Source: an uncultured Gammaproteobacteria bacterium
GTDB lineage: Bacteria; Patescibacteriota; Patescibacteriia; Patescibacteriales; GWC2-42-12
Assembly (NCBI GenBank): GCA_964560005.1
Contig: CAZLKB010000001.1
Location: 13,079-77,078, forward strand
Direction: 5' to 3'
Length of the DNA stretch: 64,000 nt
In this document: in pieces, positions 1 through 64,000 of the stretch
Layout of the letters: the number at the start of each line of letters is the position of its first letter
Position numbering within the stretch: the stretch's first letter is position 1
Program-made: the position numbers and the translations under genes
The notes under the pieces: model-generated
Told to the model about the DNA's origin: nothing
Seen by the model: only the letters and a program-made list of their open reading frames with translations
The model's database searches: none

Positions 1-505
1 TTTTTTCTCTTACGCCGCGCTTTTGCCACTCATCGGTCAAAGTCTGCCTAACCGCGATACCGCGCATTCTTTTGTCTATCCACGAATCGGAATATCCCTT
101 GGCTTTATAAATCGCCACGGTTCTCTTGGTTGCCAGTTCCGGATCTTCAATTTCTTGCACCCTCTCGTAACCGACTCTTGCCAGCCAACGCTTAAAAGGT
201 TCGGCTTTAGGCGAAGGAATGGATTGAATAATGCGAAAAATGCCTTCCGTATTGGCGCAATTCATCATTTGCTTTCCACCTTTGGTGGGGACTTCAAGGG
301 TATGGACAAATTGTCCATACCCTTTGGATAATTCCGCGTCTCTACTGCGCATTTTGTTAATATAATCCTTAACATTAACGCTATCAATCAAAGCCGCGAC
401 CACATCTTCTACTGCAAACCACCATTCATTATTATAAACAGTCTTTCTGATTTTCTTGCCCTTGAACAAGGCGATTTTTGTTGTTTCCATTCTTGCCGCT
501 GGCAT
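1..505 (-). CDS. BRO-N / antirepressor-like (DinD-like) protein, C-terminus runs off the window
   Basis: Absent from the ORF track because there is no stop in the window. Hand translation of the minus strand from ATG 505-503 gives MPAARMETTKIALFKGKKIRKTVYNNEWWFAVEDVVAALIDS...NTEGIFRIIQSIPSPKAEPFKRWLARVGYERVQEIEDPELA...WIDKRMRGIAVRQTLTDEWQKRG, open to position 1. This fits the remembered Bro-N consensus. The + ORF 23..331 is its antisense shadow. Confidence 0.75.
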   Translation of the reverse strand, partial: MPAARMETTKIALFKGKKIRKTVYNNEWWFAVEDVVAALIDSVNVKDYINKMRSRDAELSKGYGQFVHTLEVPTKGGKQMMNCANTEGIFRIIQSIPSPKAEPFKRWLARVGYERVQEIEDPELATKRTVAIYKAKGYSDSWIDKRMRGIAVRQTLTDEWQKRGVREK

Positions 506-554
506 AATATAATCACGAAAATAATAAAATAATAAAATATAAATGCGAAGAAAA

Positions 555-1988
555 CTAGGGGCGGAACACAGCCCTAAAGCGGTAGTTATAGTTGGTATTA
601 GCGTAACCGATGTCGGAGCAACCGTAATTGCCGAAGACCAGGGCACCGAGGTAGTAATGATCGGAAGACCACTCGCTTGAGGTGTTGGACAGGTAAATAT
701 AGTTATTATTGGGCGCCGCGTTTCTGCCCCGGCCGATATTGGTCCCGTATTCGCCTATGGTAGTATCCGAGGAAGCGCCGGAAGAGTAATAATAGCTCGA
801 GCCGGCCGTATTGTTGTAATCCCCGGCCCTGGCTCCGCAATAACCGTAAAAATCCTCTTGGGTCGGCAGCCGCGTGCCTTTCCAATCGCGCAGGACCTTG
901 GAGTTCAACGGGCCGTTTAGTTTCTTTAATATATCGCCCGCGCTGGAATAGGCGAAAGGGATGATATAAATGATTTTATAAGTATTGCCCGCGGCCGGCG
1001 CCGCGCCCACCCATGAGCCTACCGTGGTAGTGGTGGCCGTGTTGCTTTCTATGATGCCGTAGGTCCCGGAGCCGGAGCCGCTGGTAATTACCAGCTTTTG
1101 CCCCATCCAGGTGGAAGTGGCCATATTCTGCGAGCTGTCTATAATAGTGGTGCCGCTGATCTCCGTAATCGCGCCCGAAAGCACTGCCCGGTCGCCTTCG
1201 CTGGGCAGTAGGTCGCGCTTCCCGTCCTTGCAGTCGGCTATTTCTATGGCCGTAACGCCATAACTGCCCGGCGGATAGGCGTTATGCGTTACCTGGCCGT
1301 TGGGAAAATTGCCCGTGCAGGAGTAGTCCCCGATCCAGGTATGGTCGTATTTATTGTCATCGTAAATCGTAAAATAGGATGTGGCGTCCGGGAAAAGCGT
1401 TGTGCTGGTGGCTTCGTGGTCTGGCGACAGCCAGGTGCCGTAAATCGTAATCGTATTGGCGTCGTTAGACTTAATCGTGCCCCAGCAGGAGACGCAGGTG
1501 CCGGCCGTGATTTTAATGGATGAATATTTATAATCTTTGGCTAATGTTGTAGCCGTAGTTACGGTGCTGGCCGTGCCGCCGTTCGCCGCCGTGCTGGCTA
1601 GCGAAGACGACGCCATATCCTCGGCTCCGTTCCAGGAAGTGGCGTTGATGGTCGTGGTGGCGACGCACAGGCCGTCCGCTCCGCCGCTAGTCAATCCGTC
1701 GCCGTCCGCGTCCTGAAACCAGACCCAGCCGTTGGTGGTGGAAGCCGTGGCCTGGACCGCCAGGCAGTTGGCTTTATTAAGCGCGGTGGAGCCCGAGCCG
1801 GTAAGGTTTCTCGACCAGCCCGCGCCCGGGTAGCTTTTGTTCTGCGTTATCGTCGTCTTGCCGGTCGCCGAGATGGTGGTGGAGCGGGCATTGACGAAAT
1901 TCCAAACCACCCTTAAGGGGCTGGCAACCGCCGCGCCGGTTAAGATAATAGCTAATGCGTAGATTATAATTTTAGCTTTGAGATTCAT
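555..1988 (-). CDS. secreted Thr/Ser/Gly-rich protein with a C-terminal Lcl/DUF1566-like module (hypothetical)
   Basis: 477-aa ORF with an N-terminal signal or anchor (MNLKAKIIIYALAIILTGAAVASP) and a low-complexity T/S/G body. The C-terminal WKGTRLPTQEDFYGYCG resembles the W-x-LPT-x-E motif of DUF1566. The gene is visibly GC-richer than its neighbours. Confidence 0.45.
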   Translation of the reverse strand: MNLKAKIIIYALAIILTGAAVASPLRVVWNFVNARSTTISATGKTTITQNKSYPGAGWSRNLTGSGSTALNKANCLAVQATASTTNGWVWFQDADGDGLTSGGADGLCVATTTINATSWNGAEDMASSSLASTAANGGTASTVTTATTLAKDYKYSSIKITAGTCVSCWGTIKSNDANTITIYGTWLSPDHEATSTTLFPDATSYFTIYDDNKYDHTWIGDYSCTGNFPNGQVTHNAYPPGSYGVTAIEIADCKDGKRDLLPSEGDRAVLSGAITEISGTTIIDSSQNMATSTWMGQKLVITSGSGSGTYGIIESNTATTTTVGSWVGAAPAAGNTYKIIYIIPFAYSSAGDILKKLNGPLNSKVLRDWKGTRLPTQEDFYGYCGARAGDYNNTAGSSYYYSSGASSDTTIGEYGTNIGRGRNAAPNNNYIYLSNTSSEWSSDHYYLGALVFGNYGCSDIGYANTNYNYRFRAVFRP

Positions 1989-2171
1989 ATTATTTTGCCC
2001 CCTTGAGGGTTCCCTCTTGATAAAGGGCCTGCCTGCCGGTAGGCAGAGGATAGGGGGATTAATGGTTAGGGGGATTATTTCTATATCATAGCATGTTTCC
2101 GCCCACTTGATAATATTAAAAACCCCGCCCTGGCTAAGGCGGAATTTTTTTATTAAAAGCTGTTCATTTTA

Positions 2172-2417
2172 TCATTTAACCCCAAGCTTTTTCTCTATAA
2201 TCATCACTCGATGTTTCAGCTCTTCTACGTCAATCGCCCAGGCCGTATAGGCGAATTTTAATTTGATTTCTTCCATGTCTCTTTTGAGTTCATTAAACTT
2301 GCCGGTAAATTTGCGGTCCAGGGAATCAAACTTGCCATCGAATTTTTCATGCACGCCGTCGAATTCATGCTTTATCATGACTGCCAACTCGTCCAAAGTT
2401 ATATTTTTCTTCGCCAT
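2172..2417 (-). CDS. small coiled-coil protein, paralog of 52577..52876
   Basis: 81-aa ORF. Its N-terminus ITLDELAVMIKHEFDGVHEKFD aligns with ITIDTLAVMMKKEFDGIGGRFD of the 99-aa ORF at 52577..52876. A hairpin terminator follows at about 2117..2151. Confidence 0.55.
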   Translation of the reverse strand: MAKKNITLDELAVMIKHEFDGVHEKFDGKFDSLDRKFTGKFNELKRDMEEIKLKFAYTAWAIDVEELKHRVMIIEKKLGVK

Positions 2418-2634
2418 ATTATTTTTTAATAATTTTTATATTATCATTATACGATTGCGCCGATACGCTGTCAAGATTAAAAGACAAAAATATTTTAGGC
2501 TGCCCCCCTGCTTGCCCGCCCTGGGTGGGGAATCCAGAGAGAGGCGGTTCTCTCCTCCAAATCATAATTCATATTGAAAATTAGGATATTTAGTTATTTT
2601 TTAAAAATTAAAAATTAAAAATTAAAAATTTTCT

Positions 2635-3360
2635 TCACTTCCCCAGCGTCCAGCCGAAAACTTTCTGCACGGCGTTGCTTAAAACGTCTACCAGGGAAAT
2701 ATTGCCCGCGCCGGTGTAAAACACGTACTGCTCGGAATATATCTTGATTTGGTTAGAATCGGTGGCGCTGACCGAATACCGATAAACCGAATCCGGATCC
2801 AGCGCGGGAATTATCAGGATATGGTTAAAGCCGAAGTAAGTATCCTTAAAAACTTTTTTGTCTTTCTCCCCGCTTTTATAATATTCCGCTTCAACGTACG
2901 ACCGCCTGTTGGTCTGACAGCTGATCACCGCCCGGATCTCGGTTTTGTCGCCTTCTTTGGCGGTATAGAGCTCGCTGGCTACATTGTTAATCGTGAATAT
3001 TTCGGTTTCGCCGAAATCAAAAACATTGGTGCCCGAGCCTTCAAGGTTGATCTGCAGCATCTCAAAATTTTCGCTCGCGGCGATGGCCTGCGCCCTTTTG
3101 GCCGCTTCCGTCGTTGAGGTCGCTATGACGATTTTTTGGCTGATATCAAAGGTATTTTTTGTCTGATTAACCTCAATCGCTCCTTTATCGGCGCCGGAAA
3201 ATAAAAACATTCTGAATAAAAAATATAAGAAAAACAAAATTAAGAGGATAATGATGATCCAGACAATAATCCGCCTGCGGCGCCTTTTTTTCGCCTCAGT
3301 TTCTTTTTCTTCTTCTAAAGCCGCCGCCTTAAGCTCGGCTTGATTATTAGGAGAATCCAT
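2635..3360 (-). CDS. single-pass membrane-anchored hypothetical protein
   Basis: 241-aa ORF. A basic stretch (KKRRRRRI) precedes one TM helix (IVWIIIILLILFFLYFLFRMFLF), followed by a soluble domain with no motif I recognise. Confidence 0.5.
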   Translation of the reverse strand: MDSPNNQAELKAAALEEEKETEAKKRRRRRIIVWIIIILLILFFLYFLFRMFLFSGADKGAIEVNQTKNTFDISQKIVIATSTTEAAKRAQAIAASENFEMLQINLEGSGTNVFDFGETEIFTINNVASELYTAKEGDKTEIRAVISCQTNRRSYVEAEYYKSGEKDKKVFKDTYFGFNHILIIPALDPDSVYRYSVSATDSNQIKIYSEQYVFYTGAGNISLVDVLSNAVQKVFGWTLGK

Positions 3361-3831
3361 AAATTAAATTTTCAATTTCTAATTTTCAATTTCTAAACAA
3401 TTATATAATTTCTCAATTTTCAATTAATTTCATTTCTTAAACTCGTTCCAATTTTATTAAAAATCAGTGTTAATTCATGAGCTTCTTTCCATAATTACCT
3501 TAATTCATTAATTTCTTCCTTGTTGGTTTCAGCGATTAACTCTAACCAATATTTAGTTTCCTGAATTTCTTTTCTACAGATAAATATTTTATTTTTAAAA
3601 TCTTTTCTTGAAGTGGCGCCGTTGGCTTCGCAATAATTCGCTCCGACACTAGTGGCTGATCTGATTAGTTGCGACACTATATTATCGTTTATTGAATTCC
3701 TTTTAATTTTTATTAACAACCCGATTATTTTTTTACTAAATAATTTTGTTCTATCCTCCAAATCGTACTGCATAATTGAAAATTATTTCATTGGAAATTG
3801 TTTGAAAATTAGAAATTGAAAATTAAAAATT
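3361..3831. repeat. heptamer-built inverted repeat whose arms (3361..3428 and 3775..3831) enclose the four-helix-bundle gene
   Basis: The reverse complement of the right arm shares a perfect 23-nt run, AATTTTCAATTTCTAATTTTCAA, with the left arm. Further matches are AACAATT and AATTTTCAAT. The arms abut the start of the 2635..3360 gene and the stop of the 3832..5019 gene. Confidence 0.85.
3495..3773 (-). CDS. four-helix-bundle protein (23S rRNA intervening-sequence protein family), ended by an in-frame TAA
   Basis: LIRSATSVGANYCEANGATSRKDFKNKIFICRKEIQETKYWLELI is the family core motif. After TAA at 3495-3497 the same frame continues LWKEAHELTLIFNKIGTSLRNEIN to TGA at 3420-3422, which looks like the missing last helix. 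Confidence 0.8.
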   Translation of the reverse strand: MQYDLEDRTKLFSKKIIGLLIKIKRNSINDNIVSQLIRSATSVGANYCEANGATSRKDFKNKIFICRKEIQETKYWLELIAETNKEEINELR

Positions 3832-5019
3832 CTACTTATATCTTAAAGAAATCAGCGGATCGCTCTTGCTCGCCTGCCTGGCCGGAATCAGGCCGGTGAA
3901 AAATCCCACCAAGGTGGCCACCGCTAAAATAAAAATCAAAAACCAGCCGGGAAAATAAAACAGCGAAATCGCCAGGCCGCCCATTTTCTGGGCCAGGAAA
4001 TTAAATAAAAAATTAAACAGCTGGCCGGCGATAAATCCCAGCGCCACGCCGAAAACCCCGCCCAAAAAACCCATAATGGTTGATTCAAAGACAAACATCC
4101 AAAGAATATCCTGATTGGTCGCCCCGATTGATTTCATGATGCCGATTTCTTCCGTTCTTTCCATGAGCGTCACCACCATGGTATTGAACATGCCGATGGC
4201 GCTGACCATTAAGGCGATAGCTCCGAACAGGCCGAGAATTATCCTGACTACCTGAAAAGTTTTTTCCACTTGATCAATGATGTCGGTTAAGGCGGAAACT
4301 ATGAACCCGCCGCCGGTTAGGCTGTTCCTGACGTCGTTCATCGCCCGGCTGGAAGAGCATTTGACCTTCAGCCTGGAATAGGCGAAAGACGGGTAAAGAC
4401 TAGCCAAGGTTTTTTGGTTGGCGAAAACAATGATGTCTTTTTTGTCAACCAGTCCGGTAATTTTATAATCTATGGCCGCCCTTTCCCCCGAATCGCCGGT
4501 AAAAAATATTTTTATGCTTTCCCCCGCCATCGCTTCCGGAGCCTTTTCAAATACTTTGGCTAAAGTGTTGGAAATTATCACCCCGCCGCTTCCCTCGCCG
4601 ATCTCTTCTCTCTGAATGACTTTCAGGCCTTCCAGGGCGAAAAAATTTTCATCAACCGCGATTACCTTGGCGTCCGTCACCAAGCCGCTAAACTCTAATT
4701 GCCCGGTAGTTTCAAAAACCGGGCTAACCAGGCTGACACCGGGAATTTTACCGATGCCTAAAATCTCCGCCTGGCTGATGGCCGGGCTGGATTCTTTAGG
4801 ATAAACGTCTAAGGTTACGAGCGAATCGGCCGTGGTAATGGTTTCTAAAAGAGTCCTTTGGATGCCGAAGCCCAAGGCGACCAGAAATAAAATCGCGCCG
4901 ATACCCACGCTCATGCCTAAAATGGTCAAAAGCGTCCTGGAAGTTCTGGCCTTAAACATTCTGGTGGAAAATTTTAATAGATTCCAGAAACCCATAAAGT
5001 AATAATTTTCAATTCTCAA
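3832..5019 (-). CDS. ABC transporter permease, FtsX/MacB type
   Basis: The N-terminal TM helix RTLLTILGMSVGIGAILFLVALG is followed by a large extracytoplasmic domain and then three C-terminal TM helices containing EIGIMKSIGAT. The first 8 codons (MRIENYYF) are repeat-encoded, so the real start may be ATG at 4995. Confidence 0.85.
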   Translation of the reverse strand: MRIENYYFMGFWNLLKFSTRMFKARTSRTLLTILGMSVGIGAILFLVALGFGIQRTLLETITTADSLVTLDVYPKESSPAISQAEILGIGKIPGVSLVSPVFETTGQLEFSGLVTDAKVIAVDENFFALEGLKVIQREEIGEGSGGVIISNTLAKVFEKAPEAMAGESIKIFFTGDSGERAAIDYKITGLVDKKDIIVFANQKTLASLYPSFAYSRLKVKCSSSRAMNDVRNSLTGGGFIVSALTDIIDQVEKTFQVVRIILGLFGAIALMVSAIGMFNTMVVTLMERTEEIGIMKSIGATNQDILWMFVFESTIMGFLGGVFGVALGFIAGQLFNFLFNFLAQKMGGLAISLFYFPGWFLIFILAVATLVGFFTGLIPARQASKSDPLISLRYK

Positions 5020-5152
5020 TTTTCAATTTTCAAACAATGACCAATGGATTAATGATTAAATTTTCAAACATGTACTCAATTTAATTAATTGAAAATTAAA
5101 ACATTGAAAATTCATTGAAAATTAGAAATTGAAAATTGAAAATTTTAAATAT
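5004..5152. repeat. heptamer-built inverted repeat ('GAAAATT' subfamily) between the ABC ATPase and permease genes
   Basis: AATTTTCAATTCTCAATTTTCAATTTTCAAACAATG opposes CATTGAAAATTCATTGAAAATTAGAAATTGAAAATTGAAAATT. Confidence 0.85.
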
Positions 5153-5194
5153 TACTTCGTTAGTATCATTCACCCCGAAAGCCTGGCTGGATTC

Positions 5195-6622
5195 TTAATA
5201 CCTTAATAACAACAAAAGCTCTATCTCTTTGGAAATTTTCTCGGCCAGTCTTTTATCGTAGCCTAAACCCTGCTCTTTTATCGGCAGATCAAGCAATTTT
5301 TTAAACTCGTCTCTGCCGATGCGATTGGCCAGCCGGTCAAAAATTACTGTTGACAATTTGTCCAAAGCCTCCTGACTGAAATTTAATTCCAGCCGGGCGT
5401 TAACGTAGCCGGCCAATTCCCGGGCGCTTTTATCTTTATCGGCGAAATCTATCTTGCCGGCCTGATGAACCAGCTGCTTGACATTGTCGGAAAATTTCCT
5501 GGCCAAGCGCTTGTCCCAGCCGGCTCCGCCCTTCTCTGTCGGTAAATCCAATTGTTCATAAAAATCATGAAATCCGTCCTTAAAATACAAGAAACTCTCC
5601 ACTTTTTTGATCGCCCTTTCAATTTGATCGTGCGTCATGGTAAAAAACAGGTGGGAAAAAATCTGCTGGGCTTTAAACGGCATTAATAAATTGCCGACCC
5701 GGCTGGACGACATGCCTTTAAACGACTGGATTAAAAGCCGCAAATCGGTCGGGATATACTCTCCCTTAATAAAATCCTCCCTAACTTTTCCGTCTTTAAA
5801 AATATAACTGTCCACCTGGTGCGCCTTAACGGCTTTATACTCAATTTTGACTATTTTTCCATCCAGCATATAAACGATCTTGTTGCCGTATTGCAAATGG
5901 GCAGGATCGTGCGTGACTAAAATGATGGTCTTTTTGTCTATTTCGTTTAGCTCTTTGAAAATCGTCATGACCACATGAGAGGACTTGGAATCCAAATTCC
6001 CCACCGGTTCGTCGGCTAAAATAATCTCGGGATTATTGATTAAAGATCTGATGACGGCGACGCGCTGTTTTTGGCCGCCGGAAAGCTCGGACGGAAATTT
6101 AACGGCTTGATCCAAAATATTATAGCGCTTTAACAGCTCTACCGCCGCCGCCTTAACTTCTTTCACCATTTTCCCGCAAAAAATTTTAGGCAAACAGACG
6201 TTTTCCAGGATATTTAAAGTACTGATTAGATAAAACGACTGGAAAATCATGCCGATTTTATGGCGATGGAACCAGGAAATTTCCCGGTTGTTAAAAACGC
6301 TAATGTCTTCCTGGTCCACGATAACTTTGCCGTTGGTGGGTTTTTGCAGGCCGGCGATGGAATATAAAAGAGTTGACTTGCCGCAGCCCGAGGGGCCGAA
6401 AATAACCACATATTCTTGGGGATAAATTTCTAAATTTATCCCGTCCAGCGACCTGGTTTCGTTGGCTTTGCCCTGATTATAAATTACATCCACATCTTTT
6501 ATTATAATATTGGCTGGCTGGCGCGGCTTTGTCTCGGCCGCCGCCTCGGGAACGGCGCTGGCTGGCTCCTGGGGCGCGGTAATTGTCGCGTTGGGAATAT
6601 TATTTTGAGTCTGATTCTCCAT
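5195..6622 (-). CDS. ABC transporter ATP-binding protein (MacB/LolD-like) with a ~250-aa C-terminal extension
   Basis: Walker A GPSGCGKSTLL, signature LSGGQKQRVAV and Walker B ILADEPVGNLD are present. The track start at 6661 is a TTG, so I prefer ATG at 6622 (MENQTQ). The extension holds two copies of a LDLP-x-E-x-G-x-G-x-DKRLA-x-K motif. Confidence 0.85.
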   Translation of the reverse strand: MENQTQNNIPNATITAPQEPASAVPEAAAETKPRQPANIIIKDVDVIYNQGKANETRSLDGINLEIYPQEYVVIFGPSGCGKSTLLYSIAGLQKPTNGKVIVDQEDISVFNNREISWFHRHKIGMIFQSFYLISTLNILENVCLPKIFCGKMVKEVKAAAVELLKRYNILDQAVKFPSELSGGQKQRVAVIRSLINNPEIILADEPVGNLDSKSSHVVMTIFKELNEIDKKTIILVTHDPAHLQYGNKIVYMLDGKIVKIEYKAVKAHQVDSYIFKDGKVREDFIKGEYIPTDLRLLIQSFKGMSSSRVGNLLMPFKAQQIFSHLFFTMTHDQIERAIKKVESFLYFKDGFHDFYEQLDLPTEKGGAGWDKRLARKFSDNVKQLVHQAGKIDFADKDKSARELAGYVNARLELNFSQEALDKLSTVIFDRLANRIGRDEFKKLLDLPIKEQGLGYDKRLAEKISKEIELLLLLRY

Positions 6623-6802
6623 GTTATATTTTATCCTGCGCCCCGCCCGGCGGAACAGCAAAGGACAAGTTGCTTTTTAAAATAATCTTCATCATTAAAA
6701 GTCAAAAAATCAAGCCCTGACGATTTTATTTACGGCCTTGCCTGATAAAATTATACAACTTTAGAGAGTTCTTGTAAAACTTCCTAAATCTCGCGTTATG
6801 AG

Positions 6803-8434
6803 TTATGAGTTATGCGTTACCCGTCCTGCCAGCCCCAGCGCCAGCCATAAAAACAACACCCCGAAATGCAGGCTCCAAAGCCAATGGTCAAAAGACATTA
6901 GAATTACCAGGGAAATAAAAATAGAAATACTTACCATTGAATTTATAGCATAGTCGTTTTCGCTAATTCTAAATTTATAATCTTCCCCCAGCCGGGGACA
7001 TGCAATTTTTAATGAATTGTTTGAAAATTGGTTAATTGAAAATTGTTTGTCCTCCGAAGGCTTGCCGAAGGGGGGAAAATTGAAAATTATTAAACATACT
7101 ATCAGCCCAATAAATAAAATTAATCCTACTATCCCCGTCTCCGCCCAAACCAATAAGAACACATTATGCGCCGGCTGGTAATAATAGCTCGACTCGTCCG
7201 GCTTTAACTCATTATACTGGGCCAAAGTATAATTCCCTAGACCCGCGCCTCCGGCCCAATATTTTTTAATTATCGGCCAGGCATTTTTAATCGACTCAAT
7301 CCTTTCGCTGTTTGATTTAATTTCCAGTCGGTTCGGCGCGTTCGCGAAGCTTAAGGCGCTTGGCATCGCCGCGAAAGATTGAACCGGATATAGCCGCGTC
7401 ATAACTAAATTAGGGTACAGTAAAAATAAAACCAGCGCCACCGCTCCGATAATCAGCATAGCCTGCGCCAGCGCCTTCTCGGCCAATAGGTTTCTTTTGG
7501 CTAAAGACCACAGAACCAGCGCCAGCATGCCCAGCCCGGCTCCCAGCCAGGCGCTTCTGGAAAAGCTAAAAAATAAGGTAGCGGTAAAAATCACTAATAA
7601 TGACCAAGACAATATTTTAAAAATTTTAACATTGAAAATTGTTTGAAAATTATCAGTCGGCTGGTTAATTGAATTTTTTGATTTTTTTGAAAATTGAAAA
7701 TTGAAAATTGAAAATTGATTAAATTTTTCTAGCCTAACAACTTCCCCTACCAAAAGCAGTATGCCTACAGCCATCAGCCCGCCCAATATATTGGGGTGAT
7801 CCAGAGAGCCATAGGCTCTTAGCCATCTTTCGCCCATGCCGTCCGACGCCACCGTCTCAATAACCGACGTTCCCGGCTGGCTCGCCTGGTGCAAAGCCAG
7901 CCCGAGCCATTTGCTTTGAAATGTGGCTTGAAATAAAAACTGCCAGATCGCCAGCAAGGCCTGGGTCGCTATGCCGAAAAGCAAACTCCAAACCAGCTTT
8001 ACTCTATGGTATTGGCTGGCCGCCAACAGCCAGAATAAACCCGCGCCTAAAATCAGCCAGCCGAATTTATAAAACGCCAGCAGTTTGCTCAAAGCAAAAA
8101 AAATGGAAGTAGCCGAAACTAAAATTAAACCTCCAATCAGCAGCCAGGTTAATTGAAATTTTTTAATTGTTTGAAAATTAGATAATTGGAAATTGTTTAA
8201 AAATTGAAAATTAAAAATTAAAAATTTTTTTTGGAAAACCCGATAAATCACAAAAAGAAATAATAATAATATCAATAGTACATCCGTCCCATACAAACTG
8301 TATGTTCCATACTCCCACGGCCCGTTGTTTAAAACTCCCGGCTTAATGATCCAGCGGGTCTGGAGCGGCAGCGTGAAAACTAAGAGGTATAAGCCGTATT
8401 CAATTGTTTTATTTAAATACTTCATATAATACAA
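6803..8434 (-). CDS. O-antigen ligase/polymerase (Wzy_C-like) polytopic membrane protein
   Basis: Many TM helices, plus FSFSRSAWLGAGLGMLAL, which is typical of Wzy_C. Three repeat-encoded in-frame insertions are present (FNFQFLNNFQLSNFQ, FNQFSIFNFQFSKKSK, FSINQFSNNSLK). Confidence 0.7.
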   Translation of the reverse strand: MYYMKYLNKTIEYGLYLLVFTLPLQTRWIIKPGVLNNGPWEYGTYSLYGTDVLLILLLFLFVIYRVFQKKFLIFNFQFLNNFQLSNFQTIKKFQLTWLLIGGLILVSATSIFFALSKLLAFYKFGWLILGAGLFWLLAASQYHRVKLVWSLLFGIATQALLAIWQFLFQATFQSKWLGLALHQASQPGTSVIETVASDGMGERWLRAYGSLDHPNILGGLMAVGILLLVGEVVRLEKFNQFSIFNFQFSKKSKNSINQPTDNFQTIFNVKIFKILSWSLLVIFTATLFFSFSRSAWLGAGLGMLALVLWSLAKRNLLAEKALAQAMLIIGAVALVLFLLYPNLVMTRLYPVQSFAAMPSALSFANAPNRLEIKSNSERIESIKNAWPIIKKYWAGGAGLGNYTLAQYNELKPDESSYYYQPAHNVFLLVWAETGIVGLILFIGLIVCLIIFNFPPFGKPSEDKQFSINQFSNNSLKIACPRLGEDYKFRISENDYAINSMVSISIFISLVILMSFDHWLWSLHFGVLFLWLALGLAGRVTHNS

Positions 8435-8545
8435 ATTTTCAATTTCTAATTTTCAAACAATGCAATAATTCTTCAATTCTTAAATTAATTGAAAATTAAA
8501 TCATTAAAAATTGTTTGAAAATTGAGACTTGAAAATTGAAAATTA
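8434..8545. repeat. heptamer-built inverted repeat ('GAAAATT' subfamily)
   Basis: AAATTTTCAATTTCTAATTTTCAAACAATG opposes ATTGTTTGAAAATTGAGACTTGAAAATTGAAAATT. Confidence 0.85.
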
Positions 8546-8547
8546 TC

Positions 8548-9744
8548 TCACTTTACTAAAAATAAACCGCTAATCTTCTTTATATACTTCTCCCGATACT
8601 CCTCTCTCCTGTCATTGGCATGAAATTTTAAAACCTGATCGCTGATTACCACGCGAGTATCGCGGTTCATCAGCTCGGTTAAAATTTTCGGCAGCAACCT
8701 CAGCTGTAAAGCTTTAAACCAGGGTTCCAGGCCGCCGAAAAACATATCTGCCAACTCGTAATAAAATTTCCCCGGAGCTCTGCCGGCGTCGCGCCGCCTT
8801 GACCAATGTCCGGCCTGTTCGCCCGCCGGCTTGTCCGCCAAATCCGTCAGCTGACGGAGTAAAGCGGACCGATTAGGCAGGCAACCGTTCAGCCAGCTGT
8901 TGACTCCGATAAATTTTTCGTAAACCCCCTCCTGCTGATAAAATGGCGTTAACCCGGCCAGCCAATAAATAAAATATATATCTTCCTTATTAACCCCCTT
9001 TTCGGCCCAAGGCCGATCCTTGCCTACCGGACAAGCAGGCGCCTCGGGTGGAAACGTGGGGTTGGGGAGATTTTCCTCTTTTGCCCCCTTGATAAAGGCT
9101 CGTCTCGCCGTAGCGTAGCCGGGGCGGAGGGATGAAGGGGGATTATTTTTTGTTTGTAGCATCAAGGCGCCTAAATCCAGAGCCTCTTCACTGATAAAAA
9201 AACTCAAACAAATTTTATCTTTAAATTTGCCTAAACCCGGCCTTAAGCCAAGCATCTTAACTAGCGCGACACAGCAGAATCGCGTCAGCCAGATTCTCTT
9301 AGCTTGAGTAATTATAAATAAATCAATATCTCCCTCTTCTTTTAAATTATGGCTGCCCATTAAATTTCCCAGCGCGATCATTTTTATCCAAGGAATCAAT
9401 TTAAAAAGTCTAGCGACTTTAAGGGCGCGTTTAAATTTTCTGTCGGTTACATTATAACGAGCCAGCCGCACCTTAAGGATAGCTTCGCGCCCGGCCAAAA
9501 AATAAAAACCGTTTTTTTGTTCAACGATATTCTTTCCCCCTTGATAAAGCGGGACAAAGGGGGATTTTCCAATGAGAGCATCTAGTTCTTTGACCACTTC
9601 AAAAAAACCGCACTTTAAACCCAGTCCCTGCCAGATCTCAAAAGCAGTCAAGGGAAAGTCAAACATATCAAAATAGGCAACCGTTTTCACGATTGCCTCC
9701 CTAATATTTAAAAATTGTTCGGAATTAATATCTTTAAAGCGCAT
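8548..9744 (-). CDS. nucleotidyltransferase-fold (Pol-beta superfamily) domain protein, hypothetical
   Basis: [21 protein letters not shown] fits the G-S...D-x-D nucleotidyltransferase motif. The track start at 9798 lies in repeat sequence ([18 protein letters not shown]), so I prefer ATG at 9744 (MRFKDIN). The gene contains GC-rich palindromic in-frame insertions. Confidence 0.5.
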
Positions 9745-9750
9745 GTTTAT

Positions 9751-9960
9751 GATGTAAAATGTAAATCTCAAAATGTAAAATGACAATTTAAAATACAAAA
9801 TAAAAATTCTAAATTCTAATATCTAAATTCTAAATAAAAAGTAATGAATATTGGTTTTTTATTTGAAATTTAGATATTGGAATTTGTTTGGATTTTAGGA
9901 TTTATAATTTTAAATTTTTCATTGTCATTTTACATTTTGAGATTTACATTTTACATTTTA
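9751..9960. repeat. nested inverted repeat: 'TGTAAAA' arms enclosing 'CTAAATT' arms
   Basis: Outer arms GATGTAAAATGTAAATCTCAAAATGTAAAATGACAAT / ATTGTCATTTTACATTTTGAGATTTACATTTTACAT. Inner arms AATTCTAAATTCTAATATCTAAATTCTAAAT / ATTTGAAATTTAGATATTGGAATTT. Confidence 0.9.
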
Positions 9961-10030
9961 TTTTTCCTAGAGCTAACCTCTAAGTTTAATTCAAACTCGC
10001 AATGGCAAAAAATTGGCAAACTAAAAAAGT

Positions 10031-11128
10031 TTATTCCACATTCGGGCGATCAATTAAAATCGGCTCAATTTTTTTCTCACTAGCCGTTATTTTCATCACA
10101 TCCTTATCAATCTTGCCGAACTCTTTATAAGCGTTATTATAATGATTCACCGCGGTCGACATGCTGGCGCCTAGTTTTTTCATAAAATCGTCATAACTTA
10201 AAATATGCCGGCCCAATTTTTGCACATTCAGTAAAATATCTTTAGCGCTTTCTTCTATCTGCAAAGCTCTTAAACCTTGTAAGACCGTCTGCAGATAAGC
10301 TAAAAAGGAAGTCGGCGAAACGATAATAACATGCTTTTCCTTAAAGGCATATTCAATCAGATCGCGCGTGTTGACCTGAACCGCTCCGACCTTGTTGATC
10401 AATAGGTCGTAATAAATCGCTTCGGAAGGAATAAACATAAAAGCGAAGTCCATGGTTTTTTCCGACGGTTTGATATATTTTGAAGTTTCATCAATGCGGG
10501 TCTTTAAATCTATTTTAAAAAGCTTTTCCAGCTTTTCCTTCGCTCCTCGGTCGCTTTCATTCAGAATCTTCTCATAATTCTCCAGGCTGAATTTAGAATC
10601 CACCGGAATAATTTTATCTTTAACGAAAACTACGGCGTCAACTATGGTGCCGTCCTTAAAGCCATACTGCATCTTATAGGAATTGGGAGGCAAAACATTT
10701 TTTAAAGTCTCTTCCAGAAAATATTCGCCTAAGACCCCGCGCTGTTTCGGATTTTTTAAAATATCCTGCAAATTCTGCAATTGGGCGGAAAAATTCACCA
10801 CCTGGCGGTTGGTTTCGTCCAGCTTGGTTAATTTCTCGGTCACTTCGGTAATTAGCCTGGCTGATTGCCCGGTAATACCCTGGATGATCTTTGAAGTTTG
10901 GCTGTATTGTTCTTGATTGGCGCGGTGAGTCTCGGCCAGCTTGCCGTCAATCGCCCGCCTAAGCTCGCAATTTTGGTCGCCTAACGCGGTCAGCCTTTCC
11001 ATCATAGCGGCCAATTTTTCGCCGTCAGGCGATGGCTCAGCCGGCCTTTTTTTAACTAACAAAAATATCACGATTATTACGCTAACAATCAGTAAAATTA
11101 ATAAAAATACAATAAATTGATTTAACAT
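10031..11128 (-). CDS. rmuC: DNA recombination protein RmuC
   Basis: N-terminal TM helix, a coiled coil, then KQRGVLGEYFLEETLKNVLP...IVDAVVFVKDKIIPVDSKFSLENY...FMFIPSEAIY, which matches the RmuC nuclease core. Confidence 0.85.
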   Translation of the reverse strand: MLNQFIVFLLILLIVSVIIVIFLLVKKRPAEPSPDGEKLAAMMERLTALGDQNCELRRAIDGKLAETHRANQEQYSQTSKIIQGITGQSARLITEVTEKLTKLDETNRQVVNFSAQLQNLQDILKNPKQRGVLGEYFLEETLKNVLPPNSYKMQYGFKDGTIVDAVVFVKDKIIPVDSKFSLENYEKILNESDRGAKEKLEKLFKIDLKTRIDETSKYIKPSEKTMDFAFMFIPSEAIYYDLLINKVGAVQVNTRDLIEYAFKEKHVIIVSPTSFLAYLQTVLQGLRALQIEESAKDILLNVQKLGRHILSYDDFMKKLGASMSTAVNHYNNAYKEFGKIDKDVMKITASEKKIEPILIDRPNVE

Positions 11129-11245
11129 AAATTGAGCTGATTTTTATATGATTACAAAGATGTTTTTAATAATTTTAGTTTAACAATTAAAATTGATTAG
11201 CGCAACTGCCATGCCACCCCCTTTATTAAAGGGGCCAAACTAATC

Positions 11246-11274
11246 TTGACTCCTAACTAAAAATATACTAAAAT
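11246..11274 (+). promoter_or_regulatory. sigma70-like promoter of pilin cassette 1
   Basis: TTGACT (11246-11251), an exactly 17-nt spacer, then TAAAAT (11269-11274). An almost identical copy lies at 12318..12346. Confidence 0.65.
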
Positions 11275-11280
11275 TTTGCC

Positions 11281-11389
11281 AGCATCAATTAAGACGCCTG
11301 ATTTGGCCGGTGGCCGAATCGGGTTGCTAAAAGCAAGGGTAAAAACCTACTCGGTCTTGATTGATTTAGGAGAGAAAGTTTAAAAATTA
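11281..11389 (+). promoter_or_regulatory. conserved structured 5' leader of pilin cassette 1 (candidate cis-regulatory RNA)
   Basis: CAATTAAGAC (leader 5' end) can pair with GTCTTGATTG just before the SD AGGAGAG. This long-range pairing encloses two hairpins: CCTGATT..GGCC-GGT-GGCC..AATCGGG and TTGC-TAAAA-GCAA. A near-identical leader lies at 12353..12457. Confidence 0.5.
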
Positions 11390-12028
11390 ATGAAAACAAA
11401 AACGGCAGAAAATCCCGGATTCACCTTGGTGGAAATCATGATAGTCGTCGCGATCCTCGGCCTGCTCGCCGCCATCGTCGCCCCCAACTTCGTCCGGGCG
11501 CGCTTAGTCAGCCAAAAAAACGGCTGCATCTTTAATCTTAAAAAGATCGAGATCGCCAAAGCCTCCTTCGTCCTGGACAGGCGAATGGCCGTGGGCATGG
11601 CGGTGTCTATGGATGACCTCTACAGCACGAATCGGCCGGTTTGCCCGGGCGGCGGCAAGTATTCGCCCGGCCAAGTCGGCGTTAATCCCTCCTGCACTTA
11701 CACGGGGCATGCTCTGGAAGGATCCGAATCTCCGCAAAATCAAGAGGCGCAAGAGATTCGGATTGGAAATGGCAGCTACATCAAGATCGGAAGGATAGCG
11801 ACCGAAAACGGCACCATGAAATTCACCCTTAAGACAATCGAGCGGTTTGAAACCGCCCATCCTGATTTAAAGATCACCGGCCGGCAGGTGGTATTCTCTG
11901 CCTCAAATGTGGTTATGGGAATTTTACTTTGGCATGAGCCGAGAACCCGCGCCATCGCGCTGGAAAAACCGACCCGGCAACGACCCGCGCCTCTCGGAAC
12001 CCGCACCCTCTCGGCGCAAGCCCGCTGA
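11390..12028 (+). CDS. type IV pilin-like protein (prepilin N-terminal cleavage/methylation domain) with a ~100-aa C-terminal extension
   Basis: NPGFTLVEIMIVVAILGLLAAIV is the classic G/FTL-x-E prepilin motif. It is followed by C-x-x-NLKKIE and a C-terminal Cys pair (CPGGGKYSPGQVGVNPSC). GC-richer than the surrounding genes. Confidence 0.8.
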   Translation: MKTKTAENPGFTLVEIMIVVAILGLLAAIVAPNFVRARLVSQKNGCIFNLKKIEIAKASFVLDRRMAVGMAVSMDDLYSTNRPVCPGGGKYSPGQVGVNPSCTYTGHALEGSESPQNQEAQEIRIGNGSYIKIGRIATENGTMKFTLKTIERFETAHPDLKITGRQVVFSASNVVMGILLWHEPRTRAIALEKPTRQRPAPLGTRTLSAQAR

Positions 12029-12050
12029 AAGGTAATCAAAAATTCACTAA

Positions 12051-12086
12051 AGAGCCAGAGAAACTCCCTCCGGCTCTCTTTTTTTA
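12051..12086 (+). terminator. rho-independent terminator of pilin cassette 1
   Basis: The AGAGCC..GGCTCT stem is followed by CTTTTTTTA. A near-identical copy lies at 12843..12877. Confidence 0.7.
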
Positions 12087-12137
12087 TCTTGCAAAGGGGA
12101 AAGCAACCTTTAAAGATTAATTGCCCCCTTTAAGACC

Positions 12138-12300
12138 ACCATGGGGGCTTGGGGGTCCGAGCTGAGCGCCAAGGCGCGTGCGCAAGAATGTCAAAGAAGC
12201 AATAGCGAATTGAGGACCCCCAAAACTTCTTTGGATACTTTCTTAGTTATAAGAAAGTATCCCCTAGCGGAGCGTCGTGAACGAATTAACTGATAAATGG
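12138..12300. repeat. ~165-nt structured repeat, copy a (copies b and c at 29244 and 63617)
   Basis: Sequence ACCAtGGGGcTTGGGGGTCCGAGCTGAGCG...CTAGCGAATTGAGGACCCCC, then a perfect hairpin GGATACTTTCTTAGTTATAAGAAAGTATCC, then CCTAGCGGAGCGTCGTGAACG. Confidence 0.85.
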
Positions 12301-12317
12301 CGGGGTTTTAATGCGCC

Positions 12318-12346
12318 TTGACTCATAACTAATAATGTACTAAAAT
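12318..12346 (+). promoter_or_regulatory. sigma70-like promoter of pilin cassette 2
   Basis: TTGACT (12318-12323), a 17-nt spacer, then TAAAAT (12341-12346). Confidence 0.65.
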
Positions 12347-12352
12347 TTTGCC

Positions 12353-12457
12353 AGAATCAATCAAGGCGCCTGATTTGGCCGGTAGCCGAATCGGGTTGCA
12401 AAAAGCAAGGGTTAAAAACCTAACTCTATCCTGATTGATAAAGGAGAAAAAATCTTT
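12353..12457 (+). promoter_or_regulatory. conserved structured 5' leader of pilin cassette 2
   Basis: My hand alignment of promoter plus leader against copy 1 shows 8 substitutions and one 1-nt indel over about 108 nt. The first 90 coding nt differ at 29 positions. Confidence 0.5.
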
Positions 12458-12823
12458 GTGAAAATAAAAACATCCCGAAGGTACGGCTTCACCCTGGTGG
12501 AGGTAATATTAGTCGCCTTTGTCTTCTGCTTGCTCGCCACCATCCTCTCCGCTCCCTGTTTCTTTAGGGCGCGCGAAACGAGGCAAAAAAACACCTGCAT
12601 CGCCAATCTGCAACAACTGGAAAAGGCAAAAATTGCCTGGGCTGCCGACAACGGGATTACTAATGGTACGCCCATAGACGACCGCTTTTACACCGGTCCG
12701 ATATTTATTCCGAATATTCCCTGCTGTCCGGCTGGCGGCGTATATAGTATTAACCCAATCGGCGTTCCGCCGACCTGCTCCTTAACTAATCTGAGGCATG
12801 TTCTCCCGTTAAAACCGCGATGA
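12458..12823 (+). CDS. type IV pilin-like protein (prepilin N-terminal domain), short paralog
   Basis: GTG start. Motifs YGFTLVEVILVAFVFCLLATIL, C-x-x-NLQQLEKAK and CPAGGVYSINPIGVPPTC parallel the upstream paralog. Confidence 0.75.
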   Translation: MKIKTSRRYGFTLVEVILVAFVFCLLATILSAPCFFRARETRQKNTCIANLQQLEKAKIAWAADNGITNGTPIDDRFYTGPIFIPNIPCCPAGGVYSINPIGVPPTCSLTNLRHVLPLKPR

Positions 12824-12842
12824 ACGGCCAAAAATCCGCCAA

Positions 12843-12877
12843 AGAGCCCGAGACACTCCCTCCGGCTCTCTTTTTTT
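12843..12877 (+). terminator. rho-independent terminator of pilin cassette 2
   Basis: AGAGCCCGAGACACTCCCTCCGGCTCTCTTTTTTT, the same stem and T-run as at 12051. Confidence 0.7.
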
Positions 12878-12936
12878 ATCGCTCGCCTTGCCAAGAACGA
12901 TTTTTTAATCTATAATGAATTGCATTGTTTTAACTT

Positions 12937-13057
12937 CCCACAAATCTACAAATCAGCTACGAATACTACAAACACTATTCGCAGCATTCGCAACTTTATT
13001 TCGGCATTCTCATTATATTTATTCGTATTATTTGTAGCGGATTTGTTGATTCGTGGG
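12937..13057. repeat. AT-rich inverted repeat, 'ACTACAAA' subfamily, upstream of uvrA
   Basis: The left arm CCCACAAATCTACAAATCAGCTACGAATACTACAAA opposes the right arm TTTGTAGCGGATTTGTTGATTCGTGGG. Related copies lie at 24334..24415 and 59984..60120. Confidence 0.8.
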
Positions 13058-13082
13058 ATAACAAACTCTATTAGAAATTTTT

Positions 13083-16000
13083 ATGCCTAGTACAATAAAA
13101 ATCAAGGGGGCGCGCGTCCATAACTTAAAAAATATTGACGTGGAAATTCCGCGCGATAAGCTGGTTGTCCTGACCGGACTGTCCGGTTCAGGCAAATCCA
13201 GCCTGGCTTTTGACACGATTTACGCCGAGGGTCAGCGCCGCTATGTTGAATCCCTGTCCGCTTACGCCCGGCAGTTCATCGGCCTGATGGATAAGCCTGA
13301 TGTTGATTCAATTGAAGGGCTGTCGCCGGCTATTTCCATTGATCAAAAATCCACCAGCCATAATCCGCGTTCAACCGTAGGCACCATTACGGAAATTTAT
13401 GATTATTTGCGCTTGCTTTACGCCCGCATCGGCGTGCCGCATTGCCCCTTATGCAACGAATTAATTAAGCCCATGTCTCTTGATGAAATCGTCCGCCAAA
13501 TTACGGCTAATTTCTTAAATCAAGATATTATTATCTTGGCTCCGATTATTAAGGATAAAAAGGGAGAACATAAGAGCATTTTAGAAGGCGTCGGCAAAGC
13601 CGGTTACTCCCGCTTGCGCTTTGACAAAGTGATCTACACTCTGGAAGAAGTGGAAGATTTAAATGTGGATAAGCAGAAAAAACATAATGTGGAAATTGTG
13701 ATTGACCGGCTAAAAATCGCCAAAGACAAGGAAGACTTGGCGCGGCTTAGTGAAAATGTGGAAAAAGCCTTGGAGTTGGGCAATGGACTGGTAACCATTT
13801 CGCCACAAAATGCTTTAATTAAAACTGATAAAAAATTAACTGAAACAGATAATAAAAAAACGCCCAATTCCCAAATTCCCTCCGTCCGGGAACAAGCAAC
13901 TCCAAATTTCCAAACAAATCCTAAGTCCGAATTACTAAATTCAAAAAAAATTCAAAATTCAAAATTCAAAATTCTAAATTCAGATGTCACCTATTCAAAA
14001 CTCTTAGCCTGCCCGAAATGCGGCTTGAGTCTGCCTGATTTGGAACCAAGAAATTTTTCTTTTAACTCGCCTCATGGCGCTTGCCCTGACTGCACCGGAC
14101 TGGGCACCAAGCTGGAGATTGATTCAAAATTAATTATTAATCCTAACCTAACCATCGCCCAGGGAGCGATTCGCCCTTGGGCCCACAGCACGGCCACCGG
14201 ACAGGGCTGGCTGATGCGGATTCTCGGCACCGTGGCCATGGATCACGGTTTTGACTTAAATACGCCGGTAAAAAACTTAACTGAAAAACAATTAAACATC
14301 GTGCTCTACGGCTCGGGCGCGAAAAACTATAATGTCAATTATCAAAGCGAGCGTTTTTCCGGAGAATTAACCACCGAGTTCGAAGGCGTCATTCCCAATC
14401 TGGAGCGCCGCTTTCAGCAAACCGAATCGGATTATATTAGACGTGAAATTGAGCAATATATGCGCGTCTTAATCTGCCCGACCTGCCTGGGCAAGCGCTT
14501 AAAGCCGGAAACCCTGGCCGTCACCGTCGCCGGCCAATCAATTTATGACATCACTTCAAAAACCATAGATAAAATAAAAAAAATCTTTTCCGATTTGGCC
14601 AATTCCTCGGTTTTAACCGGCCGCGAGAAAAAAATCGGGTCGCGGATAATGAAAGAAATCTGCGCCCGGCTGGATTTTCTCTCCGATGTCGGTCTGGACT
14701 ACTTAACTTTGGAAAGATCGGCCAACACCCTGTCCGGCGGCGAAGCCCAGCGCATAAGATTGGCGACGCAAATCGGTTCGGCTCTGATGGGTGTAATTTA
14801 TATTTTAGACGAGCCGTCCATCGGCCTGCACCAGCGGGATAATAACAAGCTGATCAACACGCTTAAAAAATTAAGAGATCTGGGCAATACCGTGATTGTG
14901 GTTGAGCACGACGAAGCCACCATGCTGGCCGCGGACTGGCTCCTTGACATCGGCCCGGGAGCCGGCGAACATGGCGGCCAGATCGTGGCCCAGGGCACGC
15001 CTCAAGAGGTTAAAAAAAATCCAAAATCTTTAACCGGCCAATACCTAAGCGGTAAAAAATCAATCCCGGCGCCGCTTCAATATCGGTCCTCTACCGGCCG
15101 CAGCCTTAAAATTATCGGCGCTGAAGAACATAATTTAAAAAACATTGACATTGAATTTCCCTTAGGGAAATTTATCGCCATCACCGGCGTTTCCGGCTCG
15201 GGCAAGTCCACCTTAATGACCGATATTCTGGCCAGAGCCTTAAATCAGAAGCTTTACCGCGCCAAAGAGGCGCCAGGCAAGCATAAAACTATCTTGGGAT
15301 TGGAATATATTGATAAAGTCATTGATATTGACCAGTCGCCTATCGGCCGCACGCCGCGCTCCAACCCCGCCACCTATACCGGCTCCTTCACGCCGATCCG
15401 CGATTTGTTCGCCGCGCTTCCCGAAGCTAAAATCCGCGGCTATAAAGCCGGACGGTTTTCTTTTAATGTGGTGGGCGGCCGCTGCGAAGCCTGCGGCGGC
15501 GACGGCGTAGTTAAAATTGAAATGCAATTCCTGCCGGACATCTATGTTGAATGCGATGTCTGCCACGGCAAGCGCTATAACCAGGAAGTTTTGGAAATCC
15601 ATTACGGCGCGCGCCACGGCGTCGGATCGGGAAAAAATATTTCCGAGGTTCTAAATATGACCGTGGAAGAAGCCATGCATTTGTTTAAAAACATCCCGGC
15701 GATTCACCAAAAGCTTTCCGCGCTGAACGAAGTCGGCTTAAGCTATATAAAACTCGGGCAATCGGCTACCACTCTGTCCGGCGGCGAGGCCCAAAGAGTA
15801 AAATTGGCCACCGAGTTATCCCGCCGCGCTACTGGCAAAACCTTATACATTTTGGATGAACCCACCACCGGCCTGCATTTTGACGATATAAAAAAACTCC
15901 TTCATGTTTTGAACCAATTGGTAGATAAAGGCAACACGGTTCTAATCGTTGAGCACAACCTGGATGTCATTAAATCCGTGGATTGGGTGATTGATCTCGG

Positions 16001-16115
16001 GCCCGAGGGCGGCGACAAAGGCGGCTACATCGTGGCCGCCGGCACGCCTAAAGATATCGCTAAAAGCAAGAAGTCATATACCGGGCAATATTTAAGCAAG
16101 ATACTGAAAAAATAA
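13083..16115 (+). CDS. uvrA: excinuclease ABC subunit A
   Basis: Two ABC modules ([25 protein letters not shown]; [24 protein letters not shown]) and zinc-finger Cys clusters. An in-frame repeat-encoded insertion lies at about 13864..13982. Confidence 0.97.
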
Positions 16116-16133
16116 ATTTACTTCACATAAAAA

Positions 16134-16157
16134 CTCCTTCCATGCCAGGGAAGGAAT
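16134..16157. terminator. hairpin between convergent uvrA and the Cys-rich ORF (possible bidirectional terminator)
   Basis: TCCTTCC-ATGCCAG-GGAAGGA gives a 7-bp stem. The flanking U-tracts are weak. Confidence 0.4.
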
Positions 16158-16170
16158 TTCTCTAATTAAT

Positions 16171-16416
16171 TTATTTTTTCTGTTTATTATCAATTAGTGT
16201 ATTTTCGTTAGGATAACAACATAAAACATTGTCTAAATATTCCACGCCACAAAAATACTTACAAAGAGAAACATTCTTCACGGCGCATTTATGAGTATCG
16301 GCGTGTTCAGCCTCATTCCATGGACATCTCATCTGTTTCCATGATGTTTGGTCTTGGGAAATTAGGTCAATATCCATATTGGCTCCGTCCAGTCTTTTTA
16401 TCTTATTTTGATTCAT
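16171..16416 (-). CDS. small Cys/His-rich hypothetical protein
   Basis: The track ORF is 90 aa, and I prefer the start at M10 (MNQNKIK). It has 7 Cys and several His (RCPWNEAEHADTHKCAVKNVSLCKYFCG...LCCYP). I recognise no family. Confidence 0.4.
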   Translation of the reverse strand: MNQNKIKRLDGANMDIDLISQDQTSWKQMRCPWNEAEHADTHKCAVKNVSLCKYFCGVEYLDNVLCCYPNENTLIDNKQKK

Positions 16417-16440
16417 AATTAAAGAATAATTCAGAATCAC

Positions 16441-16745
16441 CAACGGAATTTGGGGTGACGAACTGCCCGTCTCGCGTCGGCGCGAGCCGAGACGGAAACG
16501 CCAGAGTTCGAGAATTTTACAATGCGAGCATAGAAAAATTTAGGATTAGATTCGGCCTAAAATTTACTTACAAACATTTTCCTTCGGTCGTTACTGATGA
16601 AAATTTTGTTGGAAATTTTAGGCCGAATCCTTAAATTTTTCTCTAGCGAGCGACTTTTTGGTTACTTTTTCTAGAAAAAGTAACCCTAGCGGAGCGAAAT
16701 AAACCTAGCGAAGCGTCACGGACGATTTTACTAACCAATGGGCTG
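16441..16745. repeat. composite structured repeat downstream of glyQS (includes the 133-nt long hairpin at 16521..16653)
   Basis: The composite begins with a TTGGGGTGACGAACTG...CAGAGTTCGAGAA module. It continues with a long hairpin nearly identical to 20791..20924 and then the hairpin GGTTACTTTTTCTAGAAAAAGTAACC. It ends with two CCTAGCG(G/A)AGCG motifs. Confidence 0.8.
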
Positions 16746-16802
16746 TAAATAATAAATATTCGACAATTAAACCTAGATTGCGGCTCGGAGGCCGCAATGA
16801 CA

Positions 16803-18128
16803 TTACGATAGTTTTCCCTTAAACCACTCCTTGAGCTTCTCTATTTTCACCCTCTCCTGCTTCATACTATCTCGGTCGCGCACGGTCACATCATCTTTTT
16901 CCAGCGAATCAAAATCAATGGTCAGGCAAAACGGCGTGCCGATTTCATCCTGGCGGCGATAGCGCTTACCGATATTGCCGTTATCGTCAAACTCGCAGAC
17001 ATAATCTTTTTTTAGTAGGTCAAATACGGCTTTGGCTTTTTTTACCAGCTCCGGCTTATTTTTTAATAAAGGAAATACCGCGATTTTTACTGGTGAGAGC
17101 CAATGCGGAAATTTCATTACCGTGCGAATTTCCTCTTTCACTTTTTCTTCCTTATAGGCTTCGCAAAGTACGGCCAAAACCGTGCGTTCCACGCCTAAAG
17201 ACGGCTCAATCGCATGGGGAATAACTTTTTTCCCGGTTTCGTCAGTATAGGTTAAATCCGCTCCGGAAAATTTAGAGTGCTGTCTTAGGTCGTAATCGGT
17301 GCGATATGCCAGACCGTACAATTCTTTCTGGCCGAAAGGAAATTTATACTCAAAATCAATGGTTTTTTTGGAATAATGAGCCCGCTCACCGTCCGGCACG
17401 TCTAATTCATGAATATTATTTTTTATATCCAGCCCTAGTTCTTTCATCCAGCTTATCATTTCTTTGCGCCACATCTCAAAAACCTTTTGCCATTCTTTAT
17501 CAGTCTTCGGTTCAGCGATAAAATATTCTATTTCCATCTGTTCAAACTCGCGCGTGCGGAAAACGAAATTACCCGGCGTGATTTCATTTCTAAAAGCTTT
17601 GCCGATCTGGCCGATGCCGAAAGGCAGTTTCGGCCGAATCGTATCCATGATATTTTTAAAATTAACGAAAATGCCCTGCGCCGTCTCCGGCCTTAAATAA
17701 GCCGCGTTCACGCTCTCTTCGGCCGGACCGATAAAAGTTTTAAACATTAAATTAAACTGCCTGGGCGCGGACAGCTCGCCGCCGCAATTCGGGCATTTCT
17801 TCTCGTCTTCGAGCTGGTCAATCCTAAATCTGTTTTTGCATTTCTTGCATTCCACCAGCGGGTCGCTAAAATTATCCTGATGCCCCGAAGCTTTCCAGGT
17901 TTCCGGATTCATAATGATGGCCGCGTCCAGCCCGACCATGTCCTCGCGCTCCTGGACGAACTTTTTCCACCATCTCTGCTTGATATTATTTTTTAACTCC
18001 ACGCCGTAAGGCCCGTAATCCCAGGAATTGGCCAGCCCGCCGTAAATCTCCGAATCGGGAAAAATAAATCCCCGACGCTTGCACAGAGAGACGATTTTGT
18101 CCATGGTAACATTGTTTTTGTTAGTCAT
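16803..18128 (-). CDS. glyQS: glycyl-tRNA synthetase (dimeric class II type)
   Basis: MDKIVSLCKRRGFIFPDSEIYGGLANSWDYGPYGVELKNNIK, and class II motifs such as FRNEITPGNFVFRTREFEQMEIEYF. Confidence 0.95.
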   Translation of the reverse strand: MTNKNNVTMDKIVSLCKRRGFIFPDSEIYGGLANSWDYGPYGVELKNNIKQRWWKKFVQEREDMVGLDAAIIMNPETWKASGHQDNFSDPLVECKKCKNRFRIDQLEDEKKCPNCGGELSAPRQFNLMFKTFIGPAEESVNAAYLRPETAQGIFVNFKNIMDTIRPKLPFGIGQIGKAFRNEITPGNFVFRTREFEQMEIEYFIAEPKTDKEWQKVFEMWRKEMISWMKELGLDIKNNIHELDVPDGERAHYSKKTIDFEYKFPFGQKELYGLAYRTDYDLRQHSKFSGADLTYTDETGKKVIPHAIEPSLGVERTVLAVLCEAYKEEKVKEEIRTVMKFPHWLSPVKIAVFPLLKNKPELVKKAKAVFDLLKKDYVCEFDDNGNIGKRYRRQDEIGTPFCLTIDFDSLEKDDVTVRDRDSMKQERVKIEKLKEWFKGKLS

Positions 18129-18152
18129 ATTATGTTTATATTGAAATAATTA

Positions 18153-18268
18153 ATGCAAAATGTAAATCTCAAAATGTAAAATGACAGTTTAAAATGTAAA
18201 ATGTCAAATTAGAAATTTTAAATTTTGCATTGTCATTTTACATTTTGAGATTTTAACTTTACATTTTT
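18153..18268. repeat. AT-rich inverted repeat, 'TGTAAAA' subfamily
   Basis: ATGCAAAATGTAAATCTCAAAATGTAAAATGACAG opposes TGTCATTTTACATTTTGAGATTTTAACTTTACAT. The right arm supplies the last codons of the DedA ORF (VKNVKLKSQNVK). Confidence 0.85.
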
Positions 18269-18868
18269 CACATGCCTCCTCACATACCAAACCGCTCCAA
18301 CTACTATAACAATTCCTATCACAAAATCAAATTTATGGAAATACGGACTTAAAATATTCCAATTGTCGCCCAGCTTCTTGCCGATATAAGCCAAGCCTAA
18401 GCACCAGAGCAGAGAACCTAAAAAAGTATAAATTATAAACTTGGTAAAATTCATTTTGGCGATGCCAGCTGGTAGGGAAATAAAAGTCCGCACCACCGGC
18501 ATAAGCCGCGAGAAAAAAATAGCGCTAGATCCGTATTTATTAAAAAAATTATCAGAGATTGTTAAATCATGATGGGAAATTAAAATATACTTTCCATATT
18601 TTTCTATAAAACCGCGTCCACCCCAGAGGCCGACCGCATAAGCCACTGCTGAACCCACGACGCAGCCCAAAGCTCCGGCTAAGCTTACACCCAGTAAGCT
18701 AAACTGCCCTCTGGCCACCAAAAAGCCGGCGAAAGGCATAATCACCTCCGATGGCAAAGGAATGCAGGCGCTCTCAATCGCCATCATTAAACCAACGCCA
18801 AATAAACCAAGTTTAGAAATACTATTAATGATGAACGATGTCACAACGCCGATTATTGCTGTTACCAT
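18233..18868 (-). CDS. DedA family membrane protein
   Basis: LPSEVIMPFAGFLVARGQFSLLGVSLAGALGCVVGSAVAYAVGLWGGRGFIEKYGKY is the typical DedA/SNARE-associated core. Confidence 0.85.
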   Translation of the reverse strand: MVTAIIGVVTSFIINSISKLGLFGVGLMMAIESACIPLPSEVIMPFAGFLVARGQFSLLGVSLAGALGCVVGSAVAYAVGLWGGRGFIEKYGKYILISHHDLTISDNFFNKYGSSAIFFSRLMPVVRTFISLPAGIAKMNFTKFIIYTFLGSLLWCLGLAYIGKKLGDNWNILSPYFHKFDFVIGIVIVVGAVWYVRRHVKNVKLKSQNVK

Positions 18869-18870
18869 AG

Positions 18871-18980
18871 TAAATTTAAAATTGAAAAATCAAAGTTTAA
18901 AATGACAGTTTAAAATGTAAAATTAATAATTTTTCATTTTACATTGTCATTTTGCATTTTAAAATTTACATTTTCCATTT
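18871..18980. repeat. AT-rich inverted repeat, 'TGTAAAA' subfamily
   Basis: AAATGACAGTTTAAAATGTAAAAT opposes ATTTTACATTGTCATTTTGCATTTTAAAATTTACATTTT, between the ArgRS stop and the DedA start. Confidence 0.8.
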
Positions 18981-18982
18981 TT

Positions 18983-20770
18983 TTACATCTCCTCCACCGT
19001 TTCAATCCCCAATAACCCTAATCCATTCTTTATCACCTGGCTGACCGCCATAATCAGCGCCAATCTGGCCGCCTTAATCTCGTTTTTTGCCTTTAGCACC
19101 GGCACGCTGTGGTAATAATCATTAAATTCCTGCGCCAACTCAAATAAATACTTGGCAATTTCGCTCGGATCATAATTTCTCCCGGCCAAAGCCACAATCT
19201 CCGGATATTTCGCCAGCTTATTCACCAACACCGCCTCCTTCGCTTCTATTAAATTCTCAAATTTCAAATTTCTAATTTCTGACTTCTGACTTCTGACTTC
19301 TGACTTCTTAATTATTGAATTTATCCTGGCTCCCGTATATTGCAAATAGGCCGCCGTATAGCCATCAAATCTTAGGGCTTGCTCAAGATCAAAAGTAATA
19401 ATCTTGTCCGCGCTAACTTTAATCATTTCAAATTTCAAAGCGCCAACCACGATCTTTTCCACTACCTGGTTCAATTTTTCTTTCGGCCAATTTTGATGTC
19501 TTTTCCTGGTTTCTAAAGCCGCCCTCTCCAGAGCCTCCTGGCGCAGATCTTCGTAAGTTATGACATTGCCGGTGCGCGAAGACATCATGCCATCAGGCAA
19601 TTTAACGAATTCATAGCTTAAATGCTTAGTCTCTTGTTTAAAGCCCAAGAGTTCCAAAACCTTAAATAATTGCTTAAAATACAGGCTCTGCCTGACATCA
19701 ACTACGTAAATTGATTTATCTATTTTATATTTTTCAAATTTTTCCATGGCCAGCGGCAGATCGGCCACCGGATAAAGCGCCGTGCCGTCGCTTCTTAAAA
19801 TTACCAAAACGCCTAGATTATATTTATTTAGATCGGCGATAATCGCGCCCTGGCTTTTTATTAAAAATTCTTTCTTATACAGATTGGCGACTATACTTAA
19901 GCCTTTTTCTATCAGCTCATTTTCATAAAAAATGTGTTCAAACCTGACGCCTAACTGCTTATAAATTTCTGAAAAGCCATCAAGGCTCCATTTTCTGGTT
20001 TTCTGCCATAATTTATACTCCTTACCCGTCCGGTTTTCAATTTTTTTCATGATTTCACCTACTTCAATTTTAGCCGTTTCGTTATTTTCCAACTCCTGGC
20101 AAGCCCGAACATAAACTTTTCCCAAAAAGTAACCCTTATTGCCTCCCCTTATATGCTCCCCTCCTTGATAAAGGGGGGCTAGGGGGTATTTTCCTTTTTT
20201 AACGCCTTTAGCAAAGGAGGGTTGGGGAGATTTATAAAATTTTTCCAGCGCCCATAGCGTCTTGGACACATGGATACCAAAATCATTAATATAGGAGACT
20301 GGCATGGCCTTAAAGCCGTTAGCAGCTAAAATTTTGGTTACCGCGTCGCCGTAGCTGATATTGCGCAAATGACCGACATGATATTCTTTGTGAGTGTTGG
20401 CATTGGAAAATTCCACCATGACTTTTTTGTTTTTCCCGTCCTTATTTAAACCATATTCTGCCTTCTCTTCCAGCACTTCTTCAATAATTCCTTCCGCTAA
20501 TTTGGCTTTATTAAAAGTAAAATTAATAAACGGCCCAATCGCCTTGGTAGCCACCACGGTATCGTTCAGCGCCACTTTCCTCATTAATATTTCGGCCATT
20601 TCTACCGCGCTTTTATTAAACTGCTTGGCGATAGTATAGCAAGGCAGGCTTAAATCGCCGAATTCCGGCTTGGGCGGATAGACTAAATCCGCCGGCTTAA
20701 CTAGCTTTTTTTTCAGCGCCGTATTTATGGCGTCGGCAATATTCTCTTTTATTTTTTCCAGAGTATTCAT
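18983..20770 (-). CDS. argS: arginyl-tRNA synthetase
   Basis: ANTHKEYHVGHLRNISYGD (HIGH region) and the C-terminal anticodon-binding region. Two in-frame repeat insertions lie at 19251..19312 and 20141..20240. Confidence 0.93.
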   Translation of the reverse strand: MNTLEKIKENIADAINTALKKKLVKPADLVYPPKPEFGDLSLPCYTIAKQFNKSAVEMAEILMRKVALNDTVVATKAIGPFINFTFNKAKLAEGIIEEVLEEKAEYGLNKDGKNKKVMVEFSNANTHKEYHVGHLRNISYGDAVTKILAANGFKAMPVSYINDFGIHVSKTLWALEKFYKSPQPSFAKGVKKGKYPLAPLYQGGEHIRGGNKGYFLGKVYVRACQELENNETAKIEVGEIMKKIENRTGKEYKLWQKTRKWSLDGFSEIYKQLGVRFEHIFYENELIEKGLSIVANLYKKEFLIKSQGAIIADLNKYNLGVLVILRSDGTALYPVADLPLAMEKFEKYKIDKSIYVVDVRQSLYFKQLFKVLELLGFKQETKHLSYEFVKLPDGMMSSRTGNVITYEDLRQEALERAALETRKRHQNWPKEKLNQVVEKIVVGALKFEMIKVSADKIITFDLEQALRFDGYTAAYLQYTGARINSIIKKSEVRSQKSEIRNLKFENLIEAKEAVLVNKLAKYPEIVALAGRNYDPSEIAKYLFELAQEFNDYYHSVPVLKAKNEIKAARLALIMAVSQVIKNGLGLLGIETVEEM

Positions 20771-20790
20771 ATTAATAATTCTTGCATCTT

Positions 20791-20924
20791 AATGCGAGCA
20801 TAGAAAAATTTAGGATTAGATTTGGCCTAAAATTTATTTACAAACATTTTCCTTTCGGTCGTTTCTGATGAAAATTTTGTTGGAAATTTTAGGCCAAATC
20901 CCTAAATTTTTCTCTAGCGAGCGA
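20791..20924. repeat. 133-nt long-hairpin repeat, copy 2 (copy 1 at 16521..16653)
   Basis: GAGCATAGAAAAATTTAGGATTAGATTTGGCCTAAAATTT... opposes ...AAATTTTAGGCCAAATCCCTAAATTTTTCTCTAGCGAGC. It is followed by the hairpin GCCGCTTTTTCTAAAAAAGCGGC. Confidence 0.85.
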
Positions 20925-20969
20925 TTTTTGCGCCGCTTTTTCTAAAAAAGCGGCCCTGCCCGGAGGGCC

Positions 20970-21779
20970 CTAGCGGAGCTCCGCTTTCTCCACCCTATCA
21001 ATATTTCTTCCTAAAAACTTCTGCCCCAGTTCTTTAAATTTTTTTACATCATCCGTAGTATAAAAAATTAATTTTCCATTCCTGCCTAGTTTCTTTTCTA
21101 CCTCATCATGCCGCTTCAGGTAATCCTTCAATTTCACGGCCGCTACTTCGGCCGGATTAACAATTTTCACATTTTTCCCCATGATTCTTCTAATATCTTT
21201 ATCCATTAGCGGATAGTGCGTACAGCCTAAAATCAGCGTGTCAATTCGCTTAACTTTGAGCGGGTGCAAATATTTTTTTAAAATCATCCTGGTTTCCGGC
21301 TTCCCGATCCAGCCTTCTTCCGCTAGAGGCACAAGCAAGGGGCAAGCTTGCTCAAAAATTTCCAAATCGCTTCGTAATTTTTCCAGTTCTTTTTTATAAA
21401 CGCCGGAATTTATAGTGGCTCTAGTGCCGATGATGCCCAGTTTATGGTAACGGCTTAACTTTATCGCCTCTTCCACGATCGGCACCACCACGCCCAGCAC
21501 GCGCTTAGCCGGGTGATTTTTCGGCAGATATTCCCGTTGTATTCTCTTTAAAGCCTCGGCCGAAGCCGTATGGCAGGCGATAATAACCAGTTCTGCTTCT
21601 TGTTTAAATAAAAAATCAACCGCCTGCCTGGTATATTGATAAACAACTTCGGCGGATTTGTTGCCGTATGGCGTTCTGGCATTATCGCCTAAATAAATAT
21701 AATCATAATCCGGCAGCACTTTTAAAAATTCTTTCAGCACTGTCAGCCCGCCGAAGCCCGAATCAAAAACTCCGATCAT
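20970..21779 (-). CDS. murI: glutamate racemase
   Basis: GVFDSGFGGLTV, IIACHTASA and LGCTHYPL motifs. The track start at 21833 lies inside a repeat arm, so I prefer ATG at 21779 (MIGVFDSG). Confidence 0.93.
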   Translation of the reverse strand: MIGVFDSGFGGLTVLKEFLKVLPDYDYIYLGDNARTPYGNKSAEVVYQYTRQAVDFLFKQEAELVIIACHTASAEALKRIQREYLPKNHPAKRVLGVVVPIVEEAIKLSRYHKLGIIGTRATINSGVYKKELEKLRSDLEIFEQACPLLVPLAEEGWIGKPETRMILKKYLHPLKVKRIDTLILGCTHYPLMDKDIRRIMGKNVKIVNPAEVAAVKLKDYLKRHDEVEKKLGRNGKLIFYTTDDVKKFKELGQKFLGRNIDRVEKAELR

Positions 21780-21795
21780 ACAGTTTTCGTTTAAT

Positions 21796-21949
21796 GGCTG
21801 GCTGGGTGTAAATTTTATTTTGAGAGCATGCAAAATTGTAACAGATTTTTTCTAAAAAATTTACAGTGATATTATTTAATAAATAATTTTTTAGAAAAAA
21901 TCGCCCAAATTTTGTCTAAACGAAAAACAAAATTTACACCTAGCCAGCC
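21796..21949. repeat. nested inverted repeat between tyrS and murI
   Basis: Outer arms GGCTGGCTGGGTGTAAATTTTATTTTG / CAAAATTTACACCTAGCCAGCC. Inner arms GATTTTTTCTAAAAAATT / AATTTTTTAGAAAAAATC. Confidence 0.8.
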
Positions 21950-21972
21950 CTTGCTCTAATATGGCTTAAATT

Positions 21973-23190
21973 TTATCCTTTTACCACTTTTACAAACCCC
22001 CTCTTGCCCTTCTGCAATAATACTCCCTTTTCAGTTATCTCCACAATCTTATTAATATCTTTTTCCACTACTCCATCAACTTTAACCCCGCCCTGCTCCA
22101 CCAACCTCCTGGCTTCGCCCTTGCTGGCCGCCAAATCTGCCTTCACTAATAACTCCATAATATTCATACTTCTTACTTCTAACTTCATACTTCTTACTTC
22201 TTCCGGCACTTCTTTCTTCTGCACGGTTTTTATAAAATATTCCTGCGCCTCATTGGCTTTTTTTTCCCCATAATTGATTTTCGTAACAGCAAAAGCCAAT
22301 TTCATCTTGGCGTCCCTGGGATTGGCGCCATTTTTTAATTTACTCAAAATATCTTTTATCTCCGTTGTCGGCAGGTTGGTGCATAACTCAAAGCCGGCGA
22401 GCAGGATTCCGTCCGGCCAAGACATAATCTGACCGTACATATTCTCCGGAGTTTCATCCAAATTAACCATATTACCCTCGCTTTTTCCCATCTTCTTGCC
22501 GCTGGAATCAACCAATAATTTCAAAGTCAAAACGCATTTCTCCTTATTTCTCATGGCCTTCATTAAATCCCGGCCGCAAAGCATGTTAAAAGTCTGATCA
22601 TTGCCGCCGATTTCCAGGTCAACCTCCATAGCCACACTATCGTAAGCCTGGGCTATCGGATATAAAAATTCATGGAAATAAATCGGCTTGTTCTGTTTTA
22701 TTCTTTCCTGGAACATGTCTCTTTGCATAATTTGCTGGGCGGTAAAATTAGAAGTCACTTCAATTAAATCTCTAAAACTCAATTTATCGCTCCACTTGCT
22801 GTTAGACATTATCTTGGCCGGATTGTCGCCGCTGAACTTTAGATAAGACGAAGCTTGTTTTTTATAGTTTTTGGCATTAGCCAGAACCTGCGCCCGAGTC
22901 ATTTTTTTTCTGGCCGCGGTTTTATCGGTCGGGTCGCCGATCATGCCGGTAAAATCCCCGATCAAAAATATTACTTCATGGCCTAATTCCTGAAATTGCG
23001 CCAATTTGCCTAAAGTAATCGCATTGCCAATATGCAGAGCCGGCGCGCTCGGGTCATAACCGCAATAAAGCCTAATACGCTTACCGGACAAAAGCGTCTT
23101 TTCCAAGGCTTCGCGGTTAGGGTAGATATTTTCCACGCCTCTGGTCAAAACCTCATCAACCTTTTGCTTATCGGTTATAATTTTTACCAT
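21973..23190 (-). CDS. tyrS: tyrosyl-tRNA synthetase
   Basis: YCGYDPSAPALHIGN (HIGH), KMGKS and a C-terminal S4-like domain. An in-frame heptamer-repeat insertion lies at 22157..22212 (EEVRSMKLEVRSMNIMEL). Confidence 0.95.
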   Translation of the reverse strand: MVKIITDKQKVDEVLTRGVENIYPNREALEKTLLSGKRIRLYCGYDPSAPALHIGNAITLGKLAQFQELGHEVIFLIGDFTGMIGDPTDKTAARKKMTRAQVLANAKNYKKQASSYLKFSGDNPAKIMSNSKWSDKLSFRDLIEVTSNFTAQQIMQRDMFQERIKQNKPIYFHEFLYPIAQAYDSVAMEVDLEIGGNDQTFNMLCGRDLMKAMRNKEKCVLTLKLLVDSSGKKMGKSEGNMVNLDETPENMYGQIMSWPDGILLAGFELCTNLPTTEIKDILSKLKNGANPRDAKMKLAFAVTKINYGEKKANEAQEYFIKTVQKKEVPEEVRSMKLEVRSMNIMELLVKADLAASKGEARRLVEQGGVKVDGVVEKDINKIVEITEKGVLLQKGKRGFVKVVKG

Positions 23191-23265
23191 ATATTTATAA
23201 TTATTATAAAAGAATTTACACGGTTAGTCGACAATTTAATAGAATTAAGCATGGAGCTAAGATAT

Positions 23266-23460
23266 CAGACGAAGATTTTAGTTTTGGGCGGCTCCTCTGT
23301 GCTTTCCTCGGAGCTAAGAAGGGGAACGGAGACGAAATTGTAGTAATTTTTTCTTTAAATTATTCAATTTCACTTTTGGCCATTTCGGTCTTTACCTATT
23401 GAATAATTTAAAGAAAAATACACAAATTTCGTCTAAGCAAAAAACTAAAATCCTCGTCTG
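23266..23460. repeat. nested inverted repeat between nagB and tyrS
   Basis: Outer arms CAGACGAAGATTTTAGTTTT / AAAACTAAAATCCTCGTCTG. Middle arms GACGAAATTGTAGTAATTTTTTCTTTAAATTATTCAAT / ATTGAATAATTTAAAGAAAAATACACAAATTTCGTC. Confidence 0.8.
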
Positions 23461-23473
23461 ATGTCTCACGCCT

Positions 23474-24211
23474 CTAGCCACTAATTATTAAATCTCCGGC
23501 CGCGGCCCGATCTAAAATCACAGTTAAATTTTTATGCTTCCTTAAAATCGAGGCCGGTACCGACTTGGTCATCCTGCAGCTTAGCGCCTTCTTAATAATC
23601 TTAGCCTTAGCCTCGCCCGAAGCCATTAAGATTATTCTTTTGGCTTTCATGATAGTGCCTAACCCCATAGTAATGGCTTGCCGCGGCACCTCCCTTAAGC
23701 TATTAAAATCCTTGGAATTGGAACGCCTGGTTTGTTCCGTTAACTTTATTACTCTGGTTTTTGAATTAAAATTTGAACCCGGTTCATTAAAACCGATGTG
23801 GCCGTCTAAACCAATTCCTAAGACTACTAAATCAAGACTCCCCTGCCGCTTAATCAAGCCGTCATATATAATACATTCCTCCTTTAGATTTTCAGCCTGC
23901 CCGTTCGGCGCGAATATATTTGTTTTTTTGATATCAACTCGGCTAAAGAGCTTAGCTTTTAAAAAATAGTGAAAACTTCGCCTATTATTCTTAGCCAAAC
24001 CGACATATTCATCCAGCAAAAAGGCTTTTATTTGTTTAAAACTTACCTCCTTTTTCCGACGCGCTTTAGCCAGACTGTCATAAAGTCCGATAGGCGTACT
24101 GCCGCTAGGCAAGCCTAAAACCGTATTTTTATCCTGTTTAATCTGTTTTACAACCAGCCGAAAGGCCGCTTTTGACATTGCCCGGTAATTATTGGCAATA
24201 ATAATTTCCAT
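23474..24211 (-). CDS. nagB: glucosamine-6-phosphate deaminase / 6-phosphogluconolactonase family protein
   Basis: VLGLPSGSTPIGLY, LDEYVGL and GIGLDGHIGFNEPGS motifs. Confidence 0.85.
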   Translation of the reverse strand: MEIIIANNYRAMSKAAFRLVVKQIKQDKNTVLGLPSGSTPIGLYDSLAKARRKKEVSFKQIKAFLLDEYVGLAKNNRRSFHYFLKAKLFSRVDIKKTNIFAPNGQAENLKEECIIYDGLIKRQGSLDLVVLGIGLDGHIGFNEPGSNFNSKTRVIKLTEQTRRSNSKDFNSLREVPRQAITMGLGTIMKAKRIILMASGEAKAKIIKKALSCRMTKSVPASILRKHKNLTVILDRAAAGDLIISG

Positions 24212-24333
24212 AGTTTTATTCTAACATATATTGAAATTTCAGCAAATTTTAGGGCTGCGCCCGGGTTGCCTGTTTCCGGAGCTTTGGTATAATGAAATCT
24301 AAACGAAGCGCATTTAATTCTTACGATATATAA

Positions 24334-24415
24334 TGCGAATACTACAAATTATATTCAAATACTACAAAAAAATATTTATCGGATATTTGTAGTATTCGCA
24401 TTCCATTTGTAACAT
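24334..24415. repeat. AT-rich inverted repeat, 'ACTACAAA' subfamily, in the divergent nagB/activase promoter region
   Basis: TGCGAATACTACAAATT and TTCAAATACTACAAAAA oppose ATATTTGTAGTATTCGCA and CCATTTGTAACATT. Confidence 0.8.
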
Positions 24416-24428
24416 TAGGATTATACTT

Positions 24429-27400
24429 ATGCCTAAAACCAATCTCATTATTATTGATGCCGGGGTGGAACATATCCATTTTGGCATCTACCAAGGCTCG
24501 CAAATAAAAAATCTCTTGATCACAAATAACGATAAAATCGAAACTCTTTTTAAAAACCATGACGTTTTAAAGCTGATTCAGGACCCGGCCGTTGAATTGT
24601 ATCTGACCGGCAAATTGGCGGAAATTATTAGGGCTACGGTCGGGCGCGGGCAGATTATTATGCCCAGCGCCGCGCTTTGGGCCGGAGCTAATTTTTTATT
24701 ATCCGAACTCAATAAAAATTCACTCGGCATAATCGACCTGTCGGCTTCGGGCTATATGGCCATCGCCGTTGACCGCGAGGGCAAGCTCTTAAACGACCTC
24801 TTAATCACCAATCCCCGCTGCGGCGCCGGCAGCGGCATAAATTTAAGCCGGATTTTAGAAAAACTGGCGATCGAAACCCAAGCCGTCGACGAAATCTTAA
24901 AAGATTATTTAGGAGTAGCCGGCCAGGCTAAGAGGCAGGGCGTGGGTATCCGGGCCGACCGTTGCGGCGTTTTCAGTTCCTCGGCCACGATTTCCGACAA
25001 AAACCAGGGCCTGCCCCTGAATTTCGCCCTGGCCGTTACCATGAAATCGGAAGTGCTTAAGGCATGTAAAAAAATGATACCGGACATTGAAACGGTTTAT
25101 CTAACCGGCCGGGTATTTAACTGGCAATACGCCCGTGACTGCGCCGAGGATTACCTTAAAACTATCGGCGTTAAAGAAATAATTTTCGACCAAGGGCAAA
25201 CCCTAATGATTAAGAGCGCTAAACACCTGATTGATGCCGTCGGCCGAGAAAATTTTAAAGAGCAAACCGGGAAAAAATTAAAAAAAGAAGAAAAATTGTT
25301 AGACCTGCCCTCATTTAAAAGCTTAAAAGAAAAATATACCTCCGCCGGCTTGTTTTTAAGGCTCGACGATCCGAAAATCTCCGAAATTAATCACCTGGCT
25401 TTCCAAACCAGACCGGTGAATATCGGCTTAGACGTGGGCTCAACCATGGCTAAAATGCTGATTACGGACGCGGCCACGGGCGAAATCTTATTTTTAAACT
25501 CCTCTGACAACCACGGCGACACCATTGAAACCATTAAGCATATTTTCCGCGGTTTACAGTCGGCCGGCATCACTAAGCTTAACATCCAACACCTGGGCAT
25601 CACCGGCAGCGGGCGTTATCAAGTGCAAAAAGTCTTGCAAAAAGTTTATCCGGGGCTGGCAGACAAAATTTTTGTCTTGGTGGAAAATTACGCTCACGCT
25701 CATGGCTCCATTGAATACGCTAAAGCGCATATCCAAGATTTAACCAAACAAGGCCAGGAAGTTAATCCGGACTTTTGCGTCTTGGTTGATATCGGCGGCG
25801 AAGACACCAAAATTTCCATTATCTCCCTGAAAAAGGAAGAGCTATTTGACAACGCCATGAACATAAAATGTTCGGCCGGAACCGGCAGCTTAATGGACAC
25901 GCTTAAGGCTTTATTCGGCATCAAAGACATAAAAGAGGCTTGCCGGCTGGCCTATGAAGCGGAAAAGGCTTATGAAATTAACGCCACTTGCGCGGTCTTC
26001 TTAATGGAAAACGCACGCGCGATGCAGGGCCAGGGTTATGCCAAGAGTGAAATTCTAGCTTCAGCGAATTACGCCATCGTAGAAAATATGGCCCGAACCC
26101 TTTGGAACCAGGTAAATTTTCCTAAAAACGCGGTCGTGCTCTTGCACGGCCAAACCATGCTCTCCGACCCCCTGCCCCTGGCGGTAACGCGGCGGATTCA
26201 GGAAACCGGAACCATGTATGCGCTGGTGCCGCCTCTGCCGGGCCATCGCGCTTGTTTAGGCTTGATTAAATCAATAAAAAATAAAACCTTCACGGAAAAT
26301 ATTTGCCTGCTGGCTGACTTTATTAATCTTAAATTTGATAAAAAAATAGTTATTTGTCGAGGCGCGGCCTGCGGCGATCAAGCGGCCCGTTGCTCAAGGA
26401 CCTTGCTTAATTCTATCAACCTGGAAGAAAAATTAGTTTTAACGCTGGGTGGCTGCACGGCGGTCAACGAATTAGCATCTAAAAATATTACGGCCGAAAA
26501 AACCCCGGACGCTTACAAAGAAATCTGGCTATTTATCAACCAGGCCCAGCCAAAGTCCCAGGCTAATAACCGCTTGGTTATTCCTCGCAGTTTCGCTATT
26601 TCCGAGCAAGCATTTTTCCTGGCTAAAATCTTTGAAAAACTAGGCATTCCCGTTGAAGTCGATAATGTCCGGGAGACGGATGTTATCGAGGCTCAGCCTC
26701 TATTCAATATTGATGTCTGCGCGCCCTTAATCGGGGCGGCTGGGCAATTTATCAGATTGGCCAAAGCGCCGCACGGCCTTATCCTGGTGCCGCAAATTGA
26801 TTTTTTACCGACTGAAGGCATCAGTCTGGGCAGAACCTGCACTACCAACCAAGGCGGCGTGATTATTGCCGAGCGCATGGCAAAACAAAAATATCCGGCG
26901 GCTAATTTTTATTCCTTTGTCTTAAGCTTAAAAAAAATGGATTCCGAGTATCTGGCCGACCAGTTCTATAGTAAGCTCGACGGATTATTTAAGTATTATA
27001 AATTACCTGTCTCCCGGCCGGAATTTAAACAGGCAATCGAATATGCCGTTAAAGAAAATCGGGATCTGCAAGAGCGCCTGGCCCAGCAGGTTGCCCGATA
27101 TCTGGAAGAGGCGATCCGGCAAAAAAAGAATATCGCCATCGTTTGCGGGCGTGAATATATTTTAAATCCCGGAATATATGACAGCCACGTGGGCAAGCTC
27201 CTAAAGGACAAGGCGGTCATCGCCATTCCCTCCTATGCTCTAAACAGCCGGCTGGATAAGGATTTTGCTTACGTTTACTGGCGCAATCCGCATGATATTC
27301 TAACCAAAATCAATGCCATCACCAATAAAAAATTTCATACTCTGATTATATCGCCTCGGCTTAAGCAATTATTCAAATCTATCGAAACCGGTCTCACCGA

Positions 27401-29171
27401 TTCTTTAATCTCCGCGGTCAGAATTTCTACTTTTAGATGCGGACCAGATACGGTCATCGCTCCGGTTCTTAGTGAAATCACTAAAAAAACACCCAGTCTT
27501 TTCATTCAATCAGACGCCATGATAAAGGAGCTGGCGCATCTGGAAAACCGGGTTAATACTTTTCTTAATCAGTTAAACCAGAAATTGCATGAAGAGTTCT
27601 CCCAAGCGCGTTTCGAGTTAAAACTTATCGACGAGTTCGGGGGAGCGGTCTTGAATAAAGACACGGACGTGATCTATTTTCCCACTCTTAACGATAATCG
27701 GCCGATTACCGCCATCTTCCGAGCGGCGGGATATACTGTAATTGACAATTACGAAAATGAATCTTATGACCTGGAGCATAAAGTGAGATTAGGCAGAAAA
27801 TATGCCGGCGATTCGGTCTGTGCGCCTTTAGCGGCGGTATTCGCCGATATGATGCTGGCTAATGAGGATTTTATAAAGAGAAACAAAGAGCAGGACCCTC
27901 TGCTCAAAGACAAAACCAGGATTATTGTCTTTGACAATAAGGGTACCGGCCCTTGCCGGCAGGGCCAATATTATGAAATGCATAAACTGCTCTTAAGCAA
28001 ACAATTCGGCTGTAACGCCTGCCGGGGTTCTAGCCGGACCTTAGAATATCCAATCAAGCTGCTGGTCGGCCACGAGAAAGATGGTTTTAATGTGGGCTTG
28101 GATGAATGGGCGCTGATTCAATCCTTCCAGGGGATTGTTTTACAGGGAGTTTTACATGCCATTCTCTTGCGTGCCGGCGCCGCCTGCCAGGACTATGATC
28201 ATTACCAAAAATTTTATGAAGATTATATTAAACTAAAAAACGACATCAACAAAATCTTAGAAACCAAAAGCCGGCCCAATAAAACCATACTGGCTATGGC
28301 GCCGGCCATCGGCAAAAAATCTCTAATAGGCGGAGCCATTTTTAAATACTTCGGTTACGGATTGTACAGGAATAACGGCTTAAGAAAAATTCTAAAAAAA
28401 TTCTCCAGAAAATGGATAAAAAACTCCAATCGCGCAGACTATCCAGGTATTGTCATTCCGACCCCGCATTTTGCGGGGGAGGAATCACTTGAACATGGAA
28501 ATGGCGCAAAAGGAATTATTAAACAATCTGAGGAAAGATCAGATAAAATTAAAATTCACATTGAAGGCGAAGCCTATATGCGAGTAGCGCAAGTGGAGGA
28601 AATATTCAAGTCTCTCGTTGACGCCATCGGTTTCAGGTCTTTTACGGCGACATACTCTCCTCTTTGGTGCTATCTGGAGCTATTATTGGAATTCGCCATT
28701 TTAGAATGCCGAGGAGAAATCAGTTTAAGCAAGAGCCAAAAAGAAATTAAGGAAAAGCAAAAACTAATCTCAAAAATTAAAAAATTAATAATAGTTCTAA
28801 GAAAAGTTTTAGCCCAGCCCCTATATAGAGCGGCCAAAATTACCATGCCCGAAGAAATGAGGCTGGTTTTAGAATCGGCCAGGCAAATTTTACCCTCGCT
28901 TAAGCCGCACGGTGAACTGCCGCCCTACCTGGGCGAAGCGATTTTACAAATAAAACACGGTACGGATTTATTCCTTAACGTCGCGCCCGAGGGCTGCATG
29001 GTTTCATCCATGGGCGCGCTCTTCTCCTATCCCATACTTAAGTCCGGCGGACGACCGGCCAGAATTCAAGATCTGTTTACCTTAAACGGCGAAGTTGATG
29101 ACGAGCAGTTAAAAATGTCCTTATTAAAAACCCTTGGACCGGAGAGGTATTATCGTAAAGCTTATAAATAA
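24429..29171 (+). CDS. fusion of two HgdC/BcrAD-BadFG-type activase ATPase modules with DUF2229/HGD-D (2-hydroxyacyl-CoA dehydratase-like) domains; PlsA/PlsR-like
   Basis: Module 1 has NPRCGAGSGINLSRILEKL and ADRCGVFSSSATIS. Module 2 has IGLDVGSTMAKMLITD, KCSAGTGSLMDTLKALFG and NATCAVFLMENA. The C-terminal half has IPRSFAISEQAFFLAKIFEKLGIPVE, DVCAPLIGAAGQ, FRCGPDTV, GDSVCAPLAAVFADMM and GTGPCRQGQYYEMHKLL. Confidence 0.85.
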   Translation: MPKTNLIIIDAGVEHIHFGIYQGSQIKNLLITNNDKIETLFKNHDVLKLIQDPAVELYLTGKLAEIIRATVGRGQIIMPSAALWAGANFLLSELNKNSLGIIDLSASGYMAIAVDREGKLLNDLLITNPRCGAGSGINLSRILEKLAIETQAVDEILKDYLGVAGQAKRQGVGIRADRCGVFSSSATISDKNQGLPLNFALAVTMKSEVLKACKKMIPDIETVYLTGRVFNWQYARDCAEDYLKTIGVKEIIFDQGQTLMIKSAKHLIDAVGRENFKEQTGKKLKKEEKLLDLPSFKSLKEKYTSAGLFLRLDDPKISEINHLAFQTRPVNIGLDVGSTMAKMLITDAATGEILFLNSSDNHGDTIETIKHIFRGLQSAGITKLNIQHLGITGSGRYQVQKVLQKVYPGLADKIFVLVENYAHAHGSIEYAKAHIQDLTKQGQEVNPDFCVLVDIGGEDTKISIISLKKEELFDNAMNIKCSAGTGSLMDTLKALFGIKDIKEACRLAYEAEKAYEINATCAVFLMENARAMQGQGYAKSEILASANYAIVENMARTLWNQVNFPKNAVVLLHGQTMLSDPLPLAVTRRIQETGTMYALVPPLPGHRACLGLIKSIKNKTFTENICLLADFINLKFDKKIVICRGAACGDQAARCSRTLLNSINLEEKLVLTLGGCTAVNELASKNITAEKTPDAYKEIWLFINQAQPKSQANNRLVIPRSFAISEQAFFLAKIFEKLGIPVEVDNVRETDVIEAQPLFNIDVCAPLIGAAGQFIRLAKAPHGLILVPQIDFLPTEGISLGRTCTTNQGGVIIAERMAKQKYPAANFYSFVLSLKKMDSEYLADQFYSKLDGLFKYYKLPVSRPEFKQAIEYAVKENRDLQERLAQQVARYLEEAIRQKKNIAIVCGREYILNPGIYDSHVGKLLKDKAVIAIPSYALNSRLDKDFAYVYWRNPHDILTKINAITNKKFHTLIISPRLKQLFKSIETGLTDSLISAVRISTFRCGPDTVIAPVLSEITKKTPSLFIQSDAMIKELAHLENRVNTFLNQLNQKLHEEFSQARFELKLIDEFGGAVLNKDTDVIYFPTLNDNRPITAIFRAAGYTVIDNYENESYDLEHKVRLGRKYAGDSVCAPLAAVFADMMLANEDFIKRNKEQDPLLKDKTRIIVFDNKGTGPCRQGQYYEMHKLLLSKQFGCNACRGSSRTLEYPIKLLVGHEKDGFNVGLDEWALIQSFQGIVLQGVLHAILLRAGAACQDYDHYQKFYEDYIKLKNDINKILETKSRPNKTILAMAPAIGKKSLIGGAIFKYFGYGLYRNNGLRKILKKFSRKWIKNSNRADYPGIVIPTPHFAGEESLEHGNGAKGIIKQSEERSDKIKIHIEGEAYMRVAQVEEIFKSLVDAIGFRSFTATYSPLWCYLELLLEFAILECRGEISLSKSQKEIKEKQKLISKIKKLIIVLRKVLAQPLYRAAKITMPEEMRLVLESARQILPSLKPHGELPPYLGEAILQIKHGTDLFLNVAPEGCMVSSMGALFSYPILKSGGRPARIQDLFTLNGEVDDEQLKMSLLKTLGPERYYRKAYK

Positions 29172-29185
29172 AATTTTATAAAAAA

Positions 29186-29215
29186 ACGACTCAATTTTTT
29201 GGGGTCGTCTTTTTA
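29186..29215 (+). terminator. rho-independent terminator after the 1580-aa gene
   Basis: The ACGAC...GTCGT stem is followed by CTTTTTAAAA. Confidence 0.55.
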
Positions 29216-29243
29216 AAATACTTTTTAATTACATTTCAATACC

Positions 29244-29414
29244 ACCAATGGGGTTTGGGGTGCCGAGCTGAGCGACATAGCGCGAGGGATAAAAGTCATT
29301 AAGGGCACTAGCGAATTGAGGCACCCCACCCCGCAAAATGCGGGGTTGGTTACTTTTTAGTTATAAAAAGTAACCCTTAGCGGAGCGTCACGGATATATT
29401 TACTGATAAACGGC
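29244..29414. repeat. ~165-nt structured repeat, copy b
   Basis: Same architecture as 12138..12300. The outer stem here is GGGGTGCC...GGCACCCC (compensatory relative to GGGGGTCC...GGACCCCC) and the hairpin is GGTTACTTTTTAGTTATAAAAAGTAACC. Confidence 0.85.
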
Positions 29415-29477
29415 TAAAAAATAATAATAACTTGATGATTAGCCAGGATTCCAGTCGAAAGTTGCTATAACATTGAA

Positions 29478-32400
29478 TTACAAATTTTTTAATTGCTCTC
29501 TAAACTTCTCTAATTCTGCCTGCCACCCCGCTAATTTCTCTTTTTCTTTTTTCACGATCTCGGCCGGCGCATTACTAACGAATTCCTTATTAGCCAGCCT
29601 AGCTTCCGCGGCCTTAATTACTTTTTCCAGATTAACAATTTCCTTTTCCAGTCTGGCCTTCTCTTTGGCTTTATCCACGGCTCCAACCAAATATATTTCT
29701 ATATCGCCAACGGCCGCGTAAATCGCGCCGGCAATTTTCTCTCCTTTAGTTTTAATTTCTAACTCACTAATGCCGGTGCGTAAACTTTTTATTAAGTGCG
29801 CCTGCTCGGTTATTAATTTTTTCCGCTTACCCGCATAAATCACCGCTTTAACTTTCTGCCCTGGCTCAACTTTATTTTCCGCGCGCGCGTTGCGGATAGC
29901 GACAATAATCTCTTTCACCACCTCAAACTCTATTTTGTCATTCTGGAGCGAAGCGATAGAATCTGATTTCGGCCATTTCTCCACCATTAAAAAAGTTTTA
30001 TGCCCCATCTTTTGCCAAATTGTTTCCGTCACGAATGGCATAAACGGATGCCAGAGCTTTAATAAATTTTCTAAAACATAATTTAATATCCGGCTCTTTT
30101 CTTCATTTTTTTCAAACTTGCTGGCCTCTAAATACCAATCGGCTAAATCATCCCAGGTGAATTCGCGCAAACTCTCCCCGGCCTGCGAAAAACTATAACT
30201 TTCCAAATCTTCGGTTACTTTCTTTATTAACTCTTCCATTTTTCCCAATATCCACCTGTCCGATATTGTTAGATTCTTTAAGTTTAATTCATTATTCATG
30301 ATTCGTGATTCATGATTCGTGATTATATAACGCGCCACGTTCCACAGCTTATTGGTAAAATTCCTGAAACTGGCGATTTTATCTTCGCTATATTTGGCGT
30401 CGTTGCCCGGCGTATTGCCCATTAACAGCGATAAGCGAACCGCGTCGGTGCCGAATTTATCAATCATCTCCAGCGGGTCAATGCCGTTGCCTTTTGATTT
30501 GCTCATTTTCTTGCCGTTCTTATCCAGTATCATGCCGTGCAGATATACTTTTTCGAACGGAATTTCGTTTAAGGCGTAAAAAGACATGATAATCATGCGC
30601 GACACCCAGAGGGTAATTATTTCATAGCCGGTTTCTAAGACCTGCGTGGGATGAAACCTGGCTAAATCACCCGATTTTTTGCCTTTAACATAATTATCCG
30701 GCCAGCCCAAAGTGGAGAAGGTCCAGGTGCCGGAAGAAAACCAGGTGTCTAAAGTATCTTCATCTTGAACCCAAAAATCTTTTTTCAATTCATTTAATAT
30801 ATCTTGGCATTCATCGCTATTAAAATGCGAGGCGGAATTTTCAACTTTAATTATTTTCGCGTCTAGCGCAACGGCTATTTCAGCAACCTCTTCCGCAGTG
30901 ACTGCGTGATCCTCTCCGGCTTGAAAGATTACTATTTCTCCGACATTTTCTTTTATTTTCTTAAAATCGTATTTATAATTTTTATACTCTATTAACTCCT
31001 TCTTTTTTGTTCTTAGGGAAGGAGCCAGCATGACCAGCTTTTTTATTTTTAAATTACTGCTCTGTATTATTTTTAACGCTAAGGCACTGCCTAATGAATG
31101 CGTCACTATAATGGAATTTTTATCTATTTTAGCACTAGCCAAGACAAACTTTTCCTGCTCATCGCGATTAGGTTTATCCGGATTGGGCAAGATCTGCCAA
31201 AAATTTTCTTGATTCGGCAATTGCTTGTTTAACCAATTTAACGGGTCCTTTACATCTCTGGTACGATAAAAACCGTGCAAAAAAACAAAATTAGAATTCT
31301 GCGGCGCTTCCGCGCCGACATAAATTTCTTGGTCCTTATCTTCTAACTTCTTACTTCTACCTTCTGCCTTCTTATACCAAACCGGTATCCTATGCCCGAA
31401 CCAAAGCTGGCGCGAAACACACCAATCGTGCAGATTATTCATCCAGTCCAGATACCTTTTTTTGAATCTCTCCGGGATAAATTCGATCTTTCCGTCAGCG
31501 GCCGCCGCGATGGCTTTTTCCTTTAGCGACTTTCCACCCAAACGTTTCAATTTCTTGTCCACGTCCACGAACCATTGCTTTGACGGTATAGGTTCGATTT
31601 GCGTGCCGCAGCGGTAGCATAACGCGATATTATGCAGATAGCCGTCTTCAATATGGTCAAGCAAACCCATTTTTTCCATGTCGGCCAAAATCGCCTCCCG
31701 CGCTTCTTTAGTGGTCAAACCGGCGTATTTACCCGTATTGGCCATCATCCGGCCTTGTTCATTTATGACTTGCTTCATGGCCAGATTATGCCTTTGGGCA
31801 ATTTGATAATCCGTAAAGTCATGGGCCGGCGTAACTTTAATCGCGCCTGAGCCGAATTTAGGATCAACCGCCCGGTCGGCCACCACGATAATTTCAAATT
31901 CACCCAGCACGCCCGGTATTTTATATTTCTTGCCCACCATTTTCTCGTAGCGCTTATCTCCCGGGTAAACTGCCACGGCCGTATCGCCCAATTTTGTTTC
32001 CGGACGAGAAGTGGCCAAAACGAATGGACCGTATTTCAGCCAATACAATTTGCCTTTTTCTTCTTTATATTCCACCTCGTCATCGGCTAAAGTGGACTGG
32101 CACCTGGGGCACCAATTTACCACCCTGACTCCGCGATAAATCACGCCTTCGTCATACATATCCACAAACAGCTTTTTCACTGCCTTGGCCCGCGGCTCAT
32201 CCAAGGTAAAGGCCTGGCGCGACCAATCCAAAGACGCGCCCATCTTTCTGGTCTGGCGCAAAATCGTAGCCTGGGTCTCCCGCAAAAATTGCCAAACCCT
32301 TTTTAAAAATTCTTCTCGACCTAAATCGTGGCGCGTTTTTTTCTCTTCCTGCCACAATTTTTTTTCCACCACGTACTGCGTAGCGATGGGCGCGTGGTCC

Positions 32401-32657
32401 GTGCCCGGAATCCAAAGAGCACGTTCGCCCTTCATCCGATGATAACGAATCAGTAAGTCTTCTATGGCCAGCATGGCCGAATGCCCCAGATGCAATTTAT
32501 CCGTAATGTTGGGTGGAGGCAGAACTATGGTGTACGGTTTGGCCGTTTTAGGCAAGCCTAAGTTATCCGGATTAAAAAATCCCGACTTTTCCCACTTTTC
32601 ATAAACGCCGTCTTCGTATTCGGCCGGATTATATATTTTCGGCAATTCTACAGACAT
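29478..32657 (-). CDS. valS: valyl-tRNA synthetase with a nested alpha/beta serine-hydrolase domain
   Basis: PNITDKLHLGHS (HIGH), the CP1 editing domain, WCVSRQLWFGHRIPVWY, QDEDTLDTWFSS, KMSKSKGN and a C-terminal coiled coil. A 202-aa segment separates VWY from QDEDT, where only a short peptide is expected. Confidence 0.95.
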   Translation of the reverse strand: MSVELPKIYNPAEYEDGVYEKWEKSGFFNPDNLGLPKTAKPYTIVLPPPNITDKLHLGHSAMLAIEDLLIRYHRMKGERALWIPGTDHAPIATQYVVEKKLWQEEKKTRHDLGREEFLKRVWQFLRETQATILRQTRKMGASLDWSRQAFTLDEPRAKAVKKLFVDMYDEGVIYRGVRVVNWCPRCQSTLADDEVEYKEEKGKLYWLKYGPFVLATSRPETKLGDTAVAVYPGDKRYEKMVGKKYKIPGVLGEFEIIVVADRAVDPKFGSGAIKVTPAHDFTDYQIAQRHNLAMKQVINEQGRMMANTGKYAGLTTKEAREAILADMEKMGLLDHIEDGYLHNIALCYRCGTQIEPIPSKQWFVDVDKKLKRLGGKSLKEKAIAAAADGKIEFIPERFKKRYLDWMNNLHDWCVSRQLWFGHRIPVWYKKAEGRSKKLEDKDQEIYVGAEAPQNSNFVFLHGFYRTRDVKDPLNWLNKQLPNQENFWQILPNPDKPNRDEQEKFVLASAKIDKNSIIVTHSLGSALALKIIQSSNLKIKKLVMLAPSLRTKKKELIEYKNYKYDFKKIKENVGEIVIFQAGEDHAVTAEEVAEIAVALDAKIIKVENSASHFNSDECQDILNELKKDFWVQDEDTLDTWFSSGTWTFSTLGWPDNYVKGKKSGDLARFHPTQVLETGYEIITLWVSRMIIMSFYALNEIPFEKVYLHGMILDKNGKKMSKSKGNGIDPLEMIDKFGTDAVRLSLLMGNTPGNDAKYSEDKIASFRNFTNKLWNVARYIITNHESRIMNNELNLKNLTISDRWILGKMEELIKKVTEDLESYSFSQAGESLREFTWDDLADWYLEASKFEKNEEKSRILNYVLENLLKLWHPFMPFVTETIWQKMGHKTFLMVEKWPKSDSIASLQNDKIEFEVVKEIIVAIRNARAENKVEPGQKVKAVIYAGKRKKLITEQAHLIKSLRTGISELEIKTKGEKIAGAIYAAVGDIEIYLVGAVDKAKEKARLEKEIVNLEKVIKAAEARLANKEFVSNAPAEIVKKEKEKLAGWQAELEKFREQLKNL
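30774..31298 (-). other. inserted YdeN/RBBP9-like serine-hydrolase domain inside valS
   Basis: FVFLHGF, LPNPDKPNRDE, IIVTHSLGS (Ser codon 31095-31097), FQAGEDHAV (Asp 30909-30911) and SASHFN (His 30825-30827). Confidence 0.7.
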
Positions 32658-32795
32658 AAAAAAATTTTTAATTTTGTAATTTTTAAAATAATTTCTAATT
32701 TTTAATATCTAAATATTTTATTATTTAGAAGTTTTATTAAAAATTAGGATATTTGAAATTATTTAAAAATTAAAAATTCAAAAATTAAAAATTAC
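32658..32795. repeat. AT-rich inverted repeat, 'TAAAAAT/GAAAATT' subfamily, directly upstream of valS
   Basis: AATTTTTAATTTTGTAATTTTTAAAATAATTTCTAATTTTTAATATCTAAATA opposes TATTTAGAAG...AAAAATTAGGATATTTGAAATTATTTAAAAATTAAAAATTCAAAAATTAAAAATT. Confidence 0.8.
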
Positions 32796-32840
32796 CTTGG
32801 CTCAATATTCACTTTATCAAAATTACCCTTATTTTGCAAG

Positions 32841-32880
32841 AAAAAAAGACCCCGGCTTGGCGTTAAATGCTAGCCGGGGT
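32841..32880 (-). terminator. rho-independent terminator of dapA
   Basis: The minus strand reads ACCCCGGCTAGCATTTAACGCCAAGCCGGGGTCTTTTTTT. Confidence 0.75.
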
Positions 32881-32898
32881 AATGTTGGCGTCCTCCTA

Positions 32899-33783
32899 TT
32901 AGATAAGGCTGAGCAACTTTAGGGTTTCCCAGAGTTTCTTCCTGTTTTTTTCCAACATGGGTGCGAGCGGCAGACGGTATTCCTCATTGATCATACCCAT
33001 CATGGCCAGCGCGGCTTTGACCGGACCAGGATTGGTTTCAATAAACAAATCCCTAAAAAGCGGATAGTAGATGGCATGCACTATCCGCGCCGAGGCGTAA
33101 TCATCATTCAACGCGAACTTAACCATTTCCGCCATATCACGAGGGATGATATTGGCGGCGACGCTAATGACGCCTTGCGCGCCAACGGACATAAACGGCA
33201 GTGTCAGCGAATCGTCGCCGCAGAGGATGGAAAAGTCCTCTCCCAAAACCGCGCGCAGGTCGCTGACGCGATTGGGATTGCCGCCAGCTTCCTTGATACC
33301 AACGATGTTCGGGCAGGCCTCGGCCAGCCGTTTAACCGTGTTCACGCCGATTTCCACGCCGCAACGACCCGGGATGCTGTAGAGGATGATGGGCAGTGAG
33401 GTCGCTTGAGCAATGGCGCGGAAGTGCAGGAACAATCCCTCCTGGGTCGGTTTATTATAGTAAGGCGCCACCTGAAGAGAGGCATCGGCGCCGAGCTTTT
33501 CCGCCGCTTGCGTCAATTCAATGGCTTCCGCGGTTGAGTTGCCGCCCGTGCCGGCGATAACCTTGAATTTACCGCCAGCGAATCTTACCGCCAAATCTAT
33601 AATGTACTTATGTTCCCCCATGTCCACTGTGGGCGACTCGCCGGTGGTGCCGACCGGCACGATGCCGTCCACGCCGGCCCTAATCTGCCACCTAATCAGA
33701 CTTTCCAACGCGCATTCGTCAATTTTTCCGTTTCTAAACGGCGTGGGAATGGCGGTATATGTTCCGCTGAACTTAGTATTCAT
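32899..33783 (-). CDS. dapA: 4-hydroxy-tetrahydrodipicolinate synthase family (DapA/NanA-type class I aldolase)
   Basis: TAIPTPF, VPVGTTGESPT, YNKPTQEGLFLHF and VGIKEAGG (Schiff-base Lys region). GC-richer than its neighbours, with its own terminator. Confidence 0.85.
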   Translation of the reverse strand: MNTKFSGTYTAIPTPFRNGKIDECALESLIRWQIRAGVDGIVPVGTTGESPTVDMGEHKYIIDLAVRFAGGKFKVIAGTGGNSTAEAIELTQAAEKLGADASLQVAPYYNKPTQEGLFLHFRAIAQATSLPIILYSIPGRCGVEIGVNTVKRLAEACPNIVGIKEAGGNPNRVSDLRAVLGEDFSILCGDDSLTLPFMSVGAQGVISVAANIIPRDMAEMVKFALNDDYASARIVHAIYYPLFRDLFIETNPGPVKAALAMMGMINEEYRLPLAPMLEKNRKKLWETLKLLSLI

Positions 33784-34049
33784 GCTGTTTCCTTAATTTT
33801 GTTTTTTTCTTTGTTTGATTGTTACTGTGCAAACTATCTAAAAAATCTTAGCGCAAATGGCTTAATTTGGCAAGCAGTCCCTCATTAAGCTGTCCGAAAA
33901 CGCCCAGCCTGGAAAAATTTATTATGTGTTACTTTCTATGCGTTATGTGTTGTGCGATCTCCCCCTTGACACCTTTTATAATTTTAGATATATTAATTAA
34001 CTGCCCCAAAATTCCATTTTCTTCTCTCTAATCTCTAATCTCTATTTCC

Positions 34050-35267
34050 ATGTTGACTCAAGAACAGCAAATTTTTGAACAAATAAAAAAAGCCTCCAAT
34101 ATTCTGATTACTTTTAAAAAAACTTGGGGCGTTGACGCCGCGGCTTCGGCTTTGGCGCTATTTTTATTTTTAAAAAAGCTGAACAAAAATGTTGAAGTGG
34201 TGGCCGAAGCCTATAGCTTGCATAAGTCCTATTCTTTCTTACCCGGCTATTTGGACATTAAAGAATCTCTGGAAAACCTGCGTAAATTCATTATTTCCTT
34301 GGATGTCACCAATACCAAGGTCAGCCAGATTAAATACCAGCAGGACGAAAACAAGCTGAATATTATTATTTCGCCCAAGGACGGCTGGTTCACCGAAACC
34401 GACATCTCCTCGGGCGCCGGCGGTTTTAAATATGATTTAATCATCGCGCTGGACACCTCCGACCTGGAATCTCTGGGTAAAATTTACGATAACGACACTG
34501 AATTCTTTTACCAAACTCCCATCATCAATATTGACCACAGCTCAAACAATGAAGCTTTCGGGCAAATTAATTTAATTGAATTAACCGCAGTGTCAACTTC
34601 AGAAATTATTTTCATGCTGTTTGAGAACTACTCGCGCGATTTAATTGATGAAAATATCGCCACCTGCTTGCTCGCCGGCATGATCGCTGAAACCAAGAGC
34701 TTTAAAACCAATAATGTCACTCCGCGAGCCCTGCTGATCGCCTCGCAATTAATGTCCTTAGGCGGACGGCGGGAAGAAATCGTCAACCATCTTTATCGCT
34801 CCAGAAGCTTAAATATCCTAAAACTCTGGGGCCGAGTTTTAGCCAGACTCTTAAGCACCACGGATAATAAATTAGTCTGGTCTACCTTATCCGCCTCGGA
34901 CTTTTTAAAAACCAATTCTACGGATAAAGATTTAACCGATGTGATTGACGAGCTGATTGTCAACATCCCGCAAGCCAAGGTTATTGTGATAATCTATGAA
35001 AATGAGATTTCGGCTAACGCACCCGAACCGAGGCAAACCGAAGCGGCCGGCCAAGCGCCGACCGGAACAGCCGGCCCTGGGTCGATAAAGACTACCAGCC
35101 TATTGATTTACGCGATAAAAAATATTGACGCCATGGCCTTAACTAAAGAATTCAATCCCAGCGGCACTAAGAGTCTGGCCAAGGCGACGATTCAAGCACC
35201 GATCGCTGAAGCGGAAAAAATAATCATTAATGCCATTGAGGATAAACTTAATAAATTGCCACTATAG
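34050..35267 (+). CDS. DHH/DHHA1-family (NrnA-like) protein with degenerate catalytic motifs
   Basis: The overall NrnA-like layout is kept (LIIALDTSD, INIDHSSNNEAFG). However DHH reads DHS, the DxD motif reads GVDAAAS, and GDTG reads AETK. Confidence 0.6.
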   Translation: MLTQEQQIFEQIKKASNILITFKKTWGVDAAASALALFLFLKKLNKNVEVVAEAYSLHKSYSFLPGYLDIKESLENLRKFIISLDVTNTKVSQIKYQQDENKLNIIISPKDGWFTETDISSGAGGFKYDLIIALDTSDLESLGKIYDNDTEFFYQTPIINIDHSSNNEAFGQINLIELTAVSTSEIIFMLFENYSRDLIDENIATCLLAGMIAETKSFKTNNVTPRALLIASQLMSLGGRREEIVNHLYRSRSLNILKLWGRVLARLLSTTDNKLVWSTLSASDFLKTNSTDKDLTDVIDELIVNIPQAKVIVIIYENEISANAPEPRQTEAAGQAPTGTAGPGSIKTTSLLIYAIKNIDAMALTKEFNPSGTKSLAKATIQAPIAEAEKIIINAIEDKLNKLPL

Positions 35268-35338
35268 CATTCTCCCCGGCCCTCCCTTGTCAGAGAGTGA
35301 GCCCGCTTGAAATTATCTCTAACTAGTGTTAAATTGAT

Positions 35339-35365
35339 AAAAAGGATTATGTCCTTTTTTATTTT
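35339..35365 (+). terminator. rho-independent terminator after the DHH gene
   Basis: AAAAGGA-TTATG-TCCTTTT followed by TTATTTT. Confidence 0.6.
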
Positions 35366-35370
35366 GGAAT

Positions 35371-35444
35371 AGGGCATGTAGCTCAGCTGGTTAGAGCGTG
35401 GCTCTTATAAAGCCAAGGTAGATGGTTCGAGTCCATCCATGCCC
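35371..35444 (+). tRNA. tRNA-Ile, anticodon UAU
   Basis: Hand-folded cloverleaf. Acceptor GGGCATG/CATGCCC, D arm GCTC-AGCTGGTTA-GAGC and anticodon stem TGGCT/AGCCA. The anticodon loop is C-T-TAT-A-A, the T arm is GATGG-TTCGAGT-CCATC and the discriminator is A. No CCA is encoded. Confidence 0.85.
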
Positions 35445-35464
35445 ACTTAGGTAATATAAATTTA

Positions 35465-35541
35465 GGACAATTAGCTCAGTTGGTTAGAGCGCCACATTGA
35501 CATTGTGGAGGTCACTGGTTCGAGCCCAGTATTGTCCACCA
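35465..35541 (+). tRNA. tRNA-Val, anticodon GAC
   Basis: Acceptor GGACAAT/ATTGTCC, anticodon stem CCACA/TGTGG with loop T-T-GAC-A-T, T arm ACTGG-TTCGAGC-CCAGT, and an encoded CCA. Confidence 0.9.
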
Positions 35542-35555
35542 ACTTACTTAAACAT

Positions 35556-35642
35556 CACATTGACATTGTGGAGGTCAACTCCGTTTTCTTTTTCTGCGCA
35601 AAGGTCAGCACCGAGGATCTTCGAGCCCAGTATTGTCCACCA
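35556..35642 (+). pseudogene. decayed partial copy of the 3' two-thirds of tRNA-Val
   Basis: CACATTGACATTGTGGAGGTCA (22 nt) and TTCGAGCCCAGTATTGTCCACCA (23 nt) are identical to the intact tRNA 15 nt upstream. They are separated by an unrelated 42-nt block (35578..35619). The acceptor 5' strand and D arm are missing. Confidence 0.8.
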
Positions 35643-35746
35643 AGTCTTATAAGCACTTCAACTTACATTTTTTATTCCTCTTGTAAATCAAAATAATAAA
35701 TAGTATAATATTACCATAATATTCAGCCCTAAAACTTATCAATCAT

Positions 35747-36217
35747 ATGGTTAATATTTTCAAAAAATTAGCCGGTTTAAAAGGTAAAACCGATCAGATA
35801 GAAATAAAAAGCGAAGCTGAACCGCAAAAAGCCGATAATCCCATAGAGCAGCCGGAAGAGCAGGAATGGCTGGGCGGCGATTACGACGAAGGCCAGCTGT
35901 CTATTGATGTCTATCAAACGCCGGATAAGCTGGTGGTAAAATCCACTATCGCCGGCGTCAAACCAGATGAGGTTGATATTTCCATAAATAACGACATGCT
36001 GACGATCCGCGGCAAGCGCGAAATCACCGAAAAAATTTCCGATGAAAATTACTTAATTAAAGAATGCTACTGGGGCGGTTTCTCCCGCTCGGTCATACTG
36101 CCGGTTGAAGTTGACGCCGAAAAAGTCGACGCCTCTTTGGATAACGGCATCTTAACCGTCACCTTGCCCAAGGCTAAGAGCGCTAAACAATTTTCCATTA
36201 AGGTGAAGGAGAAATAA
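35747..36217 (+). CDS. Hsp20/alpha-crystallin small heat-shock protein
   Basis: LSIDVYQTPDKLVVKSTIAGVKPDEVDISINNDMLTIRGKRE...GILTVTLPK. Confidence 0.9.
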   Translation: MVNIFKKLAGLKGKTDQIEIKSEAEPQKADNPIEQPEEQEWLGGDYDEGQLSIDVYQTPDKLVVKSTIAGVKPDEVDISINNDMLTIRGKREITEKISDENYLIKECYWGGFSRSVILPVEVDAEKVDASLDNGILTVTLPKAKSAKQFSIKVKEK

Positions 36218-36233
36218 CCATAATGACGCTAGT

Positions 36234-36376
36234 GGTCGTTCGGAATGTTTGTTTTGAGCGAATACGAAATTGTAGTATTTTTTCTTAAAATTATTCAATG
36301 CAAATTTTATTATTATAATTTTAAGAAAAAATACCCAAATTTCGTCTTGAGTGAAAAACAAACATTCCGAACGACC
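36234..36376. repeat. long hairpin repeat (about 60-bp arms) after hsp20
   Basis: GGTCGTTCGGAATGTTTGTTTTGAGCGAATACGAAATTGTAGTATTTTTTCTTAAAATTA opposes TAATTTTAAGAAAAAATACCCAAATTTCGTCTTGAGTGAAAAACAAACATTCCGAACGACC. It shares the ACGAAATTGTAGTA/TTTTTTCTT module with 23266..23460. Confidence 0.85.
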
Positions 36377-36396
36377 AACTGTAAATTTATAAAACT

Positions 36397-36612
36397 ATGC
36401 AAATAAAATTAACTCTTGACCGTTTTGAAGGTGATCAAGCGGTGCTAATAACCAGCGACGGGGTCGCGATCATCTGGCCTAAAAATCAACTGCCGAGCGG
36501 CATGCGCGAGGGCTCAGCCTTGAATTTTGATATCGCGACGGAAAAAGATCGGGAACAGCGAGACAAGGAAACCGCCAAAGATATCATTAATGAAATTATA
36601 AATCAACCCTAA
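36397..36612 (+). CDS. DUF3006-like small protein
   Basis: LDRFEGDQAVLITSDGVAIIWPKNQLPSGMREGSALNFDI matches the remembered DUF3006 pattern (RFEGD-x-AVL...P-x-x-x-L-P-x-x-x-x-EG). Confidence 0.65.
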   Translation: MQIKLTLDRFEGDQAVLITSDGVAIIWPKNQLPSGMREGSALNFDIATEKDREQRDKETAKDIINEIINQP

Positions 36613-36613
36613 A

Positions 36614-38530
36614 ATGTTAGACCTTCTCCCCGGCAAGATAAATAGTTCAAAACCGCGGTGGTTGCTCATACTGGCAATCATTTTTTTTATTATATTCATC
36701 CCGGCCATAGCCGGCTTAGCCGCCTTTGATAATATATATAAAAATAAAATATGCCCCAATATTTTTATCGGACCGATTAATCTGGGCGGCAAATCTCTTG
36801 AACAGGCCAGAAATCTGGTTAATCAGGCGGTTGATAAAATCAGTCAGCGCGGGATTATCTTTTCTTATAAAAATAGCCAAATCGCCATCACTCCGTTGGT
36901 CGCGTCGGCGGACGGCGGTCTGGCTTATCAAATTATCACCTTTGATGTCGATCGGGCCGTAAATTCCGCTTTCAATTATGGTAAAAACGATAACTTTTTA
37001 ATCAACTTAAAAAATAAACTGCTGGCGATCATGGTAAAGCAAAGGTTGTCTTTAACCACCCTAATCAACCGGGAAGAAATTATTAAGATACTAAGAAATA
37101 ATTTTTCCGATACTTATGAAACTGCCCGGGATGCCGAGTTGATAGTGAAGAAAATTCCATTAACCGATGATTACGAATTCTCCGTGGCTAAAGAAAAATT
37201 CGGCAAAACTATTAATTTTGAAGAAGCTATCGGCCAATTGTCAATTAATCTGGCCGACCTTAACCCGGCCGAAATCAAGCTTTTTACCATAACTCAATAC
37301 CCGAAAATTTTGGCCAAAAATTCTTTAAATACGGAAAGCAAAGCCAGAAAACTTTTAAATTCAGCCCCCCTGGCTTTAAAATACGGCGATCAGACATGGA
37401 TTTTATCAAAAGATCTATTATCTCAAATGCTGGCTCTAAAAGTAACCGACTCGGACATTAACCAGGTGGGTGTCGGTCTAGATGATGTTAAATTCAGAGC
37501 CTACTTAACCGAAGAAATCGCCTCAAAAATAGACATCCAGCCGATAGAAGCTAAATTCATAATTGACAGCGGCAAGGTAACTGAATTCCAGAATGGCCAG
37601 GACGGGCTGGCGCTGGATATTGAATCAAGCTTTGTAAAAATAGAAAACCGGATGACTGAAAACAGCCTGTCTACCGATCAGGCTGGTCTAATTGACTTAG
37701 AGGTTAGGCTAAAACCGGTGTTAGCTAAAGCCGGTAATATCAACAGCCTTGGCATTAAAGAAATTATCGGCATCGGTACATCCACTTTCGCCGGTTCACC
37801 CGCTAATCGGCGCCATAATATAAAAGTCGGCAGTGATAAAATCAATGGCTTGCTTATAAAACCCGGGGAGGAATTTTCCTTGCTTAAAGCTTTAGGCGAG
37901 GTCACCGGCGCTACCGGCTATTTGCCCGAACTGGTCATTAAGGAAAATAAAACCACACCTGAATTCGGCGGCGGCCTCTGCCAAGTCGGCACCACTATGT
38001 TTAGAACGGTTGTCGCCAGCGGCCTGCCGGTAACTTTAAGGCGAAACCACTCCTACCGAGTTTCGTATTATGAACCGGCCGGCACCGATGCCACGATTTA
38101 CGATCCTTGGCCGGACTTTCGCTTTATCAACGATATGCCGTCTTATATTTTAATCCAAGCGAAAGTCGCCACCAATACGCTATCGTATGAATTCTGGGGC
38201 ACGCTGGACCAACGCCTAATAGAAAAAACCAAACCGACAATTTATAATATTGTAAAACCGCAACCCACGAAAATTATAGAAACTTTGGACTTAAAGCCGG
38301 GAGTAAAAAAATGCACCGAAACCGCCCACAACGGCGCCGACGCTTATTTTGATTACAAAGTAACTTATCCGGATGGAGCGGTGAAAGAAAAAAGGTTTGC
38401 CTCCCACTATGTCCCCTGGCAGGAAGTTTGCCTCCTGGGCGTGGAAAAACTATCCGCCCCGCCGGCTGGCGAGGCAGGCACGGCTTCATCCACTCCGGCT
38501 ACAATCGAAACCAAACCTCTGACAAATTAA
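36614..38530 (+). CDS. VanW-family protein with N-terminal membrane anchor
   Basis: GGGLCQVGTTMFRTVVASGLPVTLRRNHSYRVSYYEPAGTDATIYDPWPDFRFIND is the VanW core, with TM anchor WLLILAIIFFIIFIPAIAGLAAF. Confidence 0.85.
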   Translation: MLDLLPGKINSSKPRWLLILAIIFFIIFIPAIAGLAAFDNIYKNKICPNIFIGPINLGGKSLEQARNLVNQAVDKISQRGIIFSYKNSQIAITPLVASADGGLAYQIITFDVDRAVNSAFNYGKNDNFLINLKNKLLAIMVKQRLSLTTLINREEIIKILRNNFSDTYETARDAELIVKKIPLTDDYEFSVAKEKFGKTINFEEAIGQLSINLADLNPAEIKLFTITQYPKILAKNSLNTESKARKLLNSAPLALKYGDQTWILSKDLLSQMLALKVTDSDINQVGVGLDDVKFRAYLTEEIASKIDIQPIEAKFIIDSGKVTEFQNGQDGLALDIESSFVKIENRMTENSLSTDQAGLIDLEVRLKPVLAKAGNINSLGIKEIIGIGTSTFAGSPANRRHNIKVGSDKINGLLIKPGEEFSLLKALGEVTGATGYLPELVIKENKTTPEFGGGLCQVGTTMFRTVVASGLPVTLRRNHSYRVSYYEPAGTDATIYDPWPDFRFINDMPSYILIQAKVATNTLSYEFWGTLDQRLIEKTKPTIYNIVKPQPTKIIETLDLKPGVKKCTETAHNGADAYFDYKVTYPDGAVKEKRFASHYVPWQEVCLLGVEKLSAPPAGEAGTASSTPATIETKPLTN

Positions 38531-38570
38531 AAACCGCCCCTCATTACAGTGTAGTGGGGGGCGGTTTCTT
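38531..38570 (+). terminator. rho-independent terminator after the VanW gene
   Basis: AAACCGCCCC-TCATTACAGTGTAGT-GGGGGGCGGTTTCTT. Confidence 0.7.
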
Positions 38571-38735
38571 ATCAGCCTATATAATAATTTTAATAAAAAG
38601 ACCAACTGGAGCGGGCAGGCAAGAAAATTTCTGCTAGGCTAAACCCAGTTAAAACCGTGTTACGCCTGACAAGAAAATCCCCATGCTTGTCGTGCCTGGC
38701 CCGCTTAAATTGGCCTTTAATTATCTATTTTTAAG

Positions 38736-38766
38736 TTGACTTTAAAGTTTAGCATAACTATATAAT
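38736..38766 (+). promoter_or_regulatory. candidate promoter of uvrB
   Basis: TTGACT (38736-38741), a 17-nt spacer, then TATATA. Alternatively TATAAT after a 19-nt spacer. Confidence 0.45.
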
Positions 38767-38884
38767 CTTGTCAAGTAGCGTCGAATATAAGAAGATTCAA
38801 GCCCTTGATAAAGGCGGCTAGGTGGATTATTATTAGTACTAACCTAGCCAATCTATAACTACTCCGTTATTATACAGATCTATT

Positions 38885-40735
38885 ATGAAATTTAAATTAA
38901 TCTCAAAATTCAAGCCCACCGGCGATCAGCCGCAAGCTATCGCTAAGCTGGTAGAGGGCGTAGCCAAGGGCTACCGAGACCAAACCCTCCTGGGCGTTAC
39001 CGGATCGGGCAAGACCTTTACTATGGCCGCGATTATTGAAAAAATTCAAAAACCAACTCTGGTAATCTCCCATAATAAAACTTTAGCCGCCCAACTCTAC
39101 GGCGAATTCAGGCAATTTTTCCCGGAGAATGCCGTACATTATTTTGTCTCTTATTACGACTACTACCAGCCTGAAGCCTATATTCCGCACACTGATACCT
39201 ATATAGAAAAAGAGGCTACCATCAACGAAGAAATCGACCGACTGCGCCACGCCGCCACCCAATCTTTATTAAACCGCAGGGATGTTTTAATCGTAGCCAG
39301 CGTTTCCTGCATCTACGGCCTGGGTGAACGCGCCGAATATGAAGCCATGGGCCGGCATTTCCATGTCGGCCAAAAAATTAAGCGCAATCAGCTCTTACGC
39401 GACTTGGTAAAAATTCAATATAGCCGCGACGACCGGGAATTTAAACGCGGCAGTTTCCGAGTTAAGGGAGAAAATATTGACATTCATCTGGCCACGGGCG
39501 AGGCCGCGGTGCAAATCGTTATGTTCGGCGATGTAATTGATAAAATAAATATTTTTACGATTCGCCCCGGGCTGGATGTGCCGCTGTGGTCCGCCGAATA
39601 TCGCCGCCTGCATGGTCAGGAATTAAAAGAAATTACCATCCTGCCGGCCAAGCATTTTATGACGCCTCAAGAAAAAATGGAAGAGGCGCTAAAAAATATT
39701 CGCCAGGAATTAAAACTCAGGCTCTTGGAATTAAAAAAGCTGGGCAAGGAAATGGAAGCTTATCGGCTGGAAAAAAAGACCAACTATGATTTGGAAATGA
39801 TGGAAGAAGTGGGCTATTGCAATGGCATAGAGAATTATTCGCGGCACCTTACCGGCCGTTCGCCAGGTCAGGCGCCGGAAACTTTAATTGATTTTTTTTT
39901 CCCCTTCGCCAAGGCTTCGGGGGGCAAGCCTAAAGACTTTTTAATGTTCGCCGACGAATCCCATGTTACCATACCCCAAATCCGAGGCATGCATGCCGGC
40001 GATCAATCTCGCAAGCAAACCTTAATTGACTTCGGCTTCCGCTTACCCAGCGCCCGCGATAACCGGCCGCTAAACTTTAAAGAGTTCAACGATAAAATAA
40101 ATCAAATAATTTATGTCAGCGCCACGCCGGCCGAATATGAAATCAAAAAATCAAAACAAATTGTGGAACAATTGGTTAGGCCGACCGGACTATTGGACCC
40201 GGAAATAGAGGTTAGGCCGAATGCCGGGCAAATTCAAGATTTAATTAAAGAAATAAAGATAAGAACCGAAAAAGGACAAAGAACTCTGGTCACGACCTTA
40301 ACCAAGCGCATGGCCGAAGAATTGGCCGGCTTTCTTAAAGAACAGGGCATTAAGGTTCAATATTTACATAGCGAAGTGGAAACCTTGGAGCGGGTGGAAA
40401 TTCTGCGCGATCTACGCTTGGGAAAATATGATGTCTTGGTCGGCATAAATCTTTTGCGCGAAGGCCTGGATCTGCCCGAAGTCTCCTTGGCAGCTATTTT
40501 AGACGCGGACATGTCCGGCTTCTTGCGCACCGAAACTTCGCTTATCCAAACTATGGGCCGCGCCGCCCGGCACCTAAACGGCAAAGTTATAATGTATGGC
40601 GATAAAATTACCCCGGCCATGCGCTACGCTATTAATGAAACCAAACGCCGGCGCCGTTATCAGGAAAATTACAACAAAAAGCACGGCATCACGCCACGGC
40701 AAATTACGGCAAAATTTCATGAGAGTATATTATAA
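38885..40735 (+). CDS. uvrB: excinuclease ABC subunit B, lacking the C-terminal UVR coiled-coil domain
   Basis: [44 protein letters not shown] and QTMGRAARH motifs. The protein ends at ...[19 protein letters not shown], where E. coli UvrB continues for about 60 aa. Confidence 0.93.
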
Positions 40736-40905
40736 ATTACTCATATATTTGACAAACCTTCTTAAAAGGACGAAAATTAGAGTGTAGATAATCCTAAGCT
40801 CACACAACTTAGTAGCCGCCGCACCCGTCGTGCGATCGGTAATAGTGTCAGACGCGTGCACTGATTCACGCGCCAAGTTCATTGGAAAAGAAAGTGAGGC
40901 GTTAT

Positions 40906-41121
40906 ATGCCTACTATGACAAAGAAACTGACCACTGCCACTGCGTCGCTTTTTGCCTTAGCGATGCTCTTCGGTTCTCTCGGCTGTTCAGCCGTCAAATC
41001 TCATACCTATCTTCTGAGCCAGCATGTCTTGTCGGGTGCGGAAAAAAGGGGCGAAGATCCTCTGCCGCCGGAGAGGCATCCTCCACCTGGCAATATTGAA
41101 TTTGTCCGTATAAACTGGTGA
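40906..41121 (+). CDS. small putative lipoprotein (hypothetical)
   Basis: ATG at 40906 is preceded by GTGAGG. The signal peptide with lipobox reads MPTMTKKLTTATASLFALAMLFGSLG-C. The mature part is Pro/Gly-rich. It sits in a GC-rich patch and is followed by the terminator at 41242..41269. Confidence 0.4.
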   Translation: MPTMTKKLTTATASLFALAMLFGSLGCSAVKSHTYLLSQHVLSGAEKRGEDPLPPERHPPPGNIEFVRINW

Positions 41122-41241
41122 ACCCACGCCAAGGGACGCGGCCAGGCGTTTCACTTTCCAGTAACAGCCCTTATGGGGCTAGGAGCGGAACTTTACCGCG
41201 ATTTAATCGCGGTAAATAAATAGCGCCATCGCGTTCTAAAC

Positions 41242-41269
41242 AGCAGGGACTTTTGCCCTTGCTTTTTTT
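41242..41269 (+). terminator. rho-independent terminator
   Basis: AGCAGGG-ACTTTTG-CCCTTGCT followed by TTTTTTT. Confidence 0.6.
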
Positions 41270-41349
41270 ACCCGCATAAACTATGTTGCCTGAAATAGCA
41301 GGGGTCGTTCTATAATATACCTATTCAACGCCACGCCGTTAAGGCTATG

Positions 41350-41378
41350 TTGACTTAACAAAAAATTAATGATAAAAT
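41350..41378 (+). promoter_or_regulatory. sigma70-like promoter of the RND operon
   Basis: TTGACT (41350-41355), a 17-nt spacer, then TAAAAT (41373-41378). These are the same hexamers as the two pilin promoters. Confidence 0.6.
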
Positions 41379-41457
41379 GTTTTAATTTCTAACAAATATT
41401 TAATCATTTGAATAAATAAGTTTTTAAACATAATTACTTAAAAATTAGCCAATTTAT

Positions 41458-43164
41458 ATGACTATAATGAAACAGGCCTCAATTTTTTCAGTCAGCATAA
41501 CTCTGCTTTTATTAACCGCTTGCAGCGCTCCGGTGGCAAAGCCCGCGGAGCAAAAAAAAGCCGCCATAGAAGTTAGGGGTCAAACCGTGAGCCAAAGCAA
41601 GTCTGCCAATCAACAATATGAATACCCGGCCTTGGTTTTAAGCCAGCAAGAAGCTAAGGTAATAGCTAAAACATCCGGCACAGTTAAGCAGGTGAATTTT
41701 AAATTGGGCGAGAGCGTTAAGGTCGGCAGTCTCTTGGCGAGAATTGACGACATCAACCAGGGTGGTTCATATGGAGCCGGTTTAAGCGCCAACCAGATCA
41801 GGCAGGCTCAATTAGCGGTTGAGCAGGCGGAAATAAATAAGCGCAACATCGCTTTGACCTCGGCCGAAAGCCTTAAAAGCGTCCAAATTTCTTACGAGGC
41901 GGCTAAGATCGCCACCGAGCAAGCTAGGTTAAATTTAGTAAATCGGGAAACCGGCATTACTCAATCTACCGGCGATGTTGAAACCAACGCTAACGCCACG
42001 GCTGATGCTGTTGCCGATACATGTAATACTTTAATAACCGAAATAAATAATCTGACCGGCTACGACAAAAGCAATATTGACTATTTATCCACTAAATATT
42101 ATCTGGGATTGGCTGATCCTCAACTGGCTATGGATGCTAAAAACTATTATAAAAGTACGGTCGCTTTAAACCAGCAATTCTCGGTTACGGATTTTACTGA
42201 TCTTAAAACTAAAATTGAAGCAACGATTAAATTAGTGCAAACCACAAAAAAATTAATAGAATATACCAATAGCTACATCGGAGCCAGTGTCACCAGTAAT
42301 ATACTGACACAAACCGCCATAGACGGAATGCAAACCGTTGTCGGCGGTTATCTGGCGCAAATCAACGCCGCTTTAACGCAAATCAACGGCGCCAAACAGG
42401 CTCTAGAAAATAACGCGATTAATAACAATACTAATTCGGACGCTTTAACTAAAGCCTATGAGCTGGCTAAACAGCAAGAAAAAAATGCTCAACAGGCCCT
42501 ATTTTCCCAACAAGCCAATACTAAATCAATGCTGGACGCGGCCGAGGTGCAGTATCGCAACGCGCTGATAAGCCTGCAAAGCATTATTGACGTTCACCTG
42601 GTAGTCGCGCCTTTAAGCGGCAAAATTACGCAGAGTTTTATAGCTTTGGGCGACACGGTTTCGGCCGGCCAGCAACTGGCGACTATCAGCTCCGGCCAAA
42701 CTATGAAATTCCAGTTCTATGTTGACGAAACCGTTTTAAGAAAAATTAAAGCCGGCCAAACGGTAGTTATAAAAAATAATGAAAACAAGGAAATCGCCGG
42801 GGAAATCACCGGCGTGACTACCCAAGCAGACGCTTTTACCAAGAGATTCTTGGTTGAAGTAGCCCCGATAAAATTTAATTCCGCTGATTTTTCTTTAGGC
42901 ACCGTAGTGAACATTTTAATCAATGTCGAAAAAAAGTCGGATACGGGCAATATTGTTTTACCCTTATCAGCTATAGAAATCGGGCAGAACGGCAATATGG
43001 TCTTTACTATAGACAACGGCCAAGCTAAAAAAATATCGGTAGAAATTATAAAAATTACCGGGGAAACGGCGGAAATTAAAACCAACCTGCCCGATACGGC
43101 CGTAATTATTACCGACGGCAACAAGCTTGTCCAAGAAGGCGACCCGGTTGAATTGATAAAATAA
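41458..43164 (+). CDS. RND efflux periplasmic adaptor (HlyD/MFP family) lipoprotein with a long coiled-coil hairpin
   Basis: Lipobox LLLLTA-C. Biotinyl-lipoyl-like halves are present (AKTSGTVKQVNFKLGESVKVGSLLARID and VVAPLSGKITQSFIALGDTVSAGQQLATI). About 250 aa of coiled coil lies between the two halves. Confidence 0.85.
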   Translation: MTIMKQASIFSVSITLLLLTACSAPVAKPAEQKKAAIEVRGQTVSQSKSANQQYEYPALVLSQQEAKVIAKTSGTVKQVNFKLGESVKVGSLLARIDDINQGGSYGAGLSANQIRQAQLAVEQAEINKRNIALTSAESLKSVQISYEAAKIATEQARLNLVNRETGITQSTGDVETNANATADAVADTCNTLITEINNLTGYDKSNIDYLSTKYYLGLADPQLAMDAKNYYKSTVALNQQFSVTDFTDLKTKIEATIKLVQTTKKLIEYTNSYIGASVTSNILTQTAIDGMQTVVGGYLAQINAALTQINGAKQALENNAINNNTNSDALTKAYELAKQQEKNAQQALFSQQANTKSMLDAAEVQYRNALISLQSIIDVHLVVAPLSGKITQSFIALGDTVSAGQQLATISSGQTMKFQFYVDETVLRKIKAGQTVVIKNNENKEIAGEITGVTTQADAFTKRFLVEVAPIKFNSADFSLGTVVNILINVEKKSDTGNIVLPLSAIEIGQNGNMVFTIDNGQAKKISVEIIKITGETAEIKTNLPDTAVIITDGNKLVQEGDPVELIK

Positions 43165-43174
43165 TAAAATTATA

Positions 43175-46100
43175 ATGGAACAAAACTTAAACTTCACCAA
43201 ACCGGTTAATGACAAAAACAGCGAAACCGATACCGAATCTAAATCTTCGGATTATTTATATTTGGAAAAACTGACCTTCAGGCCGGAACTGAGAAAAGGT
43301 ATATTAAATTTTTTCGTCTCCAATTTCAGGGTGGTGATTTTATTGATTATTCTCTTAACCATCGGAGGAATTTATTCATATAACCAACTGCCCTTAGAAT
43401 CCCAGCCTGAAGTCAAAATCCCTTTTGCCGTGGTTATCACCACTTACCCGGGCGCTTCGCCTACCGATGTTGAAGAATTAATCACCAAGAAAATTGAAAC
43501 TAAGATCGCCGGCATCAAAGATGTTAAAACCATTACCTCCAATTCCTCCAATTCGGTTTCTTCAATCTCGGTGGAATTTGACGCCCGGGCCGATTTGGCT
43601 ACCAGTATTAGAAGCCTAAGGGATCAAGTGAACACCTTAAAAAACGATCTGCCGGCCGACGCCAACGATCCGACGGTGAATGAAATTTCCTTTGACGACA
43701 CCCCGATTTTTTCTTTTTCCCTGGCCGGACCGTATGACGGCTTCAGTTTAAGAACTTACGCGGAAACCATCCAGGATGAACTGGAAAAAATATCCGGAGT
43801 CAGGCAGGTTAATGTTTCCGGGGGCGACACGCGGGAATTCGCCATCGCCTATGACCCGCAAAAATTAACTTTTTACAATCTTTCCCCGGATCAGGCTAAT
43901 CAAATAGTAAAAGCTACGAATTTGGTTTTTCCCGGCGGCAACTTCGAGGGGCAAAAGTATTCCTATCCGATTAAAGCTGACGCCCGTTTTTATACCGCGG
44001 AAAAAATCGGCGATACGCCGCTCTACCATAACGACAATGGCGCCATTATTTACCTTAAAGATATCGCTAAAGTCAGCGAACAGGCAGTGGAAAAAACCGT
44101 ATATTCCCGATTTTCCGATAAAGGCAAGCCGGCGGAGAACGGCGTCAACATCAGCGTTATAAAAAAAACCGGCGGCAACATCGTTAACACTGCCGATGCA
44201 GCCAAAGCCGAAATCAACCGCCTATTAAAAACTTTTCCGCCAGGCCTATACTATGATATTACCGTGGATACCTCGGAACAAATTAAAAAAGATTTTACCC
44301 AATTAAGCCACGATTTCCTTCTAACGATTATTCTGGTATTTTCCATTTTATTTTTAATCGTGGGCTTAAAAGAAGCTATTGTGGCCGGACTGGCCGTACC
44401 TCTGGTTTTTTTCGCCACTTTCGGCGTCATGCTATATACCGGCATTACTTTGAATTTCTTGTCCATGTTTTCCCTGATTTTGGCTTTAGGACTATTGGTT
44501 GACGACGCCATTGTCGTGGTTAGCGCTACCAAACAATACATCAATACCGGGAAATTTACGCCTGAAGAAGCCGTACTCTTGGTTTTAAACGACTTTAAAG
44601 TGGTTCTTACCACAACTACTTTGACCACGGTCTGGGCTTTCTTGCCCTTGCTTTCCGCCAGCGGTATTATCGGCGAATTTATTAAATCAATTCCCATTAC
44701 CGTTTCCGTCACCTTAATCTCTTCTTTAATCATCGCTCTAATCATCAACCATCCTTTAGCCGCGGTGCTGGAAAGAGTCAGGCTGACTAAAAAAATATTT
44801 TTATCTTTAGTTCTACCCCTATTCGCCGCCGCTGTCGGCCTAATTTTCTTAAAAAGCTATCCGGGCTACGGCCTGGCTTTAATCATTTTTGTGATTTTAA
44901 CCTTATTGGTCAGATTTTATGTTAAGGGTGGACGTATTATCATGGAAGAAAACTACCGCCTGAAAGAAGCCGAGTGGACCGACGATGAACTCATAAAAAA
45001 GAAGTTAATCTATCAAAGCTCGCATTGCGGCGGCAGCTTTTATAACCGCCTGATCCATGGCATCGTCCGTTTTGATAAAATTTTGCCCATCTACGAAAAA
45101 TTCTTATGTAAAATATTAAGTGTTAAAAAATACCGCCTGACCACCCTGGCCATAGTCTTGGTTTTATTTATTTCGGCCATTAGCCTGCCGCTTACCGGCA
45201 TAGTCCAAAGCGAATTTTTTCCCGCTTCTGATTTTGATTATTTGTATATTAATATCACCGCTCCGGTGGGCACGAATCTTGATGAAACTGATAAGATCAC
45301 TCGAGAAATCGAAGCTAGACTATATAAATATAAGGAAATCAGCAATTTTTCAACCGTGGTCGGCACGGCCGGAACTGATTCCGGCAGCTTTTCCGCCTCG
45401 GTTGACAGCCCCTCTAATAAAGGGCAAATCACCGTTAAATTGGTTGACGCTAAGCAAAGAAATATAAAATCATACCAGTTTTCCGATACCATCAGGCAAG
45501 ATCTGGCCGATATTAAAACCGCCTCTATTACCGTAGACACTCCGAGCGGCGGTCCGCCTTCCGGCGCCGATTTCGAAGCCAGGATTTCGGGAGATGACCT
45601 GCAAGTTCTGGATAAAATCGCTCGCGATTTAAGGCCGTATTTAACTTCAATCAAGGGCGTAATCAACGACGATATTTCTTTAAAAGATTCGCCGGCCGAC
45701 TATACCTTCGTTTTAGACCCGGCTCGGCTGGAATTATATGATTTAAATGCCGCCTATGTCGGCTCCATGATCAGGCTGGCCATATCCGGGACAGAGGTAA
45801 CCACCATCTTAAGCCAGGGAAAGGAAATTAAAGTCATGGCTAGATTCGCTAAGGATAAAATTCCCAATTTGGAAGCGGTGCAAAACCTGCAAATTCTCAA
45901 CCTAAAAAAACAGCCGGTCTTCTTGCATGATGTAGCAACGGTCAAACTGGAACCTTCGGTGGAAACTATCAGCCGAATCGACCAAAAAAGAACCGTACTG
46001 CTCTCGGCCGGCGTCAACAAAGATAATCTGCCTGCGGCGGTAGTGAAGGAATTTGAAAACCAGGTATTAAAAAATTATAAATTGCCTGAAGGCTATGCCA

Positions 46101-46627
46101 TTTCTTACGGCGGCCAAAACGAACAGAACACCGAATCGGTGGCTTCAATTTTAAGAGCCATGATTATGGCCGGCTTGTTAATTATTTCCACTTTAATAAT
46201 CCAATTCAATTCGTTTAAAAAGGCCTTGATCGTCTTGGTCACTATTCCTTTAGCCTTGATCGGCGTCTTCTACGGCCTGGCGATTTTCCGGCTGACGCTT
46301 TCCTTTCCCGGGCTGATCGGCATCGTGGCGCTCTTCGGTATTGTGGTAAAAAATGCTATAATTTTAATTGACAAAATAAATTTGAATTTAAAAAGCAAAA
46401 TCCCTTTTTACGATGCCGTTGTGGACGCGGGCAAATCCAGAATGGAAGCCATTGTGATAACCTCCATCTGCACCATCGCCGGCATTATCCCGGTTACTCT
46501 ATCTAACGAAACCTGGACCGCTCTGGGCGGCGCCATTATTTTCGGCCTGATGCTCTCTTCTTTCTTCACTTTATTCATCGTACCGATACTATTTGTTACT
46601 TTCGTCAGGCCGAATGAAAGATTCTAA
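43175..46627 (+). CDS. RND family efflux transporter permease (AcrB/HAE type)
   Basis: 1150 aa with 12-TM, two-large-loop RND topology. Motifs include LGLLVDDAIVVV and FGIVVKNAIILID. Confidence 0.9.
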   Translation: MEQNLNFTKPVNDKNSETDTESKSSDYLYLEKLTFRPELRKGILNFFVSNFRVVILLIILLTIGGIYSYNQLPLESQPEVKIPFAVVITTYPGASPTDVEELITKKIETKIAGIKDVKTITSNSSNSVSSISVEFDARADLATSIRSLRDQVNTLKNDLPADANDPTVNEISFDDTPIFSFSLAGPYDGFSLRTYAETIQDELEKISGVRQVNVSGGDTREFAIAYDPQKLTFYNLSPDQANQIVKATNLVFPGGNFEGQKYSYPIKADARFYTAEKIGDTPLYHNDNGAIIYLKDIAKVSEQAVEKTVYSRFSDKGKPAENGVNISVIKKTGGNIVNTADAAKAEINRLLKTFPPGLYYDITVDTSEQIKKDFTQLSHDFLLTIILVFSILFLIVGLKEAIVAGLAVPLVFFATFGVMLYTGITLNFLSMFSLILALGLLVDDAIVVVSATKQYINTGKFTPEEAVLLVLNDFKVVLTTTTLTTVWAFLPLLSASGIIGEFIKSIPITVSVTLISSLIIALIINHPLAAVLERVRLTKKIFLSLVLPLFAAAVGLIFLKSYPGYGLALIIFVILTLLVRFYVKGGRIIMEENYRLKEAEWTDDELIKKKLIYQSSHCGGSFYNRLIHGIVRFDKILPIYEKFLCKILSVKKYRLTTLAIVLVLFISAISLPLTGIVQSEFFPASDFDYLYINITAPVGTNLDETDKITREIEARLYKYKEISNFSTVVGTAGTDSGSFSASVDSPSNKGQITVKLVDAKQRNIKSYQFSDTIRQDLADIKTASITVDTPSGGPPSGADFEARISGDDLQVLDKIARDLRPYLTSIKGVINDDISLKDSPADYTFVLDPARLELYDLNAAYVGSMIRLAISGTEVTTILSQGKEIKVMARFAKDKIPNLEAVQNLQILNLKKQPVFLHDVATVKLEPSVETISRIDQKRTVLLSAGVNKDNLPAAVVKEFENQVLKNYKLPEGYAISYGGQNEQNTESVASILRAMIMAGLLIISTLIIQFNSFKKALIVLVTIPLALIGVFYGLAIFRLTLSFPGLIGIVALFGIVVKNAIILIDKINLNLKSKIPFYDAVVDAGKSRMEAIVITSICTIAGIIPVTLSNETWTALGGAIIFGLMLSSFFTLFIVPILFVTFVRPNERF

Positions 46628-46637
46628 AACAATACTT

Positions 46638-47120
46638 ATGAGCTACTACATCCGCCCCGCCATGGTTAAAGATATAAAAGAAATCTATCGGCTGATTTCT
46701 TATTACGCGGAAAAGCAGTCTATGCTGCCGCGGGATAAAAATTATCTTCATCAATTTATCAGCAACTACGCGGTAGCTATCCACGAGGGGAAATTCGCCG
46801 GCGCCTGCGGGCTAAGGCTTTGGCGGCCGAATCGCCTGGAAATAATTTCTCTCTGCGTAAAGCCAAAACTCCAAGGCCGGGGCATCGGCACGGCGCTAAT
46901 CCAGGAGCGGATCAATCACGGTGTAGCGCTAGGCTATGATTATTTCTTCACCCTGACTATGTCGCCGAAAATATTCGAAAAATTAGACTTCAAAAAAATA
47001 AATTTCAAAAAATTAACCCTAAAAGTCCAGGCTGATTGCCGGCTTTGCCCTAAAAATGATGCCGGTCCGGGCAAGGGCGGATGCAATGAAACCCCTTTGG
47101 AATTAACGGTTAAACCGTAA
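46638..47120 (+). CDS. GNAT family N-acetyltransferase
   Basis: VKPKLQGRGIGTALIQ is the acetyl-CoA binding Q/R-x-x-G-x-G motif. The track start at 46593 overlaps the RND gene, so I prefer ATG at 46638 (MSYYIRPAM). Confidence 0.75.
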   Translation: MSYYIRPAMVKDIKEIYRLISYYAEKQSMLPRDKNYLHQFISNYAVAIHEGKFAGACGLRLWRPNRLEIISLCVKPKLQGRGIGTALIQERINHGVALGYDYFFTLTMSPKIFEKLDFKKINFKKLTLKVQADCRLCPKNDAGPGKGGCNETPLELTVKP

Positions 47121-47124
47121 AATA

Positions 47125-48417
47125 TTACAGGAACTTCGCCCGGCTTCTTAATTTCCGATGATAACCGATGGCAAAGCGATGCGCTTCGTCGCGCACTCGC
47201 TTGATTAAATGCAAGGCCGGCGAAGCCAGGGGCAGTTCTAAGGGTTTAGCTTGGCCGGGAAAAAATAATTTATCCAGTGCGCCGGCCGACCTTAAACCCA
47301 ATCCTTTGGCTATGGCTATAAGCGGAGTCTCTATCTTCCGCTTTTTTAAAATCCCGGAAGCCACGTTTAGTTGAGCCTTGCCCCCGTCAATAATTATTAG
47401 GTCTGGCATAGGCCAATTATTATTAAATCTTCTTTCCAACACTTCTCTCAACATACCCGTATCGTTGGCTTCTCCTTGGCCGATCCTAATTTTAAATTTT
47501 CGGTATTCATTTTTATCCGGCTCGCCGGCGTTAAATACTATCATGGCTCCGACCGCCTCGCGGCCGAAAATATTAGCGATGTCGTAGCCTTCAATCCGCT
47601 GAGGAGTTTTAGGCAAGCCTAAAACCTTAGCCAACTCCACTACATCGTTAGCATATTTCTCGCCAACCGACAGCACTCTGGAGCTAGCCAAAACTTGCTC
47701 CATATTCCTTAGCTCAAATTTTAACTTGCTCAATTCTTCATTCACGGCATTCTCGCCAATCCGCGAATTTGTATTATATTTTTCTAACTCCTTAATTCTA
47801 ACTTCTAAATTCTTAATTATTTTCCTCTTCTTGCCTTCTAAAAATAAAATCAACGGCTTAATTACTAGTTTCATATATTCCTGCTTGGTAATCTTGCCGG
47901 CGCAAATACCGAGGCAACGGCCGATTTGATAATAAAAGCAGGGTCGTTTTTGAACTTTTCTCATAGTGCAGTAAGGGAAAATTTTTCTAATGGCGCGCAC
48001 GGTTTCCCGAGCCGCCAGCGAACTGGTGAACGGGCCGAAATATTTACCGGCCTGATCTATTTTTCTGGTTAAAAACACCCCGGGGATGTCGTCTGCGGTG
48101 GAAATTTTAATATAGGCAAAACGCTTGTCGTCGCGCATCAGGACATTGTAATAGGGCTGATATTTTTTTATTAAATTTGCTTCTAATAACAGAGCTTCAA
48201 TTTCGCTGTCCACCACCAGCCATTTTATCTTTTTTATTTCCGAGAGCATTTTATTCTTAGCCGGCGAATGATTTACGCTCACACGCCAGTACGATAAAAC
48301 TCGACTCTTCAGATTAGCCGCTTTGCCGATATAAATGATTTCATCCCTCTTGTTATAGAATTGATAGCAGCCGGGAGTGGTTGGGATATTTAGTTTTTTT
48401 ATTTGCTCTAGGATCAT
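47125..48417 (-). CDS. uvrC: excinuclease ABC subunit C, short form lacking the C-terminal (HhH)2 domain
   Basis: GIY-YIG motif (GCYQFYNKRDEIIYIGKAANLKSRVLSY) and the RNase H-like endonuclease domain (IEGYDIANIFGREAVGAMIVF...RDEAHRFAI). It is 430 aa, against about 600 in the typical UvrC I remember. Confidence 0.9.
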   Translation of the reverse strand: MILEQIKKLNIPTTPGCYQFYNKRDEIIYIGKAANLKSRVLSYWRVSVNHSPAKNKMLSEIKKIKWLVVDSEIEALLLEANLIKKYQPYYNVLMRDDKRFAYIKISTADDIPGVFLTRKIDQAGKYFGPFTSSLAARETVRAIRKIFPYCTMRKVQKRPCFYYQIGRCLGICAGKITKQEYMKLVIKPLILFLEGKKRKIIKNLEVRIKELEKYNTNSRIGENAVNEELSKLKFELRNMEQVLASSRVLSVGEKYANDVVELAKVLGLPKTPQRIEGYDIANIFGREAVGAMIVFNAGEPDKNEYRKFKIRIGQGEANDTGMLREVLERRFNNNWPMPDLIIIDGGKAQLNVASGILKKRKIETPLIAIAKGLGLRSAGALDKLFFPGQAKPLELPLASPALHLIKRVRDEAHRFAIGYHRKLRSRAKFL

Positions 48418-48420
48418 AAA

Positions 48421-48530
48421 AAATGTAAAGTGTAAAAATCAAAATGAAAAATGACAATTTAAAGTTTAAAATGAATTAATAATTTTACATTTTGCATTAT
48501 CATTTTACACTTTGAGATTTACATTTTAAA
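48421..48530. repeat. AT-rich inverted repeat, 'TGTAAAA' subfamily, directly upstream of uvrC
   Basis: AAATGTAAAGTGTAAAAATCAAAATGAAAAATGACAAT opposes ATTATCATTTTACACTTTGAGATTTACATTTTAAATT. Confidence 0.85.
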
Positions 48531-48605
48531 TTATATTACCACTTCCCCCAATAAAAAACAACTCTTATCTCTAAAAGTTGTTTTTTACTTCTGACTTCTA
48601 ATTTC

Positions 48606-48782
48606 TTACTTAACCTCAATCGCCTGCACCGGACAGCTCTCGGCCGCGTTTTTGGCGCAAGGCAAATCTTCCTCGCTGATCACTTCGGCCTTGCCTTCGG
48701 CGTTCATCTTGAAAACCGCCGGGCAGAGGGCTTCGCAGGTGCCGCAGCCGATGCATAATTCTTTATTGACTTTGATGGACAT
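48606..48782 (-). CDS. small single-cluster ferredoxin (58 aa, below the ORF-track cutoff)
   Basis: Hand translation gives MSIKVNKELCIGCGTCEALCPAVFKMNAEGKAEVISEEDLPCAKNAAESCPVQAIEVK. It has the C-x-x-C-x-x-C...CP pattern of short 4Fe-4S/3Fe-4S ferredoxins. The + ORF 48652..48840 is its antisense shadow. Confidence 0.8.
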   Translation of the reverse strand: MSIKVNKELCIGCGTCEALCPAVFKMNAEGKAEVISEEDLPCAKNAAESCPVQAIEVK

Positions 48783-48953
48783 AAGGTTAAAATTTTTAAT
48801 TTTAAATTTTATAATTTTTAAACAATTTTTAATGATTTAATTTTCAATTTTAAAACAGGCCTTTAAATATATTTTGTTTAAAAATTTAAGTATTAAAAAT
48901 TGAATATTGTTTAAAAATTAATAATTAATAATTAATAATTGAAAATTTGTCTT
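48783..48953. repeat. AT-rich inverted repeat between gyrA and the ferredoxin gene
   Basis: AATTTTTAATTTTAAATTTTATAATTTTTAAACAATTTTTAATG opposes ATTAAAAATTGAATATTGTTTAAAAATTAATAATTAATAATTAATAATTGAAAATT. AATTAAT is repeated three times in tandem. Confidence 0.8.
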
Positions 48954-51713
48954 TTAAACCCATGTCACGCACGCTACCTTATCCGATTCTTCCTTAAAGC
49001 GCATTAATCTGACGCCCTGCGTATCCCGACCCAAGAGGTTAACGCTCTTAAACGGCAACCGGATCACCTGGCCTTTTTCCGAAATTATAATTATATCTTT
49101 TTCTTCCATGGTCTCGGCGTTAACAATAAAGGCGTTAATCAATTTTCCGGTCTTGGGGGTTACTTTGGCTGTTTTCACCCCTGAGCCGCCCCGACCCTGG
49201 ACTTTATAAAGCCCCACGGCCGAACGCTTGCCGAAACCGTGTTCCAGGATGGCCAAGAGCTGGTATTTCTTAACTTTTTCTTTATCATTTTTAATAATAC
49301 CCATGCCGACCACCGCGTCGCCCTGCTTTTTTAACCTGATGCCGCGAACGCCGGCCGCGTTCCGCCCCATGTCCCGGACATCGGTTTCCTCAAATCTAAT
49401 GGCCTGGCCCATGGCCGTCACCAACTGGATATGATCGTCGCCGGAAGTCGGTTTGGTCCAAATTAATTTATCATCATCTTTTATTTTAATGGCGATCAGC
49501 CCCGAGCGCCGGACATTGGCGAAGGCTTCAATTTCCACCTTCTTGACCAAGCCCTTTTCCGTGGCGAAAAATAAGTACTTGCTCTTGGCTAATTTATCCA
49601 ACGGTAAAACCGAGGTGATTTTTTCGCCGCCGGCCAACTGCAGAAAGTTAACGATCGGCGTGCCCTTAGCCGTTCTGGTAGCTTGGGGTATTTCGTAAGC
49701 CTTGAGCTGGAAAACCCGCCCCTTGGTGGTAAAAAATAATAGATCATTATGAGTGAAAGTGGTGAACATAAAATCAACCATGTCTTCTTCCTTGGTAGTC
49801 AAACCGATAACGCCCTTGCCGCCCCGTCCCTGCACTTTGAAAGTGTCCGGCGCGGTGCGCTTAATGTAGCCGTCTCGCGTCATCATGACCACGGCTTCTT
49901 CGTTCGGCACTAAGTCTTCGGTGGAAAATTCCTTGACCCCGTGAGCGACAATCTTGGTTTTTCTGTCATCGCCGAATTTTTCCGCTAAATCCTTTATTTC
50001 TTTTTTAATAATATCTTTTATCTTATGAGTTGATCTTAAAATTGATTCCAGATCTTTAATTAAAGCCCTCTTTTCCTTAAGTTCATTTTCTATCTTCAGT
50101 CTTTCCAGGTTGGCCAAAGTGGATAGTTTCATGTCCAAAATCGCCAAAGTCTGGCGCTCGGACAGTTTAAACTTCTTCATTAAATTAACTTTGGCCACTT
50201 CCTTATCTTTACTGGCTTTAATGATCTTTATCACCGCGTCAATATTGTTTAAAGCGATCATCAAGCCTTCTAAAATATGAGCTCGCTCGCGCGCTTTATC
50301 CAAATCAAACTGGGTGCGGCGCTTCACCACCTCGGCGCGATGCTTAATATATTCTTCCAAAACCATTTTTAAAGTTAAAACCTTGGGCTGAATGCCGTCC
50401 ACTAAGGCCAGCATATTAACATGGAAAGTTTCCTGAAGCTGGGTCATCTTAAACAAGCTGTTTAAAATCTTCTTGGGGTAAGCGTCTTTCTTTAAATCAA
50501 CTACAATTCTGACCCCGTCCTTATCCGACTCGTCGCGCAAATCTTTAATGCCTTCCAATTTTTTATCTTTTACCAGCTCGGCGATTTTTTCTACCAGGGA
50601 CGATTTATTAATCTGATAAGGTATTTCGGAAATCACAATTTGAAATGAGCCGTTTTTATTTTCCACCACTTCGGCCACGCCGCGCATAACGATGCCGCCC
50701 TTGCCGGTGGCGTAGGCTTGCAATATATCTCTTTGATTATAAATTACGCCGCCGGTCGGAAAATCCGGCCCCTTAACGAACTGCATTAAATCCTCCACAT
50801 TAGCTTCAGGCTTATCAATTAAATGAGTAATGGCGTCGGTTAATTCTCTTAAATTATGAGGCGGAATATTGGTCGCCATGCCCACGGCTATACCCATAGT
50901 GCCGTTTAACAGCAGGTTGGGTAATTTAGCTGGCATCACCAAGGGTTCCTGATGCGACCCGTCAAAATTGGGTATGAAATTCACCGTGTTTTTGTCAATA
51001 TCAAACATCAGCTCTTCCGCAATGGCGGATAATTTTGCTTCGGTATAGCGCATGGCCGCGGCGCCGTCCCCGTCCATGGAGCCGAAATTGCCCTGACCGC
51101 GAACCAGGGTGTAGCGCATGGAAAAATCTTGAGCCATCCTGACCATGGAATCGTAGACCGCCGAATCGCTGTGCGGATGGTATTTGCCTAAAACTTCGCC
51201 GACGACCGTCGCCGATTTCCTGAATCTGGCTCCGGCCCTTAGCCCAATGCTCCACATGGCATAAAGAATCCGGCGATGCACCGGCTTGAGCCCATCGCGC
51301 ACATCCGGCAGAGCCCTGGAAACGATCACGCTCATAGCATAATCCAAATATGACTGGCGGATTTCATCAACCAGAGGCCGCGGCTCAACCAAGCCATAAA
51401 GAGTTTTTTCCTTTTTAGATACCGTTTGATTGGGAATTGAGCCAACGCCGTACTTTTCTCCGGTTTCATCGGCCTCCGCGCCGGTTTCCGGCTTTTTCTT
51501 TGTTGGTTCAACCGCCAAATTATTTATCTTGTCATCCTGAGCCTGTCTCTTGTCATCCTGAACTTGATTCAGGATCTTTTTTCCCGCCACCGGCACAGCT
51601 ACGATCTTTTTCTCAACCTTAACCTTAGCCGGCTGCTTGAGCTTGGCTTTTTGTTTCGGCGCGATCGCCTTGGGCTTTTTCTTTAATACTTTTTTTGCCA
51701 TTCTATTTGTCAT
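48954..51713 (-). CDS. gyrA: DNA gyrase subunit A with a ~100-aa basic N-terminal extension
   Basis: [32 protein letters not shown], the active-site region [10 protein letters not shown], and C-terminal beta-pinwheel repeats. The extension includes a palindrome-encoded [13 protein letters not shown] at about 51530..51585. Confidence 0.95.
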
Positions 51714-51844
51714 TCCCGCCCGTCTCGCCGTATCGTAGCCGAGGCGGACGAAGGCGGCTTGCCCGCCTTGGGTGAGGAATCAAAATTATTGCTTAATTAA
51801 TTTTACATTTTAAATTGTCACTTTACATTTTGATTTTTACATTT

Positions 51845-52402
51845 TCAATTTTCTACCGTACTGCTCGCCGTCGTACTGGACGCCACCTCATTTAATAACT
51901 TTCCTTTTAATAAATTAATTTGTTCAGCAGTAAGCTCCGATTCTTTGGGCAAAGCGCTGGACGCGTTTTTCTGTATCTGCTTAATTTGTTCTACGCCTTG
52001 CTTAACCTGCGTCATTGCTTTATCTAATTCAGACTTGGCCTGGCTCCAATTAAATAAATTTCCCGAATTTTTATTCGCGCTGGACTTAAATTCATATTTT
52101 AAAGTAAAGATCCAGGCTATAAAAAATACCGCCATTATACAGCTTATTCCCACCCACATGATTAATTTCTTTTTTTTCTCTTCTCCTTCATCGACGGGTT
52201 CAATCTTATTTTCCACAATCGCCGGCGGCTGTTCAGTTGCTGGAAAATTTTCAGCCTTCGGCGCGTTTATCTTTTTTACCCTTGGCTTTTTAATTTTTTT
52301 CATCTGTACGCCTTCATGCCCGTCATTAGCTTTATCTTGGCTAACCTCTATATTATCATTCGTAATTCTTTTTTTTCTCCCCCTTTTTGGCATAATATAC
52401 AC
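51845..52402 (-). CDS. single-pass membrane hypothetical protein
   Basis: 185-aa ORF with a basic N-terminus, one TM helix (LIMWVGISCIMAVFFIAWIFTL) and a C-terminal soluble tail. No motif recognised. Confidence 0.45.
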   Translation of the reverse strand: MYIMPKRGRKKRITNDNIEVSQDKANDGHEGVQMKKIKKPRVKKINAPKAENFPATEQPPAIVENKIEPVDEGEEKKKKLIMWVGISCIMAVFFIAWIFTLKYEFKSSANKNSGNLFNWSQAKSELDKAMTQVKQGVEQIKQIQKNASSALPKESELTAEQINLLKGKLLNEVASSTTASSTVEN

Positions 52403-52534
52403 TTAAATAATCGCTTTATTTAAGCGACTGAAACTACTTAAATTGTAGCAAAAAAAATCAAATAAGTAAACAGTTTTTAACCTTATAACCAGCCAATTTT
52501 TTTATCAAATTTCATGGCTAAAATTAAACAAAAA

Positions 52535-52566
52535 CTCCGCTTTAACGGAGCTTTTATACTTAAAAT
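52535..52566 (-). terminator. rho-independent terminator of the 99-aa gene
   Basis: The minus strand reads AAAAGCTCCGTTAAAGCGGAGTTTTTG. Confidence 0.6.
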
Positions 52567-52576
52567 TATATTAAAA

Positions 52577-52876
52577 TCACGCCGAAATCTTAGCGAATGG
52601 TTCCATAGCCAAAATTTCTTTTGTTTCAGCTTCGGAAATAACTTTGCGCCTCTTAAGTACATCTATCAATTTTCCAACTTTAGTATCTTCTTTGCGCGTC
52701 AATACCACTAGATCGCCGCGCAAATCGGACAACTTATCATCTAAATAGTCCTTAGTCACCATCGTTGATTCAATTTTGTCTAATCTTGTCTCAACTTTAT
52801 CAAAACGACCGCCAATGCCATCAAATTCTTTTTTCATCATCACCGCCAAGGTATCAATTGTTATTTTTTCCTCCAT
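52577..52876 (-). CDS. small coiled-coil protein, paralog of 2172..2417
   Basis: 99-aa ORF with the shared N-terminal motif ITIDTLAVMMKKEFDGIGGRFD. Confidence 0.55.
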   Translation of the reverse strand: MEEKITIDTLAVMMKKEFDGIGGRFDKVETRLDKIESTMVTKDYLDDKLSDLRGDLVVLTRKEDTKVGKLIDVLKRRKVISEAETKEILAMEPFAKISA

Positions 52877-52934
52877 AGAATAAATATTATGGCTTAATTA
52901 TAAATTACTAAAAACGCTTTGTCAAGACCAAGTT

Positions 52935-53579
52935 TTACAGGCTCAACACCACCAATTCCATATCTTCAGACGGCAAATCCTTTTTGCTGATTTTTAATTT
53001 CTCCTCGGTTCGCGGCTTAATACCCAGCTCTTTTATAAATTTTTCTATACCGTCAATATCCACTTTTAATCCCGGAACTTTATAATGCATCGGGATTACT
53101 ATTCTGGGCTCTATCTGCGAAATCACTTCTACGGCCTTGGCCGCGTTGATCGTATACTTCCCGCCCACCGGAATTAGTAAAATGTCCGTGCCTTCCAATT
53201 TCTCCAATTGTTTGGTATCTAAAATATGGCCCAAGTCGCCTAAGTGAGTAATGGAAATGTCTTCCACCTCAATCCTATAAATAATGTTCTGCCCCCGCTC
53301 TTTGCCGTCCTGGCTGTCGTGCCAAGCCTCTACGCCTTCAATAAACACGCCCTTGATTTCATATTCCCCGGCCATATTGATTATTTGCGGGTTGCCGCGG
53401 ATGGCGCCCACATTATTATGGTCGTGATGATCGTGGCTGACCGTAACGATGTCGGCTTCAAAACGAGGCATCTTTAGACCCATATCATCGCTATAAGGGT
53501 CAGTCACCAGCATTACGCCGTCAGAACCGATTTTGTCCTGCAATTTAAAACATGATTGTCCTAGCCAAGTTATATACAT
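52935..53579 (-). CDS. metallo-beta-lactamase-fold hydrolase (UPF0173-like)
   Basis: MYITWLGQSCFKLQ...VTVSHDHHDHNN (H-x-H-x-D-H type metal motif) ...THLGDLGH. Confidence 0.8.
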   Translation of the reverse strand: MYITWLGQSCFKLQDKIGSDGVMLVTDPYSDDMGLKMPRFEADIVTVSHDHHDHNNVGAIRGNPQIINMAGEYEIKGVFIEGVEAWHDSQDGKERGQNIIYRIEVEDISITHLGDLGHILDTKQLEKLEGTDILLIPVGGKYTINAAKAVEVISQIEPRIVIPMHYKVPGLKVDIDGIEKFIKELGIKPRTEEKLKISKKDLPSEDMELVVLSL

Positions 53580-53649
53580 AATTTTCTTTCTGTCATTGCG
53601 GGCTTGACCCGCAATCCAGATTTTTTATATGCTTCTTATTCCAAAATTA

Positions 53650-53856
53650 TTAGTTTTTATTCTCCAGCAAGCTCTTCGCCGCGTTCATTATATTTATATC
53701 ATTCTGAACTAAGCTCTGGGCGTATTTCAGATCTATTTCGGCGATCCTTCTATTCACTTCATCTAAATAATCCTTAGCTTTCCTGTTTATCGCCTTAAAT
53801 TCTTCCAATAAATCTTGAGCCTGGGTTTGATTTATTTTTCTATTATTTTTTGGCAT
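53650..53856 (-). CDS. small coiled-coil hypothetical protein
   Basis: 68-aa ORF, 18 nt downstream of the 1155-aa gene. Predicted all-helical, with no motif recognised. Confidence 0.4.
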   Translation of the reverse strand: MPKNNRKINQTQAQDLLEEFKAINRKAKDYLDEVNRRIAEIDLKYAQSLVQNDINIMNAAKSLLENKN

Positions 53857-53874
53857 AAAATTAATAATTTAACT

Positions 53875-56800
53875 CTAACTTATTATTCTCTTGATTATTT
53901 CCTCGGCTTCGCTTCTAGCCTGTTCCTCAGTTTTTCCTCCTACTATTCGGTAATACCCGACATATGATTCAATTGCCTCAACATTCGTCATCTCCTTGTC
54001 GGCCCTCTTATCTTCTTTACCAAAAAATTTTTCTAAGGCCTTTCTCTGTCTAAAGCTGGAATTCGGTAACGCAAACTCGTTTAACCAAGCGGCGCTAGAA
54101 AAGGTAATTTTTTCTTGCTGCGATTCTACAGACTCCACGCCCGGGGTGGGCTTCGAAGACATATCGGATGAAATATCTTTTTGTAATGATTCAATCGCTC
54201 TATCTACTATAATTTTAGCTTGAACCATTACTGCGTCTCCGGTTATTTCACCGCCGTCCTTTAAAACCCCCGCAATTGAGTCTATCGCTTGATCTTTAGT
54301 TAATGAAATGCCATTCTTATCTTTAAAATATTTTTTTATCGCCTGCGTCATCTTACGATTATTCTTGGTAATAACCTCGCTTAATTCAGCCACCAACTTG
54401 GCGGCGACTAATCCTTCTATAATTTCGGAATCTTTTGTTGATTCAACTTTCTCCTCTTTATTGGTACTAACGGTTTGAACTTCAGGTCCTTTTCCAGGGT
54501 CTGCGGGTGATTCTTGGGTTGAGATTTGGTCGAGCTTATTTTCAGGGCCTGGTGTAGTAACTGTATCGTCTAATCCTTGTATTAGTTGTTGACTTGTCGG
54601 TCTTATTACTGATCCTCCCTTCCTAGTTGATCCTTGTCTTCTCGCATTTTTAATAACTTTGTCTCCAGTATCATCCACTGGCTTAGGTCCGCTTCCTTTA
54701 ATACTTCCACCACCAGCCCTACCACTTCTTTCGCCCGCCGTTGATATTTTATCCGCCGGTACTACGGGCAAATTTTGATTTAAAACCTCTTCTAAATCCT
54801 TCGCTGGTGCTTGGGTATCAGCCGATGCAGCTGCCTCCTGCCGCGATAAGCCATTTTCGCTAACGGAGACTTTTCCGGTTTGCTTGTATTGCCGCCAAGC
54901 TTCATCAATATTCTTCGCCAGCTTATTAAATTTATTATCAGTTGCCTCTACCGCTTGATCATATCCTAGTCTCTTAGATTCCATTAAATATCCCACATAA
55001 GCCGTCTTAGCCTTATCCAGATTAAGCACCGCGGTTTTAAAATACCCCTTGCCTTCTAATTTAAACTGCTGTTTAGCGATCTTCAGCGCCGACCCCCAAA
55101 GTCCGTTAGGGAAAATAACCTCAAGCCAGCGGCCGGCCTGCAGTTTAATTTCTTCCCGCTCCGCTCTTTGTTCAGTGGCTGGTTCCGGCTCAGTTTCAGA
55201 TGATTCAACCGCTGGCGCGTTTTCGGCCTGATTTTTAGGCGCGCGCCTTCCGCCTTCGGGCTTGAATCTAAAAAATCTTTTTATTGCTCCAAACCACGCT
55301 CCTCTGGTATTTTTTCTTGTTTCCGGGCTAGCTTGCCCCTGATCTAAGGCGACTCTTTTTTGGTCTAATTTTGCAACTTCCTTGTCATAATCATCGTCCG
55401 AATACGCTGCCGCCTCTTCATCTTTTCCGGCATTTACCCTAACTTCCTGGGCTTTGTTAATAGCTTCGCCTATAATTCTTTTATTATTAAAATCAATTGT
55501 CTCTATTATATTATTCACTTCAACCTGGCTTTTAAATCCTCCGCTAACCTTTTTTTGATAAGAGTCTTTAATTTGAATAAAATTTTGGTTCATTTCCCCT
55601 GCACAGGCTTCAACTGACTCCATGTTCCCGGTGCTTGCCTCGGATTGAATTTTATCTCTTAATAGATCATTTTGATGCAATAACCCATTTAGCATATGGG
55701 TATTCTCAAAATCTTCAGCTTTAAATGTGGCCGCTTCATTACTTGTTTCCGCCTTAACTCCTTGACTGACACGAAGGCGGGCAATATCTTCATTATTAAG
55801 TTTTATTCTTGCTTTATTTTTATTCATTCCGGCCGGTCTCGCTTGTTCGGCCTCAACCCCTATTTTTCGCGCTGTTCCGGTTATTTTCCCGGACTTAATC
55901 GGCACTTCAAATCCTGCCTGTTCTTTACCTGTCTTATTTTGACTGGCTCCTCGCTCACCGCTTGGTACTAAATTTTCATCTAACTCTTTTTCAGATTGTC
56001 TTTCATATTGTTCTGGGTGTTCCAGACTATCATATTCAAATTGTTCGCTGCTAGCGCCTTGAACCGATGTTTGAGCCGCTTTTGTTTGAACGGCGCCAGG
56101 AGCGGCTCCCATAAAAGTACCCGCTGGAACTTGATCTTTGCCCGCTTCCCCGGTCTTGGCTTTTCCCGCTTTTAATTCATCCGAAGTCTTGCCGATTTTA
56201 TCAATTCTAGCTCGGGCTCGTTCAACTTCATTCTTTCGCCTGTTTAATTCTTTTATTCTAGCGTCTAATCTAACTCTTTCATTAGTTAAACCTTGTAAAT
56301 CAGCTCTTTTAGAAGCCTCCTCTGCTTTCCATTCAACCGCCTCTTCGCCTAAAACCTTAATAACTTCGCTTGCGCCTCCAACTAACCTTATTTTCTGCTG
56401 CAACGCTTTGATTTCCTCTTTATAGGTTGCTTCTTGAGCTGTTACTACGGTTAAAACTTCAGCCGAGCTTTTTAAGGCTATCTCAATGCCTTCCTGATTT
56501 TTCTTTAATGGTCCGGTAAAAGTTTCTAGTTTAATTTTTAAAGCGGTTTCTTTTTCATCAATTAATCTTTGTTTAAGCATCATTTCTTTTTCCAGTTTAT
56601 CTATTTCTGGTTTTTTCAAGTTTTCTCTTAAGGCGTCCGTTTGATTCCTCAGCTTTTCCAAACTATCTTTCTCCTGAATTAAATCTATGCCGTCCATAGT
56701 CGCTAAATTTTTTAACTTCTCTTCCAATATTTCACCGGCCTTTTCTATAGCCTCCGATTCACTTCTGTCGCCGTAATATTTTTTTTCAACGCGCCCACCT

Positions 56801-57342
56801 ACTTTTTCATACCTTATGGCATAATCTCTATTACCGAAGAGCTTTTCCTTGCCTCCCAATCTTACTGCTTCGGCGCGTTCTTCGTTAGTCAATTTAAAGC
56901 CGGCCTTTTTGTTCTGGTCCAGCTGTTGCTCTACGGATTCATCTAATTTGGTAGCGTCAACCAGCCCTTTTTCTCCTTCAAGGACATAATCGCTCTTGCC
57001 CTTTTTTAACCAAAACCACACCCACTTATTCCATAGTTTTAAACCACTACCCGCCGATTTAAAAACCGGAGCGTCGTCTTTGCCTAGCTTACCCTGACCG
57101 ATTTCTTTCGTATAAATTTCATCTAATGCCTCGGGATCATTGGCTAAGATATCCTCTATCGCCACTCGGCCCAACCCGGAAGCAAACTTTTCGCTTTCTT
57201 TCATTCCTGCCTTTAATCTCTCTATGGTTTCCACCGCCTCCGAAGAAAGGCCGGGTCCTGATTCCTGCTTCGGAGCCTCCGGGCCGGCTTGCTCCGGCTT
57301 CTCGGCTTGGCCTCGGCTAAGTATTGATTCTCTGGTCGCCAT
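53875..57342 (-). CDS. 1155-aa cytoplasmic coiled-coil / low-complexity protein, hypothetical
   Basis: Uninterrupted ORF starting 20 nt after the ftsK stop. No signal peptide or convincing TM segment. Long heptad-like Glu/Lys-rich stretches alternate with Gly/Ser/Pro/Gln-rich linkers. An ~80-aa module recurs three times. Confidence 0.6.
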   Translation of the reverse strand: MATRESILSRGQAEKPEQAGPEAPKQESGPGLSSEAVETIERLKAGMKESEKFASGLGRVAIEDILANDPEALDEIYTKEIGQGKLGKDDAPVFKSAGSGLKLWNKWVWFWLKKGKSDYVLEGEKGLVDATKLDESVEQQLDQNKKAGFKLTNEERAEAVRLGGKEKLFGNRDYAIRYEKVGGRVEKKYYGDRSESEAIEKAGEILEEKLKNLATMDGIDLIQEKDSLEKLRNQTDALRENLKKPEIDKLEKEMMLKQRLIDEKETALKIKLETFTGPLKKNQEGIEIALKSSAEVLTVVTAQEATYKEEIKALQQKIRLVGGASEVIKVLGEEAVEWKAEEASKRADLQGLTNERVRLDARIKELNRRKNEVERARARIDKIGKTSDELKAGKAKTGEAGKDQVPAGTFMGAAPGAVQTKAAQTSVQGASSEQFEYDSLEHPEQYERQSEKELDENLVPSGERGASQNKTGKEQAGFEVPIKSGKITGTARKIGVEAEQARPAGMNKNKARIKLNNEDIARLRVSQGVKAETSNEAATFKAEDFENTHMLNGLLHQNDLLRDKIQSEASTGNMESVEACAGEMNQNFIQIKDSYQKKVSGGFKSQVEVNNIIETIDFNNKRIIGEAINKAQEVRVNAGKDEEAAAYSDDDYDKEVAKLDQKRVALDQGQASPETRKNTRGAWFGAIKRFFRFKPEGGRRAPKNQAENAPAVESSETEPEPATEQRAEREEIKLQAGRWLEVIFPNGLWGSALKIAKQQFKLEGKGYFKTAVLNLDKAKTAYVGYLMESKRLGYDQAVEATDNKFNKLAKNIDEAWRQYKQTGKVSVSENGLSRQEAAASADTQAPAKDLEEVLNQNLPVVPADKISTAGERSGRAGGGSIKGSGPKPVDDTGDKVIKNARRQGSTRKGGSVIRPTSQQLIQGLDDTVTTPGPENKLDQISTQESPADPGKGPEVQTVSTNKEEKVESTKDSEIIEGLVAAKLVAELSEVITKNNRKMTQAIKKYFKDKNGISLTKDQAIDSIAGVLKDGGEITGDAVMVQAKIIVDRAIESLQKDISSDMSSKPTPGVESVESQQEKITFSSAAWLNEFALPNSSFRQRKALEKFFGKEDKRADKEMTNVEAIESYVGYYRIVGGKTEEQARSEAEEIIKRIIS

Positions 57343-57362
57343 ATATTTTTTATAATTAATAA

Positions 57363-59987
57363 TTATCTTGAAAAATATTTTCCGTCATCCTCGTCATCAG
57401 AATCTTTAATAGATGACGGCTCGTCTTCTTGCCCTGAGCCATCTGATAGTGAGCCTGTCAAACTAGCCGAAGGGTCTTCGGGCAGGCTTACCGATTTAAC
57501 TCTGGGCTCTTTAATGCTAGCTGATTCGCTAACCGGCTGATCCAAAATTTCTTTTTTAAATTTATTTTCAGCCTCATTATCCGCATCTTCGGTTTCCTCT
57601 GTTTCATCCTCCAACTTATCCTCCAAAGCCTCTTCATCCTCCAAAGCTTCAGCGTCGGAGGAAGCGTCGGCGGGCAAATACTCGTCCGGCGCTTCGGCTT
57701 CCTCTTGCTTATGTAACGGCGCGCCGCTCGGACCTTGACTTACCATACTATCATATTGCTCGCGGCTAATCAAAATTTCCCGCGGCTTGGAGCCCGAGCC
57801 CGGACCGATAACGCCGGCTTCTTCTAAGAGATCCAACAGTCTGGCGGCGCGCGCGTAACCGACGCTTAAGCGCCTCTGCAAATATGAAGCCGAGGCCTTG
57901 CCCGAATTAATGATCAATTCTTTGGCTTCTTCTAAAAGGTCGTCACTGTCTTCCGAACCGCCCGCCTGCCAGCCGGCAATGCCTTGCACCTTCTGCCGAT
58001 CGGTAATGCCTTCAATATACTGCGCTTCGCCGCCGCGGTCTTTAATATAATTAACGATCCGCTTAATTTCGTTTTCACTGACGAAAGCGCCCTGTAATCT
58101 CTTGGGTTTGGAGAATTCCGCCGTGGTATAGAGCATGTCGCCCCGGCCCAGTAATTTTTCCGCGCCTAAGGAATCCAAAATCGTGCGCGAGTCTATGCCC
58201 GAAGCTACGGAAAAAGCGATGCGCGCCGGCATGTTGGCTTTAATCAAGCCGGTAATAACATCAACGCTCGGCCTTTGGGTGGCTAAAACCAAGTGGATGC
58301 CCACCGCTCTGGCCATTTGCGCCAAGCGGATAATCCCGGCTTCTATGTCTTTTCCGGCCGCCACCATCAAATCGGCCAATTCATCAATGATAAAGACCAG
58401 ATAGGGCATCTTACCCATCTCGTCATCGCCATGGACTTTATCGGCTATTTCATTATAACTGACGATATTTTTTCTGCCTGACTTAGCCAAGGTGACAAAG
58501 CGCCTGTCCATTTCATTTAAGCACCATTTTAAAGCGTTAATGGTCTTGCCCACATCGGTGATGACCGGAGTTAATAGATGCGGAATGCCGTTATAGACCG
58601 GCAGTTCCACCCGCTTGGGATCAACCATGATAAAGCGCAAACTGTCCGGGTCGTTTTGATAGAGCAGGCTGATAATAATCGCGTTTAAGCAAACCGATTT
58701 GCCCGAGTTGGTGGCGCCGGCCACCAGTAAGTGAGGCATTTTTGATAAATCGTCCAGCCAAACCTTGCCGCCGACATCCTTGCCCAAAGCGATCAGGGTA
58801 TCGGTTTTTCTGTTTCTATACATCTCTCCGCCCAAGACCTCCCTTAACCCGACGATGGCTTTAGTCTGGTTAGGCACTTCAACGCCGACCAAGGACCGGC
58901 CCGGTATAGGCGCCTCGATCCTGATCGGATGAGCGGCCAGGTTTAAAGCCAAGTCGTTTGATAAGGTGGTGATGCGCGATAATTTAATGCCGTCAGCCGG
59001 CCTAAAAGTATATTGGGTAACGGTCGGGCCGATATTAATCTCTCCCATCTCTACCGGTATGCCGAAATTTTCCAAAGTTTTTTGGATAATCTGCAAGTTA
59101 TTCTTAATGTCGCCGGAGGTGGGTTTGCCGATTTTGGCATTCAGTAAATCCAAGGGCAGCCCAATTTTGATATGAGTCGGCTTCCAGTCGCTATCTTCTT
59201 TTTTAGTTTTACCCGCCTTGGCTCCGACGCTATCTTCGGCCTGGCCGGCCTTGATTTTATGCTTATGAAATCCAACTTCGTTTAACTCTTCCGGCTCGGA
59301 AATTTCGGAGTCGGCGGCTTCATCAAATTCTTCATCCGCGGTTTCTGCGGCTACGGAAGCTGCTTCATCGATTTCATCCCCGCGTCCGCGTCTAAATATT
59401 TTATTAAATACAAAATTGATCGGATAAAGCAATTTGGCGAACCAGCTGTCTCGGCCGATCATAGATTCTAAGGTGGCGTTGAATAGCAGCATGACGGAAA
59501 TGAATAACAAGCCGACGATTACAACCAGGCTGGCCCAAAAACCCATGATTTTATAGAAAATCGTTAACAAGCCGTAGCCGATATAACCGCCGCCCTGGCC
59601 TTCCATAACAGCCGTCTGCCACTTGTCCTGGCCGACAAAAGTATGAAGCAAGGCGCCGAAAGATATGACGAATATAAATAAACCCAAAAAATTAGCGCCC
59701 CTGACCCAATTTTTATCGCGATTATACATTAAAAACCCGATGGCCAGAAAAGATAGAGGAAAAATCCATTTAGCCCAGCCGAATAAAAAGATGATGCCCC
59801 GCTCCAGATACCTGCCTAAGCCTTCAGCCAAACCGAAGAGGCTAAGTAGGCTGATGGCGCCAATAGCCAAAATTAAAATAATAAAAATACCCCTCTTCAT
59901 GTCAGGGTCTAAATTAACCTTGGGCAATCTAATATAATCCAAAGCATTGGCTTTTCTTCGATGTCTTCTCATAATAATATTATTCAA
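57363..59987 (-). CDS. ftsK: DNA translocase FtsK/SpoIIIE with an acidic C-terminal tail
   Basis: N-terminal TM helices, Walker A LVAGATNSGKSVCLN, Walker B-like YLVFIIDELADLM and the gamma winged-helix SASYLQRRLSVGYARAARLLDLLEEAGVIG. An Asp/Glu-rich tail of about 130 aa follows. Confidence 0.93.
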   Translation of the reverse strand: MNNIIMRRHRRKANALDYIRLPKVNLDPDMKRGIFIILILAIGAISLLSLFGLAEGLGRYLERGIIFLFGWAKWIFPLSFLAIGFLMYNRDKNWVRGANFLGLFIFVISFGALLHTFVGQDKWQTAVMEGQGGGYIGYGLLTIFYKIMGFWASLVVIVGLLFISVMLLFNATLESMIGRDSWFAKLLYPINFVFNKIFRRGRGDEIDEAASVAAETADEEFDEAADSEISEPEELNEVGFHKHKIKAGQAEDSVGAKAGKTKKEDSDWKPTHIKIGLPLDLLNAKIGKPTSGDIKNNLQIIQKTLENFGIPVEMGEINIGPTVTQYTFRPADGIKLSRITTLSNDLALNLAAHPIRIEAPIPGRSLVGVEVPNQTKAIVGLREVLGGEMYRNRKTDTLIALGKDVGGKVWLDDLSKMPHLLVAGATNSGKSVCLNAIIISLLYQNDPDSLRFIMVDPKRVELPVYNGIPHLLTPVITDVGKTINALKWCLNEMDRRFVTLAKSGRKNIVSYNEIADKVHGDDEMGKMPYLVFIIDELADLMVAAGKDIEAGIIRLAQMARAVGIHLVLATQRPSVDVITGLIKANMPARIAFSVASGIDSRTILDSLGAEKLLGRGDMLYTTAEFSKPKRLQGAFVSENEIKRIVNYIKDRGGEAQYIEGITDRQKVQGIAGWQAGGSEDSDDLLEEAKELIINSGKASASYLQRRLSVGYARAARLLDLLEEAGVIGPGSGSKPREILISREQYDSMVSQGPSGAPLHKQEEAEAPDEYLPADASSDAEALEDEEALEDKLEDETEETEDADNEAENKFKKEILDQPVSESASIKEPRVKSVSLPEDPSASLTGSLSDGSGQEDEPSSIKDSDDEDDGKYFSR

Positions 59988-60120
59988 ATACTACAAATTA
60001 ACACCCAAATACTACGAAAGAATGCAAAAAACAGACAATACAAATACCTTAGATATAAGATATTTGCAGTATTTGGATAATTTTTGTAGTATTTGAATTA
60101 TATTAATTTGTAGAATGCGC
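59984..60120. repeat. AT-rich inverted repeat, 'ACTACAAA' subfamily, directly upstream of ftsK
   Basis: TTCAAATACTACAAATT and CCCAAATACTACGAAAG oppose ATATTTGCAGTATTTGG, ATTTTTGTAGTATTTGAA and AATTTGTAGAATGCGCA. CAAATAC recurs at offsets 0, 21 and 56. Confidence 0.8.
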
Positions 60121-60152
60121 ATTATATTAATATTATACCATAATTAATCAAT

Positions 60153-60184
60153 AAAAAAAACCCATGAGAATTTCCACTCATAGG
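60153..60184 (-). terminator. rho-independent terminator of the ACP-like gene
   Basis: The minus strand reads CCTATGAGTGGAAATTCTCATGGGTTTTTTTT. Confidence 0.75.
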
Positions 60185-60185
60185 T

Positions 60186-60458
60186 TCAGTCAAGCAAAGA
60201 GCATGCTTCTTGGGCCACGTGCTCGCCGATAAGATCGATCGCGTCTTTGACCACTCTGAAATCTCTAACTTGCGCGTCGGAGATTGTTAGGCCGAATTCC
60301 ATACCCAGGCCAAGAGCTACATTAACCATAGCTAGTGCGTCCGCTCCGAGATCTTCGGCGAACTTAGCCGAAGGCACCACAAGCCTTCTCCGAACTCTCA
60401 AGTTATCTGCAATTACCCTAATCGCGCGTCGTTCTATTTCTGTCGTTGTCGCATTCAT
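60186..60458 (-). CDS. acyl-carrier-protein-like protein with the phosphopantetheine Ser replaced by Ala
   Basis: FAEDLGADALAMVNVALGLGMEFGLTISDAQVRDFRVVKDAIDLI aligns with the ACP core [27 protein letters not shown]. The Ala codon GCA at 60336-60338 sits where the conserved Ser should be. Confidence 0.65.
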   Translation of the reverse strand: MNATTTEIERRAIRVIADNLRVRRRLVVPSAKFAEDLGADALAMVNVALGLGMEFGLTISDAQVRDFRVVKDAIDLIGEHVAQEACSLLD

Positions 60459-60630
60459 TTTAGTTCTCCGTTCTGTTGTTTACCAGCTCTTGGCTGGTTT
60501 ATTTGTTTGTTCAAAAGACCGTTTTGAAAGACCGTCTTACAGTCACCTTAAAATACTAGCCTTGCCTCCATACTTTGTCAATAATTTACCTCGGCAAGCT
60601 TAACCTGACGCCAATTAATCCATAATATCT

Positions 60631-63579
60631 CTAACTTCCGGTTTTTCTGGCCGCTCTAATAAACAACCCTATTAATACGATTATAACCGCTCCGGCTATT
60701 ATCAATAAATATTTAAATAACTCTATTTTTTTATCCCGCTCGGCGATCGCCCACTCTCCGGACGAAGCCACTTCGCCTAAGACTTGAGGCTCTAGCCCGC
60801 CTGCCGGCGAGGCGGGCCCGCCGGCATCGCCTGCTTTAATAATATCATCTTCAGAGCGCGGCATCAGCCTCAACCCTGTTGAAGTCTTACCTAAGATGCC
60901 GGTTACCGAAACCGCCTGACCGGGCGTTAAATTTTTTGTGCTAATGCCGGCGGCCTGCTTAATGTATATTAAAATTTCACCGCTGCCGTCGTCTAAATAA
61001 AGTGTCGAGCTTTTTTTGTCCGTGATTTCGCCGCTGACGCGAAGCAATTGTCCGATATTTTCTTCGTTCACCTGGTCGCAGCTTAGCTCTAGAGCCGGCG
61101 GAGGCGCTCCATGCTCTTTTACTGCCATATCGCTCTTTGCCTTGGTTTTTATTCTGGCTTCGCCTTGAGTTTGCGCCAGCTCTCCCGAAACCTCTAAATA
61201 ATCGCCTACCGTAAGCGCGGGAAAATCTTTTTTATAATTATAAACTTGCAGGCCGGTGGAAGAGCTTACGACATAAAAAACCTGCGTGCCTAAAATACCG
61301 GGCAAAACCGCCACCGTGCCTTTAACTTTTACCAAGCTGGCGATCTCCAGCTCCTTGGCCTGTTCCAAAGATGCCTCTGTATAATCAGCCTCCTCAACCC
61401 TAGCGCTCGAGACGCTGCTTAAAACAATCGCGCTCTTGCTGCCGGCTAGGCTGATTATATTGTCCCGGCCAGGCGTCAGTTTAGTAGTCCAAAACCACTT
61501 GCCGTTTTCACCCCGCGCGTAAGCCTCGCCTTGAACCGCCTCGCTGTACTCCACCCGATCAATCAGCTCGTCTAAATCATTATATAAGCTGATGACGTCC
61601 GAACTGTTCTTAAACGCCAATTTGCTAACCGTATTGGTTAACAGATAGAAATCGTCCTCCTCCAGCCAGGCATCATTTTTAAATTTATACCTGCCATTGC
61701 TATTTTCTAAACGCCAATTTGCTAAATTTAACTTTTCCGCGCCCTGATTTTTTAATTCCGCCATTTCTTGCCCCGTATCCGCGCCCGCCGGATCGGGAAA
61801 AATTTCGTTAATAATTATGCCGCCTTCACCCCCTTTCAAAAGGGGGGTGCGGGGGGTTACCGCACTTAAGCCAGTCGCCTCGCCACTTAACTCGCCGACA
61901 TTATTTGCCACTTTCACGCTTTTCACTTTTTCCGCGGTTGTCTGGCTGTCGCTCACTGCCAGCCTGACCTCATAAATGCCGGCCTTAAAAAAAGTGTGTT
62001 CCGGATTGGCTAGAATGTTTTTGAAGCCGTCGCCAAAATCCCAGGCATATTTCAACCGAGCGCCATCGGGCGCACCCGTGTCCGAACTGTCGAAAACCGC
62101 CGGCTGGCCGGTTAGAATATTCTCCGGAAAACTAAATTCAACTTCAATCACCCGGCTAGCCGCTTGGGTTTGTACCACATTAACCGCCCCAGGCGTCGGC
62201 AACTCACTCCACTGCCATTCAGTATTTACATTATTCGCTAAATTCGCTTTCAATTCGCTTAAATTAGTTTTGACATAGCTCCAGCCCTCTTTAACATTCT
62301 TATACGCCACGGTTTGCGCCGGCTTATCGGCCAGGGGCTGGAATAATCTAACTTCCCCCTGGTCATTATGTAAAACTATTTTCGTTCTTGGCCGAAAAAA
62401 GGCTAAATATTCGCCGGCTCTGATTAAAGTACCGGTAGCAATTTTTTCCAAATTTACTTTTTTTTCATCTTCATTACTTAAGCTCCAACCGGTTAAATTG
62501 ACCTCTCGCGCGCCCGCATTATATATTTCAATGAATTCCAGTTTGGCGTCGTCGCCGGCCGGATTGGGCAGCAATTCGGAAAGATAGATGTCGTTAGAAA
62601 AATCAAATCCGGCCCTAGCTTCTTGGCTGACCTCATCTTCCGCTTGAATCAGATTGCTTGAACCCTTGGTCGGTTCAAGAGTAACGGCGAAATCGTTGGC
62701 GTTATTAAAAGTATTATAGCCGTCAAATTTTCTGGCCAGGCTCTCGGGGTCGTGAGCGACTGGAGCATTATCCGATAAATTTCCGTCAGGCCAGTTGCCA
62801 TAAACCACTTGGTCAATAATTTTCCCGGCTGAATCATGTAAAACTATAAGATCGCCGCTGTTATTTAAATTACCCGACGGCTTGTCAATTATCTTGTAAC
62901 GGTTTAAGTCACTCAAACCCAAACTGCCGGTCAGATTAGTTTTCGCCTTACTGCCGTCTTCAAGCCACCAACCGGTTAAATCAATCTCTTGGCTGGTTTT
63001 ATTATATAATTCTATCCACTCAACCTCGTTATCCGCCGGGTCGGAGACGAATTCGTTTATTAATACATCGCCAAGATTATTGGTCCCCTTTGACAAAGAT
63101 GGGCCTGCCTGCGCAGGCAGGCTGGGGGGATTTTCCACATCGCCAGTCGAAGTAGCCGTCTGGTCCGGCGGCGGAGTAATAACCACTGTTTCTACGGTAC
63201 AACCCGAGCTGCAGCCGTCGCCATCGGTTAAATTCCCGTCATCGCAGCCTTCGCCCGCTTCTAGCGCCGCGTTGCCGCAAACCGGCAGAGCGGCATCGCC
63301 GCCTACGGTGATTAAATCTTTAAGGCTATCAAAAGTGGCTTGCTTTATACCGGTGACATTCATTATGTCTTCAATTTTTTGGAATAGTCCTACGCTGGCG
63401 CGATAATTTATTATCTCCTGGGCTTTAGCCGGGCCGATTCCCGGCAAAGTATCCAGTTCTTCTACGGTTGCGGTATTTATATTTATTAATCCAACCGCTT
63501 CAATTTCTTGGGTACAAAAAAATCCCGCGGTCATGATCGCCAGGATTATAAAAAAAACCCACCCTCCTTGTTTTAGCAT
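60631..63579 (-). CDS. large surface protein: ComEA-type HhH + Cys-rich repeat + three lamin-tail domains + PKD domain + OB-fold-like region + C-terminal TM anchor
   Basis: The HhH region is NTATVEELDTLPGIGPAKAQEIINYR and the Cys-rich repeat is CGNAALEAGEGCDDGNLTDGDGCSSGC. LTD-like motifs occur three times (LINEFVSDPADNEVEWIELYN...LTGWWL; LSELLPNPAGDD..EFIEIYN; IINEIFPDPAG). The PKD region reads YAWDFGDG...EHTFFKAGIYEVRLAVSD. The C-terminal TM segment is LLIIAGAVIIVLIGLFI. Confidence 0.75.
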   Translation of the reverse strand: MLKQGGWVFFIILAIMTAGFFCTQEIEAVGLININTATVEELDTLPGIGPAKAQEIINYRASVGLFQKIEDIMNVTGIKQATFDSLKDLITVGGDAALPVCGNAALEAGEGCDDGNLTDGDGCSSGCTVETVVITPPPDQTATSTGDVENPPSLPAQAGPSLSKGTNNLGDVLINEFVSDPADNEVEWIELYNKTSQEIDLTGWWLEDGSKAKTNLTGSLGLSDLNRYKIIDKPSGNLNNSGDLIVLHDSAGKIIDQVVYGNWPDGNLSDNAPVAHDPESLARKFDGYNTFNNANDFAVTLEPTKGSSNLIQAEDEVSQEARAGFDFSNDIYLSELLPNPAGDDAKLEFIEIYNAGAREVNLTGWSLSNEDEKKVNLEKIATGTLIRAGEYLAFFRPRTKIVLHNDQGEVRLFQPLADKPAQTVAYKNVKEGWSYVKTNLSELKANLANNVNTEWQWSELPTPGAVNVVQTQAASRVIEVEFSFPENILTGQPAVFDSSDTGAPDGARLKYAWDFGDGFKNILANPEHTFFKAGIYEVRLAVSDSQTTAEKVKSVKVANNVGELSGEATGLSAVTPRTPLLKGGEGGIIINEIFPDPAGADTGQEMAELKNQGAEKLNLANWRLENSNGRYKFKNDAWLEEDDFYLLTNTVSKLAFKNSSDVISLYNDLDELIDRVEYSEAVQGEAYARGENGKWFWTTKLTPGRDNIISLAGSKSAIVLSSVSSARVEEADYTEASLEQAKELEIASLVKVKGTVAVLPGILGTQVFYVVSSSTGLQVYNYKKDFPALTVGDYLEVSGELAQTQGEARIKTKAKSDMAVKEHGAPPPALELSCDQVNEENIGQLLRVSGEITDKKSSTLYLDDGSGEILIYIKQAAGISTKNLTPGQAVSVTGILGKTSTGLRLMPRSEDDIIKAGDAGGPASPAGGLEPQVLGEVASSGEWAIAERDKKIELFKYLLIIAGAVIIVLIGLFIRAARKTGS

Positions 63580-63616
63580 AAATTTTATTTAAAAAATAAT
63601 ATTTATTTTTAGAATC

Positions 63617-63770
63617 ACCACGGGGGTTTGGGGGTCCGAGCTGAGCGCCAAGGCGCGAGAAAAGAAAGTAATTAAAGGCACTAGCGAATTGAGGACCCCC
63701 AAAACTTTTTGCTTACTTTTTAGTTATAAAAAGTAAGTCCTAGCGAAGCGTCACGAACTAATTTACAAAT
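63617..63770. repeat. ~165-nt structured repeat, copy c
   Basis: ACCACGGGGGTTTGGGGGTCCGAGCTGAGCGCCAAGGCGCG...CACTAGCGAATTGAGGACCCCC, then the hairpin CTTACTTTTTAGTTATAAAAAGTAAG, then TCCTAGCGAAGCGTCACGAAC. Confidence 0.85.
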
Positions 63771-63802
63771 AAAAAGAAGGAAATAATAATCATCTGTTTA
63801 AG

Positions 63803-64000
63803 TCACTTGATTATAGTCCCTTTAAACTTCTTCCCGGCTAAATAATTATCTATATTTTCTATGTTCTTGCCATTCATAATCACCACCTCCAGCTTCAGCT
63901 CCTCCGACTTTTTGGCCGCAACCGGATCAAACGGAGCGTTTAAACCCGGCGACCATTTATTACCCACCAATTTTCTGAATTCCGCCCAAGTCATTTTTAA
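63803..64000 (-). CDS. C-terminal part of a UMP kinase-like (amino-acid kinase family) protein; N-terminus runs off the window
   Basis: NAPFDPVAAKKSEELKLEVVIMNGKNIENIDNYLAGKKFKGTIIK resembles the C-terminus of archaeal-type PyrH. The frame stays open to position 64000. Confidence 0.5.
   Translation of the reverse strand, partial: LKMTWAEFRKLVGNKWSPGLNAPFDPVAAKKSEELKLEVVIMNGKNIENIDNYLAGKKFKGTIIK

Follow-up and report, generated by a model that had tools for sequence, protein, structure and literature searches.

Heptamer-armed hairpins in the spacers of a Patescibacteria genome: probable relatives of cassettes carrying a 23S rRNA intervening-sequence protein gene

The AT-rich intergenic spacers of this Patescibacteria (CPR) genome are occupied by repeated hairpins, and those with heptamer arms are probably small selfish palindromic cassettes of the IVS type, together with gene-less derivatives, which are transcribed within operons. 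The cassette is small and widespread and carries the gene for a "23S rRNA intervening-sequence protein" (IVP). Since the gene-less family A hairpins in the window, the entire 64-kb stretch of DNA analysed, match the arms of an IVP cassette, the heptamer repeats of many bacteria may be tied to one selfish element.

Hairpin families in the window

The survey covered 24 hairpin or repeat elements in the window. Per-element periodicity revealed a true 7-nt period in 13 of them, distributed over about 11 spacers and assigned to families A, E, B and D, while the other 11, in families C, F, G and H, are not heptamer-based. An earlier note on this DNA had counted more than 20 spacers containing hairpins with 7-nt arms, a figure that fits the hairpin-filled spacers but is roughly double that for 7-nt arms. 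The period that it proposed was recovered on autocorrelation of all intergenic DNA, with maxima at 7 (z=6.5) and 14 (z=6.7) exceeding the values at 6 (z=5.3) and 8 (z=4.5), the latter being side-lobes of indel variants; coding DNA yielded period 3 only. When pooled, family A gave z=6.8 at period 7 (z7) and family B z7=11.1 with harmonics at 14 and 21. All the exact tandem heptamers listed earlier were located by Tandem Repeats Finder, at 2601-2630 (4.3 copies), 6795-6819 (3.6), 7687-7718 (4.6), 13947-13982 (5.1), 19270-19308, 34025-34044 (2.9) and 48911-48940 (4.3) and, after merging overlapping rows, 29 of the 65 arrays in the window had a period of 7, 14 or 21.

The inverted-repeat hairpins described earlier are real. 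Their arms are 40-65 nt long and 70-90% complementary, and the fold of 16 out of 17 elements surpasses that of every one of 200 dinucleotide shuffles (z -3.9 to -14.4), the sole exception being 48785-48934 (z=-2.0). Moreover, the hairpin at 5004-5152 is 100% identical in two independent Logan assemblies (L110 and L111) and, therefore, the repeats are not an assembly artefact.

Family C (CAAATAC/TACAAAT), previously read as a 7-nt class at 12937-13057, 24334-24415 and 59984-60120, forms true hairpins at 12937-13057, 24329-24425 and 59970-60133, but its pooled z7 is 0.7 and its best period is 9; the word CAAATAC does recur at offsets 0, 21 and 56, yet this is not a periodic signal. The 7-nt period is also absent from three further hairpin families. 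Among these, family G is a 130-nt hairpin at 16505-16654, with a second copy at 20795-20944 and others in L011 and L112 at different spacers, and family F (inverted repeats I11 and I24; fold z=-14.4) occurs at 36233-36377 with a related copy at 23300-23449. The assignment of the hairpin at 21834-21972 to family F was made by eye only, no sequence match to F being found.

Family B, with AAAATGN units, is represented at 9752-9956 (arms 9752-9809 and 9899-9956) by a hairpin whose loop contains a family D hairpin at 9811-9885, confirming the nesting reported earlier at 9751-9960 (I1 and I17, fold z=-5.6 and -7.8, z7=3.7 and 3.8, for the two hairpins). Other family B hairpins lie in the ProRS/DedA spacer at 18152-18265 (I3; fold z=-8.9; z7=5.3), in the DedA/ArgRS spacer at 18872-18980 (I4; fold z=-3.9; z7=5.0) and downstream of uvrC at 48420-48532 (alignment A1; fold z=-5.4; z7=4.5), with a single arm at 51791-51848, and the 39-nt segments 9756-9794 and 18157-18195 are 97% identical. 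The gene beside 18152-18265 was read as ProRS from class II aaRS Pfam domains only. As proposed earlier, the last 11 DedA codons (KNVKLKSQNVK) come from the family B arm at 18152-18265, and this tail recurs in L013. The corresponding proposal for the ABC permease N-terminus was an effect of a TTG-extended reading frame, with homologues matching from the ATG at 4995.

The IVP cassette and its gene-less forms

The gene-carrying cassette of family A, at 3361-3831 on the minus strand, consists of two inverted heptamer arms (I7 and I25) around an IVP gene of about 117 codons at 3420-3773(-), which encodes a four-helix bundle (23S_rRNA_IVP, Pfam PF05635, E=6e-15) and takes up the whole loop. One arm (3364-3411) carries AATTTNN units and an AAACAAT-type core and the complementary arm (3780-3827) an ATTGTTT core and NNAAATT units. 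On one side the cassette borders the stop of an FtsX-like permease gene (3832-5019), on the other the start of a 241-aa gene (2635-3360). The IVP gene, which is key to family A, was overlooked in the earlier note. The window copy contains one in-frame TAA (3495-3497), its full-length relatives are 70-89% identical and it is probably a recent pseudogene. Internal stops are absent from 72 of 77 distinct CPR copies, which suggests that the gene is under selection. IVP is not known to have catalytic activity.

Judged by sequence, three hairpins are IVP cassette arms minus the gene. That at 5004-5152 (I2; fold z=-4.8; z7=4.3), in the ABC ATPase/FtsX-like spacer, is 90-97% identical to IVP-flanking arms of L030, L019, L056, L102 and L043 and has an orthologous copy in L113-L115. 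The hairpin at 8431-8547 (I15 and I21; fold z=-5.6), between a Wzy-like gene and a 416-aa gene, matches IVP arms and has a weak period of its own (best 8, z=2.8; z7=2.4). The third, a family A/E hairpin at 48785-48953 (I9 and I16; weak fold, z=-2.0; z7=3.4), separates an ORF at about 48603-48782 from gyrA and is 92-93% identical to IVP-adjacent sequence in L033 and L106-L108. This small minus-strand ORF looks ferredoxin-like by eye and carries no annotation. Family E (AAAAATT units) forms a hairpin downstream of the ValRS gene at 32658-32795 (I8, I10 and I14; fold z=-4.6; z7=2.7), and a single E/A arm, with 4.3 copies of TTAAAAA, lies at 2570-2632. Families B, D and E may be elements of this kind as well, although the data contained no relatives of them that carry a gene.

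Inspection by eye indicated that IVP genes at nearly all of roughly 80 distinct loci in other CPR bacteria, including those of L019-L109, are enclosed by these arms, with four AATTTNN units and AAACAAT, and 33 of 56 scorable loci passed a rigid ungapped test set at at least 70% arm complementarity over 42 nt. In a logo of the best 46 loci the register is strictly 7-nt over four units and is followed by AAACAAT, with 1.5-2.0 bits for AATTT and 0.3-0.7 bits for NN. These variable dinucleotides match between the two arms of a locus at a frequency of 0.73, versus 0.53 once arms have been exchanged at random among loci (z=8.6; 0 of 2000 permutations). The arms occupy the spacers as far as the adjacent genes (median gaps 68 and 61 nt), and the IVP gene has the orientation of both neighbours at 46 of 55 loci and of the upstream gene at 53 of 55. 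Strict-pattern arm pairs lacking the gene were found in L036, L065, L103 and L106/L108.

IVP cassettes outside the CPR and known heptamer arrays

Inverted heptamer arrays, with a unit that differs per cassette, also surround most of the sampled non-CPR IVP genes, in Bacteroides, Nostoc, Dolichospermum, Planktothrix, Euhalothece and Chondrinema, and are cleanly reverse-complementary in the cyanobacteria and looser in Chondrinema. For 14 of 14 IVP gene ends, a period-7 array is present at a distance of 130 nt or less (joint P ~1e-15). In Bacteroides, araD/IVP/araA and aminotransferase/IVP/DAHP synthase loci show (AATTGAC)n and (GTCAATT)n arms, whose copy number differs between L116 and L118, and in Nostoc punctiforme the units AAGTCGG, GGGTGTG and AATTCGC are completely different between cassettes of one genome. 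Three sampled loci do not fit cleanly, those of Bernardetia with arrays in direct orientation, Chlorohelix with an array on just one side and Pseudanabaena with a 35-nt repeat.

The statement that no described class has 7-nt phasing fails, since heptanucleotides in tandem form a common, already described class that includes the cyanobacterial STRR. Other examples are the TAACTGA arrays (PMC4679880), paired arrays of four to five heptanucleotides in Geobacter, interpreted as regulator sites (PMC2700814), and the Coxiella rRNA IVS, in which terminal inverted repeats pair into a 28-bp stem whose loop holds an S23p ORF, and which contains two to three tandem GACAGAT heptamers, their number varying between strains (PMC4990558). 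The IVP cassettes share this anatomy, but RNase III cleavage, demonstrated at the first repeat of the Coxiella IVS by in vitro assay and RACE (PMC4990558), is for the present hairpins inferred from the analogy.

It is improbable that the arrays are ordinary SSRs arising by local polymerase slippage in AT-rich DNA, with hairpin potential and IVP linkage as by-products. Heptanucleotides are the most frequent of the long SSRs in bacteria. Slippage, proposed in the Mrazek survey where heptanucleotide SSRs were most abundant (as cited in PMC4679880), would account for unit numbers that differ between loci and strains, and arrays do occur inside genes, but it does not explain the family structure. 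Copies share long non-periodic stretches, the order of unit variants and the AAACAAT core, which argues for dispersed copies rather than independent local expansions; furthermore, the arms are reverse-complementary with covarying variable positions, and 14 of 14 IVP gene ends adjoin arrays.

Mobility, transcription and possible host functions

Comparison of syntenic loci revealed insertion/absence polymorphism, in line with mobility. The FtsX/237-aa junction is empty in L112, measuring 12 nt, and filled by the cassette in the window and L113-L115. Copies of families B and G, about 90% identical at the nucleotide level, occupy other spacers in L011 and L013, whose ProRS is 83-86% identical in amino acid sequence to that of the window. 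IVP is 70-89% identical across the Falkowbacteria, Moranbacteria and Yonathbacteria lineages, and ArgRS in the fetched relatives 38-71%. Among the roles suggested earlier, that of a MITE-like selfish element is supported by dispersed families, a gene-carrying master with gene-less forms, the empty orthologous site, differing positions, nesting and in-frame genic copies, and RNA processing would fit by analogy with rRNA IVS. Against this, comparison of orthologous sites defined neither a target-site duplication nor a sharp boundary of the element, and no recombinase accompanies the cassettes.

As the cassettes fill spacers between genes of the same direction, they would be transcribed by host read-through, and the occurrence of strong promoter-like sites (6778-6750 and 12888-12916) in spacers without hairpins fits the hairpin spacers being operon-internal. 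The transcribed arms would pair into a long AU-rich stem which, by analogy with the Coxiella IVS, may be an RNase III substrate, such that polycistronic transcripts would be cut at gene boundaries and IVP mRNA set free. Array length would rise and fall by slippage. The 851 kb fetched contained no RNase III gene, but this sample is scattered across genomes and hence uninformative on the point. Arm mismatches lack strand asymmetry (G·U sense 51 versus antisense 39, p=0.25) and few pairs are compensated (2 of 46 in family B), so that pairing could matter in DNA rather than RNA.

We regard as unlikely a regulatory or structural role for the host, in which the hairpins would terminate transcription in both directions, stabilise mRNAs as 3' stems or serve as platforms for translation initiation and be kept as punctuation in streamlined CPR genomes. 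They occupy whole spacers, abutting stop and start codons, the ABC/FtsX hairpin is kept between the window and L113 and the AATTT part of the unit is conserved; the phasing could reflect host protein binding, such as a single cold-shock protein bound at each heptamer of the T-rich arm, in line with binding of heptamer units by CspB (reviewed in PMC4679880) and with the interpretation of the Geobacter pairs. However, unrelated families occupy the same spacer in related genomes (L112 versus the window), the wholly different units of the Nostoc punctiforme cassettes argue against one sequence-specific binder, and the AT-rich stems lack the GC stem and T-run of intrinsic terminators, a terminator scan giving 20 sites, fewer than the 28.1 in shuffles. 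In-frame genic copies and nesting are, moreover, typical of selfish insertion.

Little weight is also given to the hairpins being DNA-level recombination sites where repeats at each gene boundary provide homology for swapping single housekeeping genes among lineages, as happens with gene cassettes. Within one syntenic block, identity to L011/L013 is mosaic gene by gene, with the ProRS value above, racemase at 78-81% and ArgRS at 48-50% (71% to L001/L002), hairpins flank each mosaic gene, and the absence of strand asymmetry would be in accord. Nevertheless, this is one block in few genomes, which uneven rates or metagenome binning chimeras could mimic, no recombinase was found linked to the cassettes, and the IVP gene and the 7-nt register are left unexplained.

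Repeats also occur inside genes. In ArgRS, AAATTTC and GACTTCT arrays lie in a variable linker (19251-19308, minus strand) that is similar in length among homologues and is, therefore, not a clean insertion. UvrA contains an in-frame insertion at residues 240-300 (13800-13982, plus strand), with a 21-nt tandem repeat and 5.1 copies of AAAATTC, amounting to about 55 residues more than PDB 2R6F. In the Wzy-like membrane protein (7013-8230, minus strand), alignment with the L112, L113 and L115 orthologues places three in-frame family A arm fragments (FNFQFS...), at 7013-7049, 7640-7718 and 8150-8230, in variable loops.

Heptamer-based hairpins in the intergenic spacers

The housekeeping genes of the window encode UvrA, UvrB, UvrC, GyrA, ArgRS, TyrRS, ValRS, an ABC transporter and an RND pump, together with a class II synthetase that we read as ProRS. 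The nearest genomes are metagenome-assembled Patescibacteria (CPR) of the Parcubacteria/Falkowbacteria kind, with top identities of 71% for ArgRS and 86% for ProRS. Coding DNA has a GC content of about 45% and the spacers are very AT-rich (14–24% GC). An earlier note had proposed that many of these spacers are filled by hairpins with arms built from 7-nt units, and all the exact tandem heptamers that it named were recovered by Tandem Repeats Finder; when overlapping rows were merged, 29 of the 65 arrays in the window had a period of 7, 14 or 21. The autocorrelation analysis that it suggested for intergenic DNA yielded peaks at 7 (z=6.5) and 14 (z=6.7) relative to Markov shuffles, while coding DNA showed period 3 only. 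After pooling, the period-7 z value was 6.8 for family A (GAAAATT) and 11.1 for family B (AAAATGN), the latter with harmonics at 14 and 21. The inverted arms extend over 40–65 nt and are 70–90% complementary, and 16 of 17 elements fold better than all of 200 dinucleotide shuffles.

The 7-nt phasing proved to be less general than had been claimed. It holds for 13 of the 24 elements examined (families A, E, B and D), which carry head-to-tail 7-nt units in at least three copies and are mostly intergenic, as is typical of tandem heptanucleotide arrays, but not for the remaining 11, belonging to families C, F, G and H. The CAAATAC repeats (family C), earlier listed as a heptamer subfamily, have a period of 9. 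Moreover, the supposed contribution of an arm to the permease N-terminus is due to a TTG-extended open reading frame, whereas the C-terminal tail of DedA is indeed arm-encoded and recurs in the relative L013. The concern that the repeats could be assembly artefacts was dispelled for 5004–5152, which is reproduced exactly in two independent short-read assemblies, both stopping in the next repeat arm, and we therefore consider that the elements are not artefacts. Contigs terminate in these repeats and ORF callers run genes into the arms. At gathering thresholds, Rfam detected two tRNAs and nothing else in the window, and at E≤1 over 11100–13100 it yielded only chance hairpin matches; the hairpin families do not belong to any described RNA family.

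A gene-carrying cassette and its gene-less derivatives

The family A element at 3361–3831 had been read as one long repeat and, although its arms are confirmed, it encloses a gene that was overlooked. This gene, at 3420–3773(-), encodes a 23S_rRNA_IVP (S23p) protein (IVP; PF05635, E=6e-15) and is confined to this element, the other hairpins being without an ORF. The arms, 3364–3411 and 3780–3827, are 48 nt long and 79% complementary, and the gene spans the entire loop between them when one in-frame TAA is read through. Its product shares 70–89% identity with full-length proteins of 114–118 aa from Falkowbacteria, Moranbacteria, Yonathbacteria and others, a conservation far above that of ArgRS in the fetched relatives (38–71%).

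A sample of 97 IVP matches from CPR metagenomes, representing about 80 distinct loci, was used to define the anatomy of the cassette. Judged by eye, almost all of the genes lie between common arms, with (AATTTNN)n AAACAAT upstream and ATTGTTT (NNAAATT)n downstream, and these reach the stop codon of the preceding gene on one side and the start codon of the next gene on the other, as in locus L019, where the neighbours are pheS and pheT. In a rigid ungapped test, which misses arms with an insertion or a shifted register, 33 of the 56 scored loci reached at least 70% complementarity over 42 nt. A logo of the 46 best loci showed a strict phase of four units plus core, with 1.5–2.0 bits at the AATTT positions and 0.3–0.7 bits at NN, and the variable NN positions agree between arms more often within a locus (0.73) than between loci (0.53; z=8.6). 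An origin of the arrays purely by local slippage cannot explain this anatomy, since it leaves the shared cores, the covarying arms and the IVP association unaccounted for. Of 55 loci, 46 have the IVP gene oriented like both neighbours and 53 like the gene upstream, and 72 of the 77 distinct CPR copies are intact.

The gene-less hairpins at 5004–5152, 8431–8547 and 48785–48953 match the IVP-flanking arms of other genomes with 90–97% identity and, as judged from these matches, they are IVP arms minus the gene. Other CPR loci likewise hold gene-less arm pairs. Polymorphism between genomes was evident in the syntenic block RmuC-x-Wzy-ABC-FtsX-y, where the FtsX/y junction consists of a bare 12 nt in the relative L112 and is filled by an IVP cassette in the window and in L113–L115. 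In the window and L113, the ABC/FtsX spacer carries orthologous copies of a family A hairpin, and in L112 a different heptamer hairpin, with AATGACA units. In L011 and L013, copies of families B and G with about 90% nucleotide identity occupy other spacers of the same gene block and, in L011, a different element is nested in the loop of the B hairpin. These presence/absence differences at orthologous sites are of the kind expected for MITEs, and with relatives so distant (71–86% amino-acid identity) loss is indistinguishable from gain. The view that the hairpins are host regulatory elements is weakened both by the turnover of families at orthologous spacers and by the diversity of the heptamer units.

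Correia/NEMIS, RUP, ERIC, REP/REPIN and Rickettsia palindromic elements are all short dispersed intergenic inverted repeats, and small palindromic families of this kind exhibit gene-carrying and gene-less forms, nesting, presence/absence polymorphism and co-transcription with their neighbours. The elements described here resemble MITEs and these families in being dispersed, nested, polymorphic and present with or without a gene, and the gene-less copies share terminal inverted repeats with the longer, gene-carrying element. REP/REPIN elements are palindromes of about 20–40 nt that have a conserved 5' tetranucleotide and are accompanied by a RAYT (Y1 transposase) gene. Unlike in MITE and REP systems, the partner gene encodes a 115-aa four-helix bundle rather than a transposase or RAYT; the IVP protein, the sole gene product of the cassette, lacks a transposase domain, and Pfam listed no Y1-transposase domain for the 30 ORFs scanned in the window, which were all but a dozen or so smaller ones. 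They also differ from MITEs in that the arms are internally periodic arrays with a cassette-specific unit, and no target-site duplication was recognisable on comparing the filled and empty FtsX junctions.

As for the Rickettsia palindromic elements, some copies lie in frame within protein genes. UvrA carries in-frame arm sequence as an insertion of about 55 residues relative to PDB 2R6F, and the Wzy-like protein has arm sequences in frame within variable loops; for both we accept that they are insertions. The array in ArgRS was also considered as an insertion and rejected because 14 homologues have a linker of similar length. CPR cassettes occur both at operon-internal gene boundaries and in frame in conserved proteins (UvrA, the Wzy-like protein and the DedA tail), and together with their derivatives they take up a large share of the scarce non-coding DNA.

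Two further features of protein genes were observed. The ValRS gene, 29478–32657(-), contains within the synthetase a Pfam Ser_hydrolase match (aa 461–616, E=7e-9) directly after a heptamer array at 31335–31374 (aa 428–441), and this may represent a domain insertion in an essential enzyme. In L113, the GC-rich palindrome ccgcctgaggcggacccgcctccggcgggc is in frame in the Wzy-like gene (2450–4201), where it reads PPEADPPPAE, and it also occurs at 7201–7292 within the upstream arm of the IVP cassette; it constitutes a further family of small palindromic elements in Falkowbacteria.

Relationship to rRNA intervening sequences and known heptanucleotide arrays

Among the closest parallels is the rRNA intervening sequence (IVS). 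In Coxiella, the 23S rRNA IVS has a 28-bp terminal stem with an S23p (IVP) ORF in the loop and two to three tandem GACAGAT heptamers, variable from strain to strain. RNase III cuts it out at the first repeat, and such excision from the transcript, without religation, has been demonstrated for Coxiella only (PMC4990558). As in the IVSs of Coxiella burnetii, Leptospira and Salmonella (PMC4990558), the terminal inverted repeats of the cassettes can form a long stem, the loop holds an IVP-family ORF that is sometimes decaying, the tandem heptamers of the stem region are variable in copy number and the element is viewed as selfish and horizontally spread. IVP ORFs are also present in rRNA insertions of CPR (10.1101/2024.02.27.582315). 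The cassettes differ from IVSs in that their host site is an operon spacer between protein-coding genes and not an rRNA helix, in their longer arms, with four to five units plus core on both sides, and in the abundance of gene-less derivatives. A scan of loci L001–L115 revealed no rRNA motif. The window cassette, lying between protein-coding genes and not in a 23S or 16S rRNA helix, has the architecture of an IVS without strictly being one.

The Bacteroides protein of PDB 2RLD provided a bridge to IVP genes beyond CPR. In Bacteroides, IVP genes are found between araD and araA and between genes for an aminotransferase and DAHP synthase, flanked by (AATTGAC)n and (GTCAATT)n, and the number of units varies between samples. 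On plasmids of Nostoc, Dolichospermum, Planktothrix, Euhalothece and Chondrinema they lie between co-oriented genes and are flanked by reverse-complementary arrays of 4–12 heptamers. The unit changes from cassette to cassette (AATTCGT, AATTCGC, AATTCAA, AAGTCGG, GGGTGTG and CCAGTTA/ACTGGTC). A period-7 array lies no more than 130 nt from each of the 14 IVP gene ends in six 20-kb loci (joint P ~1e-15). Loci in Bernardetia (direct orientation), Chlorohelix (one side only) and Pseudanabaena (a 35-nt repeat) did not fit cleanly.

It was also observed, in loci L124, L127, L128, L131 and L132, that non-CPR IVP cassettes often reside in operons for defence or restriction-modification, with DrmD and PglX or a helicase and a methylase on either side, or adjoining cas1; this setting may account for 23S_rRNA_IVP having previously been reported close to cas genes. 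In the Dolichospermum plasmid L131, arrays of AATTACG (5–11 copies), the unit of the IVP arms, occur six further times at 10376–14504, inside and between downstream 'hypothetical' and DNA methyltransferase genes, and may be gene-less remnants or in-frame insertions.

Tandem heptanucleotide arrays of cyanobacteria (STRR) were reportedly described in 1990. Such arrays are a known yet unexplained class (PMC4679880, PMC2408588, PMC2700814), which includes the cyanobacterial STRR, the TAACTGA arrays of Beggiatoaceae, Cyanobacteria and Bacteroidetes (PMC4679880), and pairs of 4–5 heptanucleotides in Geobacter (PMC2700814). Our arrays resemble them in consisting of 2–12 exact or near-exact 7-nt units, in being intergenic, sometimes intragenic and often beside start codons, and in their scattered distribution across phyla; indeed, members of this class (CCAGTTA/ACTGGTC and TAACTGA-containing) flank the IVP genes of Euhalothece and Chondrinema. 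In contrast to those reports, where the arrays are direct or the pairs are read as regulator sites, here inverted pairs form a hairpin, with or without a gene, and the IVP link is absent from the published descriptions (PMC4679880, PMC2700814). In open-access full text, we found no report of IVP genes joined to flanking heptamer arrays other than in the Coxiella IVS, and open-access full text also held no report of MITE- or REP-like elements in CPR or in CPR spacers. The heptamer hairpins are real and not a new repeat class as such, being of the IVS/heptamer-array type in CPR operon spacers, and the association of IVP with inverted heptamer arrays in several phyla appears to be undescribed. 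This physical link gives both the heptanucleotide arrays and IVP a testable context.

The IVP family has thousands of members and a solved structure (2RLD), and we know of no role for it outside diversity-generating retroelements (DGRs), where Avd, a pentameric four-helix bundle, binds nucleic acid and the reverse transcriptase. Avd belongs to Pfam family PF05635 (PMC10053308), PMC4990558 cites S23p as a homopentamer, and PDB 2RLD contains five chains. Unlike Avd, IVP is encoded by a solitary gene between housekeeping genes, and inspection of the flanks revealed no reverse transcriptase, template repeat or variable repeat. Given that the units of the arrays are free in sequence but fixed in length (7 nt) and in number (about 4–5 per arm), and that IVP relatives are pentameric, we speculate that IVP may bind the array or measure it. 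More broadly, and as a doubtful proposition that we consider rather unlikely, IVP genes and inverted heptamer arrays could constitute one unrecognised cross-phylum mobile cassette, of which the rRNA IVS is merely the first case noticed and the arrays of cyanobacteria (STRR), Beggiatoaceae, Bacteroidota, Geobacter and CPR are the arms or gene-less remnants; the pentameric IVP would then generate or measure the arrays, each subunit corresponding to a heptamer, and might do so together with a polymerase, in the way that Avd works with the DGR reverse transcriptase.

Possible roles of the hairpins and other features of the window

Direct evidence covers the element families and their anatomy, the homology between forms with and without the gene, the bias in gene orientation and the polymorphism between genomes, and by analogy with the rRNA IVS a mode of action can be envisaged. 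The cassettes would be transcribed along with their host operons, the arms would pair to form an AU-rich stem, and cleavage of this stem by RNase III would punctuate the polycistronic mRNA, while the number of heptamer units would drift through slippage. If the stems were such sites, they would set the cutting of polycistronic mRNAs in a major and poorly understood part of the bacterial tree. In comparisons bearing on pairing as RNA or as DNA, G·U pairs among arm mismatches were counted 51 times in the sense and 39 times in the antisense direction (p=0.25), and covariation among five family B copies was weak, with 2 of 46 pairs compensated and several broken. A signature search of all fetched DNA for an RNase III gene found nothing.

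A terminator role was rejected because the heptamer hairpins lack a GC stem with a T-run: a scan yielded 20 sites against 28.1 expected, none of them in these hairpins, and the stems, 40–65 nt long with 14–24% GC, are unlike the short GC-rich stem of an intrinsic terminator. A promoter role was also rejected, since matches within hairpins were weak (9/12) and often on the wrong strand; strong promoter-like sites occur in hairpin-free spacers.

A few data, from a single block in which identity is mosaic from gene to gene, hint that the hairpins act as recombination joints. In this block (TyrRS-racemase-ArgRS-DedA-ProRS, 16803–23190), compared with loci L001–L016 from other genomes, identity changes gene by gene: relative to L011/L013, ProRS is 83–86% and the racemase 78–81% identical, whereas ArgRS is only 48–50% identical to theirs and 71% identical to that of L001/L002. 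The pattern suggests single-gene replacement or chimeric metagenome-assembled genomes.

The window carries other repeated features. A GC-rich repeat of about 160 nt, gggggtccgagctgagcg...gcgaattgaggaccccc... plus a second hairpin, is present three to four times without a 7-nt period, at 12130–12310, 29240–29400 and 63610–63770, with a variant near 16440–16500; the copy at 12130–12310 had no Rfam match at E≤1, and for the others the Rfam comparison was limited to gathering thresholds. A conserved ~110-nt leader, ctaaaattttgccag...gcctgatttggccggt.gccgaatcgggttgc..., is present in two copies (11250–11389 and 12340–12457), neither matching Rfam, directly upstream of two pilin-like genes with an N_methyl motif, and each is preceded by a promoter-like site, TTGACT-17-TAAAAT. 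At 35465–35660, the 3' half of tRNA-Val(GAC) is repeated behind the tRNA in interrupted form (cacattgacattgtggaggtca...cgagcccagtattgtccacca), and this may be an integration-site remnant. Finally, the small ORFs at 2180–2430(-) and 52577–52876(-) are paralogous and encode proteins of about 80–100 aa with the pattern M..K.IT.D.LAVM.K.EFDG...

Follow-up and report, generated by a model that had tools for sequence, protein, structure and literature searches.

A decaying four-helix-bundle gene between inverted heptamer arms in a patescibacterial operon, probably a copy of an insertion cassette

The PF05635 family of four-helix-bundle (4HB) proteins was first noticed within 23S rRNA intervening sequences (IVSs), long helices that are cut out by RNase III. 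In the 64,000-nt stretch of patescibacterial DNA analyzed here (the window), a gene of this family lies inside a long inverted repeat between two protein-coding genes, which raises the question of what kind of unit it belongs to. All genes around it are on the minus strand. Upstream is a MacB/FtsX-type ABC permease gene (3832..4995, minus strand; PF12704 and PF02687), and downstream is a gene for a 241-aa protein (2635..3360, minus strand) with one hydrophobic segment and no match in a Pfam search, which comes after FtsX in all orthologous operons examined. The original prediction, made from the letters of the window, had placed the element between an ABC permease and a membrane protein on the same strand, in agreement with this order. 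DNA alignment of four cassettes delimited the whole unit (5′ arm, 4HB gene, and 3′ arm) to 465 nt at 3367..3831 on the minus strand. The 5′ arm (3774..3831, minus strand, 58 nt) touches both the FtsX stop codon (3832-3834) and the 4HB ATG, and reads, in gene sense, AATTTTT AATTTTC AATTTCT AATTTTC AAACAAT TTCCAAT GAAATAA TTTTCAA TT. The 3′ arm (3367..3428, minus strand, 62 nt) is its reverse complement; it contains the 4HB TGA stop (3420-3422), and its last base lies 6 nt from the ATG of the downstream gene (3358-3360). Given the positions of the FtsX stop and the downstream ATG, the arms therefore occupy the entire intergenic space.

The prediction also held that 3361..3428 and 3775..3831 are reverse complementary with a perfect 23-nt core and that they enclose nothing but the 4HB ORF, and both statements were borne out. 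The 23-mer AATTTTCAATTTCTAATTTTCAA has mismatch-free copies at 3367-3389 (plus strand) and 3802-3824 (minus strand), and the window has 11 matches with up to 3 mismatches, whereas 100 shuffles give an expectation of 0.01. The ORF at 3495-3773 on the minus strand is the sole one between the arms. In the minimum free energy fold of 3350-3845, the arms pair with each other across this ORF. Taken as a whole, the 496-nt region folds unexceptionally (z = -1.08); the arms alone, joined by GAAA, form 29 contiguous pairs and reach -35.3 kcal/mol (z = -6.6, none of 200 shuffles as stable). Positions 3361-3428 consist exclusively of AATTTTC-type units and 3775-3831 exclusively of GAAAATT-type units. Since each arm has a single repeat polarity, the two arms are halves of a single split hairpin, and the alternative of two palindromes, each complete in itself, was ruled out.

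The arms are built of heptamers, 4-5 units each, with an autocorrelation of 0.48 at lag 7 against a baseline of about 0.30. When the register was anchored via AAACAAT/ATTGTTT, which caught 20 cassettes, 85% of positions were paired; shifting the register by 7 gave 65-67%, and shifts of other sizes gave 31-58%. The anchored value is biased upward by the choice of the best register per cassette. Variable heptamer positions show switches from C-G to T-A. Counts of G-U and A-C mismatches between arms were 79 and 74, respectively, in local alignments, giving no RNA-specific signal, and the anchored register behaved alike. Because G-U-compatible mismatches are no commoner than A-C mismatches, arm complementarity could be kept at the DNA level. 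An outward sigma-70 promoter in the GAAAATT arm was considered and rejected: the region 2500-9000 has 18 promoter-like sites against 13.5 ± 3.7 expected, and the sense strand of the 3′ arm has no promoter-like site. A terminator role was also rejected, as the scan gave no terminator-like site within the arms.

The 92-aa product of the ORF matches PF05635 (E = 6e-15; 55.8 bits, cut-off 33.8) and TIGR02436 (68.4 bits, cut-off 24). It spans profile positions 10-83 of the 106 in PF05635 and falls short of the complete four-helix domain of about 110-120 aa. An in-frame TAA nonsense codon (3495..3497, minus strand) shortens the protein to 92 aa with loss of helix 4; reading through it to the TGA at 3420-3422 gives the original PF05635/TIGR02436 frame (3420..3773, minus strand), which, save for this one internal stop, encodes a 116-aa protein with a fourth helix. 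Homologues are 114-118 aa long, and the codon matching the TAA is TTA (Leu) or AAA in three aligned relatives. The window copy is a pseudogene or truncated form. A phmmer search found this single 4HB copy in the window, and a look-up of the exact 92-aa sequence gave no record. A relative with a solved structure, 2RLD (E = 4e-16), which we take to be from Bacteroides thetaiotaomicron, has five chains in its entry, as does a second solved relative, 2GSC. The gene of the 2RLD protein has a match of 100% identity on human-gut metagenome contigs, and no relatives of the 4HB protein were found among viral contigs. The family is large, with at least 7,810 proteins matching one query at E ≤ 1e-10 among 8,000 candidates scored. 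Structures have been solved, and we know of no member outside diversity-generating retroelements (DGRs) whose function is known.

Comparison of four aligned cassettes located the limits of the unit. Homology starts at the first heptamer past the upstream stop and ends at the last GAAAATT. The four cassettes lie in four contexts, namely FtsX|241 aa in the window, pheS|pheT in L187, and two others, and the relatives at these unrelated junctions have 83-89% protein identity. Nucleotide identity among the four was 88-93% in the 5′ arm, 95-100% in the 3′ arm, 89-94% at codon positions 1+2, 52-65% at position 3, and 21-56% in the flanks. The comparison shows arms conserved like codon positions 1+2 and places both arms and protein under purifying selection. 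No target-site duplication was visible at the four aligned insertion sites, where AT-rich flanks could mask 1-2 nt. Sharp homology boundaries combined with differing contexts are as would be expected of an insertion element.

The orthologous ABC-operon junction was examined in related genomes. An empty site, which the prediction had proposed to look for, was found as a spacer of 12-17 nt in L081, L086/87, L088/89, and L090/91. L084 carries the hairpin alone at this junction, and L082/83 carries the hairpin with an intact 4HB gene, of which the L082 copy is just 53% identical to the window copy. None of the fetched orthologues had a 4HB gene at the junction without arms, an arrangement named beforehand as speaking against the prediction. 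Protein identity was correlated with arm 7-mer similarity in a Mantel test (rho = 0.27, 0 of 500 permutations as high), and two cassette copies within one genome had unrelated arms. The arms co-diverge with the protein, and the 4HB protein is therefore a partner, not an arbitrary passenger. These boundaries, contexts, and co-divergence support the earlier suggestion that the elements are IVS-like or MITE-like and mobile and that the 4HB protein is their cargo or partner. On the RNA-processing half of that suggestion the mismatch counts speak neither for nor against.

A census of other 4HB genes for flanking heptamer inverted repeats, which had been suggested with the prediction, revealed such flanks (flank score ≥30) at 76 of 85 patescibacterial genes (89%) compared to 25 of 434 control ORFs (6%), an odds ratio of 138. 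Among relatives of 2RLD, flanking inverted repeats were present at 87.5% of 56 genes and at 2.7% of 188 controls; the 2RLD gene itself has arms built from AATTGAC units. Plasmid-borne 4HB genes of Cyanobacteria, Bacteroidota, Spirochaetota, and Chloroflexota have like flanks. Xanthomonas and Dyella share the order accB|4HB|accC with GGGAATC-type arms, and GC-rich versions of the layout occur in Xanthomonas, Leptolyngbya, and Treponema. Heptamer arms surround 4HB genes in at least six bacterial phyla, and across the examined groups the heptamers were always lineage-specific. The cassettes are wedged tightly, with median distances of 2 nt from the upstream stop to the arm and 8 nt from the arm to the downstream start. 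Neighbors were co-oriented with the 4HB gene at 78 of 85 upstream (p = 3e-16) and 68 of 80 downstream (p = 1e-10) positions. Such genes were also seen inside cas, restriction, and efflux operons.

We consider it fairly probable that the locus represents a self-contained insertion cassette, decaying in this copy, that is made up of a PF05635 gene and two inverted arms, each with 4-5 tandem heptamers and an inner segment, and sits co-directionally in an operon spacer of 12-17 nt. The paired register sets the upstream stop and the downstream start codons at the stem base. In the polycistronic mRNA the arms would pair so that the cassette is looped out, the layout with which family members are accommodated in 23S rRNA as IVSs. 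Expression of the flanking genes may be preserved by RNase III cleavage or by a terminating ribosome that melts the base of the stem. The minimal substrate of RNase III is about 20-22 bp, which is exceeded by the 29 contiguous pairs of the arms-only fold. The most likely role of the 4HB protein, a relative of Avd, is to bind these arms and to help the cassette spread or be retained, and the gene-free hairpins described below are most likely derivatives or partners of 4HB cassettes. The window ORFs of ≥90 aa include none for a reverse transcriptase, a transposase, an integrase, or RNase III.

The cassette appears to be the operon counterpart of the 23S rRNA IVS, with RNA and DNA pairing undistinguished by the wobble counts. 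In the IVSs of Leptospira and Coxiella burnetii, as in the cassette, terminal inverted repeats pair into a stem whose loop contains an S23p/PF05635 ORF. In Coxiella this stem-loop is cut by RNase III; the stem is 28 bp, and the S23p ORF is likewise decaying (PMC4990558). Both kinds of element measure about 430-470 nt and are sporadically distributed, and the IVS is regarded as selfish (PMC4990558). PF05635 ORFs are also present in rRNA insertions of CPR bacteria. The rRNA IVS sits in an rRNA helix, whereas the window cassette sits in a spacer between two protein-coding genes, and an Rfam scan of the window found no rRNA. Excision by RNase III has been demonstrated for the rRNA IVS and is hypothetical for the window cassette. 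Its arms are tandem heptamers. A search of the 196 fetched loci with rRNA motifs found no rRNA gene; equating these cassettes with true rRNA IVSs therefore relies solely on the protein family and layout that they have in common.

Part of these observations would be accounted for by an ordinary DNA transposon or MITE whose terminal inverted repeats, the arms, are recognized by a transposase from another locus, with the 4HB gene carried along as a passenger and the gene-free hairpins as the usual deletion derivatives, but this seems unlikely to us. MITEs and Rickettsia-type palindromic elements are, as here, short hairpins with inverted ends and several copies per genome at junctions; the arms of the window element are terminal, inverted, and conserved in sequence, cargo-less copies lie within the same operon, both empty and filled sites were found, and the wobble counts carry no RNA-specific signal. 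However, the cassette differs from such elements in its conserved non-transposase gene, its heptamer-array arms, and its strong orientation bias, and the four aligned sites lack a visible target-site duplication. A cognate transposase is missing from the window ORFs of ≥90 aa. A DNA element with symmetric ends should enter either way, yet in 92% of cases the cassette points in the same direction as its upstream gene. The tie to one small gene family across phyla although the heptamer differs, and the co-divergence of arms and protein, also argue against this reading.

It is improbable that the arms are host regulatory hairpins acting in mRNA stability or translation coupling, with the 4HB gene an ordinary host gene and nothing mobile. 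Heptamer hairpins between hupS and hupL of cyanobacteria have been proposed to stabilize transcripts or couple translation (PMC2670836), the arms of the window cassette touch stop and start codons, and the accB|4HB|accC order common to Xanthomonas and Dyella suggests that some insertions are old and stable. Against this, unrelated junctions with unrelated flanks contain cassettes that are 83-89% identical in protein and 88-100% identical in the arms, the whole unit is absent from closely related operons, L082 has a different cassette lineage at the same junction, and the window copy is a pseudogene.

Movement via RNA is a similarly doubtful explanation. Here the transcript would be cut at the stem, an Avd-like 4HB pentamer would bind the arms and recruit a reverse transcriptase encoded elsewhere, and the cDNA would enter another junction, with heptamer arrays as products or guides. 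Avd, the accessory protein of DGRs and a relative of S23 proteins, is a homologous four-helix bundle; its pentamer is positively charged, and it binds structured RNA. The DGR reverse transcriptase requires Avd as its RNA-binding partner, and a long-range duplex flanks the template in DGR RNA. The strong sense-orientation bias would suit an element that needs transcription, and the lack of a visible target-site duplication also fits. In contrast to Avd of DGRs, the window 4HB gene stands alone between heptamer arms with no adjacent reverse transcriptase, and none was found among window ORFs of ≥90 aa; RNA-specific covariation was not found, nor any 4HB relative in viral contigs. There is a negligible chance that the arms match simply because the intergenic DNA is AT-rich and of low complexity: the region is very AT-rich with short repeats and its 496-nt fold is ordinary, but the reading is refuted by the shuffle comparisons of the 23-mer and the arms-only fold and by the control ORFs of the same genomes (6% vs 89%), and the GC-rich layouts speak against it as well.

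The insertion cassette also resembles heptanucleotide repeats described in other bacteria. The cyanobacterial STRRs are tandem 7-nt units that often occur as convergent, hairpin-capable pairs in intra-operon spacers such as hupS-hupL, and their function was reported as unknown in 2009 (PMC2670836); the window cassette likewise has inverted tandem 7-nt arrays in an intra-operon spacer. The GGGAATC repeats of Xanthomonas are also tandem 7-nt units (PMC4692102). A GGGAATC array has been reported between bccP and XCC0516, a 4HB gene with a solved structure, and its partner array was found in the present analysis. These papers treat the repeats as stand-alone motifs (G-quadruplex, transcript stability) with no link to 4HB genes, whereas here they are the ends of a gene cassette, and the gene-free hairpins of the window, unlike stand-alone repeats, share the arm sequence of the cassette. 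Our literature search, with subscription journals outside its scope, found no paper containing the heptamer strings or making the link between 4HB genes and heptamers.

More tentatively, it is possible that PF05635 genes and inverted heptamer arrays constitute a single bacteria-wide class of mobile cassettes in operon spacers and rRNA helices. Much unexplained heptanucleotide repeat DNA, including cyanobacterial STRRs, Xanthomonas GGGAATC repeats, and intergenic hairpins of Patescibacteria, might then be ends or remnants of such cassettes; an Avd-like pentamer might recognize the arms and drive spread via an RNA or single-stranded intermediate; and many genes annotated '23S_rRNA_IVP' in CRISPR or restriction operons might be insertions, not system components. 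The cassette reading gives the family a rule (inverted heptamer arrays on both sides, stop-start insertion, orientation with the host operon), and it joins separate puzzles, namely the origin of rRNA IVSs, the cyanobacterial and Xanthomonas heptanucleotide repeats, and stand-alone Avd relatives. It calls for caution in guilt-by-association, as 4HB genes in cas, restriction, and efflux operons may be insertions and not parts of these systems. The gene of 2RLD and the accB|XCC0516|accC operon of Xanthomonas offer tractable loci with solved structures.

Two gene-free hairpins of the same arm family, neither assigned to a strand, lie in the window. One (5004..5152) is between the ABC ATPase and FtsX permease genes (-36.6 kcal/mol, z = -4.7), and the other (8434..8545) is 5′ of the Wzy gene (-30.2 kcal/mol, z = -5.9) and contains an exact copy of the 23-mer. 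Both had been predicted as cargo-less versions of the hairpin with loops of 30-50 nt; they do fold and their arms match, but the loops are shorter than this. The arms of both align with the 4HB arms across about 60 nt and have a common consensus, and the three elements of this arm family lie within about 5.2 kb (3367-8545). L082 has a hairpin orthologous to 5004-5152, which L086, L088, and L090 lack. Cargo-less hairpins of the matching family were found within about 8 kb of 6 of the 76 cassettes, and the link between both forms is therefore not general. An AATTTTC-type heptamer run also occurs within the Wzy coding sequence (7675..7728, minus strand), where it is translated as FNQFSIFNFQFS, and similar tracts are present at about 7009-7080 and 8157-8226. 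Alignment of Wzy orthologues indicated that these tracts are lineage-specific loop insertions; Rickettsia-type palindromic elements similarly form peptide inserts inside genes. Elsewhere in the window, two ATGTAAA-type hairpins (18152-18265 and 18872-18981) flank a VTT/DedA gene and mimic a 110-nt inverted repeat, each alone being a palindrome.

All genes around the element lie on the minus strand and comprise, in transcription order, a Wzy, O-antigen-ligase-like gene (6803-8434), an ABC ATPase (5195-6661), a MacB/FtsX permease (3832-4995), a 92-aa ORF (3495-3773) and a gene for a 241-aa protein with a single hydrophobic segment (2635-3360). The 92-aa ORF matched PF05635 (23S_rRNA_IVP; E = 6e-15) and TIGR02436 ('four helix bundle protein'; 4HB), both above the curated cut-off. 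A 5' arm of 58 nt (3774-3831), reading AATTTTT AATTTTC AATTTCT AATTTTC AAACAAT TTCCAAT GAAATAA TTTTCAA TT in gene sense, fills the space from the permease stop codon to the 4HB ATG, and a 3' arm of 62 nt (3367-3428) is the reverse complement of this pattern. The original prediction of arms flanking the 4HB ORF with a 23-nt core held: an exact 23-mer is present in both arms (3367-3389 and 3802-3824), and 11 matches with at most 3 mismatches were found in the window versus 0.01 expected. Joined by a tetraloop, the arms gave a fold of -35.3 kcal/mol (z = -6.6) in which 29 pairs are contiguous. Because each arm has one repeat polarity only, the 4HB gene lies inside one hairpin, not between two palindromes. 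The cassette, that is, both arms with the gene, covers 465 nt (3367-3831). The two hairpins proposed to lack the gene, at 5004-5152 and 8434-8545, each have both full arms and a short loop, and both folded (z = -4.7 and -5.9). An in-frame TAA at 3495-3497, missed by that prediction, interrupts the ORF. Read-through to a TGA within the 3' arm gives 116 aa, the usual length in the family, and the codon aligned to the TAA is TTA, AAA and TTA in three relatives. The window copy of the 4HB gene is broken, and the locus is a decaying copy.

The closest relatives of the window 4HB protein (83-89% identity) occupy other gene junctions: pheS/pheT in a Falkowbacteria genome (L187), the junction of an unknown gene with one for a glycine-rich protein (L186), and the locus of a third close relative (L188). 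When the four loci were aligned as DNA, similarity began at the first heptamer past the upstream stop codon and ended at the last GAAAATT preceding the next gene. Identity was 88-100% in the arms, 89-94% at codon positions 1 and 2, and 52-65% at position 3. Arm conservation therefore matches the amino-acid level, and the 4HB protein is under purifying selection. These sharp edges, with unrelated flanks (21-56% identity), agree with the IVS-like or MITE-like element first proposed and show that the unit is an insertion cassette of arms plus gene, the arms being conserved. No target-site duplication was seen in the four-locus alignment, and no transposase, integrase or reverse transcriptase was found within the window.

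We compared permease orthologues with their surroundings, taking the spacer from the FtsX stop to the next ATG. Empty sites, which had been suggested as a check at this junction, were found with spacers of 15 nt (L086/L087; FtsX 75% identical to that of the window), 12 nt (L081; 73%), 17 nt (L088/L089; 69%) and 15 nt (L090/L091; 64%). The L081 operon is orthologous and without a 4HB cassette; at its ATPase-permease junction lie 103 nt of AATGACA-type units (4898-5000), another heptamer flavour. L084 (68%) carries a geneless 144-nt hairpin of AATTTTT units, and L082/L083 (71%) carry arms with an intact 117-aa 4HB gene. L082 and the window have in common the gene-free hairpin at the ATPase-permease junction. 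Their 4HB proteins are only 53% identical and their arms differ too, indicating that two cassette lineages have occupied the same FtsX junction.

The original prediction also raised the question of whether other 4HB genes carry flanking heptamer inverted repeats. We examined 85 4HB genes in 80 patescibacterial loci from different species, scoring the local alignment of 150 nt upstream with the reverse complement of 150 nt downstream. The 4HB genes had a median score of 43 and the 434 other ORFs in these loci one of 17; a score of at least 30 was reached by 89% of the former and 5.8% of the latter (odds ratio 138). The arms held 4-5 heptamer units, with autocorrelation peaks at lags 7 (0.48) and 14 (0.42) versus about 0.30. 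The median distance was 2 nt from the upstream stop codon to the 5' arm and 8 nt from the 3' arm to the downstream start. A scan with 2RLD, a family member of solved structure, yielded 56 distinct genes on metagenome contigs without taxonomic assignment, many labelled human gut; 87.5% of them had arms of AATTGAC, AATTGAA or AATTGAT units, versus 2.7% of 188 control ORFs. Plasmid-borne 4HB genes showed the same layout with different heptamers in Euhalothece (CCAGTGA/CTGGTCA), Nostoc flagelliforme (AATTCAA), Nostoc punctiforme (CAATTCG), Planktothrix (AATCCCC and AATCGTA), Gloeocapsa (TTTTAGA), Leptolyngbya (GGGGAGA), Bernardetia (GATTAGT), Treponema (CTCTCCG) and Chlorohelix (GGATGAA); flanking arms were weak or negative for those of Calothrix and Chondrinema. 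The arms-plus-gene arrangement is the rule for the 4HB family, and the interest of the locus lies in this general rule, beyond the window copy itself.

In Xanthomonas and Dyella, accB and accC are separated by an XCC0516-type 4HB gene, which has GGGAATC/GGGAATA units upstream and GATTCCC/TATTCCC units downstream (arms at 1924-2000 and 2331-2372 in L191, and at 1980-2000 and 2382-2415 in L194); the downstream array adjoins the accC ATG. The insertion is common to two genera and is thus old. An earlier study treated Xanthomonas GGGAATC repeats as G-quadruplex motifs and counted 70 convergent pairs of them in a single genome; one of the arrays in its supplement falls between bccP and XCC0516 (PMC4692102). 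The supplement does not mention that structure 2GSC is that of XCC0516, a four-helix-bundle protein. In cyanobacteria, heptamer (STRR) hairpins of unknown function lie between hupS and hupL (PMC2670836). 23S_rRNA_IVP genes at cmr3/cmr2 and other cas loci were interpreted as CRISPR-linked (PMC3936711). No literature linking the 4HB gene family to heptamer arrays was found in the searchable library. We also observed 4HB genes inside defence or efflux operons of L174 (Monoglobus), L179 and L182 (Gloeocapsa, Chlorohelix), L180 (Pseudanabaena), L181 and L185, at hsdS/hsdR, DUF1156/Swt1-HEPN, csx2/cas1, helicase/N6-methylase and RND adaptor/permease junctions. Annotation pipelines may mistake such insertions for parts of these systems.

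The arms belong to the 4HB gene, not to the host. Arm 7-mer similarity tracked protein identity (Mantel rho 0.27; 0 of 500 permutations as high), in line with the proposal that the protein may be a partner of the hairpins, and where a single genome carried two cassettes, whose proteins were 50-58% identical, their arms resembled each other no more than those of random pairs. With AAACAAT/ATTGTTT as the anchor of the register, 85% of positions were paired, versus 65-67% for shifts of 7 and 31-58% for other shifts; variable heptamer positions alternate between C-G and T-A. These results indicate that complementarity is maintained, in RNA or DNA. Sense-RNA G-U-type mismatches (79) were no commoner than A-C-type ones (74), and an RNA-specific excess was not found. 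In Patescibacteria, the 4HB gene shared its orientation with the upstream neighbour in 78 of 85 cases and with the downstream one in 68 of 80; among the 2RLD relatives, this held for 47 of 49 upstream neighbours. Since a hairpin with symmetric arms disrupts equally in both orientations, this bias argues that sense transcription matters for the cassette.

The family takes its name from ORFs within intervening sequences of 23S rRNA. Terminal inverted repeats around the S23p ORF of Coxiella form a 28-bp stem, and the element is removed by RNase III (PMC4990558). CPR bacteria have PF05635 ORFs in 16S as well as 23S insertions (preprint 10.1101/2024.02.27.582315), and a pentameric relative that binds RNA, Avd, is found in diversity-generating retroelements. 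We rate the cassette as a form of the rRNA intervening sequence, here in operons and with heptamer-array arms. The position of the stem base brings the upstream stop and downstream start together. By analogy with rRNA, the arms would pair in the operon transcript and loop out the cassette; the neighbours would stay expressed either through cleavage by RNase III or because a terminating ribosome melts the base of the stem. The 4HB protein probably binds the heptamer arms and serves the cassette, and gene-free hairpins are probably its relatives or remnants. The original reading is supported, apart from its putative RNase III step.

Long hairpins occur about once per 6 kb in the window. AATTTTT-type (2601-2630, 32663-32794, 48791-48920) and TACTACAAA-type hairpins (24329-24425, 59970-60133) lie at gene junctions, a second long intergenic family has ATGTAAA/TCTCAAA-type heptamers (9752-9956, 18152-18265, 18872-18981), and a perfect 23-nt inverted repeat lies 3' of an Hsp20 gene (36233-36377). 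An apparent 110-nt inverted repeat around a VTT/DedA gene (18236-18868) proved to be two flanking hairpins of the ATGTAAA/TCTCAAA-type family, each its own palindrome. AATTTTC-type tracts in the minus-strand Wzy coding sequence (7009-7080, 7675-7728, 8157-8226) translate as FNFQF-like peptides and, compared with orthologues, represent loop insertions specific to the lineage. AATTTTC is the only polarity stop-free in all three frames; each frame of GAAAATT contains TGA. GC-rich mini-inserts of 21-29 nt (e.g. CCCnGCCGAGGnnGGACAAG, CCGCCTGAGGCGGACCCGCCTCCGGCGGG) are nested in the arms of L082 (~6205-6233) and the 5' arms of L186 and L188 (columns ~50-70 and 111-131 of alignment A4), and the same L082 insert recurs in the heptamer tract of its Wzy gene, translated as SPPEADPPPAE. 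The mini-insert looks like a second, smaller element targeting heptamer tracts. A tRNA-Ile with anticodon TAT (UAU; 35372-35446) adjoins tRNA-Val(GAC); in most bacteria, AUA is instead read by a CAU tRNA that carries a lysidine modification. The valyl-tRNA synthetase (29481-32657, minus) matches Ser_hydrolase (PF06821) over residues 461-616, within the catalytic domain. In the GyrA ORF (48957-51713, minus), the topoisomerase domain begins only at residue 133, which suggests that the N-terminus is extended or that the start codon was placed too far upstream.

Follow-up and report, generated by a model that had tools for sequence, protein, structure and literature searches.

A probable cis-acting leader RNA in the conserved expression frame of highly diverged pilin-like genes from a Falkowbacteria-like clade of Patescibacteria

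Patescibacteria make up a large share of bacterial diversity and rely on type IV pili to contact hosts, to move and to take up DNA. In Clostridioides difficile, a c-di-GMP-II element is found upstream of the pilin gene pilA1. A different role for structured leaders is seen in the ompA and aprE mRNAs, which are stabilised by 5′-terminal structures and ribosome binding (for review see PMC3997798). In a cultivated Patescibacterium, the pilus genes with the highest expression are those for the small major pilins (PMC11623550). Members of the group are also naturally competent and recombine (PMC11665869; PMC10187176). In the literature searched, no RNA motif preceding Patescibacteria pilin genes was described.

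The DNA analysed here, called the window, is a 64-kb stretch of a 299-kb contig, an identical copy of which occurs in run SRR12133404, and carries two pilin-like genes in cassettes designated W1 (cassette 1, gene 11390–12028) and W2 (cassette 2, gene 12458–12823). Each gene is a self-contained expression cassette comprising a sigma70-type promoter, a 5′ UTR of ~100 nt, a Shine-Dalgarno (SD) sequence, the coding sequence (CDS) and an intrinsic terminator (Table 1). The preliminary description of this DNA had noted one promoter and one terminator common to both genes, and both are borne out. The promoters are identical in their boxes and spacing and, by consensus, are predicted to be strong and of the sigma70 type. 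The terminator blocks are 90% identical (47/52), and both fold into an AGAGCC.GAG/CUC.GGCUCU hairpin followed by a U run (−13 kcal/mol).

Table 1. Coordinates of the cassette features in the 64-kb window
Feature	Position	Strand	Details
Cassette 1 promoter	11246..11274	+	−35 TTGACT 11246-11251, 17-nt spacer, −10 TAAAAT 11269-11274; consensus 10/12
Cassette 1 leader RNA, four-helix junction	11278..11376	+	Covariance-model match 103.7-117.5 bits
W1 leader helices	P1 11284-11295/11354-11365; P2 11297-11308/11312-11323; P3 11324-11327/11333-11336; P4 11337-11341/11348-11352	+	
Cassette 1 SD-like AGGAG	11368..11372	+	3 nt past P1, 17 nt before ATG; read from sequence
Pilin-like gene 1	11390..12028	+	212 aa; prepilin signal MKTKTAENP/GFTLVE; core ~118 aa; C-terminal extension ~95 aa
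Cassette 1 3′ block with intrinsic terminator	12037..12088	+	Stem 12051-12077, T run 12079-12085
Inter-cassette spacer	12089..12317	.	Palindromes 12233-12262 and 12149-12223; fold z = −2.7
Cassette 2 promoter	12318..12346	+	TTGACT-N17-TAAAAT; consensus scan 10/12
Cassette 2 leader RNA	12350..12450	+	Covariance-model match 106-119 bits
W2 leader helices	P1 12356-12367/12428-12439; P2 12369-12380/12384-12395; P3 12396-12399/12405-12408; P4 from 12409	+	
Cassette 2 SD AGGAG	12442..12446	+	11 nt before GTG start; read from sequence
Pilin-like gene 2	12458..12823	+	121 aa, GTG start; MKIKTSRRY/GFTLVE
Cassette 2 3′ block with intrinsic terminator	12829..12880	+	Stem ~12843-12869, T run 12871-12877
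uvrA promoter	12888..12916	+	TTGCCA-N17-TATAAT; consensus scan 11/12; fixed right-hand border of cassette site

The window comes from a Patescibacterium that is probably related to Falkowbacteria. In this Falkowbacteria-like clade, the cassettes occupy a fixed site flanked by rmuC and uvrA. The order rmuC-[cassettes]-uvrA is syntenic among relatives, in which the number of cassettes is 0, 1 or 2, and orthologous uvrA promoters are present in the three related genomes that carry cassettes (L022, L023 and L027). Six cassettes are known in total, two of them those of the window. The promoter is conserved in all six, including the spacer motif TAATAAT, and the terminators are homologous; each is a rho-independent hairpin of −13 to −16 kcal/mol followed by 5–8 U.

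The similarity between W1 and W2 spans the −35 box to just past the terminator T run and goes no further. The 60 nt upstream of the −35 boxes are only 40% identical, the spacer and the outer flanks are unrelated (40–48% identity), and blastn found no counterpart of the inter-cassette spacer beside the flanks of the other cassette. Two adjacent copies in the same orientation could reflect a very recent segmental duplication, too young to have diverged, in which case the similarity would extend uniformly through the flanking DNA. Instead, it is confined to the functional, non-coding parts. The duplication is refuted because the flanks are unrelated and the CDS, with 60% DNA identity, have a dS of about 1.0 (dN 0.48); its probability is considered negligible.

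Both proteins have the class III N-terminal signal, that is, a basic leader, the sequence G/F-T-L-x-E and a hydrophobic helix. They match PF07963 with 28.6 and 23.2 bits (cut-off 21.2) and TIGR02532 with 30.3 and 21.1 bits (cut-off 16.3), and the N-terminus matches solved major pilins (PilA and GspG chains). The C-terminal domains had been called unrelated; instead, the cores are homologous (43% identity over 118 residues, E = 3e-26), with gene 1 carrying an extra tail of ~95 residues. This tail has no detectable relatives, and homologues cover at most 56% of the protein. A decayed third pilin, or a repeat present elsewhere in the window, was considered as the origin of the tail and rejected, as tblastn found nothing. 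The AlphaFold single-sequence model of gene 1 has a pLDDT of 38.7 and is unusable beyond the helix. No pilus machinery was found by Pfam in the window.

The first 90 coding nucleotides differ at 28 positions, one fewer than previously counted, and the strong divergence stands. The pilin genes are GC-richer than their surroundings, as had been observed (GC 0.51–0.56 and GC3 0.57–0.66, against ~0.44 and ~0.5 for the window), but the excess is small, and the GC content of two other window genes is just as high. Horizontal transfer was considered on the basis of GC content and dismissed, since this modest excess is common to all cassettes and to some housekeeping genes.

The leader of ~100 nt contains an element of about 82–85 nt in which four helices meet in a junction. 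The preliminary description had proposed a fold with a long-range helix enclosing two hairpins. This fold is supported by energies of −42.2 kcal/mol for W1 and −36.8 for W2 (z = −5.0 and −4.0 relative to shuffles), but a fourth helix, P4 (GGGUA/UACUC), had been missed. The strands of the junction have 0–1 unpaired nucleotides each. Transcription of W1 is predicted from the promoter consensus to start at about 11280–11283 and, as the −10 box ends 9 nt upstream of P1, the 5′ tail is predicted to be ~1–4 nt. Since the start site is predicted in this way, the 5′-terminal placement of the structure also rests on the promoter consensus.

The W1 and W2 leaders are about 90% identical, and the repeat D1 (11245–11345 and 12317–12417) is 91% identical over 101 nt. 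Between the predicted start and the end of P1, the eight substitutions previously reported were found, together with two 1-nt indels rather than one. The two indels jointly give P4 one extra U-A pair. The differences do not fall mostly in loops, as had been thought: two of the eight substitutions are in hairpin loops and four are at the inner end of P1, where the W2 helix has two non-pairs. There is no further copy of the leader core in the window (chance expectation 0). A small open reading frame in the leader was rejected, as the candidate frames differ among genomes and the substitutions are patterned as base pairing. A loop–loop contact between L2 and L4 was also set aside; the 3-nt complementarity, seen by eye in four of six leaders, is too likely by chance.

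Support for an RNA came from relatives of the window. A first covariance model, built from the two window leaders, finds four more: two in L022 and one each in L023 and L027 (E = 1e-8 to 1e-15, 40–65 bits). Thus, there are six copies in four genomes, each located at the rmuC-uvrA locus, downstream of a promoter and upstream of a pilin-type ORF. The model was later rebuilt on the six leaders (alignment A6, model R2), which then score 78–106 bits in the sense orientation, whereas the antisense strand reaches no more than 18.5 bits. This asymmetry and the promoter position lend indirect support to transcription in the predicted direction. In the DNA searched with the rebuilt model, cassettes were found at this one locus only.

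Standard pairs occupy 89.7% of the alignment cells, versus 21–48% when the partners are slid. Changes on both sides are seen in 9 of 31 pairs, a number equalled by 1 of 500 shuffles, and the covariation score is 0.271 versus 0.175, reached by none of 500 shuffles; these counts refer to only six leaders, two of which are near-duplicates, from four genomes, in an alignment fitted to the model. The compensatory changes are in P1, P2 and P4. RNAalifold gives the same four helices and, on a structure-blind MAFFT alignment, still gives P1 and P2. Consistent with this, the minimum-energy fold of each homologue on its own shows P1, P2 and P4, with modest z-scores for the leaders of the relatives (−1.6 to −2.4). 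P2 keeps its pairing and not its sequence, being the least conserved of the helices in this respect, whereas P1 and P3 (UUGC-AAAA-GCAA) have retained both sequence and pairing. Variation is unrestricted in loops L2 and L4 and in the internal loop of P2.

These results show that the leader is selected as RNA, with compensatory and wobble changes preserving the helices exclusively on the sense strand. The homologues with paired changes in relatives and the strand-specific signal argue for a conserved cis-acting 5′-UTR RNA and not for a recent duplication. Neither a lack of covarying homologues nor uniform similarity through the flanking DNA, which the preliminary description had named as refuting outcomes, was observed. 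That the leader is a conserved, structured, cis-acting RNA, as the preliminary description had suggested, is now regarded as highly probable. The same signals bear on an element acting at the level of DNA, in which the inverted repeats would be a transcription-factor operator or an attC-like single-stranded recombination site that mobilises the cassettes. The P1 arms are indeed sequence-conserved inverted repeats, the promoter spacer is conserved and the site holds the cassettes in a tandem array whose length varies. However, the helices rely on G-U pairs, which together with the difference in score between strands speaks for RNA, and P2 is conserved in pairing rather than in sequence. In addition, the orthologous uvrA promoter spacer is equally conserved, the cassettes are limited to a single locus, and no integrase or recombinase was detected by Pfam among window ORFs of at least 120 aa. 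A DNA-level element is therefore very improbable.

The leader element is absent from Rfam. No family in Rfam 15 overlaps any of the six leaders, whether at gathering thresholds or at E <= 10 for the window and E <= 5 for the relatives, and the idea of a known riboswitch thus found no match; hits obtained at permissive thresholds were implausible, lying inside coding DNA or the terminator. Exact patterns for the P2 core gave only chance matches in GC-rich coding DNA when searched in GTDB genomes and JGI metagenomes, and this pattern was a poor choice because P2 is the least sequence-conserved helix. A three-anchor pattern gave 48 loci in viral contigs, none of which matches the covariance model. 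No related leader was found upstream of distant pilin homologues (L003–L006 and L014–L021; 37–54% identical) on PVC- and Omnitrophota-type contigs.

The pilin CDS have diverged almost to saturation while promoter, leader and terminator have been conserved. Between genomes, where uvrA synonymous divergence is ~1.2 (pS ~0.6), the leaders are 64–73% identical and the pilin proteins 27–45%; the W1 protein is as close to the L023 pilin (45% identity) as it is to that of W2 (43%). Within the window, leader divergence of about 10% stands against the pilin dS given above. The W1 and W2 leaders agree at 50 of 60 columns (83%) that vary among the other leaders, compared with 39–46% for other pairs. This excess over what the CDS predict points to homogenisation of the flanks by gene conversion, or to replacement of the CDS by recombination within the flanks.

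Gene conversion in a cassette system had been offered previously as an alternative to a regulatory RNA, and the agreement between the W1 and W2 leaders lends partial support to that proposal. Silent copies of the pilE/pilS type are absent here, because every cassette has its own promoter and terminator. Taken to its limit, the proposal is that conversion, or allele swapping with the conserved flanks as homology arms, is alone responsible for the likeness of promoter, leader and terminator, the fold of the RNA having no function. It would account for the excess likeness of the W1 and W2 flanks, for conservation of the terminator sequence as well, and for a cassette number of 0, 1 or 2 among relatives; the competence and recombination of Patescibacteria also fit. 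However, conversion cannot account for conservation between genomes that are almost saturated at uvrA synonymous sites, and it leaves unexplained both the strand asymmetry and the compensatory changes in the fold of four helices. Moreover, the two L022 leaders have not been homogenised (64% identical overall, 39% at variable columns). For these reasons, recombination is seen as a contributing process and not the whole explanation, and as a sole cause it is quite improbable.

The SD is located 2–3 nt downstream of P1 and stays largely unpaired across the predicted ensemble (mean unpaired probability 0.83 for W1). The spacing to the start codon is long for an SD in W1, which has a 6-nt insertion relative to W2 between the two, and L027 is without a good SD. 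The preliminary description suggested that the leader can sequester the SD; the main fold is not predicted to do so, although five of six leaders could form an alternative UCCUGA/UUAGGA hairpin (−3 to −6 kcal/mol), which excludes P1 (−7 to −13 kcal/mol). Covariation for this hairpin is no better than in shuffles of the six leaders.

The alternative hairpin is central to a reading of the leader as a regulated translational switch that responds to a ligand, a protein or an sRNA. Here, the junction would be the sensor and P1 an anti-anti-SD; were P1 blocked or cleaved, UCCUGA would mask the SD sequence UUAGGA and translation would stop. Five of six leaders have all the necessary parts, namely an SD mimic in the 5′ strand of P1 (AUUAGGA in L023), an anti-SD in its 3′ strand and the SD, and omission of the 5′ half brings the SD hairpin into four of the six minimum-energy folds. 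Conservation of P1 and P3 in sequence as well as pairing would fit a sensor, and riboswitch control of pilin genes is known in other bacteria. On the other hand, P1 is 4–8 kcal/mol more stable than the alternative hairpin and is transcribed first, and the alternative helix is without covariation beyond shuffles. The junction has almost no unpaired nucleotides to form a pocket, L2, L4 and the P2 internal loop are unconstrained, there is no terminator-type expression platform, and the Rfam search was negative even at E <= 10. Regulation of this kind is rated as rather unlikely. A narrower form, rated as less likely still, is a Patescibacteria-specific switch in which formation of P1 depends on a ligand, an RNase or a protein (for example, one reporting host contact or pilin load), with the flanks perhaps doubling as homology arms for allele swaps.

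The best explanation as a whole, held tentatively, is a cassette in which a cis-acting, 5′-terminal junction stabilises the pilin mRNA and keeps the ribosome-binding site open. The combination of stabilisation and SD exposure is its weaker part and represents a best guess. In this mechanism, the four-helix junction would act in cis on the pilin mRNA, and a stable structure at the 5′ terminus would shield a very highly expressed message from decay starting at that end. At the same time, P1 would sequester the pyrimidine stretch UC(C/U)UGA, which in its free form is able to pair with the SD (UUAGGA). Formation of P1 would leave the ribosome-binding site open, with ON as the default state. Against a stabiliser, it can be argued that a simple hairpin would suffice; the four-way junction and the conserved P1 and P3 sequences suggest specific recognition.

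The motif is a compact RNA with a clear architecture, a defined context (genes of the major-pilin type) and a covariance model that works. All Patescibacteria genomes can be screened for it, and the genetic system of Saccharibacteria allows it to be tested. As a stabiliser, the leader would provide a ready-made, high-expression 5′ UTR for engineering Patescibacteria. As a switch, it would couple pilus-subunit synthesis to a signal, offer a way to find the signal that governs pilus production and represent the first natural class of cis-regulatory RNA to be defined in the superphylum. In addition, the locus shows cleanly how a hypervariable surface gene can sit within a conserved expression frame, and it is useful for studying pilin allele exchange.

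Among known systems, the 5′ UTR of Escherichia coli ompA and the leader of Bacillus subtilis aprE (PMC3997798) resemble the present leader in having a stable structure near the 5′ end, predicted here, that is followed by an accessible SD. They are likewise constitutive, cis-acting elements of abundant mRNAs for surface proteins, properties that are proposed for the present leader. In contrast to these simple hairpins, the leader comprises four helices joined in a ~82-nt junction, in which the P1 and P3 sequences are conserved, and it has no sequence relationship to them. The c-di-GMP riboswitches (c-di-GMP-II at C. difficile pilA1, and GEMM-I in Geobacter and Vibrio) are also structured leaders of ~100 nt upstream of a type IV pilin. 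The architecture of the present leader differs, and it is without an Rfam match, a terminator-type platform or the conserved junction and pseudoknot nucleotides.

A PVC-type contig (L018) carries three tandem genes of the same small-pilin family, which have conserved leaders of ~100 nt of their own. Those leaders are unrelated in sequence, do not match the covariance model and follow sigma54-type promoters (TGGCAC-N5-TTGCT). Unlike an integron array, which has an adjacent integrase and promoterless cassettes ending in attC sites, the cassettes described here carry promoters, their folded element is 5′ on the sense strand, and the Pfam search of window ORFs of at least 120 aa revealed no integrase. 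The Neisseria pilE/pilS system shares several pilin copies with conserved ends and variable cores, with gene conversion implicated. It differs in its promoterless silent copies, whereas each of the six cassettes is a full transcription unit with its own start codon, SD, promoter and terminator; a search of the locus for a G4-type initiator was negative, and evidence of programmed switching within a genome, as in Neisseria, was not seen.

Finally, the hypervariable pilA loci of Pseudomonas aeruginosa (allele groups) and Vibrio cholerae (for PilA diversity see bioRxiv 10.64898/2026.03.17.712343) have a near-saturated CDS between conserved sequences at a fixed chromosomal site, where gene content varies between relatives. 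The present locus shares these features. It is distinguished from the pilA loci by one or two full cassettes in tandem, by neighbours that are housekeeping genes (rmuC and uvrA) rather than pilus machinery, and by a conserved frame that consists of the cassette's own promoter, structured leader and terminator.

The leaders that precede the two pilin-like genes of the window represent a real structured 5'-UTR motif, which is absent from Rfam 15 and sits on hypervariable pilin cassettes in a narrow Patescibacteria clade. Each cassette consists of a promoter, the leader, a Shine-Dalgarno-like site (SD), the pilin-like gene and a terminator. Both leaders, referred to as W1 and W2 after their cassettes, are predicted to fold into one closing helix, P1 (12 bp), and three hairpins, P2 (12 bp), P3 (4 bp) and P4 (5-7 bp), with energies of -42.2 and -36.8 kcal/mol (z-scores relative to dinucleotide shuffles, -5.0 and -4.0). 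The helices listed in the preliminary description are all present, but P4 was missing from that list. The near-identity of the leaders also stands, although the stretch between the predicted start site and the P1 end differs by 8 substitutions and by two 1-nt indels, not one; the indels jointly insert one U-A pair in P4 (GGGUA/UACUC to GGGUUA/UAACUC). Most differences had been placed in loops. Instead, hairpin loops hold just 2 of the 8 substitutions and the inner end of P1 holds 4, including the U-G to C-G change already noted between the copies.

A covariance model built from W1 and W2 found four new leaders (E = 1e-8 to 1e-15). Rebuilt on all six, the model scores them at 78-106 bits for the sense strand and no more than 18.5 bits for the antisense strand, with no additional match in about 190 kb of sequence searched. 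In the alignment fitted to this model (six leaders drawn from four genomes, with one nearly identical pair), standard pairs fill 89.7% of cells, compared with 21-48% when partners are slid by 1-3 columns. Here, 9 of 31 pairs are changed on both sides (shuffle mean 3.9; 9 reached by 1 of 500 shuffles) and the covariation score is 0.271 (shuffle mean 0.175; reached by none of 500). Compensation is seen in P4, which reads GGGU/ACUC in the window, GGGC/GCCC in L022A (one of two cassettes of the relative L022) and GGCU/AGCC in L023. RNAalifold returns the same four helices from this alignment and still recovers P1 and P2, with 4 compensated pairs, from a structure-blind MAFFT alignment, while the minimum-energy fold of each relative's leader alone contains P1, P2 and P4. 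The compensatory changes, the sense-strand signal and the homologues in three related genomes bear out the proposal of a constrained, cis-acting RNA. The riboswitch label is not supported, as no Rfam 15 family overlaps the leaders: at gathering thresholds the whole window gave only two tRNAs, and no overlapping match was obtained for the window leaders at E <= 10 or for the relatives' homologous leaders at E <= 5. The literature searched contained no description of an RNA motif ahead of Patescibacteria pilin genes.

Both pilin-like genes exceed the curated cut-offs of PF07963 and TIGR02532 in a profile search, and the N-termini of their products match solved major pilins. The C-terminal domains, previously called unrelated, are homologous, since the two proteins align over 118 residues with 43% identity (E = 3e-26). 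Relative to the gene 2 protein, that of gene 1 has an extra tail of ~95 residues, for which no homologue was detected (maximum coverage of the protein by any homologue, 56%) and which may be an accessory domain or read-through into inserted DNA. The first 90 coding nt diverge strongly, as described, at 28 positions by our count and not 29, and the GC enrichment of the genes is present but modest. Pilin homologues elsewhere share at most about 50% identity and come mostly from PVC-type bacteria; the regions upstream of these and other distant homologues are unrelated to the window leaders. One PVC-type contig (L018) carries three tandem small-pilin paralogues, each with its own conserved ~100-nt leader (GGCAATAcGTGAAC...GTTCACGCCGCAAAAACAGAA); sigma54-type promoters (TGGCAC-N5-TTGCT) are clearly recognisable ahead of two of the three. 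Arrays of pilin paralogues may more generally carry conserved leaders, whose sequences would be unrelated from one phylum to another.

The promoter and terminator described as common to both genes were recovered. Similarity between the cassettes is not uniform through their flanks: it starts at the -35 box, identity over the preceding 60 nt is just 40%, and the 229-nt spacer and outer flanks are unrelated. The promoter, including a TAATAAT motif in its spacer, and the homologous terminator AGAGCCAGAG...CUCCGGCUCU with its U run are found in all six cassettes, and no further copy of the terminator motif occurs in the rest of the DNA searched. The relatives' cassettes were reached through the neighbouring UvrA, for which the best named matches of the window protein are Patescibacteria and Candidatus Falkowbacteria (at most 84% identity); the order rmuC(-)/cassette site/uvrA(+) is conserved. 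Scanning for exact matches to the P2 core returned chance hits only. The inter-cassette spacer has no Rfam family match, and its near absence from L022 suggests an insertion. A short motif, (T)GGCAAAGGGG, which folds into a small hairpin, precedes the single cassettes of L023 and L027, and it and the similar window sequence may be a remnant of the duplicated unit's original border. In L022A, a degenerate prepilin motif, EFSFLDF, replaces GFTLVE and the promoter, leader and terminator are kept; this cassette may be decaying or repurposed. Palindromic repeats, GTCATTGCGAG...CGAAGCAATCTC, occur around the cassette site and uvrA promoter in relatives and resemble a family of small repetitive elements; none was seen between rmuC and uvrA of the window.

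Features of the cassette site in the window and in related genomes
Sequence	Feature	Position (strand)	Details
Window	Promoters	11246-11274; 12318-12346	TTGACT-N17-TAAAAT
Window	Promoter-leader repeat	11245-11345; 12317-12417	101 nt, 91% identity (repeat finder)
Window	Pilin-like gene 1	11390-12028 (+)	212 aa, ATG start, prepilin signal
Window	Gene 1 tail	11743-12028	Residues ~118-212, between pilin core and conserved terminator block
Window	Terminator blocks	12037-12088; 12829-12880	52 nt, 90% identity (repeat finder)
Window	TTGCAAAGGGG	12086-12130	After cassette 1, upstream of cassette 2
Window	Inter-cassette spacer	12089-12317	Fold z-score -2.7
Window	Long hairpin in spacer	12149-12223	
Window	Palindrome in spacer	12233-12262	Perfect, 13 bp, GGATACTTTCTTA-GTTA-TAAGAAAGTATCC
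Window	Pilin-like gene 2	12458-12823 (+)	121 aa, GTG start, prepilin signal
Window	uvrA promoter	12888-12916	TTGCCA-N17-TATAAT; TA(T/C)AAT across the four genomes; spacer CGATTTTTT
Window	Valyl-tRNA synthetase	29478-32657 (-)	
Window	ComEA-like protein	60631-63579 (-)	982 aa
Window	Cassettes	rmuC-uvrA interval	Two
L022 (GCA_028707005.1)	Cassettes	rmuC-uvrA interval	Two
L022	Gene of L022A	1179-1412	77-aa pilin-like protein
L022	Palindromic repeats	~2120-2330	
L023	Cassette	rmuC-uvrA interval	One; identical leader match in L024 and L025
L023	(T)GGCAAAGGGG	8985-9000	
L023	Palindromic repeats	~9010-9140; 9800-10020	
L027 (GCA_030650415.1)	Cassette	rmuC-uvrA interval	One
L027	(T)GGCAAAGGGG	4990-5007	
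L027	Palindromic repeats	~5700-5810	Tandem copies
P0135 contig (closest UvrA relative)	No cassette		rmuC-uvrA gap about 150 nt; gene calls only, without DNA
P0139 contig	No cassette		rmuC-uvrA gap about 170 nt; gene calls only, without DNA
L076	Different gene	rmuC-uvrA interval (-)	
L018	Small-pilin paralogues	600-1860	

Housekeeping genes surround the cassettes: a MacB/FtsX-type ABC transporter pair, a Wzy_C protein, RmuC, UvrA, UvrB and UvrC, together with several tRNA synthetases, GyrA and FtsK. Among ORFs of at least 120 aa in the 64 kb, Pfam found no pilus machinery and no recombinase. The ComEA-like protein carries HHH_3 and HHH motifs along with a PKD domain, an OB fold and three lamin-tail domains; it is a candidate competence protein that would bind DNA outside the cell. 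The valyl-tRNA synthetase contains an inserted serine-hydrolase domain (PF06821, residues 461-616).

Synonymous sites of uvrA are near saturation between these genomes (dS about 1.2, pS about 0.6, dN about 0.1); leader identity between them is 64-73%, and the cassette pilins share just 27-45% protein identity. The orthologous uvrA promoter is conserved about as much as the cassette promoter, spacer included, so that conservation of the cassette promoter alone is not unusual in this clade. Conservation of the uvrA promoter extends, across the four genomes, to the first ~20 transcribed nt, which shows that functional intergenic DNA of the clade changes far more slowly than synonymous sites.

A second process is apparent within the window. 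At the columns that vary among the four non-window leaders (64, of which 60 are comparable for W1/W2), W1 and W2 agree in 50 of 60 (83%), compared with 39-46% for other pairs and 39% for the two L022 leaders. The W1 protein is 43% identical to that of W2 and 45% to the L023 pilin, the coding dS between W1 and W2 is about 1.0, and within the first 31 codons 5 of the 14 residues that agree are specified by different codons. Leader agreement set against this divergence implies that flanks and coding sequences differ in history: either gene conversion would have homogenised the flanks, or recombination within them would have replaced a coding sequence. Gene conversion in a cassette system, raised earlier, is supported as far as cassette-like recombination goes, but it is not the whole story because the cross-genome conservation and compensatory changes stay unexplained.

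We infer that a constitutive stabiliser exposing the SD is the best reading, ahead of a regulated switch, with recombination alone or a DNA-level element last. From the position of the -10 box, whose end is 9 nt short of P1, the predicted distance between the 5' end and the junction is about 1-4 nt; there the junction would constitutively stabilise the pilin mRNA. In a cultivated Patescibacterium, the most highly expressed pilus genes are small major pilins (PMC11623550). The main fold had been thought able to sequester the SD but does not: the site starts 2-3 nt past P1 and is largely unpaired in the predicted ensemble. A regulated switch could draw on UC(C/U)UGA in the P1 3' strand, able to pair with UUAGGA at the SD (6-bp hairpin, -3 to -6 kcal/mol); 5 of 6 leaders can form this pairing, which excludes P1 (-7 to -13 kcal/mol). 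Testing the leaders gave no covariation support for the alternative hairpin, and conserved unpaired nucleotides of the kind usual in ligand pockets are absent from the junction; both points make a switch the less likely reading. In the constitutive stabiliser, the folded junction would keep the SD open, with the P1 5' strand acting as an SD mimic. Stable 5'-terminal structures together with ribosome binding protect mRNAs such as ompA and aprE (PMC3997798). The structured mRNA leader is an already known kind of element, seen here in a distribution that is so far narrow.
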